In this document: in pieces, positions 1 through 39,768 of the stretch
Layout: every line of letters begins with the position of its first letter
How positions within the stretch are numbered: position 1 is the first letter of the stretch
Origin: a virus
Length of the DNA: 39,768 nucleotides
IMG/VR virus record: IMGVR_UViG_3300020039_000041
Reading direction: 5' to 3' (one strand)
The notes under the pieces: generated by a model
The model's database searches: none
What the model was told of the DNA's origin: nothing
Seen by the model: only the letters and a program-made list of their open reading frames with translations
Position numbers and translations under genes: made by a program

Positions 1-99
1 AACCGCGTTTGTCGAGGAATCGTCGTCGACGCGGCCGGGAATCAAACGCAACAATTAAACCTCTTTGACGTATGAAACAGGAAACAATGACGGCGGCCG
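1..99. repeat. Terminal direct repeat, copy 1 (identical to 39670-39768)
   Basis: The first 99 nt (aaccgcgtttgtcgagg...gacggcggccg) recur exactly as the last 99 nt. The repeat carries the methyltransferase 3' end (stop 73-75) and the VRR-NUC ATG (72), so the ORFs close across the junction. Confidence 0.9.
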
Positions 100-635
100 A
101 ATACCTCGCGTTTATGTCGCAAAATTTCCCCGGACACCGCGAGGGCGAGAACATCCCCGGGAAACGCGCCCCGAAAGAATCCCCGGTCGACGTCGTCGAC
201 AAGTTCCTCGCCGGGAAACGTACTCGCCGGACAAAGGCCGCCGCGCAACTGTGGACCGAGGACAAGGACCGCAAGAAACCCGGACACGAGGAATCGCAAT
301 TGCAACAACTTTGCGTCGCGTGGTTCCGGTCCGAGTTCCCGGCAATCGCCCCGTTGCTTATCGCGGTTCCCAACGCCGCCCGGAGAAACGCCCGGACGGG
401 CGCAATCCTCAAACGCGAGGGACTCACCGCCGGGGTCGCGGATTTAATCCTCCTCGTCGGCCGGGGCGAATATCATTCCCTTTGTATCGAAATGAAAACC
501 CACCGCAAGGGTTCCGGGCAATCCGACAAACAAATCGAATGGGAACAGGTCGCCGAGGAAAACGGCAACAAATACGTTGTTTGCCGCGACCTCGAGGAAT
601 TCAAAATTACCGTCCTCAATTACTTATTTCCGTAA
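72..635 (+). CDS. VRR-NUC domain nuclease
   Basis: 187 aa. Contains a PD-(D/E)xK-like core, GVADLILL...CIEMKT, preceded by LCVAWFRSEFP...IAVPNAARRN, as in VRR-NUC proteins. The ATG overlaps the methyltransferase stop (ATGA). Confidence 0.75.
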   Translation: MKQETMTAAEYLAFMSQNFPGHREGENIPGKRAPKESPVDVVDKFLAGKRTRRTKAAAQLWTEDKDRKKPGHEESQLQQLCVAWFRSEFPAIAPLLIAVPNAARRNARTGAILKREGLTAGVADLILLVGRGEYHSLCIEMKTHRKGSGQSDKQIEWEQVAEENGNKYVVCRDLEEFKITVLNYLFP

Positions 636-713
636 CAATGAACAACAATTTCGGGTTCCGCGCCGCCGTTGAAAATGCGACCCTGTGGACCCTCAAACAA
701 AAAGTATTGCACA

Positions 714-1037
714 ATGAAAAAGAAACTCCCGAACCAAACACCCGACAAACGAATCGAACCCCGGTCCCGGTTCATACAGGTAACGCCGCCCCCGGTGAGA
801 ACATCCGAGAACGACCCGTTCATTGACCGACTCCGCCGATTGTGGGAGGCCGCCCGAGAACACGACCAACACGTAACCGCGCAAACGGTTCAAGATATGT
901 TATTGAGTTACAAGGCGTTAAGCAATCGACACAAACGACGGGCGTTCCGCCTCGCGGCCGAGGGTCCCCTCCAAAAACTCGAGAAACCGTATTTCGACGA
1001 CGTAATCGAGGCCCTCGACGAGGACGACGACGAGTAA
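714..1037 (+). CDS. Hypothetical protein with an acidic C-terminus (alternative start 669)
   Basis: ORF 669-1037. Codon usage becomes genome-typical from ATG 714 (MKKKLPNQ...). Ends in DEDDDE. Confidence 0.6.
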   Translation: MKKKLPNQTPDKRIEPRSRFIQVTPPPVRTSENDPFIDRLRRLWEAAREHDQHVTAQTVQDMLLSYKALSNRHKRRAFRLAAEGPLQKLEKPYFDDVIEALDEDDDE

Positions 1038-1055
1038 TATATGTTTTTACGAATT

Positions 1056-1090
1056 GGTGTGTATTTTGTACACACCTTTTTGTAACTTTG
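1056..1090 (+). promoter_or_regulatory. Late promoter P1: dyad GGTGTGTA-N5-TACACACC followed by a TAACTTTG -7 box. The dyad plus T-run can also act as terminator for the upstream gene.
   Basis: The hairpin arms are 1056-1063 and 1069-1076, followed by a T-run at 1077-1081, and the -7 box is at 1083-1090. The terS ATG follows at 1120. The same dyad recurs at 11762. Confidence 0.6.
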
Positions 1091-1119
1091 CCGTGTGGAA
1101 CAATCAATCAGTTGTGACA

Positions 1120-1779
1120 ATGGACCCCAAGAAAAACACAAAGTCGGCCAAACATCACGCGCCGTCGGCGGCCCTCCTCCGGGAGGAACGCCTCCCCGTC
1201 GTGTCGAAATACAAGTTGCGCCGAAAGTCGTTCCGGCAAATAATCCCCCTCGTCGAAAAGGAAACCGGGCAAAAGGTGTCCGTCCAAACAATCAAAAGGG
1301 ATTGGGACCTTTGCCTCGAACGTTGGCGGGAGGAATCCGCGCAATCGACGAAACAGGCAATCGACGAGGCCGTCGCCGAGTGTGAACAGGTTATCGACGA
1401 ATTGTGGCAACTGTACGAGGATTCCAAGAAAAAGAAAACCCGAACGACGAAAAAGGTTCGCAAGAATCACACGGAAATAAACGATTTCGGTATTCCGAAA
1501 CTCGGTAAACCAATAACCCCGGTCGCGACGTCCTCGGAGGACGGGACCGTTACGGATTCCCAAATCGGGGACGTTCGAATCCTCGCCGAAATACGGGCGT
1601 GGGAGGAACGCCGGGACAAACTCCTCGGACTCCAAACCGCGAGGGTCGATATAACCTCCGGAGGAAAGACATTCACCGGGTTTTCGTCCGTTATCCCGGA
1701 CGTCCCGGGAATTGTCGAGTATTGCGCCCGGATTGACGCCGAAAGGGAACAACGGGAACGGGAATCGAACGGGGAATAA
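1120..1779 (+). CDS. Putative terminase small subunit
   Basis: The ATG at 1120 (MDPKKN) lies within ORF 1054-1779. Has an HTH-like N-terminus (SFRQIIPLVEKETGQKVSVQTIKRDW), a coiled-coil middle, and sits directly upstream of terL. Confidence 0.55.
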   Translation: MDPKKNTKSAKHHAPSAALLREERLPVVSKYKLRRKSFRQIIPLVEKETGQKVSVQTIKRDWDLCLERWREESAQSTKQAIDEAVAECEQVIDELWQLYEDSKKKKTRTTKKVRKNHTEINDFGIPKLGKPITPVATSSEDGTVTDSQIGDVRILAEIRAWEERRDKLLGLQTARVDITSGGKTFTGFSSVIPDVPGIVEYCARIDAEREQRERESNGE

Positions 1780-1794
1780 TACAGGCCGCGACAA

Positions 1795-3126
1795 ATGGAA
1801 TCGACGCAACCAAAATACAACGCAAAACAACTCCTCGCGTTTCATTACCTCAACGACCCGAACATCCGGTTCGTTGCGTACGGCGGCGCGGCCGGAGGCG
1901 GCAAATCGTGGCTCGGTTGCGATTGGTTACTCCGGTGTTGTTGGGCGTTCCCCCGGACCCGTTGGTTCGTCGGCCGAAACAACATCAAGGATTCCCGCGA
2001 GTCCGTCCTTGTCACGTTCAAAAAGGTTGCGGACTCGTACGGGTTCGTCGATTACCGACTCAACGAGGACGGAATCAAGTTCAAAAACGGTTCGGAAATA
2101 ATCCTCCTCGATTTGACGTTCTATCCGAAAAAGGACCCAATGTTCGAACGCCTCGGTTCAAAGGAATTCACCGGGGGTTGGATTGAGGAGGGCGGCGAGG
2201 TTCATTACCTCGCGTTCGAGGTTCTCAAGTCCCGAATCGGGCGACACCTCAACGTCGAGTACGGCCTCGAACCGAAAATGTTAATCACCTGTAACCCTAA
2301 AAAAAATTGGTTGTACACCCAATTTTACAAGCCGTTCAAGGCCGGGACCCTCGACAAGGATTGCGCGTTCATACAGGCCCTCGTATATGACAACCCGTTC
2401 GTATCGGCCGATTACATCCGGACCCTCGAGTCAATCAAGAATCGCCAAACCCGGTTGCGCCTGTTGTCCGGTTGGTGGGAGTACGAGGGGAACGTTAACT
2501 CCCTCGTCGATTACGACGCAATACTCGACACGTTCACGAACCCGGTTCAACCGTCCGGGTTGCGCCGTATATCCGCCGACCTTGCGACCCGGGGCCGGGA
2601 CAAGTTTATCGCGTGGAAATGGAATGGTCTTGTCGTCCGGGTTGGAATCAAACTCGACAAGGCGAATTCGAAAGAAATTGAGGATTCCCTCGCGGACCTC
2701 TCCCGGTCGTACGGCGTCGGCCGTTCCCAAATCGTCGCGGACTCCGACGGCCTCGGGGATTACCTTTCCTCGTACCTCGTCGGGATTACCGAGTTTCACG
2801 GCGGGGAACGGGCGTACAACAAGCAATATTACAACCTCAAATCGGAATGCGCGTTCAAACTTGCGGAACTCATAAACAACCGACAAATACACATTGATTG
2901 CGACGACCCGGAGGAACGGGAACGAATCGCCGAGGAACTCGAGGCGTGTTTAGTCGCCCACGACATCGACGCGGACACCTCGAAAAAACGCCTCATTGAA
3001 AAGACGGAACAAAAAAAGATTCTCGGACACTCCCCGGACTATTTCGACGGACTCAATATGGGAATGATATATTACATTCGGCCGCAAGTCCGAGGGGCGA
3101 GGGTCCACGTGTCGAAACTTAATTAA
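1795..3126 (+). CDS. terL: Terminase large subunit
   Basis: 443 aa. Walker A is YGGAAGGGKSW, Walker B-like is GGWIEEGGE, and the C-terminal nuclease region contains ADLATRGRD and VADSDGLG. Confidence 0.92.
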   Translation: MESTQPKYNAKQLLAFHYLNDPNIRFVAYGGAAGGGKSWLGCDWLLRCCWAFPRTRWFVGRNNIKDSRESVLVTFKKVADSYGFVDYRLNEDGIKFKNGSEIILLDLTFYPKKDPMFERLGSKEFTGGWIEEGGEVHYLAFEVLKSRIGRHLNVEYGLEPKMLITCNPKKNWLYTQFYKPFKAGTLDKDCAFIQALVYDNPFVSADYIRTLESIKNRQTRLRLLSGWWEYEGNVNSLVDYDAILDTFTNPVQPSGLRRISADLATRGRDKFIAWKWNGLVVRVGIKLDKANSKEIEDSLADLSRSYGVGRSQIVADSDGLGDYLSSYLVGITEFHGGERAYNKQYYNLKSECAFKLAELINNRQIHIDCDDPEERERIAEELEACLVAHDIDADTSKKRLIEKTEQKKILGHSPDYFDGLNMGMIYYIRPQVRGARVHVSKLN

Positions 3127-3133
3127 CGACGAT

Positions 3134-3709
3134 ATGAACAGGAAAACGAACATACCCTCAACGGCCCGGATTCTCCGGATTGAAAAGGCGTTGACGCCGT
3201 CCTCCCGGGCGTGGTTGAACCACCAACCCCGGCCGGACCGCCTGTTCGGTCGCCGTGTCCCGGATTCCCTCGACGGCCTCACGTTCGGGGAACTCCTCGG
3301 GTTACAGGAAATCGAGGGAACGTCGAACGGCGATTCAATCGTTATCGTCGCCCGAACGGTCCTCAAGACGCGCCGCCCGGCCGCGTGGATTCTCCGGACG
3401 AGGGCGGACCGGGTGTTCGGGTTCCTTGCGTTCGTTACGCGCGAACTCGAACGTATCGGAAAACTATTCAAGGCAATAGAACACACCCCGGACGAGGACG
3501 AACTCGCCGCCGGGGTAAACGACCTCGATTTCGGGCCGTTCGGCCTCGTCGATTGGTACGCCCGGCGTATGGGATACACCAACCACGACGACGCGTTGTC
3601 GGTCCCGTGGTTGCGGGTCTATCAATGTATGAAAATGGACGCCGAACGGGACGCGTACGAACGCCGCCTCCGGGACGTCGTTAACGCGAAACTCAAACCC
3701 AAAAAATAA
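3134..3709 (+). CDS. Hypothetical protein (virion module)
   Basis: 191-aa ORF with genome-typical codon usage, tightly packed after terL. No motif recognised. Confidence 0.6.
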   Translation: MNRKTNIPSTARILRIEKALTPSSRAWLNHQPRPDRLFGRRVPDSLDGLTFGELLGLQEIEGTSNGDSIVIVARTVLKTRRPAAWILRTRADRVFGFLAFVTRELERIGKLFKAIEHTPDEDELAAGVNDLDFGPFGLVDWYARRMGYTNHDDALSVPWLRVYQCMKMDAERDAYERRLRDVVNAKLKPKK

Positions 3710-3713
3710 CAGT

Positions 3714-4190
3714 ATGCAAACACCCACAATCGAACAAAGAATCGCGGAAATCGCAAGGGAGGCCGGGTTGTCGTATATGTGCGAAACGTGGCCCCGGGCG
3801 AACCTCCGGTTTGACAAATACCGCCGCGACCGCGACGGCGTTGTCAAGGCCGACGACGGGTCAACCCTCCCGGCGTTGTTGTATGTGCAACCCGTTTCCG
3901 GCGGGTTGGTGTTCACCTCAACGGGGTTCCTCAAGGACTCCCCGCAAACCCTCCTCGCATTTGCCGACGCAATGCCCCTCGATTTTACCGGGGAACAGGC
4001 GCAAACAATCGTTGAACGACTGAAAGGTATTGCGGCCGATTTCGTCGCCCGTATGAACGCGACGGGATATTTCGAACACATCGAGGGCCGGGTCCCTTAT
4101 TCCGTGTCGTTCGACCGACTCGACGCGAACCTTTGTATTTTCACAATTACCCCCGAGGTCGTCGAGGCCGTCGGCGTGTGTGTCGAATAA
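3714..4190 (+). CDS. Hypothetical protein (virion module)
   Basis: 158-aa ORF. No motif recognised. Confidence 0.6.
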   Translation: MQTPTIEQRIAEIAREAGLSYMCETWPRANLRFDKYRRDRDGVVKADDGSTLPALLYVQPVSGGLVFTSTGFLKDSPQTLLAFADAMPLDFTGEQAQTIVERLKGIAADFVARMNATGYFEHIEGRVPYSVSFDRLDANLCIFTITPEVVEAVGVCVE

Positions 4191-4202
4191 ACCCCGGAAC
4201 CA

Positions 4203-4709
4203 ATGGACGCAAGGACAACCGCCGAAAACATCCTCAACGAGGAACTCGGACGCCTCAAGGAACGAATTATCGCAAATCATATCGCCGCCGGACAACGCGC
4301 CTCCGGGCGGACGATTGAGTCGATTGTCGTTCACGTGGAATCGACCCCGGACGGGGCCGCCGGAGAACTCGACGCGAGGGCGTATTTTGCCGGACTCGAA
4401 ACAGGTTCCCGGCCGTGGTCCCGGATTCACACGAAACCCCGCAAGGACGGGACCGAGTATCCGTCCGCGCCGAAATGGTTTATTAACGTCGTCGAGGGTT
4501 GGGCCGCGTCAAAGGGAATCAACCTCGACTCCCCGTGGGGTGTTGCGACAAAGATAATGACATCCGGTTCCGCCCTGTTCCGGGACGGCGGCCGCGACGA
4601 CATATTCTCAAACGAAATCCCGGTCGCATTTGACAACGTCGCCTCCCGTCTTGCGGGCCTGTTCGACGTCCAATTGACCGAATCAATACTCCGAACAATA
4701 AACAATTAA
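4203..4709 (+). CDS. Putative HK97 gp10-like head-tail joining / tail component
   Basis: 168 aa. The pattern ...ASGRTIESI...YFAGLETGSRPW resembles the tG-L-r-Si ... vE-G signature of the gp10 family. The resemblance is weak and judged by eye only. Confidence 0.4.
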   Translation: MDARTTAENILNEELGRLKERIIANHIAAGQRASGRTIESIVVHVESTPDGAAGELDARAYFAGLETGSRPWSRIHTKPRKDGTEYPSAPKWFINVVEGWAASKGINLDSPWGVATKIMTSGSALFRDGGRDDIFSNEIPVAFDNVASRLAGLFDVQLTESILRTINN

Positions 4710-4722
4710 AACACAATACGAT

Positions 4723-5874
4723 ATGCGACAAATTCACTCCGGGTTAAGATATTGCGATTACCCGAATTCCGTTCATTTCTCGAACGTACCCGCCCTCGTC
4801 CGGGTATATTGGACGACCGACGACGGGGTCACGTTTATTCCCGAAACGGTCACGATTCAGTTGTCGGACCCGGACGGCCGGACGTACACCGAGTTTCGGA
4901 ACGTGTATAATTTGGAGGTCGTGTTCGACATCCGGCGTTTTATGCAAACGGCGTTTGCAGAACTCGACATCGACGCCGTCAATTATAACGGCGGAATGTG
5001 GGTTGTAAACCCGAATTTCCGGACGATTTCGGCCGTCGTGACATATACCGACACCGACAACAACAACGCAACAATCGTCGTCGCGAGTTTTTCCGTTGAC
5101 ACCGTATTCGGTAACATCGAACGCGGGGAATCCACCGGGGGAAACATCCGCCGCCGTTGGTTCGTGAATTACCCGTTCACCCTCGATTTTTATTGCCGCC
5201 GTGGTGAAATGTTCGACCTCGTCGTCGACGGTGTGCAACGTCCCGGAGTCAATTTTCCGAACAATGTAACCCCGGAAAACCTCCCGACCGCGTCGGGTTA
5301 CGTCCGTCGCCTCCTCAACGTCAAGGAACTAATCGACCCGTTCACAATTGACAAGAATTTCCGGTTGACTCAACCGTTCGGGTACGTTACGAAAAACGAC
5401 GTTGAATCGGCCGGAATCGTAACGTACGACGTCGACGTCGACCGAACCACCGCCGATTGCAAAAAGGGCGTTTATTTGCGTTGGATTGACAATCAAGGAC
5501 AGTTTTGTTATTGGTTGTTTAAGGACCTCGGAACATCCGACGCCGTCGCCTCGTCCTCGTTCGTGTCGGCCGACATCATAAACCCCGTAATTTACACCTC
5601 CGGAAAGAACAGGGGAACCGAGGTCCGGCAATCATTCTCCCGGACCAAAACCCGGACCCTCGGCGCAAAGTCCGTCGACCGGGAAACGTTCGATTTCCTG
5701 TTGACCCTCGCCTCGTCCCCGTTCGTCGATATATTCGACGGATACGACGACAACGACGTCCCGCAATGGCACGCGGTCAACGTTTCCGCCGCGACAATCG
5801 GCAAGTCCACGAAACCCCGGCAAGATTTCACAATCGCCGTGGTCGAACCCTCACAATTGACGCAATCGTTGTAA
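4723..5874 (+). CDS. Beta-rich virion structural protein (Dit/baseplate-like, putative)
   Basis: 383 aa. Composition is rich in beta-strand-forming residues. Lies directly upstream of, and nearly abutting, the large LRR tail protein. Confidence 0.45.
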   Translation: MRQIHSGLRYCDYPNSVHFSNVPALVRVYWTTDDGVTFIPETVTIQLSDPDGRTYTEFRNVYNLEVVFDIRRFMQTAFAELDIDAVNYNGGMWVVNPNFRTISAVVTYTDTDNNNATIVVASFSVDTVFGNIERGESTGGNIRRRWFVNYPFTLDFYCRRGEMFDLVVDGVQRPGVNFPNNVTPENLPTASGYVRRLLNVKELIDPFTIDKNFRLTQPFGYVTKNDVESAGIVTYDVDVDRTTADCKKGVYLRWIDNQGQFCYWLFKDLGTSDAVASSSFVSADIINPVIYTSGKNRGTEVRQSFSRTKTRTLGAKSVDRETFDFLLTLASSPFVDIFDGYDDNDVPQWHAVNVSAATIGKSTKPRQDFTIAVVEPSQLTQSL

Positions 5875-5875
5875 T

Positions 5876-8566
5876 ATGAAAAACGAGGAACTCATTATTA
5901 ACGGACTCCGGGTCGATATGTCCCCGGACACCCGAATTGTGTTGAATTTCAAATCAAATTTGTTGGGGGACGTGTCGAAAATCACCTCGTCGAACTCCCA
6001 AACAATCCAACTCCCGAAAACCATTCGCAACCGAATGATATTCGACCACGCCTCAACCCCGGCCCGGAACTCGTCGTTCCCGTATCAGCGACACCCGGCC
6101 GAGTACATCCGTAACGGCGTGAAAATCATTTCCGACGCGTACGCGGTTATGTTATCCGCCTCGGAGAATTACGAAATCGCGTTGTATTGGGGCGAAATGA
6201 CACGTTTTCAACAATGGATTGAATCCGGCGCAAAGTTGAACGATTTGTCGTTCGATTCCCTCACGCAAATTTGGTCGACGACCGGGTCCCGAACATATTG
6301 TGTCGACGCGGACCCGGGCGACCCGGACGTTTACATCGACGACTCGTATTTCATCAACGCCGATTATGATTGCGGCCTCGGGTCAATGGATACCCTCCCG
6401 TCGAACGTCCGCAACCAAATTTGGTTGCATAAATTCGTGTCGGTGCGAAAAATCCTCGAGAAAATGCAATCCGACTCCGGGATTACCTTTGAGTTCCCGT
6501 CCGGGTATATGTCCCGGCCGGGGTACAATTTGCGCGGCCTGTTCCGTTCCGTCGCCGTTGCCCTCACCACTCGAAAACAATTCTCGTCGGCCGTCAAACA
6601 CGGGTCCAATATAACCGCGCACGTTACACAGGGTTGGTGCGATTATCATATCGGCGTACGGTTCACAATGCCCGCGTCGACGTATTACACGACCGAGGAC
6701 ACCGAACGCGGATTCAGTTTCGGGGAAAAGGCCCCGGTTACGGTTATCAAAAGCAATTACGCCGGGCGCGTCGAATTGGTGGTTATCCTTGTCGCGACGA
6801 CGTCGTGTTCGTCAAAGGGATACAAACCCGATTTGGCGTTGAAAATGCGTTCGTCCAACGGCCGCAACGACGATTATTGGGGCGGTTATTGTACGGGTAC
6901 GGAATCGTTGGGAAAGTCCGGAGGCCGTTACTATTTCTCACAAACGTTCGTTATGTCCCGGGCGTTCGACATCCTCGAGGGGGAGGAAATATACATCGGA
7001 TTTGATTTGTCCGACGGTTACAGGTTTCACTCGTTGTCGTCCTCGGCAACACTCGATTTCACGCCCCCGGCGGTCGAATCGAACATTTCACTCGGCGAGT
7101 ATTTCCGCGCAAAGGGCAATTTCCCCGATATTACGCAACTCGATTTCGTCAAGGCGATTTGCGGGTTGTTCGGCCTGTATGTCGTCCCGTCCGGGGTTGC
7201 AAACAAAATCAAATTTGCGACACTCGATTCCGTAATCGACAACAGGTCAAACGCGGTCGATTGGTCCTCGAAACTCATTCGGGCCGCCGACGGGGAAACC
7301 GACCCGAACGAAATTAAATTCTCGTTCGGCGATTACGCCCGCAAAAATTGGTTTCGGTACAAGGACGACGACACCGTCGAGGCGTCCGGGGACGCCCCCC
7401 TCATCGTCGAAAACGAAACCCTCGAATTGGAACGGGACGCGTTGACGGTTCCGTTTGTCCCGTCCGACGAAAAGCAAACGACGCACACGTCCTCCGGGTC
7501 GTCGACGCCCGTTGACGTAACCCTCGCGGTAATTCCTCATTACGCAATGGAGAACGGCGAAATTAAGGACGTCGCGGTCAATCCCCGACTCGTTTGTATG
7601 CGTTCCGGAGGGTCTACCGGAAACGAGGCAATCGCCCGGTTCCTCCCGATTTCCTTTGAGAATATGATTGCATTATATTACGGGCAATTGTCCGCCCTGT
7701 TGAATTCGGCGGTCGTCCTCAAGGAACGAATCCGGTTGACCGAGTTTGACCTCCTCAACCTCGATTATTCAAAACCCGTGTTTCTCAAACAATACGGGCG
7801 GTTTTACGCGATTATATCCGTTCAAACGGCCGAGGAATATTGCAACGTCGAATTGTTACAGTTGCCGACGGCCGCGCCCGCAACGTTCATTACGTTGTTG
7901 TTCTCGACGGACAACGGTTCAACGTGGTTAATGGAATGTCCGTCCAATTGGAGGGGGACGTTAAAGGTCAAATCGTCGCCCGGCCGCGCCCTCACTCCGG
8001 AGGACATCGGCAATATTGGAACCCGGGCGGCCTCGTCCGGAACAACGCGCCGAATGGATTTGACCGATTGCGCGTTCATTTCCGACACCGTGTCCGGGTT
8101 GGTTAATTACCAAACCGCCGAGGAAATCCCCGGGGAACAGTCCGCCGCGTACGCCCTCGACAATGTGGGTTATATCTATTTCCCCGAGGGAATCCGGGTA
8201 TTCGGTCGAAAAACGTTCTATTACGCACACAACGTTGTTGGATTCACGTTCCCGGAATCCGTCGAGGAGTTCGCGTGGCAATCGTTCGAATACTGTTACG
8301 CGTTGCGTTCCGTCGAATTCCCGGCCTCGGTAACGTCAATCGGCGACGTCGCGTTCGGTCACTGTTACGGCCTCACAACAATTCGATTCCACGGAACCAC
8401 GCCTCCGGAGATTAATTATTCCGCGTTCCATTCCGCCGGGTCGGATTACACATCCGCGACGCCGAAACAAATATTCGTCCCGGCCGGGTCCCGGTCGGCG
8501 TATTATGCACAACCGGGAATCGCCCGAATCGTCGACGATTTCGGATTCACTATTGTTGAATATTAA
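5876..8566 (+). CDS. Large tail/adhesin protein with a C-terminal BspA-type leucine-rich repeat domain
   Basis: 896 aa. The C-terminal repeats FPEGIRVFGRKTFYYAHNVVGFTFPESVEEFAWQSFEYCYALRSVEFPASVTSIGDVAFGHCYGLTTIRF match the Bacteroidota BspA-like LRR pattern. Confidence 0.65.
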   Translation: MKNEELIINGLRVDMSPDTRIVLNFKSNLLGDVSKITSSNSQTIQLPKTIRNRMIFDHASTPARNSSFPYQRHPAEYIRNGVKIISDAYAVMLSASENYEIALYWGEMTRFQQWIESGAKLNDLSFDSLTQIWSTTGSRTYCVDADPGDPDVYIDDSYFINADYDCGLGSMDTLPSNVRNQIWLHKFVSVRKILEKMQSDSGITFEFPSGYMSRPGYNLRGLFRSVAVALTTRKQFSSAVKHGSNITAHVTQGWCDYHIGVRFTMPASTYYTTEDTERGFSFGEKAPVTVIKSNYAGRVELVVILVATTSCSSKGYKPDLALKMRSSNGRNDDYWGGYCTGTESLGKSGGRYYFSQTFVMSRAFDILEGEEIYIGFDLSDGYRFHSLSSSATLDFTPPAVESNISLGEYFRAKGNFPDITQLDFVKAICGLFGLYVVPSGVANKIKFATLDSVIDNRSNAVDWSSKLIRAADGETDPNEIKFSFGDYARKNWFRYKDDDTVEASGDAPLIVENETLELERDALTVPFVPSDEKQTTHTSSGSSTPVDVTLAVIPHYAMENGEIKDVAVNPRLVCMRSGGSTGNEAIARFLPISFENMIALYYGQLSALLNSAVVLKERIRLTEFDLLNLDYSKPVFLKQYGRFYAIISVQTAEEYCNVELLQLPTAAPATFITLLFSTDNGSTWLMECPSNWRGTLKVKSSPGRALTPEDIGNIGTRAASSGTTRRMDLTDCAFISDTVSGLVNYQTAEEIPGEQSAAYALDNVGYIYFPEGIRVFGRKTFYYAHNVVGFTFPESVEEFAWQSFEYCYALRSVEFPASVTSIGDVAFGHCYGLTTIRFHGTTPPEINYSAFHSAGSDYTSATPKQIFVPAGSRSAYYAQPGIARIVDDFGFTIVEY

Positions 8567-8578
8567 ACCCTTTTTTCA

Positions 8579-11473
8579 ATGGCACAGGATACAATAACAA
8601 AGGTCGTCCACATCGAAACCAATTACGCCGACGCGGTCCGAGGTATTGAGGAATACGAAAAGGCCCTCCTCGACGTGAAAGAGGCCGAACAGGACGTACA
8701 AAAACAATTCGAGGACGGGGAAATCACCCTCGAACAACGGAACCGTTCGTTAATCGCCCTCCGGGAAACCGAGAAAGAGTATAAACGCGGTATCCGGGAA
8801 CTCTCGAAAGAGATTCAAAATAACATCAAACAGGAAAACGAACAAGAGGGTTCCCTCCGGTCCCTCCGGGCGGCGTTGTCGAACGTGACAAAGGAATACG
8901 ACGCGTTGTCCCGGGAACAACGTAACGGGGAGGCCGGGGAGAAAAAACGCGCCGAAATCCTCGCAATCACAAACGAACTCAAGACCGCCGAGGAGGAAAC
9001 GCAAAGGTTTTACCGGAACGTCGGCAATTACCCCGCCGCCGTCGAACCCCTCAAAAACCAACTCCGGGAACTCGTCGAGAAATTAACCGCAATGAAATTC
9101 GCCGGACAAGAGAACACCGCCGAATTTCAAGAGTTGTCCGCAAAGGCCGCCCAAATGAAAGACGCAATTGCGGACGTCAACCAACAAATAACCGCCGGGT
9201 CCTCGGATACGGCCTCGTTGGACTCAATGATTGCGTCGACACAATCCCTCCTCGGTATGTGGACGCAATACTCGGTTATTGCAAATCAACTCGGGTTCGA
9301 GAATAAGGAATTGAACGAAACGTTCAAGGTTATAACAATAACCCTCGGGACCCTCACGGCGTTACAAAAGGTTGTCAATATGTTGCAATCGCAATCAATC
9401 GTAATGCAAACCGTCAACGCCGCCCGAACCAAATTACAGGCAAAGGCAAACGCAATGAACGCCGCCGCCCTCACCGGGGAGGCCGCCGCGACCGGGGCCG
9501 CGACGATTGCGACCCGGTTGTTCAACGCCGCGTTAAAGGCGAACCCGATTGTTTTAATTGTGTCCCTCATTCTCGGGGCCGTGTCCGCCGTTTACGGCCT
9601 CGTCAAGGCGTTTAACCTGTTCGGTAAGTCGCAAGAAAAGGCCCGCGAGAATTTCAAGAAAGAGGGCGAGGAACTCGACAAACTCGCGAAAAAGTACGAC
9701 GAACACCTCGACAAATTAAAGGCCCTCGGCAAGTCCGACGAGGAAATCACGAATCAACGGTTAATCCTCCTCCGGGATTTGTCGAATAAGCAAAACGCAC
9801 ATTTCGAGGAGGCCGCGAAACTGTACAAAAAGGACAAGGACGAATACAAGGACGCCCTCGAGTCGAAAAAGACCGCCGAGGAGAATTACCAATCCGCGTT
9901 GAACGACACCGCAAACCACCTCCGGGAGGTTGTGTCGTCGTACCGGGACGACATCCTCAAAAAGGCAATCGGCGAGGTTGAGTATGCGACAATCAAGGCG
10001 AACGCGAATTTCGCCGAACAGGTCAAACAATTAAAACTCCTCCGGTCCGAGGGTGTTATCACCGCAAACGAAATGTTAGTCTTGCAAATGAATTTGGAGG
10101 CCGCCCGGGACAAGCAAATCGCCGACGCGAGGAAATCGGCCGGGTCCTCGGCGAGGAAACGCCGGGAGGAACGCGCAAAGGCGGAACTCGACGCCGTACG
10201 CGCCGCGACCGACGCCGAAATCGCCCTTATCCGGGACGCCGGGGAACGGGAACTCGCCGAGGAAAACGAACGGTACGCCCGGCAAATTGCCGACCTACAA
10301 AAACGCCTCGACACGGAAAAGAATTTGACCGCGACCGCCCGGGCCGCGATTGAAAAACAAATCGCCCTCGCCGAGGAACAACACAACCGGAACCTCGAAC
10401 GCCTCGACCGGGAGGCGTGGGACCGCCGTTGTAAGACCGCGCAACAGGAAATCGCCCTCCGCCTTGCGGCCGTCAAAGAGGGAACCGAGGCCGAATACGA
10501 CCTCCGGTTACAGGAACTCCAAATCCAAGAGGCGAACGAATTACACGCCGTCGGCGTTACCGAGGAACAAAAGCAACTAATCCGGGAAAAGTACGCAAGG
10601 CAAACCGCCGACCTCAACGCCGAATATACGAACCTCGCAATTGAAAGGACCCGGGAGGCCCTCCGCCTCGATTACGAGAACCGTATAAACGAACTCGCGA
10701 TTCAAGGCGAAAACACCCTCGCCCTCGAGGTGGAAATGAAACAAAAGGAATTGGAAACGTTACAACAACTCGAGGGTGAATCCGACGCCGCGTTCAAGGC
10801 CCGCCAACTCGCCGCGCAAAAGGAATACGTCGACGCAAAAAAGGCCCTCGCGGATTACGAGGTTGAAATCGAACAAGCGAAATTCGAATCAATGGCAACC
10901 GTCACCGGGGCGTTGTCGGGCCTGTTCGAGGAAATCGGGGAGGAGAACGAGGGAATCGCCCAATTCGCAAAAATGCTCGCCCTCGCCGAAATCGCAATTA
11001 ACACCGGAAAGGCAATCGCGGCCGGAACCGCCCAAGCAATGTCCGTTCCGTACCCGGCGAACCTCGTTGCGATTGCGACGACCGTTGCAACCGTCCTCGC
11101 GAACATAACCTCCGCGATTAAGACCGTCAAGGGCGCGAAAATCCCGTCCGCGCCCGGATTCTCCCGGGGCGGTTCCGTCACCGGGCCGGGGACCACGACG
11201 TCCGATTCCGTCCCGGCGAGGTTGTCCTCCGGGGAGTCGGTCAACAATGCGTTGTCGACATCCTTGTTTGCGCCCCTATACTCCGCCCTCAACCAATTGG
11301 GAGGAGGCGTACCAATACAGGCCGGGACCGCCGCGACACAGGTTGCCGGGGAGGAAATGCTCGCCCGGGCCGTCGCCCGGGGCGTGTCGGCCCTCAACCT
11401 CCGGGTCGGCGTCGACGAAATCCGCCGCGTCGAATCCCGCGTGTCCGTTGTGGAAACCCTCGGGGACGTATAA
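8579..11473 (+). CDS. Tape measure protein
   Basis: 964 aa. Long E/K/A-rich coiled coils are interrupted by hydrophobic Ala/Gly-rich segments (PIVLIVSLILGAVSAVYGLV; LVAIATTVATVLANITSAI). Confidence 0.8.
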   Translation: MAQDTITKVVHIETNYADAVRGIEEYEKALLDVKEAEQDVQKQFEDGEITLEQRNRSLIALRETEKEYKRGIRELSKEIQNNIKQENEQEGSLRSLRAALSNVTKEYDALSREQRNGEAGEKKRAEILAITNELKTAEEETQRFYRNVGNYPAAVEPLKNQLRELVEKLTAMKFAGQENTAEFQELSAKAAQMKDAIADVNQQITAGSSDTASLDSMIASTQSLLGMWTQYSVIANQLGFENKELNETFKVITITLGTLTALQKVVNMLQSQSIVMQTVNAARTKLQAKANAMNAAALTGEAAATGAATIATRLFNAALKANPIVLIVSLILGAVSAVYGLVKAFNLFGKSQEKARENFKKEGEELDKLAKKYDEHLDKLKALGKSDEEITNQRLILLRDLSNKQNAHFEEAAKLYKKDKDEYKDALESKKTAEENYQSALNDTANHLREVVSSYRDDILKKAIGEVEYATIKANANFAEQVKQLKLLRSEGVITANEMLVLQMNLEAARDKQIADARKSAGSSARKRREERAKAELDAVRAATDAEIALIRDAGERELAEENERYARQIADLQKRLDTEKNLTATARAAIEKQIALAEEQHNRNLERLDREAWDRRCKTAQQEIALRLAAVKEGTEAEYDLRLQELQIQEANELHAVGVTEEQKQLIREKYARQTADLNAEYTNLAIERTREALRLDYENRINELAIQGENTLALEVEMKQKELETLQQLEGESDAAFKARQLAAQKEYVDAKKALADYEVEIEQAKFESMATVTGALSGLFEEIGEENEGIAQFAKMLALAEIAINTGKAIAAGTAQAMSVPYPANLVAIATTVATVLANITSAIKTVKGAKIPSAPGFSRGGSVTGPGTTTSDSVPARLSSGESVNNALSTSLFAPLYSALNQLGGGVPIQAGTAATQVAGEEMLARAVARGVSALNLRVGVDEIRRVESRVSVVETLGDV

Positions 11474-11485
11474 CACCGACCGCGT

Positions 11486-11728
11486 ATGAAAAAGACCGTT
11501 TACGAACTAATCAAGGCGAACGCCGAGGTCCTCCGGGAATTAACCTCGGCGGGCGTCGCGATTGAGGATTACAAGAATATCGAGTTGTACGAGGATTTCG
11601 TCCGCCTCCGGTCCGAGGGCCTAAAAACGGCGTACGTCGTCGATTATTGTTGTCGGCAATACCAATTATCGGAACGGTCCGTTTGGCGCGTTGTACGGCG
11701 GTTTAGGTCGCAAATACCGGGCGATTAG
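11486..11728 (+). CDS. Mor-family-like transcriptional activator (putative late activator)
   Basis: 80 aa. ELYEDFVRLRSEGLKTAYVVDYCCRQYQLSERSVWRVVRRF fits the Mor/C pattern (Y-e-F ... G ... Y-lS-r-iyrIvrr). Lies immediately upstream of late promoter P2. Confidence 0.5.
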   Translation: MKKTVYELIKANAEVLRELTSAGVAIEDYKNIELYEDFVRLRSEGLKTAYVVDYCCRQYQLSERSVWRVVRRFRSQIPGD

Positions 11729-11761
11729 TGACAAACCGTTGTCAGTCGATTTTTACTCCGG

Positions 11762-11795
11762 GGTGTGTATTTCGTACACATTTGTTTATATCTTT
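11762..11795 (+). promoter_or_regulatory. Late promoter P2: dyad GGTGTGTATTTCGTACACA followed by a TATCTTTG -7 box
   Basis: 19 of 20 nt are identical to the P1 dyad. The -7 box is at 11788-11795 and the protease ATG at 11825. The dyad-to-ATG spacing is 63 nt here and 64 nt at P1. Confidence 0.6.
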
Positions 11796-11824
11796 GCAAC
11801 GTTAACAGTTAACAACACTCAAAA

Positions 11825-13039
11825 ATGGCAATTCTCAAAATTTACAACCCAATTGTTGCGGACGAGGAACGACTCGACCTCCTGTGGTTTTGCGGAATTG
11901 ACGGTGTGTCCTTTTCATCGGTCGACGAATTCATCCAATCAGTCCCGGCCGAGGACGATACAATCGACCTCCGGATTCATTGTCCGGGAGGCGACGTCAC
12001 CGAGGGTTGGGCGATTACGGACAAACTCCGGGCGACCGGGAAAACGATAATCGCGACAATCGAGGGACAATGCGCGTCAATGGCAACAATCATCCTTTGC
12101 GCCGCGTCGGTTCGCCGGGCCGCCCCTCACGCCTCGTTACTCATTCACGACCCCTACATTCCCGAGTACACCCTCGCGGGCGCGTACCACGCCGAGGACC
12201 TCGAACGTATCGCCGCCGACCTCAAGGTCGAACGCGAGAAAATGTTGTCCTTTTACGTGGAACGTACCGGGGCCGACCGCGACGTCCTCGACGCCCAAAT
12301 GAACGCGGGAACCTATTTCGGACCGGAAAAGGCCCTCGAACTCGGGTTCATTCACGAAATAACCGCGCCGAAATCGGCCGAGGCAATCGGCGAACGCCGT
12401 ATGACGGCGGAGGAATGGAACGCACATAATCCCAAAAACCAAAATAATATGTCAAAAGAAACCAAAAAGTCCGCAATCGCAACCGCGTTCGCGGCCCTCG
12501 CAAAGGCCCTCGGCCTCAACGCCGAGGTTAAAGAGGAAAAGGTCGCGTACGACCTCAACACCGCCGACGGCGGAACAATCACAATCGACAAGCCGGAGGG
12601 CGAGGACCCCGCCGTCGGCGACTCCGCCTCCCCGGACGGTGAGCACAAAATGCCCGACGGAAAGACAATCGTTGTCGAGGACGGTGTAATTACCGAAATC
12701 CGCGACGCCGAGGACAATTCCGGCGACAATGACGACGACGATAACGACGACGACGAAACCGCAAAGGCCCTCGCCGACGCAAACAATCGTATCGCCGAAC
12801 TCGAGGCCGAACTTGCAACGGCAAAGGCCGCCGCAAAGACCCCCGAGGACCTCGAAATCCTCAACCTCGTAACCGTCGCGGGCGGTATTAAGTGGTTGAA
12901 ATCCGCAAAATCCAACTACAAACCCGCCGCCGGAAACAAGGAACCCGGCAAGAAAGGCGGCAAAGAGGGCGAGGTCAAGGAATCCCTCGTCGCAAAACGC
13001 CTCCGCGCCCTCGAGGAAAAGAACAAGGGCGGCGAATAA
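11825..13039 (+). CDS. Prohead serine protease (ClpP/S14 family) fused to a scaffold-like C-terminal domain
   Basis: 404 aa. ClpP-like motifs are HCPGGDVTEGWAI, QCASMATIIL (Ser) and LLIHDP (His). The C-terminal half is an acidic, Ala/Lys-rich coiled coil (DNDDDDNDDDE, AELEAELATAKAAAK). Confidence 0.85.
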   Translation: MAILKIYNPIVADEERLDLLWFCGIDGVSFSSVDEFIQSVPAEDDTIDLRIHCPGGDVTEGWAITDKLRATGKTIIATIEGQCASMATIILCAASVRRAAPHASLLIHDPYIPEYTLAGAYHAEDLERIAADLKVEREKMLSFYVERTGADRDVLDAQMNAGTYFGPEKALELGFIHEITAPKSAEAIGERRMTAEEWNAHNPKNQNNMSKETKKSAIATAFAALAKALGLNAEVKEEKVAYDLNTADGGTITIDKPEGEDPAVGDSASPDGEHKMPDGKTIVVEDGVITEIRDAEDNSGDNDDDDNDDDETAKALADANNRIAELEAELATAKAAAKTPEDLEILNLVTVAGGIKWLKSAKSNYKPAAGNKEPGKKGGKEGEVKESLVAKRLRALEEKNKGGE

Positions 13040-13086
13040 TCGACCGCAAGACAAAGAAAATCATTAACAATTAAACAATTACAATT

Positions 13087-14169
13087 ATGGCCTCAACAGG
13101 ACTCAATTTTTCAAACCTCACCCCCGACAACGGGGCGGTTAAGGACCTCCGGAAACTTATTTTCCTCGCCGTCCTCGGTGCCGACCAAATCGGCGCACTC
13201 GTAAACGTCCTCCCCAAGCAGAAACACGGCGAAAAGGTCGGTTTCGTTGGTGAGTTCGGCCTTATCGGTAAGGCATCAACCAAATGTAACCCGGTGTTCG
13301 ACAACGACATTATGTCGACCTCCGAAAAGACGTGGGACATCCCCGAGTGGGAGGTCGCCGAAAAGATTTGTTACGCCGACCTCGAGGGAACCCTCGCACA
13401 GGTAGCAATGAAAACCGGAACGGACATCGCCGACCTCACGGGTTCCGACTACGTCGACCATATCGTTATGCCTCGACTCGAACTCGCAATCCGTAAAATG
13501 TTACTCCGTTTCGTGTGGTTCGGTGACAAGGCCGCAAAGGTAGTCGCCGACGGCGGTATCCTCAAACCCGGAACCGACGTTTCCAAGTTCACCGTTACGG
13601 ACGGACTGTGGAAACGCCTGTTCGCAATCGTCGCCGCCGACAACGCCCGTCACACCACAATCGCCGCGAACTCGGAAACCTCGTGGGCCGCACAAAAGGC
13701 CGCAATGAAAGTCGCCGGAGTTGCAACGGGTGTTATGGACGCCCTCATTGAGGACGCGCCCCTCGTACTCCGTCAGCAACCCAACGGTGTAATTTATATT
13801 ACACAGGCGTTCAAGGACGCCCTCGACCGCGACATCAAGCAGAACAACAAAGGTTCCGAAATGCAGTGGGAATCCCTGTTCGACGGTATCAAAAAGGGAA
13901 CGTACAACGGAATTACCGTTATCGCCGTTCCTTTTTGGGACGAAATCATACAGGGTTACGAGGCAACCGCAAACTCCGGGCAGTACAACAAGCCGTACCG
14001 CGCGATTTACACCGTCAAGGACAACCTCCTCGCGGGTGTTGAATCCGAGTCCGAACTCGCCGACATCGCAATTTGGTTCAACCGTGACGAACAGTTGAAC
14101 AAGATTCACGCAAAGGACAAAATCGGAACCCTCGTTGCACAGGACGACCTCGTACAGGTTGGTTACTAA
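13087..14169 (+). CDS. Major capsid protein (putative, HK97-fold class)
   Basis: 360 aa, directly after the protease/scaffold gene. Codon usage shifts (CAG is used more), as expected for a highly expressed gene. A strong terminator follows. Confidence 0.7.
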   Translation: MASTGLNFSNLTPDNGAVKDLRKLIFLAVLGADQIGALVNVLPKQKHGEKVGFVGEFGLIGKASTKCNPVFDNDIMSTSEKTWDIPEWEVAEKICYADLEGTLAQVAMKTGTDIADLTGSDYVDHIVMPRLELAIRKMLLRFVWFGDKAAKVVADGGILKPGTDVSKFTVTDGLWKRLFAIVAADNARHTTIAANSETSWAAQKAAMKVAGVATGVMDALIEDAPLVLRQQPNGVIYITQAFKDALDRDIKQNNKGSEMQWESLFDGIKKGTYNGITVIAVPFWDEIIQGYEATANSGQYNKPYRAIYTVKDNLLAGVESESELADIAIWFNRDEQLNKIHAKDKIGTLVAQDDLVQVGY

Positions 14170-14189
14170 ACCCGAACCGTGTATCATCC

Positions 14190-14216
14190 GGGGCGGCGGA
14201 ACCGCCGCCCCTTTTT
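14190..14216 (+). terminator. Rho-independent terminator after the capsid gene
   Basis: The arms ggggcggcgg and ccgccgcccc are perfectly complementary, and ttttt follows. Confidence 0.8.
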
Positions 14217-14242
14217 CGTAAACAATCAAAATTTCAATCAAT

Positions 14243-14848
14243 ATGTCAACTTGCGACAATTTCATCAAAAAGGCAATCGAACGCAATTGCGACGAACCGT
14301 TTGTTCCCGGCCTCGAACTCGTCGGTTACATCGGCAACAGGGCGCAAATTGATTTCGCGAACGTCGAATTCGTACAGGGTTCAAAGAACGAAATTTCCGC
14401 CCTCCCTCTCGTCGCCGGGGCGCACATTTTCCCCGTCTATCAGACCGGGAAAAAACCGTTCTCCGGCTCGACAAAGACCCTCAACACGTCCGACCTCGGC
14501 GGTTATGTAACCAACCGAGTACAGTTTATTATCCTCGACAACTCCCCGGAGGTTTCCGCGAACATCGTTGACCCTATCCTCGACGGTGAATTCTTTTTCA
14601 TACAGGAAAACCGCGCAAAACACCTCAAGGACGCAACCAACGCCGGAAACTCCGCGTTCGAAATCAAGGGATTTTATCAAGGTTTGACCCTCGCGGAGGG
14701 TTCCCTCGACCCCTATTCCGACGACGCCAACGGCGGTTGGTCCGTTGCCCTCGAGGAGGAGAAATCCCCGACCTCGGGCCTGTTCCTCAACGCGGGTACA
14801 TACGCCGCAACAAAGACCCTCATTAACACCCTCGTAAACGGCGAGTAA
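14243..14848 (+). CDS. Virion structural protein, function unassigned
   Basis: 201-aa ORF between the capsid and putative portal genes. No motif recognised. Confidence 0.55.
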   Translation: MSTCDNFIKKAIERNCDEPFVPGLELVGYIGNRAQIDFANVEFVQGSKNEISALPLVAGAHIFPVYQTGKKPFSGSTKTLNTSDLGGYVTNRVQFIILDNSPEVSANIVDPILDGEFFFIQENRAKHLKDATNAGNSAFEIKGFYQGLTLAEGSLDPYSDDANGGWSVALEEEKSPTSGLFLNAGTYAATKTLINTLVNGE

Positions 14849-14857
14849 TTCCCGGGT

Positions 14858-15694
14858 ATGAATTACGAGGAAATCAAACGTCGCGTTTCGGCGTGGGGGA
14901 TTCAATCCGAATTCTCCACGTCCGAAAAGGCGGCGATTGAGGAAATATATTTCGCGGTGTTCGGGCGTTCGATTCCCAATTGTAATTGTCCGAATCGACA
15001 CCGGGACGCCGTTATCGAATTACGCATATTCATAAAAAATCATTCGACAATGGAAAAGAAAAAATACGTCCTCAAGGCCGGGGTTGTTATTCAGCCGTCC
15101 GGAACCTCCGAGGTGTACACAAACGACAACCTCACCGACGCCGTCGCGGAACAGTTCCTCAAGGAACGCCCCGGGGCGCGTGGATTGTTTGAGGTAATAC
15201 CGGAACCCGGCGACGCCGGGAAAGGCCCGGAGAACGAAAAAGAGGCCGCAACAACGGCCGAAAACGACGCCCTCCGCGCCGAGGTTGAATCCCTCAAGGC
15301 CGAAAACGAGTCCCTCAAGGTTGAACTCGCCAAAATGACGGAATACCGCAACCGCGCCGTTGCGGACCTCGACAAGATTATCAAGGTCGCCGAGGCGGGC
15401 GGTTTCAAAATCGACCTTTCCGGCGAGGCCGCAAAGGTAACGACCGAGAAACCCGCCGAACAGGAACCCGAACAGGAACCCGAACAGGAACCCGAACAGG
15501 AATCCGAAAAGGCCGCCGCCGAGAAACCCGGACTCAATCCGGAAATCCTCGCCGCAATCAAGGCCCGCCTCGAGGCCGGGGACACAAAGTCCGCAATCGT
15601 TAAGGATTACGTCGGAATGGAGGTTGACGGAAAACCCCTCACCGAATACGGGGTTAAAAAGTATATCGCCGCCGCAACCGTTCCGGCCGAATAA
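14858..15694 (+). CDS. Hypothetical coiled-coil protein with an EQEP tandem repeat
   Basis: 278 aa. Contains the coiled coil AENDALRAEVESLKAENESLKVELAKM followed by (EQEP)x4. Confidence 0.6.
   Translation: MNYEEIKRRVSAWGIQSEFSTSEKAAIEEIYFAVFGRSIPNCNCPNRHRDAVIELRIFIKNHSTMEKKKYVLKAGVVIQPSGTSEVYTNDNLTDAVAEQFLKERPGARGLFEVIPEPGDAGKGPENEKEAATTAENDALRAEVESLKAENESLKVELAKMTEYRNRAVADLDKIIKVAEAGGFKIDLSGEAAKVTTEKPAEQEPEQEPEQEPEQESEKAAAEKPGLNPEILAAIKARLEAGDTKSAIVKDYVGMEVDGKPLTEYGVKKYIAAATVPAE
15458..15505 (+). repeat. 12-bp tandem repeat, 4 copies (gaacaggaaccc)
   Basis: Three exact copies and one variant (gaacaggaatcc), encoding EQEPEQEPEQEPEQES. Confidence 0.85.
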
Positions 15695-15706
15695 ACCTCC
15701 GACAAA

Positions 15707-16918
15707 ATGAACATCAAAAACACCAAAAAACCCGAAACGCGAATCGACGTACGGTATCTTTCCTCCCTCGGAATCAAGACGTACGGCGCGGACAACCTGT
15801 ATCCGCAAGAATTACACGACATCGTGTCGGCGTCGTCTTGCGGCCGTACCTGTTTGGAACGCCGTATAACTTACATTGAGGGGAACGGCCTTGCGTCGCA
15901 ATCGTTGTCCGATTTCATTTGTAACACGGGCGGGGAAACGGTGGACGACGTTCATTCCCTTTTGTCGGCGGATTGCGGCGAATACGAGGGTATCGCAATA
16001 CACGTCAATTATAATATCGCCGGAAACATCGTTTCCCTCGCGCAAATGCCGTTCGAGTGTGTACGCCTCGAGGAGGAGGACGAACACGGGATTATTTCAC
16101 ACGTTATTTTCCACCCCGATTGGAGGGGGAAAAAGACCCGGAACGGAAAGTCCGTCAAGGTCGACAAACAGTCAATCGAAATTTTCCCCGTATTCAATCC
16201 GGACCCCGAAATCGTACAGGCCCAAATCGTCGCGGCCGGGGGAATCGAGTTTTACAAGGGACAAGTCTTGTATATTTCCCGGGCCGGACGCCTCCGGTAT
16301 CCAATCCCGGCGTACGACACCGTTTTAACGGATATGTCGACCGACGAGGGATTGTCGAACGTTTCCAACCGTAACGTACGAAACAATTTCCTCGCGGGTG
16401 GTATCCTTTGGGTCAAGAGGGGGCAAATGCGCCCCCTCCCTCCCGAGGGTTCCGAGGTATTCGACGGAAAGGACCAACCCGAAAACAACGGGGATTTCGA
16501 CGAGTTTATCGAAAGTATCGAGTCGTTGCAAGGCGACACGAATTCGTGTAAAATCGCCGTTTGCGAGGGCGAGGTCGACGAGGAGAAACCCGAGTTCATT
16601 TCCTTTGCGCCGAAAAACTTTGACAAGGAATTCGACTCGACGAACAAATCGGTCGTCGAAAAGATATACGCCGCGTTCAATCAAGAAATGTTCGCACGAC
16701 TCCGGACGGGTTCGATTGGATTCTCCGGGGACCTCGCAAACGACGTGAAAAAGGAATATTGCGAACAGGTCACGAAATACCAACGTATGTTGACCCGCGC
16801 GTACAACCTTATTTTCTCGCATTGGGAACCCGACGACCTCCTCCCGTTCAACGGGCCGGACGACATTAAGATTGAACCCCTCGTTAAATCAGTAACCCAA
16901 AACCCCGACGCGGAATGA
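15707..16918 (+). CDS. Putative portal protein
   Basis: 403 aa. It is the largest otherwise unassigned head-module ORF and has an acidic segment. The call rests on size and position only. Confidence 0.4.
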   Translation: MNIKNTKKPETRIDVRYLSSLGIKTYGADNLYPQELHDIVSASSCGRTCLERRITYIEGNGLASQSLSDFICNTGGETVDDVHSLLSADCGEYEGIAIHVNYNIAGNIVSLAQMPFECVRLEEEDEHGIISHVIFHPDWRGKKTRNGKSVKVDKQSIEIFPVFNPDPEIVQAQIVAAGGIEFYKGQVLYISRAGRLRYPIPAYDTVLTDMSTDEGLSNVSNRNVRNNFLAGGILWVKRGQMRPLPPEGSEVFDGKDQPENNGDFDEFIESIESLQGDTNSCKIAVCEGEVDEEKPEFISFAPKNFDKEFDSTNKSVVEKIYAAFNQEMFARLRTGSIGFSGDLANDVKKEYCEQVTKYQRMLTRAYNLIFSHWEPDDLLPFNGPDDIKIEPLVKSVTQNPDAE

Positions 16919-17433
16919 TTACGGAACACTACAAACCAATTATAACCCCGGACGACATCCGCCGCCTCGCGCGACCTTGCGACGTGGACCGGGAAATCGC
17001 GGAACGGGCAATCGAGGAGGCAACCCTCCTCGATATTAAACCCAAACTCGGCGAGGCCCTGTTCGTTCGTTTGGTTGACGACGTGAAATATTCCCGCCTG
17101 TTCGAGGGCGGGGATTACACCGACCACGACGGCAACGTCCACGTGTTCGCCGGATTGCGTCGCGCCCTCGCTTATTACAGTTGGGGACGCCTCGTCAAGA
17201 CGGCAACGAACCATTTAACCCGGTTCGGGTATGTGAACAAAAACGACGATTACTCCCACGGAACCGAACTCAAGGAACGCGAGGTCGCGTATCGCGACGC
17301 GTTCTCGGTCGCCGACGGTTATATTCAAGAGTGTTTCGTGTATATGTCACATTTCCCCGAAATTTTCCCGGATTACAAGGGAAACGGACGCCTCAAGTCG
17401 TACCGGACCCGGACAAAGATAATCGGAAAATAA
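16915..17433 (+). CDS. Hypothetical protein (possible head-tail connector)
   Basis: 172 aa. ATGA-coupled to the upstream ORF. Assigned by position only. Confidence 0.5.
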   Translation: MITEHYKPIITPDDIRRLARPCDVDREIAERAIEEATLLDIKPKLGEALFVRLVDDVKYSRLFEGGDYTDHDGNVHVFAGLRRALAYYSWGRLVKTATNHLTRFGYVNKNDDYSHGTELKEREVAYRDAFSVADGYIQECFVYMSHFPEIFPDYKGNGRLKSYRTRTKIIGK

Positions 17434-17445
17434 ACACTCTCGAAT

Positions 17446-18360
17446 ATGAAAGTAAATCCCAAAATCGGCGGACTATTAACCGCCCTTTTCACCTCCTCCG
17501 GGTCGACGATTGAGTTGTCCTCAATCGAAAAGGCGACCCTCTATTTTGTAACGCCGGATTACCGCCTCGTCGCGGCCGAAATGGAAAAGGACGAAACCCT
17601 CGAAAAGTTCGTCGCCCGCCTTTCGGAAACCGCCCTCCCGGTCGGTAATTTCCGCGTGTTCGCGGTTGTCGATTTGACCGACGACGGCGGGTCCCTCATA
17701 ACCCCCGTTGTTAACGCGTTCGACGTGTCGGTCCGAATCGGGTTCACAATCTCGGATTTCGTGTTCCCGACCTCGGAATTATCCTCGACCGTCCGCGAGG
17801 CGTTCGACGCCGACAAACTCCCCGTAACCAACGTTGACGGCGCGTTACTCGTTTGGGACGCCGCCTCCGGGAGTTACATTCAGTCCGGAACGAAACTCGC
17901 GTTCGTATTGCCGGACGACATCCTTTCCCCGTCCGACCTCGAGTCGGTCGTCCTCGGACTCCTCCACACGGACGCCGCCGTTACCGAGGCGACGGCCGCC
18001 GCAACCGAGGCCGCCGAACGCGCGAACGAGGCCGCCGACGCCGCCTCCGGAATCGTTGACGACGTGGACGGACACATCGACGAACGCGTTTCCGTTCTCG
18101 CCCACGCCGAGGACACCCTCGCCGAGGGACAAAAGACCCTCGCGGAACGAATCGACGGTATCGTGTCCGGTGAAACCCTCGTCGAATCCCTCAACGTCCG
18201 CAAACTCGGCGTTTGGGGTGAAAATAACCTCATTATCGTTGCGACCAACGCCCCGGACCGCAAACCCGACCGCGCCGGGCAATTTTGGATTGACAAGGCG
18301 AACAACGCCGTTTACAAGTCCACCGGGAACAACGGTATTGACGATTGGAAAACGGTATAA
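17446..18360 (+). CDS. Fibre protein 1 (Ala-rich stalk and conserved C-terminal knob)
   Basis: 304 aa. The stalk is AATEATAAATEAAERANEAADAASG. The C-terminus, ...LNVRKLGVWGENNLIIVATNAPDRKPDRAGQFWIDKANNAVYKSTGNNGIDDWKTV, is paralogous to the next gene. Confidence 0.6.
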   Translation: MKVNPKIGGLLTALFTSSGSTIELSSIEKATLYFVTPDYRLVAAEMEKDETLEKFVARLSETALPVGNFRVFAVVDLTDDGGSLITPVVNAFDVSVRIGFTISDFVFPTSELSSTVREAFDADKLPVTNVDGALLVWDAASGSYIQSGTKLAFVLPDDILSPSDLESVVLGLLHTDAAVTEATAAATEAAERANEAADAASGIVDDVDGHIDERVSVLAHAEDTLAEGQKTLAERIDGIVSGETLVESLNVRKLGVWGENNLIIVATNAPDRKPDRAGQFWIDKANNAVYKSTGNNGIDDWKTV

Positions 18361-18386
18361 CAGGCAAAACCAAAATTCAATATACA

Positions 18387-19469
18387 ATGTATTACGTCAA
18401 AACAGGTTACGGGTGTGGACTCAAGGTTTCCCTCGTCCAACCCTCCGGGGCCGCCGTTGACCTCCGCAAGGTTCGTTATATCGGCGCGGTTCTCCGGCTC
18501 CCGGGCGGTCAAACAATGACCGTTTCGGACATCAATTTCGACGAACTCACGAATAACGTATTTGTCCGCCTCCTCCCGACCCGGGAACTCACGACCGAGG
18601 GCAATTATGCAATTGTGTTCAACGTCAAGTTGTCCGACAACACAATGTATTCAACCCAACTCGTCGAAATTATCAACGTCGACGCCGACAATCCGGCCGG
18701 GTACATCGAAACCACAATCGCAATGTCCCTCACGGTGGTAAATTTCCCCTCGAACGTGGACGTTACGGGTTGTTCGCCGAAAGTAAGCGACAACAATACG
18801 TGGTTAGTGTACGACGACAACCTCAACGCGTACGTTGACACCGGGGTTTCCGTCGGTTACGCCGAACTCACGACCCGTTACGACGGTGTGTTCGCGTCAA
18901 TCATTACCCCGGCAACCGAGGCGACCGACGCCGCCAATACCGCCGCCGGAAACGCGAACGACGCCGCCGCCTCTGCAACCTCGGCGGGCGCGTATGCAAG
19001 CGAAAAAGCACAGGCGGCCGAGTCCGCCGCCGGGAACGCCTCGGAAAAGGCCGCCGCCGCGAATACCGCCGCCGCGAACGCAAATGAAAAAGCAACGGCC
19101 GCGAACAATGCCGCAAGCGCGGCAAACGACGCCGCCTCCGCCGCGACGTCGGCCGCCGCCGCCGCAACCGCCGCCGTCGTGAATATGGACACCGTTTTCG
19201 GGGTCCTCGCACACGCCGACGCGACGATTGAAAAGAAACTCGATACCCTCGCGAAACTTGTTATCGGGATTATCTCCGGAACTGTTCTCGTCGAGAAACT
19301 CAACGTACGGAACCTCGGTGTTTGGGGTGACAACAACCTCGTCGTCGTGGGTTCCGGTGCGCCGACCGCGAAACCGGACCGCGCGGGTCAAATCTACATT
19401 GACAAGACCAACAACGCGACGTATAAGTCGACCGGAAATTCGGCCGTATCCGATTGGAAAACCATTTAA
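18387..19469 (+). CDS. Fibre protein 2 (paralog of 17446-18360 with a longer Ala-rich stalk)
   Basis: The ATG at 18387 lies within ORF 18345-19469. The stalk is TEATDAANTAAGNANDAAASATSAG...AAANANEKATAANNAASAANDAASAATSAAAAATAAV. The C-terminus is ...LNVRNLGVWGDNNLVVVGSGAPTAKPDRAGQIYIDKTNNATYKSTGNSAVSDWKTI. Confidence 0.6.
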   Translation: MYYVKTGYGCGLKVSLVQPSGAAVDLRKVRYIGAVLRLPGGQTMTVSDINFDELTNNVFVRLLPTRELTTEGNYAIVFNVKLSDNTMYSTQLVEIINVDADNPAGYIETTIAMSLTVVNFPSNVDVTGCSPKVSDNNTWLVYDDNLNAYVDTGVSVGYAELTTRYDGVFASIITPATEATDAANTAAGNANDAAASATSAGAYASEKAQAAESAAGNASEKAAAANTAAANANEKATAANNAASAANDAASAATSAAAAATAAVVNMDTVFGVLAHADATIEKKLDTLAKLVIGIISGTVLVEKLNVRNLGVWGDNNLVVVGSGAPTAKPDRAGQIYIDKTNNATYKSTGNSAVSDWKTI

Positions 19470-19481
19470 TAAACTACAATT

Positions 19482-20798
19482 ATGCAAGTCAACAATTACG
19501 AAACAAAGGCCGCATACGAGGCCGACAACACCCGGTCGAGGACCGCGTCGGCCGTGTCAAAGATTGTCGAGGAATCCGCCGCAATTTTTGACGGCGTGAA
19601 CACCGTTGTTTACGACAAGAACCTCGCCGGAATCGGCGACCTCGTCGTTAAGGACACCGTCCGAAACGTCCTCGCGTTCATCAAGGCCGGAACGGTCAAG
19701 AAAACCCAAATCCCCGCAACCCTCAAACCCGTTGCGGAGGTGTTCGGCCGCAAGGGGGACAAGGTCCTCATTACCGCCCTCGAAAACCTTTCCGCCCGTT
19801 GGGGACATCCTTTCGAGGTCCTCATTTCGGGAATCAACAACGCCCTCGGCGGAACCCTCGCAATCGTCGTTCACAACAACGGCGCATTGACCGAGGAGGT
19901 CGACGTTTCGTGGGAGGCGGACGCCTCCCTCGAGTCAATCGCCGCGAGTATCAACGCACAGTTCCAAACCCTCACCGACGCCGACGATAAGGCGTGGGTC
20001 GCCTCGGTTCTCGGAAATCAAATCATCCTCGCGCACAATTACAACCTCAAGGACACCGTCGATTCCATAACCGGGACCGGAGGCGGCGCGGGTGTTACCT
20101 TTGTGGAGGACGACCACAATTGGCAAGTCGAATACGCGTACCTTTCCGGCGCGGAGTCTATCCGCCGAAACAACGGCGTCGATTCCTATTTCGCCGGGGG
20201 TAATTACAAGAAATTCCTCGACTATTACAAGACGAACGGGTCCGTCCCGGACGCAAACGTCCCCCTCGGTTCGTCAACGATAGTCAAACAAGACGCGTTC
20301 GAGAACTCCGAGTATTGCGCCGACCTCCGCGCCGCGTATCCGGATTATTCCTCGTACCTGTTCGGCGAACATTTCGCACAGTATCCGAACGCATACGGCG
20401 CAATGTTGCGCGACGGCAAGGAAACAACCGACCTCCTCGCCTCCCTCAAGGGGACCGTCGTTCGCGGTGCGAACGAACCCCGTTTCCCCGCCGCCGCCGC
20501 CGCGAAAAATTACGCGGTCGCCGACGCCCCGGAAATTGATTGGTGGTTGCCGTCCGTCGAGGAAATCCTTTTGTTAATGGCCGAACGTCGTTTGAACTCC
20601 GCCGACACAATGGAGGACCCGTTCAACGACACCGCCGTTGAAATGCAGACCGCGACCGCATACGGTAACGGTTATTACCCGTGGACCTGTTGCGAGTATT
20701 ACAGTAACTACGCGTTCCTCTTTAACGGCACCAACGGCACCGTGTACGACACCAGCAAGGTCAACGCGTACACGGTTCGTCCCGTTTCCGCTTTGTAG
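19482..20798 (+). CDS. DGR target protein 1 (receptor-binding protein candidate with a DUF1566/C-type-lectin-like C-terminus)
   Basis: 438 aa. The C-terminus, IDWWLPSVEEILLLMAERRL...YYPWTCCEYYSNYAFLFNGTNGTVYDTSKVNAYTVRPVSAL, contains VR1 in its last 35 codons. Confidence 0.85.
   Translation: MQVNNYETKAAYEADNTRSRTASAVSKIVEESAAIFDGVNTVVYDKNLAGIGDLVVKDTVRNVLAFIKAGTVKKTQIPATLKPVAEVFGRKGDKVLITALENLSARWGHPFEVLISGINNALGGTLAIVVHNNGALTEEVDVSWEADASLESIAASINAQFQTLTDADDKAWVASVLGNQIILAHNYNLKDTVDSITGTGGGAGVTFVEDDHNWQVEYAYLSGAESIRRNNGVDSYFAGGNYKKFLDYYKTNGSVPDANVPLGSSTIVKQDAFENSEYCADLRAAYPDYSSYLFGEHFAQYPNAYGAMLRDGKETTDLLASLKGTVVRGANEPRFPAAAAAKNYAVADAPEIDWWLPSVEEILLLMAERRLNSADTMEDPFNDTAVEMQTATAYGNGYYPWTCCEYYSNYAFLFNGTNGTVYDTSKVNAYTVRPVSAL
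20690..20795 (+). repeat. DGR variable region VR1
   Basis: Aligns to TR 21384-21489 with 15 mismatches. 14 fall at TR adenines and 1 at a TR thymine. Confidence 0.9.
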
Positions 20799-20820
20799 AC
20801 GGTTCAAAAGTTTTTCAGTT

Positions 20821-20865
20821 GGCGCGGCGGTTCGTCCGCTTGACGGCGACCGTCCGCGCCTTTTC
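20821..20865 (+). terminator. GC-rich extended hairpin plus T-run downstream of VR1 (a terminator and possibly the DGR target-recognition hairpin)
   Basis: ggcgcgg (20821-27) pairs with ccgcgcc (20854-60). Inner pairings are cggt/accg and cgtc/gacg. tttt follows. Confidence 0.65.
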
Positions 20866-20879
20866 ATATTTCGGAAATA

Positions 20880-21335
20880 ATGTCACATCCAAAAACAAGA
20901 CTCTCGATAATTGACAAACTCGACGTCCTCGGGAAAGAATACCGATTCTCGTTGAAATTGTATCCGACGGTCGAGAATTTCGACCGGAAATTCAAGTTCA
21001 CAATCGGCGACCGGATTATCGACGCCGAGGAAAGGGCCGAGGAACTTATTATCGACGCAAACAGGACGACCGACCCCCTCAAGGCGGCCGGGTTCCTCCA
21101 CGACGCGTTGACCGAGTTTGAGAAAATCGAAACGAAACTCCGGAGGGCAACCGCCCCCGGCCTGTTATCGCCGGATACCGAGGGATTGTTATTCGTGGAT
21201 TTGGACGACATAAGGGGCGACGCGAAACATTGGAGGTCCTACTTTTTGAAAGAGTACAAACGACAACAAAAAGAGGGTCGGAGTTCCGGAGGGGAACAGG
21301 AACACCCCGCCGGGAGTGAACCCACAATGAATTGA
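20880..21335 (+). CDS. avd: DGR accessory variability determinant (Avd-like)
   Basis: 151 aa, predicted helical. FSLKLYPTVENFDRKFKFTIGDRIIDAEERAEELIIDANR...LHDALTEFEKIETKLRRA fits the four-helix-bundle Avd / 23S-IVS-protein pattern. It sits in the canonical position between the target gene and TR. Confidence 0.6.
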   Translation: MSHPKTRLSIIDKLDVLGKEYRFSLKLYPTVENFDRKFKFTIGDRIIDAEERAEELIIDANRTTDPLKAAGFLHDALTEFEKIETKLRRATAPGLLSPDTEGLLFVDLDDIRGDAKHWRSYFLKEYKRQQKEGRSSGGEQEHPAGSEPTMN

Positions 21336-21383
21336 TTATTTGAGAAAAGGTCCGGCCCCTCTCATTTAGACGGGTCGGAAAAC

Positions 21384-21492
21384 TTGCGAGTATAACAGTA
21401 ACAACGCGTTCATCTTTAACGGCAACAACGGCAACGTGAACAACAACAACAAGTACAACACGAACACGGTTCGTCCCGTTTCCGAATTTCTC
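21384..21492 (+). repeat. DGR template repeat (TR)
   Basis: A-rich and built of AAC codons in the VR reading frame (...aacaacggcaacgtgaacaacaacaacaagtacaacacgaac...). I count about 34 adenines. It shares the invariant 3' block acggttcgtcccgtttccg with both VRs. Confidence 0.9.
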
Positions 21493-22788
21493 GATAATAC
21501 CTCGGGAAATCCGGTGTTCGCGGCCCTTGTTTCCGAAATATTCCGGGCGTATCATATTTGTTTGTCGAACAAGGCAAACACCCCGCCCGCGTTACGGTTC
21601 CGCCTCGACGAGGCGGAGAATCTTTCCTCCCTTTGTCGGGAGGTCTATAATTTTGAGTACATCCCCCGTCCGTCAATCGCGTTTATCGTCACCGTCCCGT
21701 GTCCCCGGGAGGTGGTCGCGGCCGATTTCCGGGACCGGATTATTCATCATTATATCGTTATGAAACTCGAACCCCTGTTCGAGGGGTTGCACGTGTTCCA
21801 CCCGGACGTATATTCGTGTCGAGTCGGAAAGGGCAACCTCGCCGCAATCGAAAGGTTGCGGGACCGGATTTGGGTTGAATCAAAGGGTTACACGGTCCCG
21901 TGTTACGTCGCCTCGTTTGACCTACAATCGTTTTTTATGTCAATCGACAAACGGCGTTTATACGACGAACTCGTCGCCCTCGTACAAGAAAATTATTTCG
22001 ATTGGGACAAGGATTATTTGTTGTACCTTATCCGGGTAACGACATTTAATTCTCCCACGGAACACGCGATTCGACATTCCCCGTTGTCGGCGTGGGAACT
22101 CCTCCCGAAACACAAATCGTTGTACAATTTGGATTGGTTCCTCGGACTCGCAATCGGGAATTTGCCGTCGCAAACCGACGCGAATTTCTACAATTCGCCG
22201 TTCGTGTGGTGGTTGGTCGAGGTCGGCCTCGCCCCTGTTAATTACGTCGACGATTTTTACATCGTCGACCGGGACAAGGAAAAAATCCTCTCCGCAATGC
22301 CACATATCCGGACGTATCTTTCAACGGAACGTGGGTTGACCTTACATCCGCGCAAATTCGAGTTGCAACCCGTCGAACGCGGGTTCAAGTGTTTGGGCGG
22401 TATTGTGAAAGACGGCGAAATCTATGTCAACAAACGAACCGTTGCGCGTTGCTTTTGCAAAATCCATTGGTACAACGAGGAGGTCGGAAAGACACACCGA
22501 CACCGCGCCAAATACGCGGAAAAGTTCGTCGGAATCCTCAATTCGTACCTCGGGATTATGTCGCATTATTCGTCCGGGTCGACGCGTCGAAAGATTGCCG
22601 AAACCGTGTTGTCCGTTTGGGAGGGTTATATCGTATTCGACGAGGCGTTCACAAAGGCCCGTCCCGTATCGAAATATTGTCGGTTGAAACAGGCGCGATT
22701 CCACGCCCGCGTGAACCGACGGAACGATTTGTCAATTATAAACCAATTCAACAATGAACAATCGAGAATCAATCGTTCGTCGAATTGA
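21436..22788 (+). CDS. DGR reverse transcriptase (GTG start at 21436, or more likely 21514)
   Basis: RT domain motifs are AADFRDRIIHHYIV, the DGR-typical LAIGNLPSQ (I/LGxxxSQ) and NYVDDFYIV. There is no in-frame ATG near the 5' end. Confidence 0.9.
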   Translation: MNNNNKYNTNTVRPVSEFLDNTSGNPVFAALVSEIFRAYHICLSNKANTPPALRFRLDEAENLSSLCREVYNFEYIPRPSIAFIVTVPCPREVVAADFRDRIIHHYIVMKLEPLFEGLHVFHPDVYSCRVGKGNLAAIERLRDRIWVESKGYTVPCYVASFDLQSFFMSIDKRRLYDELVALVQENYFDWDKDYLLYLIRVTTFNSPTEHAIRHSPLSAWELLPKHKSLYNLDWFLGLAIGNLPSQTDANFYNSPFVWWLVEVGLAPVNYVDDFYIVDRDKEKILSAMPHIRTYLSTERGLTLHPRKFELQPVERGFKCLGGIVKDGEIYVNKRTVARCFCKIHWYNEEVGKTHRHRAKYAEKFVGILNSYLGIMSHYSSGSTRRKIAETVLSVWEGYIVFDEAFTKARPVSKYCRLKQARFHARVNRRNDLSIINQFNNEQSRINRSSN

Positions 22789-23026
22789 CGAACTCGAGTC
22801 CGAGAACCTCGGCCTCCTTGCGACAATGAAAAAATCCGACGCCCACGCGGAAAAGTGTTCGAAACTCGGACTCTCATTCGCGGAAACGTACCCGGAGGAC
22901 CTCGCGGAATATCGCGCCGCGAACGCAAAGTACAACGAAAACGAGGTCGAAATCGAGAACCTCAAACAGGAACTCGCCGACCTCCCGGAGGAGGAATCCC
23001 CGGAACCCGTAATCGAGGAGGAGTAA
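22754..23026 (+). CDS. Small acidic coiled-coil protein, unknown function
   Basis: 90 aa. Overlaps the RT 3' end by 35 nt in another frame. Contains IDELESENLGLLATMKK...EVEIENLKQELADLPEEE. Confidence 0.55.
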   Translation: MNNRESIVRRIDELESENLGLLATMKKSDAHAEKCSKLGLSFAETYPEDLAEYRAANAKYNENEVEIENLKQELADLPEEESPEPVIEEE

Positions 23027-23030
23027 CACA

Positions 23031-23297
23031 ATGAAACACGCCGGAACCATAATTTTTTGGATTTGTCTTGCCGTTTCCGCCGGACTCCTAATCGCCGGAT
23101 TTATTGTTCCTCCGACGGGCGTTATCGACGGAACCGTCTTGTCGGGCGTCGGTGAACTGTTCGCGTTCGCCGCCCTCGGCGAGGTCCCCGTCGTCGTCCG
23201 GGAGTCAAAGTCCGCAAAGATTACGGCCGGAAACAAGACAATCGAAATCACCGGGAACGGCTCGGGAAAACAGGACGCCGACCCCGGGGAGAAATAA
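23031..23297 (+). CDS. Membrane protein, holin candidate 1
   Basis: 88 aa with two hydrophobic segments (IIFWICLAVSAGLLIAGFIV; LSGVGELFAFAALG). Lies upstream of the endolysin. Confidence 0.55.
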   Translation: MKHAGTIIFWICLAVSAGLLIAGFIVPPTGVIDGTVLSGVGELFAFAALGEVPVVVRESKSAKITAGNKTIEITGNGSGKQDADPGEK

Positions 23298-23311
23298 AAA
23301 CCTTTTGTATT

Positions 23312-23587
23312 ATGTTTACAATCGTTAAAAGTACGGACAAGTGGTTGCACGCCCTCGCGTCGGCCCTTATTGTAACCTCGGCGTTCCTCATTCTCGCCGG
23401 GGCCGGGGTCGTCGGTTGGTTGGCCGCCGTCCTTGCGGTCGTTATTGCGGCCCTCGCCGGAGTCGGCAAAGAGTATTTAATCGACGTCTACATTCAGCAC
23501 GAAACCGCCGAGGTTGGCGACCTTATCGCCGACGGAATCGGAATCGTCGTCGGGTTAATCCCCGTTATCCTGTTCCTCGTCCTTTGA
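23312..23587 (+). CDS. Membrane protein, holin candidate 2
   Basis: 91 aa with three hydrophobic segments. Lies immediately upstream of the endolysin. Confidence 0.55.
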   Translation: MFTIVKSTDKWLHALASALIVTSAFLILAGAGVVGWLAAVLAVVIAALAGVGKEYLIDVYIQHETAEVGDLIADGIGIVVGLIPVILFLVL

Positions 23588-23588
23588 T

Positions 23589-24233
23589 ATGTTACGGAAA
23601 CCGATTATCCTAATTGACAACGGACACGGTATCGACACTCCCGGGAAAAGGTCGCCCGACGGCCTTTTCCGGGAGTATAAATACGCCCGGGAAATCGCTT
23701 GCGGCGTCGCGGACTGTTTACAGGCCCTCGGCGAAACCGTGTTCCTCCTCGTCAAGGAAACGAACGACGTTCCACTCGCCGAACGTGTCGCCCGCGTCAA
23801 CGCGTATTGTCGGCAATACGGGACCGGAAACGTTATCGTCGTGTCAATCCACGTTAACGCCGGGCCGGGTTCCGGTTGGTCGGCCGCGCGTGGTTGGTGC
23901 GTCTATACGTCACCCGGGCAAACCGTGTCCGATACAATCGCGACACATTTGTTCGCGGCCGCCTCGGAGGAACTCAAACACGCGGGTTATTTTGACACGT
24001 TCAAACCGGGCGTTCAAAAACCCCTCCGGAAAGACTATTCCGACGGCGACCCCGACATCGAGGAGGCGTTTTATATCCTCCGGAAAACCGCGTGTCCGGC
24101 CGTATTGACGGAAAATTGTTTCCAAAACAACCGGGAGGACGTCGCGTTCCTCACATCCGACAAGGGAAAGGGCGCAATTATCGCCCTCCACGTTGACGGA
24201 ATCCTCAATTACTTAAAAGACATCCGGAAATGA
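23589..24233 (+). CDS. Endolysin, N-acetylmuramoyl-L-alanine amidase (Amidase_3 type)
   Basis: 214 aa. Motifs are ILIDNGHGIDTPGKRSP, VVSIHVNAGPG and AVLTENCFQNNREDVAFL. Confidence 0.88.
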   Translation: MLRKPIILIDNGHGIDTPGKRSPDGLFREYKYAREIACGVADCLQALGETVFLLVKETNDVPLAERVARVNAYCRQYGTGNVIVVSIHVNAGPGSGWSAARGWCVYTSPGQTVSDTIATHLFAAASEELKHAGYFDTFKPGVQKPLRKDYSDGDPDIEEAFYILRKTACPAVLTENCFQNNREDVAFLTSDKGKGAIIALHVDGILNYLKDIRK

Positions 24234-24778
24234 AAACCGAAACCGTAATCCTCCTCGTCCTCGTCGCCGTGGTCGCGTTTTTCGTCGGCCGGGGAACCGT
24301 TCCCCGGGTCGTCGAGGGCGTCGTCACGACATCGGACACAACAACGACGTATTCGCACGTTAAGGACACGACCGGGGTTCCGGTGGACCGGGAACCCGTC
24401 CGGACCGATACGGCGCGATTTGCGGCCGTTTCTCGGCCTGTTGCGGCCCGTCCCGCGAAACCCGCCGAGAACCCGGCCCCTCCGGAGGCGGCCGCCGACA
24501 CAACAGGGACCGCCCCGGCGGATTCCGTCGACGTCCTCGTCCCGATTGAACGCGTAACCGTCGAGGGGGAGAATTACACCGCCGTTCTCGAGGGATACCG
24601 ACCGTCCATTGTTGAAATGAACCTCCGGATTCCGACAACTACAATCAATAACAACCGGACCGTTACGACCCGGAAACGTTGGTCGTTCGTCGTCGGTCCT
24701 CAAATCGGCGTGGGATACGGGGCCGGGGGATTTACCCCGTATGTCGGAGTCGGTGTTTCGTTCGGTTATTGCTTTTGA
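24230..24778 (+). CDS. Membrane-anchored lysis accessory protein (spanin-like, putative)
   Basis: 182 aa. Has an N-terminal TM segment (VILLVLVAVVAFFVG), a Pro/Ala/Thr linker and a Gly-rich C-terminus (GPQIGVGYGAGGFTPYVGVGVSFGY). ATGA-coupled to the amidase gene. Confidence 0.5.
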   Translation: MKTETVILLVLVAVVAFFVGRGTVPRVVEGVVTTSDTTTTYSHVKDTTGVPVDREPVRTDTARFAAVSRPVAARPAKPAENPAPPEAAADTTGTAPADSVDVLVPIERVTVEGENYTAVLEGYRPSIVEMNLRIPTTTINNNRTVTTRKRWSFVVGPQIGVGYGAGGFTPYVGVGVSFGYCF

Positions 24779-24830
24779 GAATTATTTTGTACCTTTGTTC
24801 CGTTCAATAATGAAAATTGAATGTGCGTTC

Positions 24831-24870
24831 GAGGTCGTCCCGGTGCGTTTGGGACGGCCTCGATTTCGTT
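24831..24870 (+). terminator. Hairpin after the lysis cassette (weak terminator)
   Basis: gaggtcgtccc-N9-gggacggcctc forms 11 bp with one G:T pair, followed by gatttcgtt. Confidence 0.45.
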
Positions 24871-24916
24871 AATTCCGGGTTTCGTTGACGAACGGTTGAC
24901 AAAAAGAGTAACAAAA

Positions 24917-24960
24917 AACGCCCTAAATCGTTGATAATTAGCGAAATAGGGCGTTTATTT
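24917..24960. terminator. Possible bidirectional terminator (large loop)
   Basis: aaaaaacgccct...agggcgtttatttt: 8-bp arms, a 23-nt loop, an A-run upstream and a T-run downstream. Confidence 0.35.
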
Positions 24961-25115
24961 TGTGGTGCTGGGAACGACCGAACGGTTGCAAGGTCGGGAT
25001 TTTGTAAGTTGTTGAGAATTCCGGCGAAATCGGCCTTTGTGCAATGTCTTGCAAGGTTTCCACGGCGAGGATTGCAACGCCGGGATTGCGCCCCATTGCA
25101 ATAATCCGCAAACAG

Positions 25116-25158
25116 GTTGACGAAAATTCGGGTTTTTGTCAACGGTTTTGTATCTTTG
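25116..25158 (+). promoter_or_regulatory. Integrase promoter region: imperfect palindrome followed by a TATCTTTG -7 box
   Basis: gttgacgaaaa-N6-tttttgtcaac (one mismatch) at 25116-25143. The -7 box is at 25151-25158 and the ATG at 25179. Confidence 0.5.
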
Positions 25159-25178
25159 CGGGGTACAAATTGGAAAAT

Positions 25179-26510
25179 ATGCCTACAATCAAAAAATCGT
25201 TGTCGTCAAAGGTTGACGGCGACGGAAAGTCCGAAATCCTGTTGCGGTTCTCCGGAGGACGGGACGCCGTGTTCCGCGTCAAGTCCGGAATCCGGATTCC
25301 TCCGGCCCGGTGGAACGTCAAGGAATCCCGGATTATCATTCCCCGTTTGGAAACATCGGAACAACGCGACCTCGTCAAGGCGGCAAAGGAACTCGACGAC
25401 GTTTGCAACCTGTTAATCGAGGCGTACACGGCCGCCGACAAAACGACCGTGTCGCGGGAGTGGTTCGCCGACATCCTCGACCGATACCGACACCCGGAGA
25501 AAAACACGCCCTCCGGAGGGGATTTTTTCGGCGCGTTCGAAAAGTTCCTCAGCGACAACGAGTCCTCCCGGCCCCGGGAAAATCATTTCAAGGTATTAGA
25601 ACGACAACTCCGGCGGTTCGAACTGTATTCCGGCCGGGAGTGGGAACTCGACACCGTGTCGGCCGACGACCTCGCCGCGTTTAAGGATTTCCTCGTCAAC
25701 GAACACGCGATATTCAAGGACAAGAAATTCGAATTCATATACACGGCCGTTCCGGAGTCACGGACGCCGGGTCCCCGTGGTTACAACGCAATCGGAAACT
25801 CGTTGCGCCTGTTCCGAACGTTTTTCAATTGGTGTATCAAACACCGTTTGACGACGAATTATCCGTTCCGGGAATACTCAATCGAGGCCCCGGTTTACGG
25901 AACCCCGTATTATATCACCCTCGAGGAACGCGAACGTATCGCCGGGGCGGATTTGTCCTCCCGGCCGCAAGTCGCGACACAACGGGACGTGTTCGTCTTT
26001 CATTGTTGTATCGGTTGCCGGGTCGGGGACCTGTTGCGCCTCACCCGGGCGAACATTATTGACGGCGCGGTCGAGTATATCGCCCGCAAGACATCCGGCG
26101 AACGCCCGGTAACAATCCGGGTCCCCCTCAACAACACCGCAAAGGAAATCCTCGAAAGATACAAGGATTTCCCCGGTCCCGGCCTATTGCCGTTCATATC
26201 CTCCCAAAAGTACAACGACGCAATTAAAACCGTGTTCCGCCTCGCCGGAATCGACCGGGTCGTTACGGTCCTCAATCCCCGGACCCGCCGGGAGGAACAA
26301 CGGCCGTTGTACGAAATCGCCTCGTCCCACCTCGCCCGGCGAACGTTCATCGGGAACCTATACAAACAAGTCAAGGACCCGAACCTCATTTCGTCCCTCT
26401 CCGGACACGTCGAGGGGTCGACGGCGTTTTACAGGTATCGCAACGTTGACGAACAAATGAAACGGGACCTCGTCCGATTGTTGGACGAACCCGTCAAACC
26501 GACGGAATAA
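25179..26510 (+). CDS. int: Tyrosine recombinase / phage integrase (Bacteroidota type)
   Basis: The ATG at 25179 (MPTIKKSL) lies within ORF 25044-26510. Catalytic-domain residues appear in CCIGCRVGDLLRL (Arg), SSHLARRTF (HxxR) and GHVEGSTAFYRY (Tyr). Confidence 0.92.
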   Translation: MPTIKKSLSSKVDGDGKSEILLRFSGGRDAVFRVKSGIRIPPARWNVKESRIIIPRLETSEQRDLVKAAKELDDVCNLLIEAYTAADKTTVSREWFADILDRYRHPEKNTPSGGDFFGAFEKFLSDNESSRPRENHFKVLERQLRRFELYSGREWELDTVSADDLAAFKDFLVNEHAIFKDKKFEFIYTAVPESRTPGPRGYNAIGNSLRLFRTFFNWCIKHRLTTNYPFREYSIEAPVYGTPYYITLEERERIAGADLSSRPQVATQRDVFVFHCCIGCRVGDLLRLTRANIIDGAVEYIARKTSGERPVTIRVPLNNTAKEILERYKDFPGPGLLPFISSQKYNDAIKTVFRLAGIDRVVTVLNPRTRREEQRPLYEIASSHLARRTFIGNLYKQVKDPNLISSLSGHVEGSTAFYRYRNVDEQMKRDLVRLLDEPVKPTE

Positions 26511-26580
26511 ATGTGTACCTTTGACACGGGAAATTCTCCCTATTGGTTATTAGTTTTAGTGTTATTAATTATGTGGTTGA

Positions 26581-26616
26581 ATAACCCTCGCCGGGACCGC
26601 GAGGGTTATTTTTTTA
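26581..26616 (+). terminator. Rho-independent terminator downstream of int
   Basis: ataaccctcgc-N7-gcgagggttat (11-bp stem) followed by a run of 7 T. Confidence 0.8.
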
Positions 26617-26745
26617 CCTTTTTCGTGACGTCGCGAAAATGATTCCGGAGGCCCTCCGGGGCCGATTTCCTATTCTCCCCGAAAAAAAATTCAAATTTTT
26701 TGCAACTTTTTGATATTTGCATTTGCATAATTCAAAAATAGTGTT

Positions 26746-26753
26746 TACCTTTG
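26746..26753 (+). promoter_or_regulatory. TACCTTTG -7 box upstream of the accessory operon
   Basis: A consensus TAnnTTTG lies 32 nt upstream of ATG 26785, in an AT-rich intergenic region. Confidence 0.5.
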
Positions 26754-26784
26754 CCTTTGAAATAACGCACAAATTCATTTCATT

Positions 26785-27147
26785 ATGGCAAAAGCAATGA
26801 CAACCCCCGCCCTCGAAAGGGCCGTCCGAGAACTCAACATTCAAATCGAGGAGTTCCGCCTCGAGTCAACCCCGGAAACCCCGGACGTCGAATTGTACGA
26901 GGACGCGAACACAACCCGCCGGGTTCGTCCGAATTTCAAATTATACCTCAACGGTAAAATGACGTGGACCGAGGACGGGCGAACCGAGGATTACGAACAT
27001 TTCGACGCGGACGACATCCGCGACACCCTCAAATTTTGGAGGGCCTGTTTGCGCCGCGCCCGCAAATATTGGGCAATGAACGTCGACACCCTCGACGCAA
27101 TCCAAAACGGCGAACGCGAGGACATTAACGACGAGGAGGACGAGTAA
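26785..27147 (+). CDS. Hypothetical acidic protein
   Basis: 120 aa. No motif recognised. C-terminus is DINDEEDE. Confidence 0.6.
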   Translation: MAKAMTTPALERAVRELNIQIEEFRLESTPETPDVELYEDANTTRRVRPNFKLYLNGKMTWTEDGRTEDYEHFDADDIRDTLKFWRACLRRARKYWAMNVDTLDAIQNGEREDINDEEDE

Positions 27148-27884
27148 TGGAATACCTCGGTTTCGCAACTCAATTTTTCACCCTTTGGGAGGTGTCCCGG
27201 GAGTCCGTAACCTATTACGGCCGCCCGGCAACCCGCGTCGTGTGTACGTTCATTAAAAACGTGTCAAAGGACGAACAGGTCGCCCGCGCAAAGTATCCGG
27301 ACGCGCCGTTCGACGCAACCCTCCGGGGTTGTCGTTCATTCTCCCGAGTCGAGGTCGAGAAATACGCCGACGACGTGTTCGCGTTCGGCAAGTACGCCGG
27401 GACGCCTGTTGCCGATTGCGGCGACCTCGGTTATTTGTTTTGGGTCCTCCCGCAACTCGACGACGCCCGGCGCGTTATCGCCGAGGACGTCCTTGTCAAC
27501 TCCGGCAAATACGGCCGTTACGGGGACAACATTGTCGCCGCCGAGGAACTCGCCGCAATCGAGGCCGAGGACGAATATATCGAGGGCGTCGTTTCCGGGA
27601 TTATCGAGTCCGGCCGGGCAACGGTCGAGGCGACGTCGAACATCCATTTCGAGGACGAATACACGTCCGCCGCAACCCACGGAATTACGTTGACGTGGAA
27701 CGCGGCCGACCTTGCGGAATACTATTACTCCGGTTGTACGTATTACCTCCCGAAACAGGGTGACAAGGCAAAACGAATCAAGGGAAAGACCCTCGAGGTT
27801 TCGGTCGCCGATTACAACGTCGAACAATTCCCGTTCGGGAAACGTCTTTCAATCCGCGTCGCCGGATTTCAACTCAAGAAATAA
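27147..27884 (+). CDS. Hypothetical protein
   Basis: 245 aa. The segment FGKYAGTPVADCGDLGYLFWVL faintly resembles DUF3820-like motifs. Not assignable. Confidence 0.55.
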   Translation: MEYLGFATQFFTLWEVSRESVTYYGRPATRVVCTFIKNVSKDEQVARAKYPDAPFDATLRGCRSFSRVEVEKYADDVFAFGKYAGTPVADCGDLGYLFWVLPQLDDARRVIAEDVLVNSGKYGRYGDNIVAAEELAAIEAEDEYIEGVVSGIIESGRATVEATSNIHFEDEYTSAATHGITLTWNAADLAEYYYSGCTYYLPKQGDKAKRIKGKTLEVSVADYNVEQFPFGKRLSIRVAGFQLKK

Positions 27885-27930
27885 ACCGCGTCCGGGCGGT
27901 TCCCGGGTAACGCACAAACAACAACGCATT

Positions 27931-28377
27931 ATGAACGCAAAACAACTCATTTTCAACAACGCGAACGGGGAATTCGACACCCTTATCGCAAACGGTTATT
28001 ATTTCGCCCGTTCCGAGGGTGGCGCGACCGATAACGCAACCCTCAAATTCGAGGCGGAACAGGCCGCAAACGCAAACCTTATCGTAATAGGCCGAGGCGA
28101 ACCCGCGACAAAGTATTATTTCGACCTCCGCGATTGTTTCAACGCGGTTGTCCGCCGGGAGGGGTTCGACATCGACGCCCGCCTCGAGTGGTTGTCACGG
28201 ACCGTCGACGAGGTGCGTTCCCGTTGCGAGAATATCGCGGAACATTATATCCCCGAGGAGGACACCGCCGAACACGACGAACTCGGGAGGATTTCCGTTC
28301 ACCTCGGACGCCTCGCAAAACGCCTCCACGACCTCGCCGGGATTTATACGCCCGTTCAACATTTCGACAATGATTAA
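27931..28377 (+). CDS. Hypothetical protein
   Basis: The ATG at 27931 (MNAKQLIF) lies within ORF 27712-28377. The upstream part of that ORF overlaps the previous gene and is discounted. Confidence 0.55.
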   Translation: MNAKQLIFNNANGEFDTLIANGYYFARSEGGATDNATLKFEAEQAANANLIVIGRGEPATKYYFDLRDCFNAVVRREGFDIDARLEWLSRTVDEVRSRCENIAEHYIPEEDTAEHDELGRISVHLGRLAKRLHDLAGIYTPVQHFDND

Positions 28378-28594
28378 GACATCCAACAGGGGCGGCCGCC
28401 GGGAGGGTTCCGGCCGCCGCCCGACAAAGACACCCCGCGAGAACGTGACGTTCCGGGTATCGCCGGAAACAAAGTTCAAAATCGCCGCCCTCCGCCGGGC
28501 CGGGTTCCGCCTCGGGGAACAGGTCGACGCAATGGTCGAGGGCCTGTACGACACAATTTGTTCGGACGCCGGGGTCGGCCCGAACGATTTGTAA
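28370..28594 (+). CDS. Small ribbon-helix-helix-like DNA-binding protein (putative)
   Basis: 74 aa, from ATG 28370 within ORF 28148-28594. Has a basic N-terminus (RGGRREGSGRRPTK) followed by NVTFRVSPETKFKIAALRRAG, a beta-strand plus helix pattern. Confidence 0.45.
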   Translation: MIKTSNRGGRREGSGRRPTKTPRENVTFRVSPETKFKIAALRRAGFRLGEQVDAMVEGLYDTICSDAGVGPNDL

Positions 28595-28595
28595 T

Positions 28596-28625
28596 AAAAC
28601 CCGTCGGAATCCCGACGGGTTTTTC
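28596..28625. terminator. Bidirectional rho-independent terminator between convergent operons
   Basis: aaaa-cccgtcgg-aatc-ccgacggg-ttttt. Confidence 0.8.
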
Positions 28626-28701
28626 GTACCTTTGCAACGTCAATGAATTTGTAAGACATCCAATTTGTACCGGACCCGTTCCGCCGCGAGGCGCGACGGG
28701 T

Positions 28702-29046
28702 TCATTCTTTCCCGGTGTTCGATTCCGCCCCGGATTTGTGCGATTCCGGGCCGTTTTCGTTCGATTTCCCGGGGTTTTTGTTCGATTTGGTCCGGAACAT
28801 CGTTCCTGTTCCCAAAAGCAACCACGCGGGAGAAACGCCGTATTTGCGGCAAAGGTACGACAACCACGCCGGGCGGAGTATTGACCGCCCCGGTTCCCGG
28901 CGTTGTTTTAGGAAATTCGGTCGGTCAATCCCGGCCTCCTCGCAAAACCCCGACGTCGTGGTTCGGCCGTCCTCGACGAGGACCGCGAACGCCTCAAAGA
29001 ATCGGACCGTTACCGGGTCCCCTGTTTGGAATCCGTCGTTGTTCAT
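28702..29046 (-). CDS. CI-type HTH DNA-binding protein 2
   Basis: 114 aa, from the ATG at 29046. Contains FCEEAGIDRPNFLKQRR...WLSYLCRKYGVSPAWLLLGTGTMF and a low-complexity KSNxNPG tail. ATGA-coupled to the lipoprotein gene. Confidence 0.65.
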   Translation of the reverse strand: MNNDGFQTGDPVTVRFFEAFAVLVEDGRTTTSGFCEEAGIDRPNFLKQRREPGRSILRPAWLSYLCRKYGVSPAWLLLGTGTMFRTKSNKNPGKSNENGPESHKSGAESNTGKE

Positions 29047-29339
29047 TGTTTCGCCTGTTTGAGGTAATACATCCGTTCGGCCTCGTCCCGGTCCGATTTG
29101 GTCCGGCGGATTTCCGCCTCGACCGTGGACCGTTCCTCCATTAACCGGAGGACCTCGTCGTCCGGCGTTCCGGCCGGGAGGGATTCCGACAAGTTGAACA
29201 GGGAATCCCGGCGCGACTCGAGGGACTCCAACAGGGCCGAAAACGCGGCGTATTCGGGCGTTTTCTCGAACGACGGGGATTTCCCCCGGCAAGACATCAA
29301 AAGCGCGGCAACGGCCGCAAGAATCGCAAATCCTCTCAT
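29043..29339 (-). CDS. Small lipoprotein in the lysogeny operon (superinfection-exclusion candidate)
   Basis: 98 aa, from the ATG at 29339. Has a signal peptide plus lipobox (MRGFAILAAVAALLMSC) followed by a helical, charged region. ATGA overlaps at both ends. Confidence 0.6.
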   Translation of the reverse strand: MRGFAILAAVAALLMSCRGKSPSFEKTPEYAAFSALLESLESRRDSLFNLSESLPAGTPDDEVLRLMEERSTVEAEIRRTKSDRDEAERMYYLKQAKQ

Positions 29340-29782
29340 TTTCCGTCGGTCCTGTGGAACGGGGTTCCGGTTATATGTTCGATTATCGCAATAAGACGGT
29401 CGATTTGTGAAAGGTGGACCGCCGATTGTCGTTGTTCCTCCCGGAGGTACGACATCACCTCCGGCGACATAATGGAAACCTTTTGATTCCCGAAATTGGT
29501 GTAATCCCCCTCGACGTGGACGGGGAACGGGTCGGACGGTTCCGACCTCCGGAACATTGGCCCCTCGCCGGACTCCAACCAATCCGGGGAAATCTCCGGG
29601 AACGCCTCGAGGATTTTTCCGAACAACTTTTTCGGAACGTCGATTTGTTCGCGGACGATTTCCGAAATTGTCGCCTTGTCGGAACCCACAATTTCGGCAA
29701 AGTGGGATTGATTCCGGATTTTCCGGGAATTTTTGAGTTCGGCGATTAACTCCGCAACTCTTTGATTTTTAGACACATCCAT
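29336..29782 (-). CDS. CI-like phage repressor (HTH, no S24 peptidase domain)
   Basis: 148 aa, from the ATG at 29782 (MDVSKNQRVAELIAELKNSRKIRNQSHFAEIVGSDKATISEIV...ISPDWLESGEGPMF). Divergent from the early operon. Confidence 0.75.
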   Translation of the reverse strand: MDVSKNQRVAELIAELKNSRKIRNQSHFAEIVGSDKATISEIVREQIDVPKKLFGKILEAFPEISPDWLESGEGPMFRRSEPSDPFPVHVEGDYTNFGNQKVSIMSPEVMSYLREEQRQSAVHLSQIDRLIAIIEHITGTPFHRTDGK

Positions 29783-29799
29783 ATTTGTACAAAAATTTC

Positions 29800-29836
29800 T
29801 CCGAAAATAATGTTCGGAAAATTTGTTTGTTCCGAA
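29800..29836. promoter_or_regulatory. Operator cluster: three TTCCGAA/TTCGGAA half-sites
   Basis: tccgaa (29800-05), N7, ttcggaa (29813-19), N10, ttccgaa (29830-36). Located in the cI leader / divergent control region. Confidence 0.55.
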
Positions 29837-29877
29837 CAAAATGTTTAGTTTTGCAATCGGTTAACGATTTCACACCG

Positions 29878-29885
29878 CAAAGGTA
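29878..29885 (-). promoter_or_regulatory. TACCTTTG -7 box for the lysogeny operon (minus strand)
   Basis: The + strand reads caaaggta, which is tacctttg on the - strand, about 95 nt upstream of the cI ATG. Confidence 0.5.
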
Positions 29886-29953
29886 CGAACAATTTAACCC
29901 GCCGTAAATGGCAAATATATGTAATTTTTGAACGAAACACAAACAAATTGGAT

Positions 29954-30781
29954 ATGACCCTCGAACGAAAAGTCGATTTTGCAATCAAACTGTTGCGGTC
30001 AATTCCGACCGACGACGGCCCGATTGAATTGTCGTATTCCGGCGGCAAAGACTCCGACGTTATCCTCGAACTCGCCCGTATGTCGGGAATTCCTTTCGAG
30101 GCGATTTACAAGAATACGACAATCGACCCTCCGGGGACCCTCTCGCATTGCCGGGAACAAGGGGTTACAATCCTCAAACCGAAACTCACATTTTTACAAC
30201 TCGTCGAGAAAAAGGGGACGCCGTCCCGGTTCGCGCGTTTTTGTTGCGAGGCCCTCAAGGAATACAAGGTGTACAACCGCGCAATACAAGGAATTCGCCG
30301 CGCCGAATCCACCGCCCGGGCGAAACGATACCACGAACCCGAAATTTGCCGGGTTTACTCCGCAAAGGAAAAGGTCCGCGTTTACCTCCCTATACTCGAA
30401 TGGACGGACGAGGACGTCGCCCGGTTCATTGAGGAACGCGGTATCAAGTGCGCCCCGCTTTATTACGACGAGTCCGGCCGTTTCCACGTCGAACGCCGCC
30501 TCGGTTGTATTGGTTGCCCCCTTGCGGCCGACAACGGCCTCGCCGATTTCAAACAGTATCCTAAACTCCTCAAGCAAGTAATCGAGGCGAAAAAGCGGTT
30601 TTACGAAACCCACCCGAACGCCGGGAAAACCTTTGACCGGAACGTTTACAACGGATTGTATTTTCAATTCTTTTGCCGGAATCTCGACGACTACCGGGTC
30701 GCAATAGGGGGGGGTCTATTTCCGGAACAAGCAATTGACACGCAACAATTTTTGTCCGAGTATTTCGGAATCGAGTTATAA
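29954..30781 (+). CDS. PAPS/APS-reductase-family PP-loop enzyme with a CC...CxxC Fe-S motif
   Basis: The ATG at 29954 lies within ORF 29948-30781. The PP-loop is LSYSGGKDSDV, and the cysteines are ARFCCEALK and LGCIGCPLA. Confidence 0.8.
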   Translation: MTLERKVDFAIKLLRSIPTDDGPIELSYSGGKDSDVILELARMSGIPFEAIYKNTTIDPPGTLSHCREQGVTILKPKLTFLQLVEKKGTPSRFARFCCEALKEYKVYNRAIQGIRRAESTARAKRYHEPEICRVYSAKEKVRVYLPILEWTDEDVARFIEERGIKCAPLYYDESGRFHVERRLGCIGCPLAADNGLADFKQYPKLLKQVIEAKKRFYETHPNAGKTFDRNVYNGLYFQFFCRNLDDYRVAIGGGLFPEQAIDTQQFLSEYFGIEL

Positions 30782-30806
30782 CATAATCTTATAATCCCAA
30801 ATCATT

Positions 30807-31322
30807 ATGAAACACACATTTTCAATTTTCATCGTGAACCCCGCAAACGGGGAGTTCGTAACCCTCGCCGATTGGTCGAAAACCGAGAACCCCGCCTCCG
30901 CCGAATTCGTCGCGATTGTCCGCGAGGATAAATCCGGAATCATTATCGCAAGGGACCCCGTCAAGGTTGACGGCGAAATCAATTTCGAGTGGAAAAAGGC
31001 CGTCGAACTCGCAAAGGCGTTCAAACCCGCGACGGACGTTGCCGCCCTCGCCGTCGAGGGATTCCGCCTCCCGGACCGCCGCGAGGCCCTCGACATTTAC
31101 GACGCCCGTTTTCAAGGACTCGACGACGCCCTCGCCCTTATCGGCGGAACCCCTGTTCATACAGGCGACGCCCGTTGGATATGGACCGAGGACGAGGACC
31201 CGGACCCCGAGTATAACAGTAACTACGCGTTCCTCTTTAACGGCGGCAACGGCTACGTGGGCTACCACTACAAGTACTACGCGGGCCCGGTTCGTCCCGT
31301 TTCCGCTTTTCTCCCGTTTTAG
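30807..31322 (+). CDS. DGR target protein 2 (small DUF1566/CLec-like protein carrying VR2)
   Basis: 171 aa. FRLPDRREALDIYDA...RWIWTEDEDPDPEYNSNYAFLFNGGNGYVGYHYKYYAGPVRPVSAF. I see no obvious signal peptide or lipobox. Confidence 0.85.
   Translation: MKHTFSIFIVNPANGEFVTLADWSKTENPASAEFVAIVREDKSGIIIARDPVKVDGEINFEWKKAVELAKAFKPATDVAALAVEGFRLPDRREALDIYDARFQGLDDALALIGGTPVHTGDARWIWTEDEDPDPEYNSNYAFLFNGGNGYVGYHYKYYAGPVRPVSAFLPF
31208..31313 (+). repeat. DGR variable region VR2 (remote)
   Basis: Aligns to TR 21387-21492 with 17 mismatches, all at TR adenines. Confidence 0.9.
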
Positions 31323-31392
31323 GTTTTGAGGTTTAATCGTTCCCGGCCCGGTTCGCCCCGGCGAGGGGTTGACCGGGACGGGGTTAAAGACA

Positions 31393-31698
31393 ATGAAAAC
31401 AAACGTTATTCAACAAATCATTCTCGCCCTCGTTGGGTTCGCAATCCTGTTCGTCGGGTTCCTGTTGTTCATTTCCGTTTGCGGGGAACCCTCGCCGGAA
31501 TACAACGCCCGCCTCGAGGAACTGTTCGGTTGGTTTGCGTGGTTCGCCTCGCTTGTCGACAACATCCTCCGGGGCCTCGCCGGGGCCGCGTTAATGTGGC
31601 TCGGTTATAAGGTTTACCCGTTCCACGACGAGAAACCCGCCCCGGACGCCGGGAACGCCTCAAACAATGAATCATTAAACCCAATTCGCAATGAATAA
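31393..31698 (+). CDS. Small membrane protein (2-3 TM segments)
   Basis: The ATG at 31393 lies within ORF 31369-31698. Hydrophobic segments are IILALVGFAILFVGFLLFISV and FGWFAWFASLV...AALMWLGY. Confidence 0.6.
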   Translation: MKTNVIQQIILALVGFAILFVGFLLFISVCGEPSPEYNARLEELFGWFAWFASLVDNILRGLAGAALMWLGYKVYPFHDEKPAPDAGNASNNESLNPIRNE

Positions 31699-31927
31699 GA
31701 CACCAAACACAACCGCGCCGACAAAGGCGTTCCGAAAGGGCCTCCGGGAGGTCAAGGTCGGGGACGTCGACAAGGTCCGCGAGGACCTCAAGTCCGCCCT
31801 CGGAGTAACAACCCGTCAATCCCTCGCCGCGTACGCCGACGGAAAACGAATCCTCGACGTCGAAACGGCCGCCCGTATTGAGGCCGTGTTCCGCAATTAC
31901 GGCGTTTCCGCCTGTTGGGGCGAGTAA
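31691..31927 (+). CDS. Small hypothetical protein (possible DNA-binding regulator)
   Basis: 78 aa. Overlaps the upstream gene by 8 nt. No firm motif. Confidence 0.5.
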   Translation: MNKTPNTTAPTKAFRKGLREVKVGDVDKVREDLKSALGVTTRQSLAAYADGKRILDVETAARIEAVFRNYGVSACWGE

Positions 31928-31949
31928 CAACACAAACGCACATTCAACA

Positions 31950-32201
31950 ATGTTTACAAACGCACAACACCTCAAAACCGACGCGGTATTAACGCCCGCC
32001 GAAACCCGGGTCGCCGTCGGTTATTGTTATCGTTATGGGTTCATCGGAAAGGAAATCGCCGCCCGACTCAACATATCGTATAACACCGTTGTACGACATA
32101 CGCAAAACATTTACGAGAAAACAGGAATCCGCCGGACGACAAACGCCCTCGTTGCGTGGTTCCTTGCGACAAACTTTAATATCAACCTTTCATCCCTGTA
32201 A
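31950..32201 (+). CDS. LuxR/GerE-type HTH transcriptional regulator
   Basis: 83 aa, from the ATG at 31950. Contains LTPAETRVAVGYCYRYGFIGKEIAARLNISYNTVVRHTQNIYEKTGI. Confidence 0.65.
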   Translation: MFTNAQHLKTDAVLTPAETRVAVGYCYRYGFIGKEIAARLNISYNTVVRHTQNIYEKTGIRRTTNALVAWFLATNFNINLSSL

Positions 32202-32205
32202 CGAT

Positions 32206-34278
32206 ATGGATATTCGTATTATTTCCCTCAAAATTCAAAATTTCAAAGGCATACAGGACCGGACGTTCGAGTTCGGCGGCGCAAATGCAAACATCGTCGG
32301 CGAAAACGGCCTCGGCAAGTCGACAATCTTTGACGCGTTCACGTGGTTGTTGTTCGGCAAGGACCACCGGAACACCGTTCAAAACAAGTTCGAAATCGTA
32401 CCAATCGACCCGGCGACCGGGGAACAGGTCCACCACCTCGAAACCCTCGTCGAGGCCGAACTCTCGACCGACGGCGTCAAAACAACCCTCCGCCGTGTTT
32501 GGCGTGAAACGTGGTCCCGCGCAAAGTCGACCGTCGAATCCAAATTGACGGGTCACGAATCGTTGTTCTATGTTAACGGCGTGAACGTCGACACCCTCGA
32601 GAATTACAACAAGTTTATCGGCGAACTTGTCGACGAAAAGATTTTCCGCCTCATTACCGACCCGTTGTTTTTCATCGGCGATACGACCGACAAAAAGGCC
32701 CGCCGCGAGGCCCTGTTAACCCTCGTCGGGGACTCAATCGACAAGGCCGCAATCCGCGAGAAATACGCCGGGATTATTGCCAAAATGAACGGGGAGGATA
32801 TTGTCACGTTCCGCAAACGTATTGCGTCCGAAAAACGCGACATCAAACGCGACCTCGCCGCCTGTGACCCGCAAATCTCCGCTTATACGGATTCCCTCCC
32901 GGCCCCGGAGGATTACGACGCCCTCGCAAAGGAAATCGACACCCTCGCGGCAAAGACCGACAAGGAACTCGCCGACGTACAGGCCGAAATAAAACAGGTC
33001 GACGAATCTATCGCCGACATCCGCAAGGCCGACAACCTCGCCGCCGGGGAAATCTCCCGGAAACGTCAACAGGTATCCGAACTCCGACTCAAGGCCCGAA
33101 AACTCATTGACGACCGTTTCGCCGAGGTTCAATCCCGGAATTACGAAATCGGTTCCGCCGCCCGGACCGCCACCCTCAAGGTGGAACAGTTGGACCGCAA
33201 GATTGCCGACGCAAACGCGACCCTCGAGAACATCCGTTCCGGTATCGAGTCCGCAAAGGCCGAACGCGCCTCAATCGAGGCAAAGGTCGAGGGAATCAAA
33301 CAGTCAATCGCGGCCGTCAAGACCCGCGCGTTCGAGTACAACGGGGAAACCGTGTGTCCCGCTTGCGGACAACCCCTCCCGGCCGAGAACATCGAACACG
33401 CCCGCGAGGTCGCCCTCGAACATTTCACCGCCGACAATCAACAGGAAATCGACCGCCTCCGGAAATCTGCGTTGTCCTTGCAACCTCGATACGACACCCT
33501 CGGGGCCGACATCAACAACGCCTCCGCCCGTATCGAACTAATCGAGGCCGAACTTGTCAAGACCCGCGCCGCCCGCGAGGAGGCCGAACAGGAACGCACA
33601 ACCGCCGCCGCGACGCCCACCCTCAAGACGGACGGAATCGAACAGGCCGTCAAGACATCCCCGGAATACGTCGCCCTCGAGGAGGAAATCGCCCGAATCG
33701 AGGCCGAAATCGGTTCCCCGGTAACGACCGACGTTTCCGGCCTGTTATCCAAACGCCGCGAACTCGAGTCGAAACAGGACGTTATCCGCAAGGCGTACAC
33801 CGCCGACGTTGACCCCCTCAAAAAACGCCTCGCCCGCCGGGAGGAGGCCGACCGTATCAAGGCGAAAATCGCCGCAAAGGAGGAGGACAAACAAAGGTTC
33901 ACCGAACGCCTCGCCGAACTCGAACAAATGGAATTCGACGCGGCCGAGTATGTCCGCGAGGATATATCCGCCGTCGAGGGCGCAATCAACGCCCGTTTCA
34001 AGATTGCCCGGTTCCGTATGTTCGACACCCTCGTAAACGGGGACGTCGTCGAGGATTGTACCGTTATGGACGCAAACAACGTCCCGTACGGGTCAATGAA
34101 CGACGCAAAACGAATCCTCGTCGGAATGGACGTAATCGCGGCCTTTTGCGAGGCGTACGGCGTGAACGCACCGATATTTGTTGACAACGCCGAATCAATC
34201 ACCGTGTCCCGGTTCGACGTCGCGTCGCAAGTTATCCGCCTCTCGGTCGTCAAGGGCGCGGACCTCACAATCGAATAA
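32206..34278 (+). CDS. Rad50/SbcC-like SMC-family ATPase with a zinc hook
   Basis: 690 aa, from the ATG at 32206. Walker A is GENGLGKST. Long coiled coils flank CPACGQPL, and the C-terminus carries the Walker B/D-loop PIFVDNAES. Confidence 0.8.
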   Translation: MDIRIISLKIQNFKGIQDRTFEFGGANANIVGENGLGKSTIFDAFTWLLFGKDHRNTVQNKFEIVPIDPATGEQVHHLETLVEAELSTDGVKTTLRRVWRETWSRAKSTVESKLTGHESLFYVNGVNVDTLENYNKFIGELVDEKIFRLITDPLFFIGDTTDKKARREALLTLVGDSIDKAAIREKYAGIIAKMNGEDIVTFRKRIASEKRDIKRDLAACDPQISAYTDSLPAPEDYDALAKEIDTLAAKTDKELADVQAEIKQVDESIADIRKADNLAAGEISRKRQQVSELRLKARKLIDDRFAEVQSRNYEIGSAARTATLKVEQLDRKIADANATLENIRSGIESAKAERASIEAKVEGIKQSIAAVKTRAFEYNGETVCPACGQPLPAENIEHAREVALEHFTADNQQEIDRLRKSALSLQPRYDTLGADINNASARIELIEAELVKTRAAREEAEQERTTAAATPTLKTDGIEQAVKTSPEYVALEEEIARIEAEIGSPVTTDVSGLLSKRRELESKQDVIRKAYTADVDPLKKRLARREEADRIKAKIAAKEEDKQRFTERLAELEQMEFDAAEYVREDISAVEGAINARFKIARFRMFDTLVNGDVVEDCTVMDANNVPYGSMNDAKRILVGMDVIAAFCEAYGVNAPIFVDNAESITVSRFDVASQVIRLSVVKGADLTIE

Positions 34279-34289
34279 ACCCTCAAGAT

Positions 34290-34625
34290 ATGGACCTCCT
34301 CGAACTCGCCCGGACCAATCCGGAAATAACAATATCAATCCGCCTCGGCGACCTGTTGACCGCCGCCCGGACGATTATTGCGGACACCCGCGCCGAATTG
34401 GAACAGGCGGTCGCCGCCTCGAACTCGGATTTCCTTATTCCCCGGGAGGACGTCGCGCAAATGTTACGCGTCGACGAATCCACGTTGTACCGTTGGGAAA
34501 AGGAATACGGGTATTTACTCCCGGTCCGGAGGGGTTCGAGGGTCTTTTATAAGAACTCCGATATTCAACCAATACTCAACGGGACGAAACCCCGTCCCTC
34601 AAAGGTCACACACATTCAAAAATAA
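34290..34625 (+). CDS. MerR/excisionase-type HTH protein (Xis candidate)
   Basis: 111 aa. Contains REDVAQMLRVDESTLYRWEKEYGYLLPVRRGSRVFYKNSDI. Confidence 0.55.
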   Translation: MDLLELARTNPEITISIRLGDLLTAARTIIADTRAELEQAVAASNSDFLIPREDVAQMLRVDESTLYRWEKEYGYLLPVRRGSRVFYKNSDIQPILNGTKPRPSKVTHIQK

Positions 34626-34631
34626 CTCATT

Positions 34632-35582
34632 ATGTCGAACAAACCCGCATTGACACTCGACCAATTGGCCGTGGTTAACAAAAACAAGATTGAACAGGCC
34701 GTAACGAACAAAATTGCGGCAATGTCACAGGCCGGAGGAATCCGGATTCCTCAAGGATTCCACCCGGGAAACGAAATTTCCCTCGCCCTCCTCGAACTCT
34801 CGGAACGCAAGGAAAAGGACGGAACCCCGACCCTCGCCGTCGTGGAGTCCTCGTCCGTCGCGCAATCCCTGTTCCGAATGTGTATCCTCGGATTATCACT
34901 CGCGAGGAAACAATGTTCGTTCATCCGGTACGCAAACAAACTCACATTTCAACCGCAATATCACGGTAATATTGCCCTTGCAAAACGCCTCGGAGGGGCC
35001 GGGCAACCCCGCGCACAGGTTATTTACGAGGGCGACGAGTTCGAGTACATTATCGACACCAAAACCGGAAACAAGGTCGTCACGAAACACGTTCAAAAAC
35101 TCCAAAACATCGACAACGCAAAGATTGTCGGCGCGTGGTGTTTGATTCCGTACGAGAACGACCCGGAACGTCAACCGTACGTCGAGGTTATGACCCGCGA
35201 CGAAATATTGACCGCGTGGCAACAGGGACCCACGGCGGGCAAATCCCCGGCACACCTCAAGTTCACGCAAGAAATGTCTAAAAAGACGGTTATTAACCGC
35301 GCGTGTAAACTCTTTATTACGGCCTCCGACGAGTCCGGAATGTACGAGTCGTACACCAACAACGACAACGACCTCACAAAGGACGCCCCGGACGAACAAC
35401 CCGGAGAAACAATCGAGGTCAACCTCGACGCCCTCGACGAGGGAAAGGTCGAACAGGCCGTCAAGGACGCCCCGGTCGTCGCCGACAAGGAAACGGGCGA
35501 GGAAACCGCCGCGCCCGCGCCGACTCCGGCGGCCGAATCCCCGGCCCCGGCCGAACAGGGTTCCGGATTGTTCAACCTGTAA
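34632..35582 (+). CDS. recT: RecT-family single-strand annealing recombinase
   Basis: 316 aa. Contains SVAQSLFRMCILGLSLARKQCSFIRYANKLTFQPQYHGNIALAKR...VINRACKLFI and an acidic/Pro-rich tail. Confidence 0.75.
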   Translation: MSNKPALTLDQLAVVNKNKIEQAVTNKIAAMSQAGGIRIPQGFHPGNEISLALLELSERKEKDGTPTLAVVESSSVAQSLFRMCILGLSLARKQCSFIRYANKLTFQPQYHGNIALAKRLGGAGQPRAQVIYEGDEFEYIIDTKTGNKVVTKHVQKLQNIDNAKIVGAWCLIPYENDPERQPYVEVMTRDEILTAWQQGPTAGKSPAHLKFTQEMSKKTVINRACKLFITASDESGMYESYTNNDNDLTKDAPDEQPGETIEVNLDALDEGKVEQAVKDAPVVADKETGEETAAPAPTPAAESPAPAEQGSGLFNL

Positions 35583-35594
35583 TCGTTCCGGAGT

Positions 35595-36344
35595 ATGAAA
35601 TTACACGTAATCGCGACCGGGTCGTCCGGTAACTGTTACGTCCTCGAGGGGACAACGTCCGCCCTCGTTATCGAGGCGGGCGTATCCCCGGAAAAGGTGT
35701 TCCAACGGGTCCGTATGTCGACCCGCAAAATCGCCGGGGTTATCATTACCCACGAACACGGCGACCACGCGGGATTTATACACCGTTGGTTGGTCCTCGG
35801 GTTCCGGGTCTATATGTCCGCCGGGACCCGGGAGGCCCTCCGCCTCAACGATTCCCGCCTCGTCGACATCCTCAAGGCGTGGACCGCGTATTCCCTCGGC
35901 GCGTTCTCGGTCCGGCCGTTCCCGGCCGTCCACGACGCCGCCGAACCCCTTTCGTTCATTATCGACTCGGAGGAATCCGGGCGAATCCTGTTCGCGACCG
36001 ATACCGGGCGAATCGGGTATTCGTTCCGGACGGGTAACATCCGACACCTCGTCGTCGAGGCGAATTACTCCGATTCCCTCATTAACGACGGCCTCAACCG
36101 GGGAACCCTGTTCCCGGCCCTTGCAAAACGTATCCGGGAGAATCATTTATCCCTCGAACGTTGCCGGGAGTTCGTACAGGAACACAACACCGCCGCCCTC
36201 GAGAACGTCGTTTTGATTCATTTGTCGGGCGACAACGCCGACCCGGGGATATTCCGCGATACAATCGCGAAAACGGCCCCGTACGCGAACGTTTGTGTCG
36301 CGGTCAAGGATTTAGTCGTCCCGCTTAATAAACTCTCAATATAG
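35595..36344 (+). CDS. Metallo-beta-lactamase-fold hydrolase/nuclease
   Basis: 249 aa. Has the HxHxDH motif VIITHEHGDHAG. Confidence 0.8.
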   Translation: MKLHVIATGSSGNCYVLEGTTSALVIEAGVSPEKVFQRVRMSTRKIAGVIITHEHGDHAGFIHRWLVLGFRVYMSAGTREALRLNDSRLVDILKAWTAYSLGAFSVRPFPAVHDAAEPLSFIIDSEESGRILFATDTGRIGYSFRTGNIRHLVVEANYSDSLINDGLNRGTLFPALAKRIRENHLSLERCREFVQEHNTAALENVVLIHLSGDNADPGIFRDTIAKTAPYANVCVAVKDLVVPLNKLSI

Positions 36345-36351
36345 GCAAGAA

Positions 36352-37302
36352 ATGGACGGTTGGGTCAAATTATATCGTCGGTTCCTCAATTGGCAATGGT
36401 TCTCACGGCCGGAAATGGTGCAAATATTTATTTACATCCTGTTGTCGGCCGCGCATAAGGACCACGTTTGGCAATCGGTCAATATCCGCCGGGGCGAGTT
36501 CCCGACGAGTGTTGACTCGCTTGTCCGGGCGACCGGATTAACAACCCAACAGGTGAGGACGTGTTTGTCCCGACTCGAACGCACCGGAGAAATTGTCCGA
36601 AAACCAACAAACAAATTCACAATCATAAGTGTTTGTAATTTCGACGATTACCAATCCGACGAGGACACCGAACAACAAACAAACAACAAACAAGTAACAA
36701 ACAAACAACAATCAACTAACAATCAAATAACAACACTTGGAGAATGTAAGAACGGGAATAATGGAAATAGCGAAACAACAATAACAACAACAACGTTAAA
36801 TTCTCAAAATAACGCGGGCGCGGGTTTTTCGTTCTCGAGGTTGAGTCCCGAGGAACAGGCCGCCGAGAAACGCGATTTTTACCGGGCGTTTTTCTTTGCA
36901 AACGGCGTCGCGCCGTCAAAACAGGTCGACGCGTTCATCCGACACAACGAACGGTTCGCGTGGACCACGAAATCCGGCATTACCTTTTGGACCCGGGAAC
37001 AACGACTCGCCCTCGCCGAGGGTTATTGCGCGGACCCGGATTTCAAGACCTGTTTGTCAAATGAAATCGGAATCGTCAAGGCGATATACGACCGTTTGGC
37101 AAAGGCCGGGAGGCCGGAGGCCGAATCCCTCCTCAAGGACGGCGTCGGCGCACAATGTAACGGACCCGCCCACGTTGTTACGTTGTTCATTCCCCGCGAC
37201 GTCGCGAGTTACTTATCGACCGACGCGCCCGACATCCTCCCGACAATCATTAACGACCAATGGACGGTAACGATTGTTAACAAGAAAATGACAAAGAAAT
37301 GA
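36352..37302 (+). CDS. Replication initiator / replisome-organiser-like protein
   Basis: 316 aa. The N-terminal winged-helix pattern is WVKLYRRFLNWQWFSRPEMVQIFIYILLSAAH...TGLTTQQVRTCLSRLERTGEI, followed by a Q/N/T-rich linker. Confidence 0.6.
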   Translation: MDGWVKLYRRFLNWQWFSRPEMVQIFIYILLSAAHKDHVWQSVNIRRGEFPTSVDSLVRATGLTTQQVRTCLSRLERTGEIVRKPTNKFTIISVCNFDDYQSDEDTEQQTNNKQVTNKQQSTNNQITTLGECKNGNNGNSETTITTTTLNSQNNAGAGFSFSRLSPEEQAAEKRDFYRAFFFANGVAPSKQVDAFIRHNERFAWTTKSGITFWTREQRLALAEGYCADPDFKTCLSNEIGIVKAIYDRLAKAGRPEAESLLKDGVGAQCNGPAHVVTLFIPRDVASYLSTDAPDILPTIINDQWTVTIVNKKMTKK

Positions 37303-37571
37303 CACCCGAACAAAAGTACATCCTCGAGGCCGTCGCCCGTGTCCGGGACGAAAAACGCGAGAAACGCCGAATTCCGACGTTTTGCCTCGGAAACGAGTTA
37401 TCCCACCAACTCGGACCCGAACGTTCAAAGACGGCCGCCGCAACCCTCAAGGAATTGGAATCCGAGGGACTCGTCCGAACCGGGAGGGCGGTTAACGACT
37501 ATTACGTCGAAATCGTCGACCCGGAGGACGCCCCGGAAACCGAACCCAACGAAACAAGTTCAACCCAATAA
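37299..37571 (+). CDS. Small winged-helix-like protein
   Basis: 90 aa, ATGA-coupled. Contains AATLKELESEGLVRTGR. Confidence 0.5.
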   Translation: MTPEQKYILEAVARVRDEKREKRRIPTFCLGNELSHQLGPERSKTAAATLKELESEGLVRTGRAVNDYYVEIVDPEDAPETEPNETSSTQ

Positions 37572-37583
37572 CAACACAAAACA

Positions 37584-38003
37584 ATGATTGAAAATTTCGA
37601 CCTGTTCTCGTCCGTCGAGAACAACCCCGGGAAAAAGACCCGGACCGGAAACCTCAAAGACAACGAGGTTCAAATTATGTGCAACCTCAAGACCCGGAAT
37701 TATTATGTCCGGTTCAACCGTCCCCTCGCCGCCCTCCTCGAGGAAAAGGGGTTCGGGTCGTCGTTCCCCGTGTTCAACAACATAACCGGGGAAATATACC
37801 TCGTATTCACGGCCGACCCCGAAAAGGGATACCCGTTGACGACCAACGGCGGGACGTGTCGTAATTACATTTTCTCCCGCGAACTAATCGAGTGGTTACT
37901 CGGGAACCGAGGCCGCAAGGTCGAGGACGTCAACGAGGTTTGGAACATATCCGGCGACGTGTCGATTTCCCCGGCCCTCGTCGCCGTTCGAATCGAAAAG
38001 TAA
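37584..38003 (+). CDS. Hypothetical protein
   Basis: 139-aa ORF with typical codon usage. Confidence 0.55.
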   Translation: MIENFDLFSSVENNPGKKTRTGNLKDNEVQIMCNLKTRNYYVRFNRPLAALLEEKGFGSSFPVFNNITGEIYLVFTADPEKGYPLTTNGGTCRNYIFSRELIEWLLGNRGRKVEDVNEVWNISGDVSISPALVAVRIEK

Positions 38004-38012
38004 TCCCGGCGT

Positions 38013-38273
38013 ATGGAACAGGAACGGCGCAATTATAAGTTTGCCGAACAGGGCCGCCCGGACTCGGTCGTTCATACCACAATGGAACGGGCAATCGAAA
38101 TCGCCCGCGACCGAGTCCTCAACCGCCGGACCGAGGTTGTCCTTTCCGCCGAATGTCCGGTCGACTCCGGGCGGTTTATCCGCCTCGGAACGCACGTTTA
38201 CCTCCCCGAACGTGACGGGGAACGTTTTATCCTCTCAATACCGAAAATCCCGAAAAACATTATCGAATTATGA
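38013..38273 (+). CDS. Hypothetical protein
   Basis: 86-aa ORF. Confidence 0.5.
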   Translation: MEQERRNYKFAEQGRPDSVVHTTMERAIEIARDRVLNRRTEVVLSAECPVDSGRFIRLGTHVYLPERDGERFILSIPKIPKNIIEL

Positions 38274-38449
38274 AAGTCTTGTTAATCATTCTCGCAATCC
38301 TCGCGGTCGTCGTTGGACTGTTTGTTTTCTCGATTATGTACGTCGCCCTCGTCCTGTACGTGGAGAATCTCCCGGACAACGATAAGGAACAGGGCGACGA
38401 GTATTTCCTCGGCCGACGCCGGGAGGACATCGAGAACGACAACGTATGA
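38270..38449 (+). CDS. Small single-pass membrane protein (59 aa; below the ORF-track cutoff)
   Basis: Translated by hand as MKVLLIILAILAVVVGLFVFSIMYVALVLYVENLPDNDKEQGDEYFLGRRREDIENDNV. ATGA overlaps at both ends. Confidence 0.5.
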   Translation: MKVLLIILAILAVVVGLFVFSIMYVALVLYVENLPDNDKEQGDEYFLGRRREDIENDNV

Positions 38450-38601
38450 ACAGGAAACCGCGCCGTTGCGACAATTGCCGATTCTCGGTCCCGTACACCC
38501 CGGGCGACGTCCTCGGGTGTTTGTCCCGTGGGTGTATCACGGACCCGGAGAACAGTTGCGAGGCGCATAAATTCAAACCCGGTAAATCCAAAAGCAAATG
38601 A
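38446..38601 (+). CDS. Small Cys-rich (zinc-ribbon-like) protein (51 aa; below the ORF-track cutoff)
   Basis: Translated by hand as MNRKPRRCDNCRFSVPYTPGDVLGCLSRGCITDPENSCEAHKFKPGKSKSK. ATGA overlaps at both ends. Confidence 0.45.
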   Translation: MNRKPRRCDNCRFSVPYTPGDVLGCLSRGCITDPENSCEAHKFKPGKSKSK

Positions 38602-38861
38602 AAGATTCAACAGTTACCCCCCCCCGAATTCAAATTGAAATCACCCCGGAGGAACTCGACACCCTTTGCGCGGGCCTCGGCAAGTTGCGGAAAAAGATTG
38701 TCGACCGGATTAAATGCAACCGTCGACACCTCGCAACCCTCGAGGAAACCCGCGAGTCCGCCCGGGTTGCGGCCGCGATTAACCGACATATCCGACACAA
38801 TACCGAACGCGTCGAGGAGGTCGACGCCCTGTTACTCAAACTAAACAACATCGAACAATGA
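38598..38861 (+). CDS. Hypothetical protein
   Basis: 87-aa ORF, ATGA-coupled. Confidence 0.5.
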   Translation: MKDSTVTPPRIQIEITPEELDTLCAGLGKLRKKIVDRIKCNRRHLATLEETRESARVAAAINRHIRHNTERVEEVDALLLKLNNIEQ

Positions 38862-39085
38862 CCGTTAATGAACTAATACAACAACTCCAATCCCTCCCGG
38901 AAAACGAACGGGAATACCCCGTCGCCCTATTGGGGAATGATTACACAATCGTTCGCCCCCTGTGGGTTGGGTTTCAAAATATCCGGTACGATTCCGACGA
39001 GGTCCCGGCCGACGTCGCGAATCTTGCGTTCCCGTCCGGTTGCCCGGGCGAGGTATTTGTCCCTTTTGTCCTTATCCGCAAATGA
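38858..39085 (+). CDS. Hypothetical protein
   Basis: 75-aa ORF, ATGA-coupled. Confidence 0.5.
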   Translation: MTVNELIQQLQSLPENEREYPVALLGNDYTIVRPLWVGFQNIRYDSDEVPADVANLAFPSGCPGEVFVPFVLIRK

Positions 39086-39744
39086 ACCCGCGTTCCGAAA
39101 TATACAACGTCGATTGCCTCGAGTATATGCGAACACTCCCGGACAACGCGTTCGACCTCGCCGTTGTCGACCCGCCGTATGGAATCAACGCGGGAAAAAT
39201 GACAATGGGAATCGGAACGCGCCGGACGTATTCTCGCGACAAAGATTGGGACGCCGGAGTCCCCGGCCCGGAGTATTTCGAACAGTTATTCCGCGTGGCC
39301 CGTGAACAAATAATTTGGGGCGGAAATTACTTTCAACTCCCGTTGTCTGAGGATTGGATTGTTTGGGACAAAATGAATTACGGACGGTCCTTTTCCGAGG
39401 CGGAATTCGCGTGGTGTTCGATACATCGAAAAATACGCGTTTTCCGGTTCCGTACGACAACACCCGTCGAGGGCGGCAAGATTCACCCGACACAAAAACC
39501 CGTGGAGTTGTACACGTGGATTTTGTCAAATTATGCACGGGGGGGGTCACGGATATTCGATTCTCACCTCGGGTCCGGGGCCTCAAGAATCGCCGCGTAT
39601 CAACTCGGAATGGATTTCGTCGGTTGCGAATTGGACCCGGATTATTTCCGCGCCTCGGACGAGTGGTTCAACCGCGTTTGTCGAGGAATCGTCGTCGACG
39701 CGGCCGGGAATCAAACGCAACAATTAAACCTCTTTGACGTATGA
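39082..39744 (+). CDS. DNA methyltransferase, beta-class N6A/N4C (DPPY)
   Basis: 220 aa, from the ATG at 39082 within ORF 38962-39744. Motif IV is VVDPPYG, followed by HPTQKP, then motif I, FDSHLGSGAS. This motif order (IV before I) is that of the beta class. Confidence 0.88.
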   Translation: MNPRSEIYNVDCLEYMRTLPDNAFDLAVVDPPYGINAGKMTMGIGTRRTYSRDKDWDAGVPGPEYFEQLFRVAREQIIWGGNYFQLPLSEDWIVWDKMNYGRSFSEAEFAWCSIHRKIRVFRFRTTTPVEGGKIHPTQKPVELYTWILSNYARGGSRIFDSHLGSGASRIAAYQLGMDFVGCELDPDYFRASDEWFNRVCRGIVVDAAGNQTQQLNLFDV

Positions 39745-39768
39745 AACAGGAAACAATGACGGCGGCCG
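39670..39768. repeat. Terminal direct repeat, copy 2 (identical to 1-99)
   Basis: Exact 99-nt match to the window start. Confidence 0.9.

Follow-up and report, generated by a model that had tools for sequence, protein, structure and literature searches.

A temperate DGR-bearing phage genome depleted of a broad vocabulary of restriction-site-like words, probably through long-term selection

The window, which is the whole stretch of DNA that was analysed (39,768 bp, 54.9% GC), represents one temperate tailed phage in full, and the genome bears a diversity-generating retroelement (DGR). Its circularity is evident from a relative (L001) that crosses from the end of the window into its start, and the same phage was found on at least five independent contigs of 39.7–40.1 kb. 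All 51 of the 51 reading frames checked are intact, and the + strand holds ~94% of the coding sequence. An integrated copy lies on a 155-kb JGI contig (Ga0139311_1000834), and an identical integrase protein is encoded at the edge of that copy. The host is probably a rumen Bacteroidales bacterium, placed no finer than Bacteroidota/Bacteroidales from a SusD/RagB neighbour and from Alistipes and Rikenellaceae relatives. The genome and the genes considered here are:

1..39768, no strand: whole circular phage genome with the avoidance signature (motif counts and read-through)
72-635: VRR-NUC domain protein, nuclease-like
25044..26510, + strand: tyrosine integrase (Pfam Phage_integrase and SAM-like domains), which marks a temperate phage
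28702..29782, − strand: sole minus-strand gene block (HTH, repressor-like)
35595-36344: metallo-β-lactamase-fold protein, nuclease-like
39082..39744, + strand: orphan β-class N6/N4 DNA methyltransferase (Pfam PF01555, E = 9e-14; PHROG 67 'DNA methyltransferase', E = 8e-39)

Exact counts over the 39,768 bp returned zero copies each of GATC, AGCT, CATG and CTAG, as the initial annotation had reported from reading the letters; base composition predicts ~150 of each. The absence was assessed with a codon-permutation null in which synonymous codons were shuffled genome-wide with proteins and codon usage kept (300 replicates). Expectations for GATC, AGCT, CATG and CTAG are then 142, 53, 71 and 11, the lowest replicates hold 111, 37, 53 and 4, and re-encoding with the codon usage of a sister clade gives 174, 103, 76 and 46; the codon-aware CTAG value is low owing to the rarity of CTA and TAG. 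The list of four was correct as far as it went but incomplete, in that GAAG (0 versus 254 expected by codon permutation), CTTC (0 versus 182) and GATG (0 versus 101, + strand only) are also missing, and all these words except CTAG kept a minimum of at least 37 copies in all 300 shuffles. The comparison of exact k-mer counts with a codon-shuffled null, which the initial annotation had put forward as a check, thus places the absence far beyond chance.

Permutation with codon usage kept restores 50–250 copies per word, so the depletion depends on codon context and not on usage alone. This agrees with the earlier proposal of context-dependent synonymous codon choice: the words have been removed almost entirely by choosing the synonymous codon according to the neighbouring codon. 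Methionine makes up 0.99% of residues versus 1.8% in orthologous relatives, which suggests that some amino-acid change has occurred besides synonymous choice. The observation that ATG is never preceded by C holds but understates the rule, since G is excluded too and ATG follows only A (148) or T (86). Two palindromes are less frequent than had been described: TGCA, called common, has 55 copies (0.37× the base-composition and 0.82× the codon-aware expectation), and TCGA, said to occur in nearly every 60-nt line, starts in 50% of lines.

The purged vocabulary extends beyond tetramers. The trinucleotide pairs AGC/GCT, CAG/CTG and TAG/CTA stand at 8–40% of expectation (AGC 36 versus 394 and GCT 24 versus 311 under the codon-aware null), and this near-loss of whole trinucleotides extends over almost every flanking context. 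Among ~180 restriction specificities tested, a hand-compiled list not taken from REBASE, the outcome is bimodal, with ~45 at 0–0.1× and the others at ~0.7–2×, the latter including TCGA, ACGT, GTAC, CCGG, GGCC, CTCGAG and GAATTC. Over 20 other classical sites have no copy at all; purged sites, with their expected counts, include CCWGG (40), GCWGC (37), GTCTC/GAGAC (48/39), CCATC (49/24), CCTTC (54/59), RCCGGY (72), RGCGCY (33), CCWWGG (32), CMGCKG (47), CCGCGG (34), GCC-N5-GGC (19) and CAY-N4-RTG (18). Judged against this enzyme list, the avoided words take the forms of restriction sites, namely palindromes, Type IIS words and gapped palindromes. The initial suggestion of a purge of targets for several 4-bp-specific nucleases fits this match to restriction sites but is too narrow, as dozens of words of 3 to 12 bp are affected, some of them in one orientation.

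GA-N6-TC occurs 3 times against ~168 expected. GA-Ng-TC is normal at every gap except 6, and because gap 6 alone is depleted, GA-N6-TC behaves as a single target. Thirty-two gapped 3+3 patterns have zero counts where 0.055 are expected, and other bipartite words have no copy in either orientation. Gapped palindromes being depleted, no compositional bias can produce such a pattern. The three survivors are:

15944..15953, no strand: GA-N6-TC site GACGACGTTC, kept in related strains
16714..16723, no strand: GA-N6-TC site GATTGGATTC, kept in related strains
20210..20219, no strand: GA-N6-TC site GAAATTCCTC, kept in related strains

MwoI (GC-N7-GC) and BslI (CC-N7-GG) are Type II enzymes whose gapped palindromes specify 2+2 bases, and every XmnI (GAA-N4-TTC) or BsaBI (GAT-N4-ATC) site is also a GA-N6-TC site. 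Like the MwoI and BslI sites, GA-N6-TC is composed of two 2-bp half-sites with a fixed spacer and dyad symmetry; unlike them, it has no characterised enzyme that we know of, and the MwoI and BslI sites are not avoided in the phage (0.82× and 1.4×). A literature search for GA-N6-TC returned only CRP-type operator sites.

Four words are lost from the + strand in one orientation: GATG (0 versus 98 for its reverse complement CATC), ATGAG (0 versus 24), GACTT (0 versus 29) and GTCAT (0 versus 17). This bias is kept in relatives and is balanced in the Alistipes clade. Within the minus-strand block (28702..29782), the + strand counts of GATG, ATGAG and GACTT are 0, 0 and 0 versus null values of 3.4, 2.7 and 3.2 (P ~0.01 each), and the reverse complements are at null level (CATC 5 versus 3.2 expected); this 1.1-kb block is moderate evidence that the orientation bias follows the DNA strand, whichever way the genes are transcribed. 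In T7, all 36 EcoP15I sites (CAGCAG) lie in one orientation, and T7 is refractory to that Type III enzyme (PMC3874151). The present genome resembles T7 in that an asymmetric word occurs many times one way and never the other, with a bias that follows the DNA strand, and differs in that four words are involved rather than one, that the main word (GATG) has only 4 bp, and that the T7 bias was linked experimentally to a defined enzyme, whereas the bias here has no known cognate enzyme. Classical Type III sites are asymmetric words of 5–6 bp, and the shorter length of GATG weakens any claim to strict Type III membership.

Some of the surviving copies of rare words lie in the attachment segment and the DGR, which comprise:

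20693..20798, + strand: DGR variable repeat VR1
21387..21492, + strand: DGR template repeat
21436-22788: DGR reverse transcriptase (Pfam RVT_1 match)
24961..25043, + strand: attachment junction, phage side; identical to the integrated copy from 24961 onward
31208..31313, + strand: DGR variable repeat VR2

Of the rarest tetramers that survive, 19 copies in all, six lie in the att core and DGR repeats, which together span 401 bp (P = 2.5e-8). The att segment holds the only CTGG (24968) and the only GCTG (24967) of the genome, VR1 its only CCAG together with a rare GTAG, and VR2 both of its GCTA copies. In strains L163 and L168 the VR1 region contains GCAGC, AGCT and three GCGCGC, and two GCAGC are found in VR2 of L163. 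VR1 and VR2 depart from the template repeat almost only at template adenines. The purge is relaxed only where other processes impose the sequence: in the att core, whose sequence is the one found where the integrated copy joins the host, and in the DGR variable repeats, which undergo continual rewriting.

The gene at 39082..39744 bears out the statement that the phage carries its own methyltransferase. The protein shows distant matches to the structures of CcrM, M.MboIIA and DpnA and scores far under the NCBIfam equivalog cut-offs (61 bits versus 830 for CcrM). GANTC, which had been described as very frequent, is in fact enriched only 1.28× (234 versus 183 expected under the codon-permutation null); the enrichment is carried by GAATC and GATTC and could be a by-product of GATC avoidance in codon choice. 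The specificity of the methyltransferase is not readable from its protein sequence, and a putative link to GANTC rests on this 1.3× enrichment.

The avoidance pattern is common to at least 10 independent assemblies, down to 78% nucleotide identity. The same zeros are found in L001–L007, L084 and L163–L176, which derive from independent metagenomes, except that L006 has normal GATC (14 in 5.5 kb) with all other zeros kept, while L030 has a different, overlapping set of missing words. In a sister clade of Alistipes prophages (70% TerL identity), CTAG alone is missing and other counts are normal. Host DNA was represented by the 9.9-kb flank of the integrated copy (L081:1-9900), which holds 11 GATC, 12 AGCT and 18 CATG, no CTAG, GA-N6-TC at normal frequency (51 copies), and normal counts of GAAG, CTTC, GATG, CCWGG, CCATC, CCTTC and RCCGGY. 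AGC, GCT, CTG and CAG occur at ~10–20 per kb in the flank versus 0–3 per kb of prophage DNA, and the boundary between the two patterns coincides exactly with the att junction. The purge is therefore specific to the phage lineage and has been maintained over deep divergence. The initial claim of phage-specific avoidance stands for GATC, AGCT and CATG, which are present in the flank and switch at the junction, and fails for CTAG, at 0 in the flank and in every Alistipes-clade relative; the suggested comparison with host and related phages, run on this flank and these relatives, found equal depletion for CTAG only.

That host and phage family avoid the words as a whole, through a lineage-wide compositional or codon bias, is distinctly improbable. 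CTAG, whose rarity in bacteria is well known, does show such a bias, since it is missing from the host flank and from all relatives. The host lineage is also mildly depleted for the same palindromes, GATC, CATG and AGCT being the next most under-represented in the flank (0.31, 0.41 and 0.44 of the Markov expectation), and CpG content is high in the phage and the Alistipes clade alike. Against this stand the normal flank counts of GA-N6-TC and of GAAG and the other words listed with it, the abrupt change in AGC/GCT/CTG/CAG density at the junction, the return of each word on codon permutation and the normal counts of the sister clade; with host flank and related phages free of the same depletion, a lineage-wide bias is rejected for every word but CTAG. 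Zeros this clean would also be expected from a designed, recoded sequence or from systematic base-calling errors at methylated motifs, but an artefact of design, sequencing or assembly is effectively ruled out by the independent assemblies: JGI, ENA, Logan and GenBank MAG assemblies (cattle, goat and other ruminants) contain either this phage or diverged relatives that share its zeros, one copy is integrated and was replicated as host DNA, and the checked reading frames are all intact.

The one-strand absences could instead act on RNA or translation, at internal AUG starts in the Shine-Dalgarno-less Bacteroidota or at the sites of mRNA-cleaving toxins. DNA strand and mRNA sense largely coincide in a genome coded so heavily on the + strand, ATG is contained in two of the four words and its complement CAT in a third (GTCAT), of the 234 ATGs on the + strand only 53 are out-of-frame within genes of that strand, and the low methionine content points the same way. 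Across the minus-strand genes, however, the + strand still lacks GATG, ATGAG and GACTT and the sense strand carries GATG at null level; the 2.1 kb of non-coding sequence is likewise at 0; and CATG and GATC, which overlap the one-strand words, are palindromic and so must be DNA-level targets. We consider an RNA-level effect unlikely. It is very improbable that some purged words, such as GA-N6-TC, are cut in host DNA by a nuclease of the phage itself (or, alternatively, serve a site-specific DNA-binding factor), the phage being safe by lacking the site. Such a role would accord with the normal GA-N6-TC frequency of the host flank, the two nuclease-like proteins and the conservation of the three surviving sites between strains, but in the searches run neither protein resembles a sequence-specific restriction endonuclease, a prophage would endanger its own host, and one or two words at most would be explained, not dozens.

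Very probably, purifying selection acting over a long time on this temperate, DGR-bearing tailed phage of rumen Bacteroidales has shaped its complete genome, removing, CTAG aside, the words that a very large number of sequence-specific host nucleases recognise. Many host restriction systems would have exerted this selection, with bipartite and Type III-like ones apparently included. The palindromes and Type IIS words missing in both orientations would be targets of Type II enzymes; the bipartite words (GA-N6-TC, TCA-N6-TC, CCA-N8-TC and words beginning GCC-N5/6) may be gapped Type II, IIB or Type I-like targets; and GATG, ATGAG, GACTT and GTCAT may, by analogy with T7 and EcoP15I, belong to enzymes of Type III or Type ISP, which require a pair of sites in opposite orientations. 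The phage methyltransferase could add protection at some unpurged site. The near-loss of trinucleotides requires a great many specificities that overlap, or else some factor as yet unrecognised.

Restriction-site avoidance is exemplified by T7 and other coliphages, the Bacillus phages SPO1 and phi29, and staphylococcal phage K, which lacks GATC. As in those cases, short palindromic and Type IIS words have been eliminated here by synonymous changes, the effect is phage-specific relative to the host, and the word set varies among related phages. The present case differs in its far greater breadth, with seven tetramers at 0, three reverse-complement trinucleotide pairs almost eliminated and over 20 other classical sites at 0; it also concerns a temperate phage, extends to bipartite and orientation-biased words, and comes with an apparent reduction in methionine. 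In bacterial chromosomes, CTAG rarity and palindrome avoidance were reportedly described by Gelfand and Koonin in 1997 and by Rocha et al. in 2001; the likeness here is that CTAG is absent from phage, relatives and host flank and that the flank is mildly low in GATC, AGCT and CATG, whereas the host depletion is partial (0.3–0.45×) and covers few palindromes, and that of the phage is complete and covers many more words. A large survey reported that temperate phages show weaker site elimination, that Type I and IIG sites are not eliminated and that Type III sites rarely are (Rusinov et al. 2018; PMC6286503). The present genome, temperate and with bipartite and one-orientation words purged, therefore runs against the general trend of that survey. 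The breadth of its purge is an extreme version of a known avoidance strategy, unusual for a temperate phage, and makes this phage an unusually complete negative image of the DNA-cutting defences of its hosts.

Exact counts confirmed that GATC, AGCT, CATG and CTAG, reported in the initial annotation to be missing from the whole genome through context-dependent synonymous codon choice, each occur zero times in the window.

Table. Expected counts of the four tetramers (observed, 0 each)
Base composition: GATC ~150, AGCT ~150, CATG ~150, CTAG ~150
Synonymous-codon permutation, proteins and codon usage kept: GATC 142, AGCT 53, CATG 71, CTAG 11
Re-encoding with the codon usage of the sister clade of Alistipes prophages: GATC 174, AGCT 103, CATG 76, CTAG 46

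Since 142, 53, 71 and 11 copies are expected under the codon-aware null, and permuting codons at fixed usage brings the words back, both the core observation and the role of context-dependent codon choice hold. ATG is indeed never preceded by C, and G, which the annotation had passed over, never precedes it either. The words named there as frequent required adjustment: TGCA, called common, occurs only 55 times, TCGA, placed in nearly every 60-nt line, starts in half of the lines, and GANTC is enriched only 1.28-fold, an excess carried by GAATC and GATTC that may stem from GATC-avoiding codon choices.

The four palindromes are truly purged, though the list was far too short, as the genome has undergone codon-context-dependent elimination of many specific words. 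GAAG and CTTC are absent (254 and 182 expected), as is GATG (101 expected, with 98 copies of its reverse complement CATC). Three reverse-complement trinucleotide pairs are nearly gone, codon boundaries included, with observed and codon-aware expected counts of 36/394 for AGC and 24/311 for GCT, 127/314 for CAG and 76/216 for CTG, and 26/136 for TAG and 72/233 for CTA. The purge extends to nearly every flanking context, and the surviving copies are found almost solely in AAGC/GCTT and ACAG[GT]/[AC]CTGT. A 5' A repeatedly exempts words, with ACAG, ACATC and ACA-N6-TC at normal levels and B-CAG, S-CATC and B-CA-N6-TC near zero. ACAGG and CCTGT are 3–4-fold over-represented (85 and 57 copies vs. 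29 and 15 expected), other CAG/CTG contexts being near zero; most copies lie in nnA-CAG-Gnn or nnC-CTG-TTn codon contexts and an extended consensus was not found around them, so the enrichment may represent a codon-choice escape route rather than a motif.

The outcome over about 180 restriction specificities was bimodal, with about 45 at 0–0.1x of expectation and the remainder at about 0.7–2x. The depleted class includes (expected counts in parentheses) CCWGG (40), GCWGC (37), GTCTC/GAGAC (48/39), CCATC (the BccI site; 49/24), CCTTC (54/59), RCCGGY (72), RGCGCY (33), CCWWGG (32), CMGCKG (47), CCGCGG (34), GCGCGC (15), GGCGCC (11), ATCGAT (9), GCC-N5-GGC (19) and CAY-N4-RTG (18). Just above zero are GDGCHC (2 observed vs. 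73 expected), CTNAG (2 vs. 38) and GGYRCC (3 vs. 37), while TCGA, ACGT, GTAC, CCGG, GGCC, CGCG, CTCGAG, GAATTC and GTCGAC are examples of the normal class.

The greatest diagnostic value lies with unbiased scans of gapped patterns, as composition and codon effects never act on a single spacer length. Only 3 copies of GA-N6-TC are present vs. about 168 expected, with GA-Ng-TC normal at every other gap from 1 to 18, and, of the roughly 10,000 gapped 3+3 patterns expected at least 10 times, 32 have no copy, vs. 0.055 such patterns expected. After removal of the patterns explained by GA-N6-TC, further bipartite words are still at or near zero in both orientations: TCA-N6-TC and GA-N6-TGA (0/58 and 0/26 observed/expected), CCA-N8-TC and GA-N8-TGG (0/20 and 0/23), GCC-N5-GGC (0/25), GCC-N6-TG, GCC-N5-GTT, GCC-N6-TTC and ACG-N-AG. 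Searching the literature for GANNNNNNTC and GAN6TC yielded no restriction enzyme, the matches listed being mostly CRP/FNR-type operator sites.

The window is a complete tailed-phage genome of 39,768 bp, its end continuing into its start in the related contig L001, and the same phage is present on at least five independent contigs of 39.7–40.1 kb. Nearly all genes lie on the + strand, and those identifiable by profile matches are as follows, together with the repeats of the diversity-generating retroelement (DGR).

1795–3126: terminase large subunit
11825–13039: ClpP-like prohead protease
20693–20798: DGR variable repeat VR1, C-terminal in a 438-aa Lcl_C/lectin-like protein
21387–21492: DGR template repeat
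21436–22788: DGR reverse transcriptase
25044–26510: tyrosine integrase
29954–30781: PAPS-reductase-like protein (PAPS-reductase/ATP-pyrophosphatase fold, PHROG 424)
31208–31313: DGR variable repeat VR2, C-terminal in a 171-aa Lcl_C-like protein 10 kb from VR1
39082–39744: β-class N6/N4 DNA methyltransferase
also in the window: BspA-type leucine-rich-repeat protein
also in the window: amidase
also in the window: SMC/Rad50-like ATPase
also in the window: RecT
also in the window: metallo-β-lactamase-fold protein
also in the window: DnaD-like replication protein

The DGR, with its one template and two variable repeats, spans 19482–22788 and 30807–31322. A degenerate GC-rich tandem array of GCCGCC type with offsets of 18 and 42 nt (19025–19194), in a 360-aa gene (18387–19469), probably encodes an Ala-rich low-complexity stretch. 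The PAPS-reductase-like protein has only weak similarity to DndC-type sulfurtransferases; a DNA-modification role is conceivable. The accessory region 3' of the integrase (26785–30781) is mosaic across strains: in the related loci L163, L165, L170 and L171 a 297-aa gene takes the place of the window's 120-aa and 245-aa genes, and a 130-aa gene that of the PAPS-reductase-like one.

The phage is temperate, since a 155-kb contig from JGI (3300010998, Ga0139311_1000834) carries an integrated copy whose edge is formed by an integrase identical to that of the window, beside a SusD/RagB-type gene that points to a host in the Bacteroidota. The phage/host junction corresponds to window position 24961, the att site lacks a tRNA gene, and an exact-protein look-up of the last prophage gene matched only phage-only contigs. 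Close relatives come from rumen samples, among them phage-only contigs (L083, L084, L085) in MAG bins labelled Prevotellaceae, Oscillibacter and Clostridiales; the aberrant tetranucleotide signature of the clade has probably caused mis-binning into unrelated MAGs, and the host calls from these bins are unreliable. The next clade consists of Alistipes prophages with about 70% terminase large subunit (TerL) identity, the nearest TerL of a cultured phage, that of Bacteroides phage BS-TP3, is only 55% identical, and megablast of 25 kb of the window against 50,697 phage records gave no match.

The elimination is phage-specific, heritable and modular. Host evidence comes from one 9.9-kb flank of the integrated copy (L081:1–9900), which is normal for GAAG, CTTC, GATG, CCWGG, CCATC, CCTTC, RCCGGY and GA-N6-TC (51 copies), carries AGC, GCT, CTG and CAG at about ten-fold the prophage level, and has half the CpG density of the prophage; the switch in pattern falls at the att junction. 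CTAG, counted in the initial annotation among the sites lost by the phage, is also at zero in this flank and is the only one of these words missing from the Alistipes clade, and its absence is therefore a lineage-wide bias. The next most depleted palindromes in the flank are GATC, CATG and AGCT, at 0.31–0.44x the Markov expectation, which fits a host lineage itself living with such enzymes. The same zeros are observed in L001–L007, L084 and L163–L176, related contigs that were assembled independently (JGI, ENA, Logan, GenBank) and whose nucleotide identity falls to as little as 78%, a recurrence that excludes an assembly artefact or a recent accident.

Individual pressures are separable among the relatives. 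L006 (IMGVR_UViG_3300031998_002701; 5.5 kb, 78% nucleotide identity) contains GATC at a normal level (14 copies) with all the other zeros kept, a case in which one avoidance pressure alone was gained or lost in nature, and L030, a locus with 71% TerL identity, has no AGCT, CATG, CTAG or CCWGG, is poor in GAAG, CTTC, AGC and GCT, and retains GATC, GATG and GA-N6-TC. Among the 122 related loci that reach 15 kb, 69 have every tetramer in their first 15 kb, vs. 7–14 tetramers missing in the clade of the window. Distant Bacteroidales prophages with the same terminase family (L136, L138, L117, L143, L144) lack other, differing sets of palindromes drawn from CCGG, CGCG, GCGC, GGCC, ACGT, GATC and CTAG, and multi-site avoidance seems common among temperate phages of this family.

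Elimination is relaxed only where another process imposes the sequence, and the rare survivors cluster at such places. The sole CTGG and sole GCTG of the genome lie in the att core, and the sole CCAG and both GCTA copies in the DGR variable repeats, which differ from the template almost solely at template adenines. Of the 19 copies that the rarest tetramers retain, six lie within 401 bp, or 1% of the genome (P = 2.5e-8, for regions defined post hoc). DGR variable repeats of L163 and L168 likewise hold forbidden words (GCAGC, AGCT and GCGCGC), and one further GCTGC lies outside them (L163:4902). The alternative accessory modules of L163, L165, L170 and L171 are as free of forbidden words as the core, that of L163 being as clean as the rest of its genome.

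Several asymmetric words are missing from one strand only (forward vs. reverse complement): GATG (0 vs. 98), ATGAG (0 vs. 24), GACTT (0 vs. 29) and GTCAT (0 vs. 17), a bias that is consistent in relatives and balanced in the Alistipes clade. In the sole minus-strand gene block (28702–29782) the + strand still lacks GATG, ATGAG and GACTT (null means 3.4, 2.7 and 3.2; P ~0.01 each), with their reverse complements, the sense-strand copies, at null level. The bias thus follows the DNA strand and not the transcript, which disfavors an RNA- or translation-level cause. It fits nucleases that need two inversely oriented sites; all 36 EcoP15I sites of phage T7 face one way (PMC3874151), and the asymmetric words of the window are similarly kept in one orientation only.

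Protein composition also differs, with Met at 0.99% of residues vs. 1.8% in the Alistipes clade, 72 vs. 110 Met at aligned positions of orthologues, and Met residues conserved in both outgroups lost 7 times in the window lineage and 2 times in the other. Gln and His are also lower than in the orthologous Alistipes-clade proteins. These differences suggest, though not conclusively, that DNA-level avoidance of words containing ATG, CAG and CAT has altered protein sequences.

Among possible causes, codon usage is ruled out by the permutation null, which preserves it. Deaminase-style C-to-T decay of AGC and GCT is unlikely, given that AGT and ACT, which it should generate, are also scarce (232 and 257 copies). 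Avoidance of CRISPR PAMs could at most bear on the trinucleotides, and it cannot account for palindromes or gapped palindromes. Host restriction endonucleases, of Type II palindromic, Type IIS, gapped/bipartite and Type III or ISP-like kinds, are the selective agents that we infer, and the phage would encounter them in passing between strains of rumen Bacteroidales. The methyltransferase may protect some unpurged site; its proposed link to GANTC is unsupported at an enrichment of 1.28-fold. Restriction avoidance as originally interpreted is thus supported in substance, with corrections for CTAG, the number of words and the methyltransferase–GANTC link. A farther-reaching reading, which we put forward tentatively and consider rather unlikely, is that the genome records in negative almost the whole set of restriction specificities of rumen Bacteroidales, including at least one uncharacterised specificity (the 2+2 gapped palindrome GA-N6-TC), several Type I- and Type III-like targets, and a trinucleotide purge that no known nuclease class explains and that would suggest defence nucleases, or some other way of sensing DNA, specific for only ~3 nt.

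Restriction-site avoidance is a classical anti-restriction strategy, and the phage conforms to it on every feature that phage and host-flank sequence could test. In a survey of thousands of phage–host pairs, temperate phages less often showed complete elimination, sites of Types I and IIG were not avoided, Type III avoidance was very rare, and no systematic strand-asymmetric avoidance was seen (PMC6286503). The phage in the window is an outlier on all of these points and is therefore classed as an extreme form of restriction-site avoidance and not as a new principle. It would rank among nature's most extreme examples of escape from restriction through loss of sites, with strong elimination in a temperate phage, where elimination is thought weak, and it shows that bipartite and orientation-dependent targets, essentially unavoided in that survey, can be avoided as well. 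A site-free backbone could guide vector and phage design for Bacteroidales that resist genetic manipulation, and the list of purged words, GA-N6-TC included, amounts to a concrete, testable prediction of which restriction specificities circulate among uncultured Bacteroidales of the rumen.

Follow-up and report, generated by a model that had tools for sequence, protein, structure and literature searches.

One template repeat, two predicted lectin-fold targets: a diversity-generating retroelement in a temperate phage from the ruminant gut

The window analyzed here, the whole 39,768-nucleotide stretch of DNA in IMG/VR record IMGVR_UViG_3300020039_000041, represents the complete genome (~39.7 kb) of a temperate phage of gut Bacteroidota from a ruminant gut (rumen), and the same genome has been seen integrated, adjoining a SusD gene. 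At 19482–22788 a gene ends in a sequence that recurs in altered form ahead of a reverse transcriptase (RT) gene, raising the question of whether this phage carries a working diversity-generating retroelement (DGR) and which proteins such an element would diversify. The data presented below point to a functional DGR with one template and two targets in a ~39.7-kb temperate phage infecting a Bacteroidota host, a reading to which we assign a probability of approximately 0.93. The cassette does lie within 19482–22788, originally predicted to contain the complete DGR, but that span leaves out a second target of the same element. Sequences compared with the window are referred to by L numbers where they need to be told apart.

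The repeats and the cassette genes

All elements of the BPP-1-type architecture proposed in the original prediction were found on one strand (plus), in the order target (VR)-avd-TR-RT. Target gene 1 (19482–20798, 438 aa) carries in its 3′ end the variable copy VR1 (20690–20790), which gives an exact ungapped alignment with the template copy TR (21384–21484) at an offset of 694. VR1 is composed of a mutagenized part (20700–20769) and an invariant IMH-like 3′ block (20770–20790) followed by CT (20791–20792), whilst the IMH*-like 3′ block of TR is followed by AA (21485–21486). A scan of the whole window for further TR-like copies identified exactly one, at about 31205–31310, and none on the minus strand. 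This copy, VR2 (31208–31305, plus strand), is likewise followed by CT (31306–31307) and then by TTTCTC as in TR, homology between TR and VR2 picking up again at TR positions 21487–21492. Each VR makes up the last ~35 codons of its target ORF. The invariant GC-rich block reads ACGGTTCGTCCCGTTTCCG in TR and in both VRs, confirming the predicted 3′ block with divergence directly beyond it, and the discriminator (CT in VRs, AA or AT in TRs) is kept in five lineages with an RT identity to the window of only 52–57%. The VR 3′ end thus has the form of an IMH and the TR 3′ end that of a non-identical IMH*, and they presumably function as such.

Mismatches were counted over the 98 nt core common to all copies (TR 21387–21484), which contains 35 adenines and 63 other bases. 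VR1 differed from TR at 12 adenines and at one other position, a T to G change at 20760 (Fisher p = 1e-5), and all 15 VR2 mismatches were at TR adenines (Fisher p = 1.8e-8). Over four TR/VR pairs the adenine specificity reached p values down to 4e-10, with adenines replaced by T (22), G (19) or C (15). Alignment of 20690–20795 with 21384–21489 had been reported to give 15 mismatches, 14 of them at adenines; on exact alignment the 14 at adenines stood and two further mismatches at T brought the total to 16, the reported figures being exact once the alignment is trimmed to 21384–21486, as base 21489 (T) lies beyond the homology. Adenine specificity was therefore retained. The earlier figure of ~34 adenines in the downstream copy was too low, 37 being counted in 21384–21489, and of the 34 codons in the VR frame of this copy, described earlier as built of AAC codons, 13 are AAC.

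Between VR1 and TR lies a 151 aa ORF (20880–21335, plus strand), predicted to be Avd-like and here assigned as avd (accessory variability determinant). The encoded protein matched phrog_3206, "Avd protein of DGR" (E = 4.4e-14), a family that also takes in BPP-1 Avd (8.8e-29) and bAvd of phage F2, with which it shared 25% identity by BLASTP (E = 2e-5). There was no BLASTP match to BPP-1 Avd, scores against PF22296 (bAvd; 23 bits, cut-off 40) and NCBIfam DivGenRetAVD (26 bits, cut-off 80) were below the curated cut-offs, and PF05635, the family against which a search had been proposed, gave no match to 20880–21335.

The RT gene (21514–22788, plus strand) lies 3′ of TR and encodes 424 aa from a GTG at 21514; its frame is open from a GTG at 21436 within TR, which is the start given by gene callers (450 aa). 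In DGR RTs the motif [ILV]GxxxSQ stands where group II enzymes have QGxxxSP. The predicted IGNLPSQ and YVDD were both present in the translation and corresponded to IGSLTSQ and YMDD of BPP-1 Brt, to which the RT was 25% identical over ~310 aa (BLASTP, E = 3e-17). It scored above the Pfam RVT_1 gathering score and matched phrog_1423 (E = 7e-69), the family of Brt. The best PDB match was 8ub7 (E = 1.8e-14; a group II maturase reached 4.5e-3), a 328 aa chain whose aligned residues are, from direct comparison with Brt, those of BPP-1 Brt. Judged by its motifs and closest matches, the RT probably belongs to the DGR clade, as anticipated.

Hairpins and the TR–RT junction

Immediately upstream of TR is a putative structured RNA element (21344–21383, plus strand) consisting of a conserved GAAAAGGT (21344–21351), a hairpin (21352–21378) and an A run, the hairpin comprising an outer helix (21352–21358/21372–21378) and an inner hairpin (21360–21362/21368–21370). 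Nowhere is the locus more conserved than in TR and its 5′ flank, and the element is invariant in four genomes that vary elsewhere at 10–30% of sites. Covariation across four lineages supports the predicted pairing, 98% of cells being paired compared with 71% in shuffles (0/500) and slid controls giving 19–40%; six of six outer pairs had changed on both sides. No Rfam match was obtained in 20700–21900 at E ≤ 1, the pre-TR hairpin included.

The gap from the end of TR (21484) to the first plausible RT start (GTG at 21514) is at most ~29 nt, and a non-coding TR–RT spacer of ~140 nt, as in a BPP-1-type cassette, is absent. Spacer functions, if there are any, must overlap with RT coding sequence. 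A stem-loop is predicted directly after TR (21482–21512, plus strand), where BPP-1 has its Avd-binding stem-loop, and its prediction was inconsistent among the other lineages. For the priming site and the cPRT Stop duplex of BPP-1 no counterpart was located, predictions differing between lineages. In BPP-1 the cPRT Stop is a duplex formed between the segment upstream of TR and the spacer (bioRxiv 10.1101/2023.10.23.563531), whereas the window has a local covarying hairpin in the 5′ position. We tentatively suggest that in a clade of Bacteroidota phages the pre-TR hairpin may be an essential, undescribed DGR RNA element that reworks or replaces the cPRT Stop duplex, with spacer functions lying in the RT coding sequence.

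GC-rich hairpins were also identified after both targets. The first (20820–20859, plus strand) begins ~21 nt past the target-1 stop codon, is followed by TTTTC and has a DNA fold z of −3.5; a hairpin was present in eight of eight distinct DGR-bearing sequences downstream of target 1, the sequences themselves differing and L014/L015 showing a compensatory change. The hairpin at 20820–20859 may be a DGR target-recognition inverted repeat, a terminator, or both. The second (31342–31382, plus strand) begins ~20 nt past the target-2 stop codon, has no T-run after it and is conserved in L010. Such GC-rich inverted repeats, downstream of VR and absent after TR, are found in roughly one DGR in three (PMC5758913), and the window has them after both VRs. 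A plain-terminator role for the post-VR hairpins is also possible (L011, L012).

By analogy with BPP-1, the RNA bound by an RT-Avd complex would run from the end of avd through TR into the start of the RT gene. Reverse transcription would proceed from the 3′ end of TR with random nucleotides placed opposite template adenines, and the cDNA would replace, at the 3′ ends of target genes 1 and 2, the VRs homologous to it. Recipient and donor would be distinguished by the invariant GC-rich block (CGGTTCGTCCCGTTTCCG) with the two bases after it, CT in the VRs and AA in TR, and homing is probably assisted by the GC-rich hairpin 3′ of each VR. TR adenines fall almost exclusively in codon positions 1 and 2 (13 AAC codons), so that ~1e20 protein variants would be possible without stops arising at AAC codons, whilst A-free codons would give lectin-fold scaffold residues that stay fixed. 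Cis-primed cDNA synthesis, the homing mechanism and the hairpin roles are proposed here from their counterparts in BPP-1.

Variation among related genomes

Of 75 target-1 family loci from IMG/VR, 17 had a TR together with RT and Avd and the other 58 had none of the three. For pairs with the cassette and less than 0.5% divergent outside VR, VR divergence was 0.190 and 26 of 27 pairs differed; for pairs equally similar outside VR and without the cassette, it was 0.004 and 15 of 18 were identical. This constitutes a natural control, sister lineages without RT, Avd and TR having frozen VRs and near-identical cassette-bearing genes having different ones. Across 16 cassette-bearing loci, 208 mismatches were at TR adenines and 14 elsewhere. 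When proteins sharing more than 90% identity were compared, residues 406–431 of target 1 were hypervariable, and in a set of 16 such proteins VR residues from A-containing codons took up to nine amino acids whilst those from A-free codons were invariable. Similarly, entropy in the target-2 family was 1.92 bits at A-containing TR codons compared with 0.07 bits at A-free codons. Between genomes, VR polymorphism was thus seen only at residues that A-containing TR codons specify. In L001, L002 and L003 the TRs kept 37 of 37 adenines and the VRs differed, with non-adenine TR changes mirrored in the VR of the same genome: T to C (L001 and L002), G to A (L002) and GGTGCGCCCC (L003). These comparisons support ongoing diversification between genomes and, by extension from its relatives, suggest the same for the window phage.

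Two other origins for these observations were weighed. The RT might be of group II intron, retron or Abi type, with the repeat an ordinary duplicate of a lectin-domain segment altered since by point mutation or gene conversion, and there is a weak match to the NCBIfam group II RT/maturase model TIGR04416 (50 bits, cut-off 300), whilst some database records call homologous phage RTs "retron-type". However, such an origin is at odds with the adenine specificity over four TR/VR pairs (p down to 4e-10), with a TR copy that is non-coding-like, AAC-rich and invariant while the VRs vary, and with BPP-1 Brt as the best structural relative of an RT that has Avd adjacent. No group II intron or retron (msr-msd) RNA was found by Rfam in 20700–21900 at E ≤ 1, and this explanation is effectively refuted. 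A recently inactivated, fossil DGR whose parts are still recognizable and whose VR differences are historical was judged highly improbable. Cassette loss is indeed common in the target-1 family, many relatives having frozen VRs, and the two other assemblies of the window genome (L004/L007 and the prophage L006) were 100% identical to it, VRs included, making three with the same VRs; these assemblies share the ERZ3810914 contig or may come from one population, and so are not an independent test of VR change. Inactivation also sits poorly with an intact RT ORF containing catalytic YVDD and IGNLPSQ, with retention of all TR adenines within the most conserved part of the locus, and with VRs that are all different among close relatives having the same cassette. 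A functional DGR is thus the preferred reading.

The target proteins and related systems

Target 1 consists of beta-rich N-terminal and middle domains and a C-terminal lectin domain carrying VR1, and target 2 (30807–31322, plus strand, 171 aa) of a short N-terminal beta domain and a lectin domain with VR2; their AF2 models had pLDDT values of 94.1 and 91.7, respectively. The Pfam Lcl_C match of target 1 (E = 1.6e-4) was below the gathering score, DUF1566/Lcl_C (PF07603) scores of 22.4 and 24.9 bits falling short of the cut-off of 34.9. The Lcl-C assignment has structural support from a fold match to 8q4e, the Lcl C-terminal domain, which Foldseek retrieved for target 1 (probability 0.99) along with phage tail and DUF1566 proteins. 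For target 2 it was the top match (E = 1.2e-5, probability 1.0, TM 0.50/0.63), with many C-type lectin-like domains ranking next. Homologues numbered 137 for target 1 and 61 for target 2, two of the latter carrying PF07603, and tblastn found none of either protein in deposited phage genomes. The models support a DUF1566/Lcl-C-type C-type-lectin fold for both targets, including the C-terminus of target 1 for which it had been predicted.

The structural block closes with target 1, directly after which come the cassette and then lysis genes. Attachment of the DGR to a fibre module, as first proposed, is suggested by weak tail-fibre PHROG matches to an alanine-rich segment of the ORF upstream of target 1 and by a position just downstream of the portal gene. 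Target 2 lies 9.8 kb downstream of TR in the early/recombination region. The cassette-adjacent target governs tropism in BPP-1 and in the Bacuni phages of Bacteroides uniformis (PMC8143477), and this, with its place closing the structural block, argues for target 1 as a host-receptor-binding tail protein. It is less likely, though by no means negligible, that within a genuine DGR the lectin domain of target 1 binds something other than a host receptor, for example mucin, gut glycans or other surface structures, and that target 2 binds an intracellular or lysogen-expressed ligand. The tail-fibre label derives from weak PHROG matches to an alanine-rich segment, domain-level Foldseek matches and a gene position behind the portal gene and two fibre-like ORFs, neither target has a homologue in deposited phage genomes, and target 2 is outside the structural module, between a PAPS-reductase-like gene and recombination genes. 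Target 2 could be a non-virion protein, so that the DGR would also diversify a non-adsorption role.

The window cassette shares with the prototype BPP-1 (mtd-avd-TR-brt) both gene order and position (tail fibre, target with C-terminal VR, avd, TR, RT, lysis), PHROG families for RT and Avd, adenine-specific TR/VR differences, a GC-rich IMH-like block, a GC-rich hairpin after VR and a C-type-lectin-fold target. It differs in RT sequence (only 25% identity), in an Avd undetectable by BLASTP and in target type (DUF1566/Lcl-C rather than Mtd). TR is also shorter (about 101 nt compared with 134 nt), TR and RT are at most ~29 nt apart or overlap rather than being separated by a 144 nt spacer, and the post-VR hairpin starts ~20 nt past the stop codon, whereas that of BPP-1 follows immediately. 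Only the window has a second TR-matching VR, in a 171 aa ORF 9.8 kb downstream of TR. The overall layout closely parallels that of Bacuni phages F1, F2 and F4 (PMC8143477), which likewise have ~40 kb genomes, a Bacteroidota host and two DUF1566-type targets with VR as the last ~35 aa, one beside Avd-TR-RT and one distant. Their RT is the closest from a cultured phage (38–40% identity), their Avd is 25% identical, the inner hairpin sequence upstream of TR is identical, and an integrase/recombinase and amidase lie downstream. By contrast, their targets have no homology to those of the window detectable by tblastn, a covariance model of the window pre-TR element gives no match in F2, and they come from the human rather than the ruminant gut, the window phage being also seen integrated. 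Category "d"/CLec2 DGR targets include DUF1566 and DUF823 as well as Fib_succ_major proteins, with a Legionella DGR as an example (Wu et al. 2018, PMC5758913); the window resembles these in the overlap of VR with a weak DUF1566 (now Lcl_C) match and in the Legionella Lcl C-terminal domain topping the fold search. The Legionella DGR is chromosomal with a lipoprotein target, whereas that of the window serves a phage structural-module gene and a small second target. Non-adjacent targets are common among phage DGRs (PMC5758913).

This DGR is a textbook instance of a known system, to which the window phage adds a member rather than a new system, and as a DGR it offers little that is new, gut Bacteroidota phage DGRs with DUF1566-type and non-adjacent second targets being documented (PMC8143477, PMC5758913). 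The value of this temperate ruminant-gut phage lies in the clean and complete example it provides and in a family that supplies the natural control described above. The pre-TR hairpin and near absence of a spacer suggest that the BPP-1 RNA architecture is not universal among DGRs, which could matter for DGR engineering and for models of cDNA priming.

Repeats, cassette proteins and targets

Exact alignment of the 3' end of target gene 1 (ORF 19482–20798, 438 aa) showed that its terminal block at 20690–20790, the variable repeat VR1, aligns ungapped with the template repeat (TR) at 21384–21484. Over the slightly longer blocks of the original prediction (20690–20795 and 21384–21489) there were 16 mismatches, 14 of them where the downstream copy has A; the remaining two are a T to G change at 21454/20760 and the last base, which lies outside the homology. 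The claimed repeat with A-biased mismatches was therefore confirmed with trivial corrections. For statistics a 98 nt core present in every copy was used, comprising 35 adenines and 63 other bases in the downstream copy, and VR1 mismatches fell at 12 of the former and one of the latter (Fisher p = 1e-5). Read in the VR frame, AAC accounts for 13 of the 34 TR codons, and TR adenines occupy 18 first, 18 second and one third codon position. The sole non-adenine difference in VR1, T to G at 20760/21454, adjoins a mutated A. This change recurs, since cluster member P0190 has Asp at the corresponding residue, again requiring T to G.

A scan of both strands of the window for TR-like sequences, ignoring adenine positions, identified one further copy. 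This repeat, VR2 (31208–31305), forms the 3' end of target gene 2 (ORF 30807–31322, 171 aa), 9.8 kb downstream of the TR, and all 15 of its core mismatches lie at TR adenines (p = 1.8e-8). The invariant block CGGTTCGTCCCGTTTCCG closes both VRs, and the two bases after it are CT in the VRs and AA in the TR, bearing out the proposed 3' block with a VR/TR discriminator. This discriminator, with CT marking VRs and AA or AT marking TRs, was kept in five lineages with reverse transcriptases (RTs) 52–57% identical to that of the window.

The 151 aa ORF at 20880–21335, described originally as Avd-like, matches phrog_3206 'Avd protein of DGR' (E = 4.4e-14), which also takes in Avd of BPP-1, the Bordetella phage with the prototype DGR, and bAvd of Bacteroides phage F2. 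Identity to F2 bAvd was 25%, BLASTP gave no alignment with BPP-1 Avd, matches to the Pfam and NCBIfam Avd models were below cut-offs, and a PDB sequence search with this protein returned nothing meaningful. The RT matches phrog_1423 (7e-69), which also contains BPP-1 Brt. Its best relative of solved structure was chain 8ub7 (E = 1.8e-14), a 328 aa RT whose residues aligned with the window RT are, by direct comparison, those of BPP-1 Brt, and a group II maturase scored only 4.5e-3 in the PDB search. The IGNLPSQ and YVDD motifs noted in the original prediction align with IGSLTSQ and YMDD of Brt, and its assignment of a DGR-type RT was upheld by the nearest structure and the common PHROG. In the VR frame the TR runs without interruption into the RT ORF (21385–22788), the two being in the same reading frame, and automatic gene calls place the RT start at GTG 21436, inside the TR. 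Relatives vary freely in the residues encoded from the end of the TR up to GTG 21514, and comparison of the sequences therefore favours 21514 over 21436 as the probable start.

AlphaFold models of both targets were confident (pLDDT 94.1 for target 1 and 91.7 for target 2). The best structural match of target 2 was the C-terminal (DUF1566) domain of Legionella Lcl (8q4e; E = 1.2e-5, probability 1.0); dozens of C-type lectin-like domains ranked next, and there was a weak match to the DGR variable protein TaqVP. Target 1 matched that Lcl domain through its C-terminal domain, its other domains showing likeness to flagellin outer domains and phage tail proteins; with the full-length model Foldseek gave domain-level matches only, with low TM scores. 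Matches to Pfam Lcl_C were sub-threshold; the predicted DUF1566/C-type lectin fold is supported by the models and their structural matches. A PDB sequence search with target 1 returned nothing meaningful and tblastn with both targets against 50,697 deposited phage genomes gave no match; IMG/VR holds 130 relatives of target 1. The 90% identity cluster of target 2 includes many proteins of 101–103 aa, one named 'transmembrane protein' at source; these look like the small membrane ORF immediately 3' of target 2 (31369–31698). Taken as a whole, the prediction of a complete DGR at 19482–22788 was correct and well described.

Diversification in related genomes

Activity was assessed by comparison between genomes. 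Three IMG/VR relatives (RT 87–95% identical) are collinear with the window and retain all 37 TR adenines, with VRs that differ. Non-adenine TR changes specific to a lineage recur in the VR of the same genome, and the TR and its 5' flank hardly change, in surroundings that vary at 10–30% of sites. Among 16 target 1 proteins more than 90% identical, VR residues derived from A-containing TR codons were occupied by up to nine amino acids and those from A-free codons were never variable; outside the VR, variable positions were mostly two-state, three having three residues, often with shared 11:5 or 12:4 splits. Similarly, entropy in target 2 was 1.92 bits at A-containing codons compared with 0.07 bits at A-free codons.

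A natural control was provided by the target 1 family, in which 75 IMG/VR loci were informative. All 17 TR-bearing loci have RT and Avd, and none of the 58 TR-less loci has either within 3 kb. Gene pairs that differ by less than 0.5% outside the VR had a VR divergence of 0.190 where the cassette was present (26 of 27 pairs differing) and 0.004 where it was absent (15 of 18 pairs identical). These data indicate that hypervariability is tied to the cassette. The two other assemblies of the window phage (L004/L007 and the prophage L006) match it at 100% identity, also in the VRs, and are thus uninformative on activity; we therefore infer the activity of the window's own copy from the family and from its intact parts.

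Most target 1 relatives at 40–45% identity (58 IMG/VR loci, L022–L092) have a VR-like C-terminus and lack TR, Avd and RT within 3 kb. These C-termini are identical across many independent contigs and look like frozen VRs remaining after cassette loss. In IMGVR_UViG_3300031998_001755 (L003/L016) the VR lies about 700 nt upstream of the TR and has one codon more, in a run of four AAC codons (VR ACC AAC TAC TAC GCC, TR AAC AAC AAC AAC). In-frame indels of this kind opposite AAC repeats were described by Wu et al. (PMC5758913).

Hairpins flanking the repeats

The interval from avd to the TR contains a two-tier hairpin, the outer helix of which pairs 21352–21358 with 21372–21378; the hairpin is flanked by the conserved sequence GAAAAGGT and a run of A. 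The outer helix has wholly different sequences in four lineages with complementarity kept: pairing was present in 98% of cells compared with 71% in shuffles (0/500), both sides had changed in six of six pairs, and only 19–40% paired when partners were slid as a control. An Rfam search of the region gave no match. Among 27 sources searched, a covariance model of the element matched only window-type sequences, with no match in MT836212, MT835523, BPP-1, 17 cassette-less loci or phage F2, although F2 has the same inner hairpin sequence. In BPP-1 an upstream segment pairs with the 140 nt spacer (bioRxiv 10.1101/2023.10.23.563531), whereas the gap between TR and RT in the window is at most about 29 nt. 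RNAfold and duplex predictions of an Avd-binding stem-loop, primer duplex and Stop duplex downstream of the TR differed between lineages, and across these lineages no consistent RNA element was found there.

Targets 1 and 2 are each followed by a strong GC-rich hairpin that begins about 20 nt past the stop codon; the known BPP-1 hairpin, in contrast, directly follows mtd. The post-VR hairpin was present in eight of eight distinct relatives that carry the cassette; their stems are unrelated in sequence and include one compensatory change. These hairpins are possibly purely terminators, since a T-run lies 3' of that after VR1 and hairpins also occur in distant target 2 homologues, where RT was not detected in the fetched DNA. 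The sequence CGGTTCGYCC occurs six times (1.45 expected), five copies being DGR-linked, including one per post-VR hairpin. It was rejected as a conserved motif, as the closest relatives already lack the hairpin copy, L014/L015 having CGGCTCG and the compensatory change, and the stems of other lineages are unrelated. Conservation thus extends to the structure but not to the motif.

Genome context and relation to known DGRs

Positions 1–99 of the 39,768 nt window are an exact direct repeat of 39670–39768, indicating that the genome, of about 39.7 kb (about 39,669 bp), is complete and either circular or terminally redundant. Upstream of the cassette are the portal gene (15707–16918), a DUF6712 gene and two alanine-rich fibre-like ORFs; downstream are small membrane proteins, an amidase endolysin and a tyrosine integrase (25044–26510). 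The fibre-like ORFs (17446–18360 and 18345–19469) have a common C-terminal module of about 150 nt with 72% identity (18178–18329 and 19287–19438) that may be an attachment or assembly domain. Between capsid-region genes and the portal gene, ORF 14858–15694 contains a tandem EPEQ-type peptide repeat of CCGAACAGGAAC units at 15456–15530. Neighbours of target 2 (29948–30781, 32206–36344) include a PAPS-reductase-like gene, an SMC/AAA ATPase, a RecT protein and an MBL-fold protein. The last of these had a faint precomputed match to Apyc1 (anti-Pycsar), which was not reproduced at E <= 0.001 and was rejected.

The same phage sequence is integrated in a 155 kb JGI metagenome contig (L006, sample 3300010998), with the junction near 24961, just upstream of the integrase, where identity to the window begins (host flank L006 1–9917). 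No tRNA was found at this junction. Integration marks the phage as temperate, and the host flank encodes a SusD-family protein (44.6 bits, cut-off 23.1), indicating a Bacteroidota host. A search of species genomes gave a single match, a 2.9 kb contig binned in a goat-reticulum 'Oscillibacter' MAG. An 'Oscillibacter' host was rejected, as this binning was judged unreliable and the SusD-adjoining integrated copy points instead to Bacteroidota. Goat reticulum is the source of a close relative.

Comparison with BPP-1 showed the same layout as the window cassette, in agreement with the BPP-1-type architecture proposed originally. A close parallel is found in the Bacteroides uniformis 'Bacuni' phages F1, F2 and F4, which are about 40 kb with two DUF1566-type targets and provide the closest RT from a cultured phage (38–40% identity). 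Their targets have 35-residue VRs, one adjoining the cassette and one distant (PMC8143477). Such targets correspond to category 'd'/CLec2 of Wu et al., and non-adjacent targets are common in phage DGRs (PMC5758913). The window DGR is therefore a member of an already known kind of system, and moderate added interest comes solely from the hairpin 5' of the TR and from the natural experiment that cassette loss provides.

Follow-up and report, generated by a model that had tools for sequence, protein, structure and literature searches.

The 39,768-nt stretch of viral DNA analysed here (IMG/VR record IMGVR_UViG_3300020039_000041; hereafter the window, with all features on the plus strand unless stated otherwise) contains one three-copy repeat family according to a repeat finder, made up of the variable repeat VR1 at 20693-20798, the template repeat TR at 21387-21492 and a remote variable repeat, VR2, at 31208-31313. 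The first two copies belong to a DGR cassette. VR1 lies at the end of a 438-aa target gene (19482..20798) that comes directly after tail-fibre-like genes, the one immediately upstream (18345-19469) matching tail-fibre PHROGs, and an Avd-like accessory protein is encoded between VR1 and TR (20880..21335); its match to Pfam bAvd is weak (E 9.9e-5, 23.2 bits, below the cut-off of 40) and its position is canonical. TR, with 37 adenines in 106 nt, overlaps the 5' end of the reverse transcriptase ORF (21436..22788; Pfam RVT_1, 32.6 bits against a cut-off of 29.6). DGR-type reverse transcriptases are recognised by the motifs [ILV]GxxxSQ and YxDD together with Avd and TR in the same element, and the enzyme encoded here has both motifs, as IGNLPSQ at residue 240 and YVDD at residue 270.

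VR2 ends the ORF at 30807-31322, a gene for a protein of 171 aa, in which it codes for residues 134-169. The first-pass annotation of this DNA had aligned VR2 to TR with 17 mismatches, all at TR adenines, and an ungapped base-by-base comparison over the 106 nt reproduces that count exactly; given the adenine content of TR, the chance of 17 mismatches falling on adenines only is (37/106)^17 = 1.7e-8. VR2 has no non-adenine mismatch to TR and VR1 has one. Fifteen of the 17 differences in VR2 fall at positions 1 and 2 of AAC, ATC or ACG codons (in an alignment of relatives the variable columns likewise coincide with the adenine-templated codons), and the other two are an AA>CT change at 31306-31307 that VR1 has in common with VR2 (the 'GCT discriminator' of the annotation). 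The IMH-like end of VR2 (31288..31313) consists of an 18-nt G+C-rich block (31288-31305) identical in TR, VR1 and VR2, the CT that replaces AA of TR, and TTTCTC as in TR, so the invariant block and the discriminator are retained as had been claimed; a GCTTT motif is seen again at the 3' end of the VRs of distant homologues. The distance from TR, estimated earlier at about 9.8 kb, is 9,821 nt, and the adenine-only mismatches at this distance make VR2 a genuine second, non-adjacent DGR target.

A G+C-rich hairpin predicted by DNA folding (31342..31382) begins 29 nt 3' of VR2 and may be a DGR target-recognition cruciform or an attenuator; it is no more stable than shuffled sequence (z-score -0.9), with no T-run after it. 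The hairpin after VR1, 23 nt downstream at 20821-20860, has a z-score of -3.4. Among distant homologues of the target gene, comparable hairpins are found 3' of the VRs at two of the sampled loci (L002 and L003), and none follows the VR at a third (L006). [quoted passage not shown] The VR2 target has the adenine-specific homing, the 3'-terminal VR and the CLec-type fold in common with Mtd, and the sequence pattern at the end of VR2, with its candidate hairpin, resembles an IMH; Mtd, however, is a trimeric tail-fibre tip protein encoded next to its cassette in the structural region, whereas the 171-aa protein has one small domain and its gene lies 9.8 kb off in the early operon.

The annotation had placed the target as the second gene of a rightward early operon, between a PAPS-reductase-like gene and a small membrane protein, and Pfam and hydropathy bear out this order. 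The first gene (29954..30781; Pfam PAPS_reduct, E 1.2e-16; phrog_424) ends 25 nt before the ATG of the target, and the third (31393..31698), directly 3' of it, encodes a 101-aa single-pass protein with one strong N-terminal transmembrane segment (KD19 3.13 at residue 9) that is kept at five sampled loci (L001, L004, L017, L018 and L020). The PAPS-reductase-like protein also has weak similarity to BrxP/DndC. Further downstream the operon continues with Rad50-like, RecT, MBL and DnaD-like genes, and no terminator-like site was found on the plus strand within it. Divergent from it, on the minus strand, lies a cI-like HTH repressor gene (29336..29782) with a weak Pfam HTH_3 match; a cI-like gene stands beside the operon also in L001 and L020 and, more weakly matched, in L002 and L003. 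Upstream of the operon is a Bacteroidetes-type promoter-like site (29822..29853, TTTG ... TAgtTTTG) with a back-to-back partner on the minus strand (29912-29943), and a pattern search returned five matches to this promoter in the window against 0.59 expected. Promoter and operon assignments are consensus matches, and from them the 171-aa gene would be co-transcribed with the first genes of a rightward early lytic operon; gene position, which is circumstantial, suggests early expression. The host labels obtained from MAG bins are contradictory (Prevotellaceae and Bacteroidales, also Oscillibacter and Clostridia), and we lean towards a Bacteroidota host because the promoter motif is enriched and a DUF6808 gene is present.

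Fold and export signals of the 171-aa protein

The protein encoded by the VR2 target gene is confidently predicted to have an Lcl_C/C-type-lectin-like fold and stands alone, with no signal peptide. Its Pfam match to Lcl_C (PF07603, DUF1566) is below the gathering threshold (E 2.7e-5, 24.9 bits against a cut-off of 34.9), two of its homologues have a precomputed PF07603 match, and the WRLPTxxEL-type motif appears in it as FRLPDRREAL. A sequence search of the PDB gave only a marginal Lcl match. The AF2 model is a single globular domain with a pLDDT of 91.9, for which the best Foldseek match in the PDB is the Lcl C-terminal domain 8q4e_A (E 5.8e-6; TM 0.53 by query and 0.67 by target), followed by snaclec and intimin CLec folds, as the annotation had anticipated in calling the protein CLec-like. 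PHROGs, NCBIfam and PADLOC contain no match, so the protein carries no functional label from these sources: no PHROG structural protein matches it, and PADLOC, NCBIfam and PHROGs reveal no likeness to a known anti-defence or defence protein. Derivation of the gene by duplication of the fibre C-terminal domain was considered and is ruled out, as the only similarity that BLASTP finds between the two targets lies in the stretch templated by TR.

The features that had made this target seem unusual, a short ORF with no signal peptide, lipobox or fibre-like N-terminal domain, all hold. Hydropathy and pattern heuristics applied to the translation find no signal peptide, lipobox or transmembrane segment; the maximum KD19 is 0.97, the longest uncharged N-terminal run is 7 residues and there are no cysteines. 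At its N-terminus the model has a conserved beta-strand belonging to the globular domain, which takes up all 171 aa and includes no N-terminal anchoring or fibre segment. The Legionella protein LdtA and the Lcl_C class to which it belongs have the same fold class (8q4e being the best structural match) and the same VR sequence type, but LdtA is a cellular surface lipoprotein with a signal peptide and lipobox, whereas the 171-aa protein has neither, is encoded by a phage and lies in an early operon.

Variation in VR2 and distribution of the family

Comparison of the protein with 24 close relatives shows a nearly invariant scaffold attached to a highly variable tail. Column entropy averages 0.21 bit over residues 1-134, variation is confined to the adenine-templated codons (1.1-3.1 bits), and G146, G149, V151 and V162-F171 are fixed. 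The scaffold, with dN/dS of 0.13-0.40 at informative divergence, is under purifying selection, while the VR has dN of 0.25-0.45 and dS near 0, including in a pair of genes that differ by 1 nt in 402 scaffold nt; in one cluster at 90% identity no two of the 14 members sampled have the same VR tail. At two loci (L007 and L004) TR has diverged at non-adenine positions and VR2 copies the same changes, with no non-adenine mismatch, and at L007, which unlike L004 extends as far as VR1, VR1 copies them as well; this matching of VR2 to an altered TR shows that homing is ongoing. The annotation had named invariance of VR2 across populations as the mark of a decayed target, and the opposite is clearly the case, VR2 being hypervariable among relatives. 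Judged by these substitution patterns VR2 is a currently active DGR target, and a decayed or inactive one is ruled out by the hypervariable VR, the co-variation with TR in diverged lineages and the purifying selection on the scaffold. It is highly improbable that VR2 is a functionless copy of the repeat that has decayed or arose off target by accident: the bare possibility that distal VRs can in principle be relics is all that speaks for it, while against it stand the complete lack of non-adenine mismatches in VR2 compared with one in VR1, the joint change of VR2 and TR, and the 61 homologues in which the ORF is intact and nearly always about 171 aa long, to which the selected scaffold and the size of the wider family may be added.

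That family comprises 99 representatives at E<=1e-10, each standing for one 50%-identity cluster. Its members are mostly 145-180 aa long and match from their first residues, and an N-terminal hydrophobic segment occurs in one of 94 short members. Synteny is retained in related phages, the gene order of the window being kept in L001, L004, L007 and L020. Homologues are also found in five otherwise unrelated phage backbones, always in early or replication modules: adjoining a cI-like gene and an HTH_36 protein (L002), between the Enc34 SSB and DNA polymerase A (L003/L023), two genes before RecT (L006), after PcfJ (L021), and between a cI-like gene and DnaG (L025). In the six backbones examined, including that of the window, the target never adjoins tail genes; conservation of the downstream membrane protein does not extend to the other backbones. 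No TR lies within the sampled loci L002, L003, L006, L021 and L023-L025; that of L002 is found elsewhere on its contig, which also carries a fibre-type VR1 and Avd. This TR, located with a pattern from a related TR, differs from the small-protein VR at 19 adenines and one G, reading AAT where the VR reads TTT, and it confirms for the L002 backbone the same dual targeting of a fibre and a small protein. For the other four distant backbones DGR targeting is suggested by VR-like composition, and for L021/L022 also by the pattern of differences. GenBank phages gave no match to 15.5 kb of the window by megablast or to the 171-aa protein and two distant family members by tblastn, and a tblastn search of plasmids with one distant member found neither a match nor a plasmid or leading-region link; so far the family is known from metagenomes only.

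Precedents for distal targets

The annotation had described this target as a feature that known biology could not explain, and on this point it does not stand, since distal non-structural phage DGR targets were published in 2021 and 2025 (PMC8008677, PMC8143477, PMC12629997). Wu et al. had already reported in 2018 that in many DGRs associated with phages the prophage contains a further, non-adjacent target and that, in their category 'd', about half of the DUF1566-class targets are short DUF1566-only proteins (PMC5758913). In 2021 Benler et al. described in Quimbyvirus a second target that lies away from the structural genes and may, they suggested, act in phage-host conflict (PMC8008677), Hedzet et al. 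found a distal DUF1566 target in the cultured Bacuni phages (PMC8143477), and according to a 2025 Nature paper four species of gut prophage have a second, distal VR close to counter-defence genes (PMC12629997). In the window VR2 lies 9.8 kb from TR in a replication and recombination module while VR1 follows tail-fibre genes, which is the arrangement of a distal non-structural target, and dual targeting of a fibre and a small early protein is thus a known layout, reported in a few gut phages.

The closest of these systems can be compared with the window in some detail. Quimbyvirus ('Quimbyviridae') and the 2025 gut prophages likewise combine a VR in or after the tail module with a second VR in a distal, non-structural region, and for their CLec-domain target a conflict role was proposed from its neighbourhood (PMC8008677, PMC12629997); Quimbyvirus differs in being a myovirus-like phage of ~75 kb whose second target lies on the opposite strand among genes for methyltransferases, a nuclease and a tRNA ligase. 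Bacuni_F1 (MT635598), a Bacteroidota siphovirus close to the window in size (~40 kb), likewise has a single DGR that serves two targets: the first adjoins Avd, TR and RT, and the second, as here, is in the replication module, ~12.6 kb off. The distal target (CDS Bacuni_F1_00026, QMS42043.1, taken to be 'ORF 43' of Hedzet et al. 2021, PMC8143477) is a 224-aa DUF1566-class protein, small and signal-less as in the window, and its VR has 15 mismatches, all at adenines. Its C-terminal half, which ends VRPVSAFL, is homologous to the family (hhalign probability 94.6% over 77 columns), whereas the first 145 residues of the Bacuni protein show no relationship to the 171-aa family and its neighbours are DNA polymerase A and C5-methyltransferases in place of PAPS-reductase and RecT. 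Outside phages, cytoplasmic CLec-containing DGR targets of multicellular bacteria and cyanobacteria have been proposed as conflict or signalling sensors inside the cell (PMC10907252, PMC7517822); these are large multidomain host-side proteins (STAND NTPases, kinases), whereas the 171-aa protein is a single domain on the side of the phage.

Possible roles of the protein

We favour, with moderate confidence, the view that VR2 is an active second homing site and that the 171-aa protein is a diversifiable binder working inside the infected cell and not a receptor-binding part of the virion. One DGR would serve both targets: a complex of RT and Avd would copy TR RNA with adenine-specific errors, and the cDNA would replace the final ~100 nt of one of two genes, the tail-fibre-type gene at VR1 or the 171-aa gene at VR2. 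VR1 and VR2 have an identical G+C-rich 3' block and the GCT specific to VRs, and a predicted hairpin follows each of them. The segment so rewritten would be the last ~35 residues of the 171-aa protein, which by analogy with other CLec-fold DGR targets may form the ligand-binding surface. Intracellular action is suggested because the protein has no export signal and its gene is apparently co-transcribed with the first genes of the rightward operon. For a soluble protein encoded beside a cI-like repressor we infer early expression, a cytoplasmic site of action and, as the most likely ligand, a polymorphic molecule of the host or of a competitor, such as a component of a defence system. Such a binder would probably serve in phage-host conflict, and the roles proposed in the first-pass annotation, binding of a host factor or defence protein or control of superinfection, are plausible candidates. 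More specifically, and only tentatively, the family may consist of intracellular binders with a DGR-reprogrammed face through which, at an early stage of infection, polymorphic immunity proteins of the host or rival mobile elements are neutralised or evaded.

Two other roles must be set against the intracellular one. The protein could be an accessory virion component, a detachable adhesin or decoration on the tail or fibre that supplies a second, independently diversified receptor specificity from outside the structural module. The fibre-type VR1 target has the same fold class and a variable surface encoded by the same TR, and annotated phage tail fibres with an Lcl_C-like C-terminus turn up in the Foldseek search, so that an adsorption-related role is possible; Hedzet et al. 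moreover read both Bacuni targets as adhesion ('fimbrial tip') proteins (PMC8143477). The gene, however, sits in early or replication modules in all six backbones and never beside tail genes, its product is one globular domain with no room for an N-terminal anchor or fibre segment, and the search of PHROGs gave no structural match. The Bacuni phages themselves also point the other way: F4, which departs from F1 in the RT-proximal VR, infects another host, but F1 and F2, separated by 15 SNPs in the secondary VR, presumably the distal one, infect the same host (PMC8143477). We therefore regard a virion adhesin as rather unlikely.

Protection of the infected cell or of the progeny, with the protein binding the phage receptor or envelope precursors inside the cell or after lysis and so blocking superinfection or loss on debris, would resemble T5 Llp in function. 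It agrees with a gene position suggestive of early expression, with a repertoire of binding surfaces common to the receptor-binding fibre and, in the lineage of the window, with the small membrane protein directly downstream. We nevertheless judge it improbable: with no export signal the cell surface is out of reach before lysis, the membrane protein is not a conserved neighbour in the other backbones, and VR1 and VR2 diversify independently, so that any matched specificity would be lost at each event (the two VRs have the same base at three of the seven TR positions substituted in both).

Studies of phage DGRs mostly assume that their purpose is to change host range by way of tail fibres. A target that is equally diversified, free of export signals, under purifying selection and always placed among early or replication genes suggests that there is also a need for rapid variation inside the cell. 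The family offers a handle on this question, being small and soluble, with a confident model, many natural variants and an occurrence in several unrelated backbones, and the Bacuni phage provides a cultured analogue for experiments. If the ligand of the 171-aa protein is a component of host defence, the system would represent a new mechanism in the arms race between phage and host as well as a natural scaffold for the evolution of intracellular binders. It would amount to the programmed hypermutation of a counter-defence protein, a phage-side mirror of what has been proposed for conflict systems of bacteria, CLec 'antigen sensors' diversified by DGRs.

Remote and adjacent targets of one template repeat

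Nucleotides 1-99 of the window are an exact direct repeat of 39670-39768 (99 nt), and the record is a complete phage genome of ~39.67 kb (~39,669 bp), circularly closed or terminally redundant. A repeat search of the window returned one direct-repeat family in three copies, 20693-20798 (VR1), 21387-21492 (the template repeat, TR) and 31208-31313 (VR2). Between VR1 and TR lies a bAvd-like ORF (20880-21335; weak Pfam match), and overlapping the TR is an RT ORF (21436-22788) that exceeds the Pfam RVT_1 threshold and carries the DGR-type motif IGNLPSQ together with YVDD. VR1 forms the end of a 438-aa ORF (19482-20798) with genes matching tail-fibre PHROGs upstream and holin-like membrane proteins and an amidase downstream; the cassette is a canonical phage diversity-generating retroelement (DGR) with a fibre-type target. 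Two neighbouring tail-fibre-like genes (17446-19469) upstream of this target have in common a 152-nt repeat of 72% identity (18178-18329 vs 19287-19438) and Ala-rich repeats of 21-nt periodicity (17962-18065, 18915-19201), which suggests duplication or module exchange.

Compared base by base, VR2 differs from the TR at 17 of 106 positions, all 17 of them TR adenines (chance 1.7e-8, the TR having 37 A in 106 nt). The coordinates, mismatch counts and 3' "discriminator" of the first-pass annotation all prove correct. Fifteen of the substitutions occupy codon positions 1-2 of AAC, ATC or ACG codons, and the other two are an AA>CT change at 31306-31307 common to VR1, with an 18-nt G+C-rich block identical across VR1, TR and VR2 on its 5' side and TTTCTC, common to VR2 and TR, on its 3' side. 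Within the homologous repeat VR1 departs from the TR at 14 adenines and at one non-adenine position, T>G at window 20760; the remote VR2, which has no mismatch of the latter kind, is the "cleaner" copy in this genome.

The 171-aa protein and its family

The VR2 target (30807-31322, plus strand) encodes 171 aa with a pI of 4.8 and no cysteine, and its Pfam match to Lcl_C/DUF1566 is below threshold (24.9 bits vs a cut-off of 34.9). An AlphaFold2 model built with 55 homologues as input is confident (pLDDT 91.9, pTM 0.88), and its closest PDB structure is 8q4e, the C-terminal domain of Legionella Lcl (E 5.8e-6); snake-venom C-type lectins and intimin rank next. BFVD matches include DUF1566 proteins of uncultured phages, some full-length to 228-415-aa proteins (TM 0.73), as well as annotated tail fibres at their C-termini. 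The CLec-like fold first suspected from the sequence is thus borne out by the model, in which the last four beta-strands are VR-encoded, and the product is a single CLec-like domain with a rewritten C-terminal ~35 residues. Hydropathy and pattern checks of the protein found no signal peptide or lipobox, in agreement with the first reading, and no TM segment (maximum KD19 0.97, compared with 3.13 for the 101-aa protein encoded directly downstream), and its N-terminus, MKHTFSIFIVNP..., is conserved family-wide and makes up one beta-strand in the globular model. BLASTP similarity between the two targets is limited to the TR-templated stretch, so the small protein did not arise as a recent copy of the fibre C-terminal domain.

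A word-index search found 61 homologues, nearly all of 167-173 aa. Among the 24 closest, mean column entropy is 0.21 bit over residues 1-134, columns from adenine-containing codons reach 1.1-3.1 bits, and G146, G149, V151 and V162-F171, interspersed with the variable columns, are fixed. The scaffold is under purifying selection, with dN/dS of 0.13-0.40 in pairs of informative divergence, while the VR has dN of 0.25-0.45 with dS near 0; in the extreme pair a single nucleotide differs over 402 scaffold positions, yet VR dN is 0.34. Within one 90%-identity cluster all 14 sampled members have distinct VR tails. VR2 is thus far from the invariance that the first-pass annotation had named as the mark of an inactive target. 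In the diverged lineages L004 and L007 (the latter at 53% protein identity) the TR is altered at non-adenine positions and the VRs in the fetched DNA match those changes, with zero non-adenine mismatches to their own TR (VR2 in both, VR1 in L007), for which continuing homing is the sole explanation. VR2 is a homing target, in current use, of the same TR and RT as VR1.

A profile of 55 sequences, searched against 1.84 billion cluster representatives, matched 194 proteins at E<=1e-3 and 99 at E<=1e-10, each of the 99 representing one 50%-identity cluster. Almost all are 145-180 aa long with a match that begins at residues 1-5; long proteins are limited to a few weak matches covering the VR part only. 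An N-terminal hydrophobic, lipoprotein-like segment occurs in 1 of 94 short members, P0163 (173 aa), which joins a lipoprotein-like signal (…LLTAFQC) to the domain's C-terminal half and may be an exported variant. On a Bacteroidales MAG contig of 68 kb, the homologue at L024:9998-10609 continues past the usual stop and the IMH region to 203 aa and may have decayed within a degraded prophage. The 90%-identity cluster to which the 171-aa target belongs (that of P0001) also holds many 101-103-aa "transmembrane protein" sequences, the product of the downstream gene, which look like a clustering artefact of the protein collection.

Gene neighbourhoods in the window and in other backbones

In the window a cI-like gene (weak HTH_3) runs leftward from 29782, and the Bacteroidetes promoter pattern TTTG-N17-23-TAnnTTTG is matched twice, back to back, in the adjoining intergenic region (29783-29953). 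The window holds five consensus matches (0.59 expected), at 29822-29853 (+), 29912-29943 (-), 26722-26753 (+), 13535-13566 (-) and 32814-32847 (-); the excess points to a Bacteroidota host, and the back-to-back pair to a putative divergent switch region between the cI-like gene and a rightward PAPS_reduct-domain gene (29954-30781). The VR2 target begins 25 nt after the latter and is followed by genes for a 101-aa membrane protein, a 78-aa protein and a GerE-like HTH protein (in relatives), and further rightward by a Rad50/SbcC-like ATPase, an HTH_17 protein, RecT, an MBL-fold protein and a DnaD-like replication protein. No terminator-like site was found on the plus strand inside this stretch, and an integrase gene (25044-26510) lies upstream. 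Gene order and consensus motifs make "second gene of a rightward early operon" a reasonable description of the putative unit. Two products of this stretch have defence-related matches: the ATPase (32206-34278) resembles PADLOC models of Lamassu LmuB and of further defence ATPases (E 5.5e-17), probably a generic SMC-like similarity, and the MBL-fold protein beside RecT (35595-36344) has a faint match to anti-Pycsar Apyc1, far below threshold (16 bits vs a cut-off of 50), and is more likely a recombination-module nuclease.

The window's gene order is kept in the close relatives L001, L004, L007 and L020; the L004 contig (WILK20-1...scaffold_591) is 78,412 bp long, about twice the genome, which points to a concatemer of the same phage in the assembly and away from an integrated prophage. 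Distant homologues (33-49% identity) occur in backbones otherwise without detectable likeness to the window phage (at most weak cI-like or integrase matches), again within early or replication modules. The target follows a cI-like and a 72-aa gene and precedes an HTH_36 protein in L002; in L003/L023 the order is DUF2800, Enc34 SSB (DUF2815), target, DNA polymerase A, a 796-aa ORF and a 454-aa ORF; in L006 it is target, 89-aa gene and RecT, with SNF2 and VRR-NUC further downstream; in L021 the target follows a PcfJ-like gene; and in L025, a 133-kb Bacteroidales MAG contig, it lies between a cI-like gene and DnaG primase. The gene is kept in such modules across backbones. L021 and L022 differ at 25 sites over 450 nt; 20 of these lie within the last 120 nt, 19 of the 20 at codon positions 1-2.

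In the L002 backbone the same IMG/VR contig (L028) also carries the other parts of the DGR: the C-terminus of a fibre-type target, an Avd-like ORF and the TR. This TR differs from the small-protein VR at 19 adenines and one G, and an AG>CT end comes next. One TR serving both a fibre-type target and a small early-module target is therefore a recurrent arrangement, present in at least two unrelated backbones. In the L002-type lineage (L026:9775-9843, 10555-10623; L028) a TR AAT is TTT in both the fibre-type and the small-protein VR (W-N-F in the TR vs W-F-F in both VRs); the same substitution in independent targets hints at selection for Phe there.

Precedents and a proposed role of the distal target

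Wu et al. 2018 (PMC5758913) recorded many phage-associated DGRs that have an adjacent target plus a second, non-adjacent one within the prophage, and noted that short, DUF1566-only proteins make up about half of the DUF1566-class targets; Benler et al. 2021 (PMC8008677) proposed a role in phage-host conflict for the second Quimbyvirus target, and four gut prophage species carry a distant second VR close to counter-defence genes (2025, PMC12629997). The isolated Bacuni phages have two DUF1566 targets, one far from the cassette (Hedzet et al. 2021, PMC8143477). In the GenBank record this distal target (QMS42043.1; 224 aa) is flanked by DNA polymerase A and C5-methyltransferases; the protein lacks a signal peptide, and its VR has 15 mismatches, adenine-only, to a TR 12.6 kb away. 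Its C-terminal half is homologous to the 171-aa family (hhalign probability 94.6%), whereas its N-terminal 145 residues are not. In Bacuni_F1 (L031, MT635598; 22548-23222 (-) and ~35194) it is annotated "putative fimbrial tip protein", and the published adhesin interpretation may need revisiting. The window's VR2 target is a further example of a class described in at least three papers, and the first-pass annotation was right to see a distal, non-structural DGR target but not in placing it outside known biology. The papers cited here report no expression, localisation or virion proteomics data for such targets.

Shared TR/RT targeting, the CLec domain, the missing export signal and the early-module position lead us to infer a protein that would be made early in infection, stay in the cytoplasm and there bind a polymorphic ligand for which variability pays off, most likely a host or competitor factor of conflict; we hold this reading to be somewhat favoured, and its specific form, counter-defence, to be doubtful. 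An accessory virion adhesin with a misplaced gene would account for the fold and the TR in common with the fibre-type target, but gene position and the lack of an anchoring domain speak against it, as do Bacuni F1 and F2, which have the same host although 15 SNPs separate their "secondary" VRs (by elimination the distal ones), while F1 and F4 are unlike in both host and RT-proximal VR (PMC8143477); we consider this adhesin unlikely. Receptor masking or protection from debris, at odds with the missing export signal and with the independent diversification of VR1 and VR2, is very improbable, and a decayed or accidental VR2, contradicted by the variation and homing data, has next to no probability.

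The 171-aa family consists of previously undescribed stand-alone proteins, so far metagenome-only. New here are its coherence, its almost uniform lack of signals, the purifying selection on its scaffold, its consistent placement in early or replication modules and its co-targeting with a fibre-type protein in at least two unrelated backbones.
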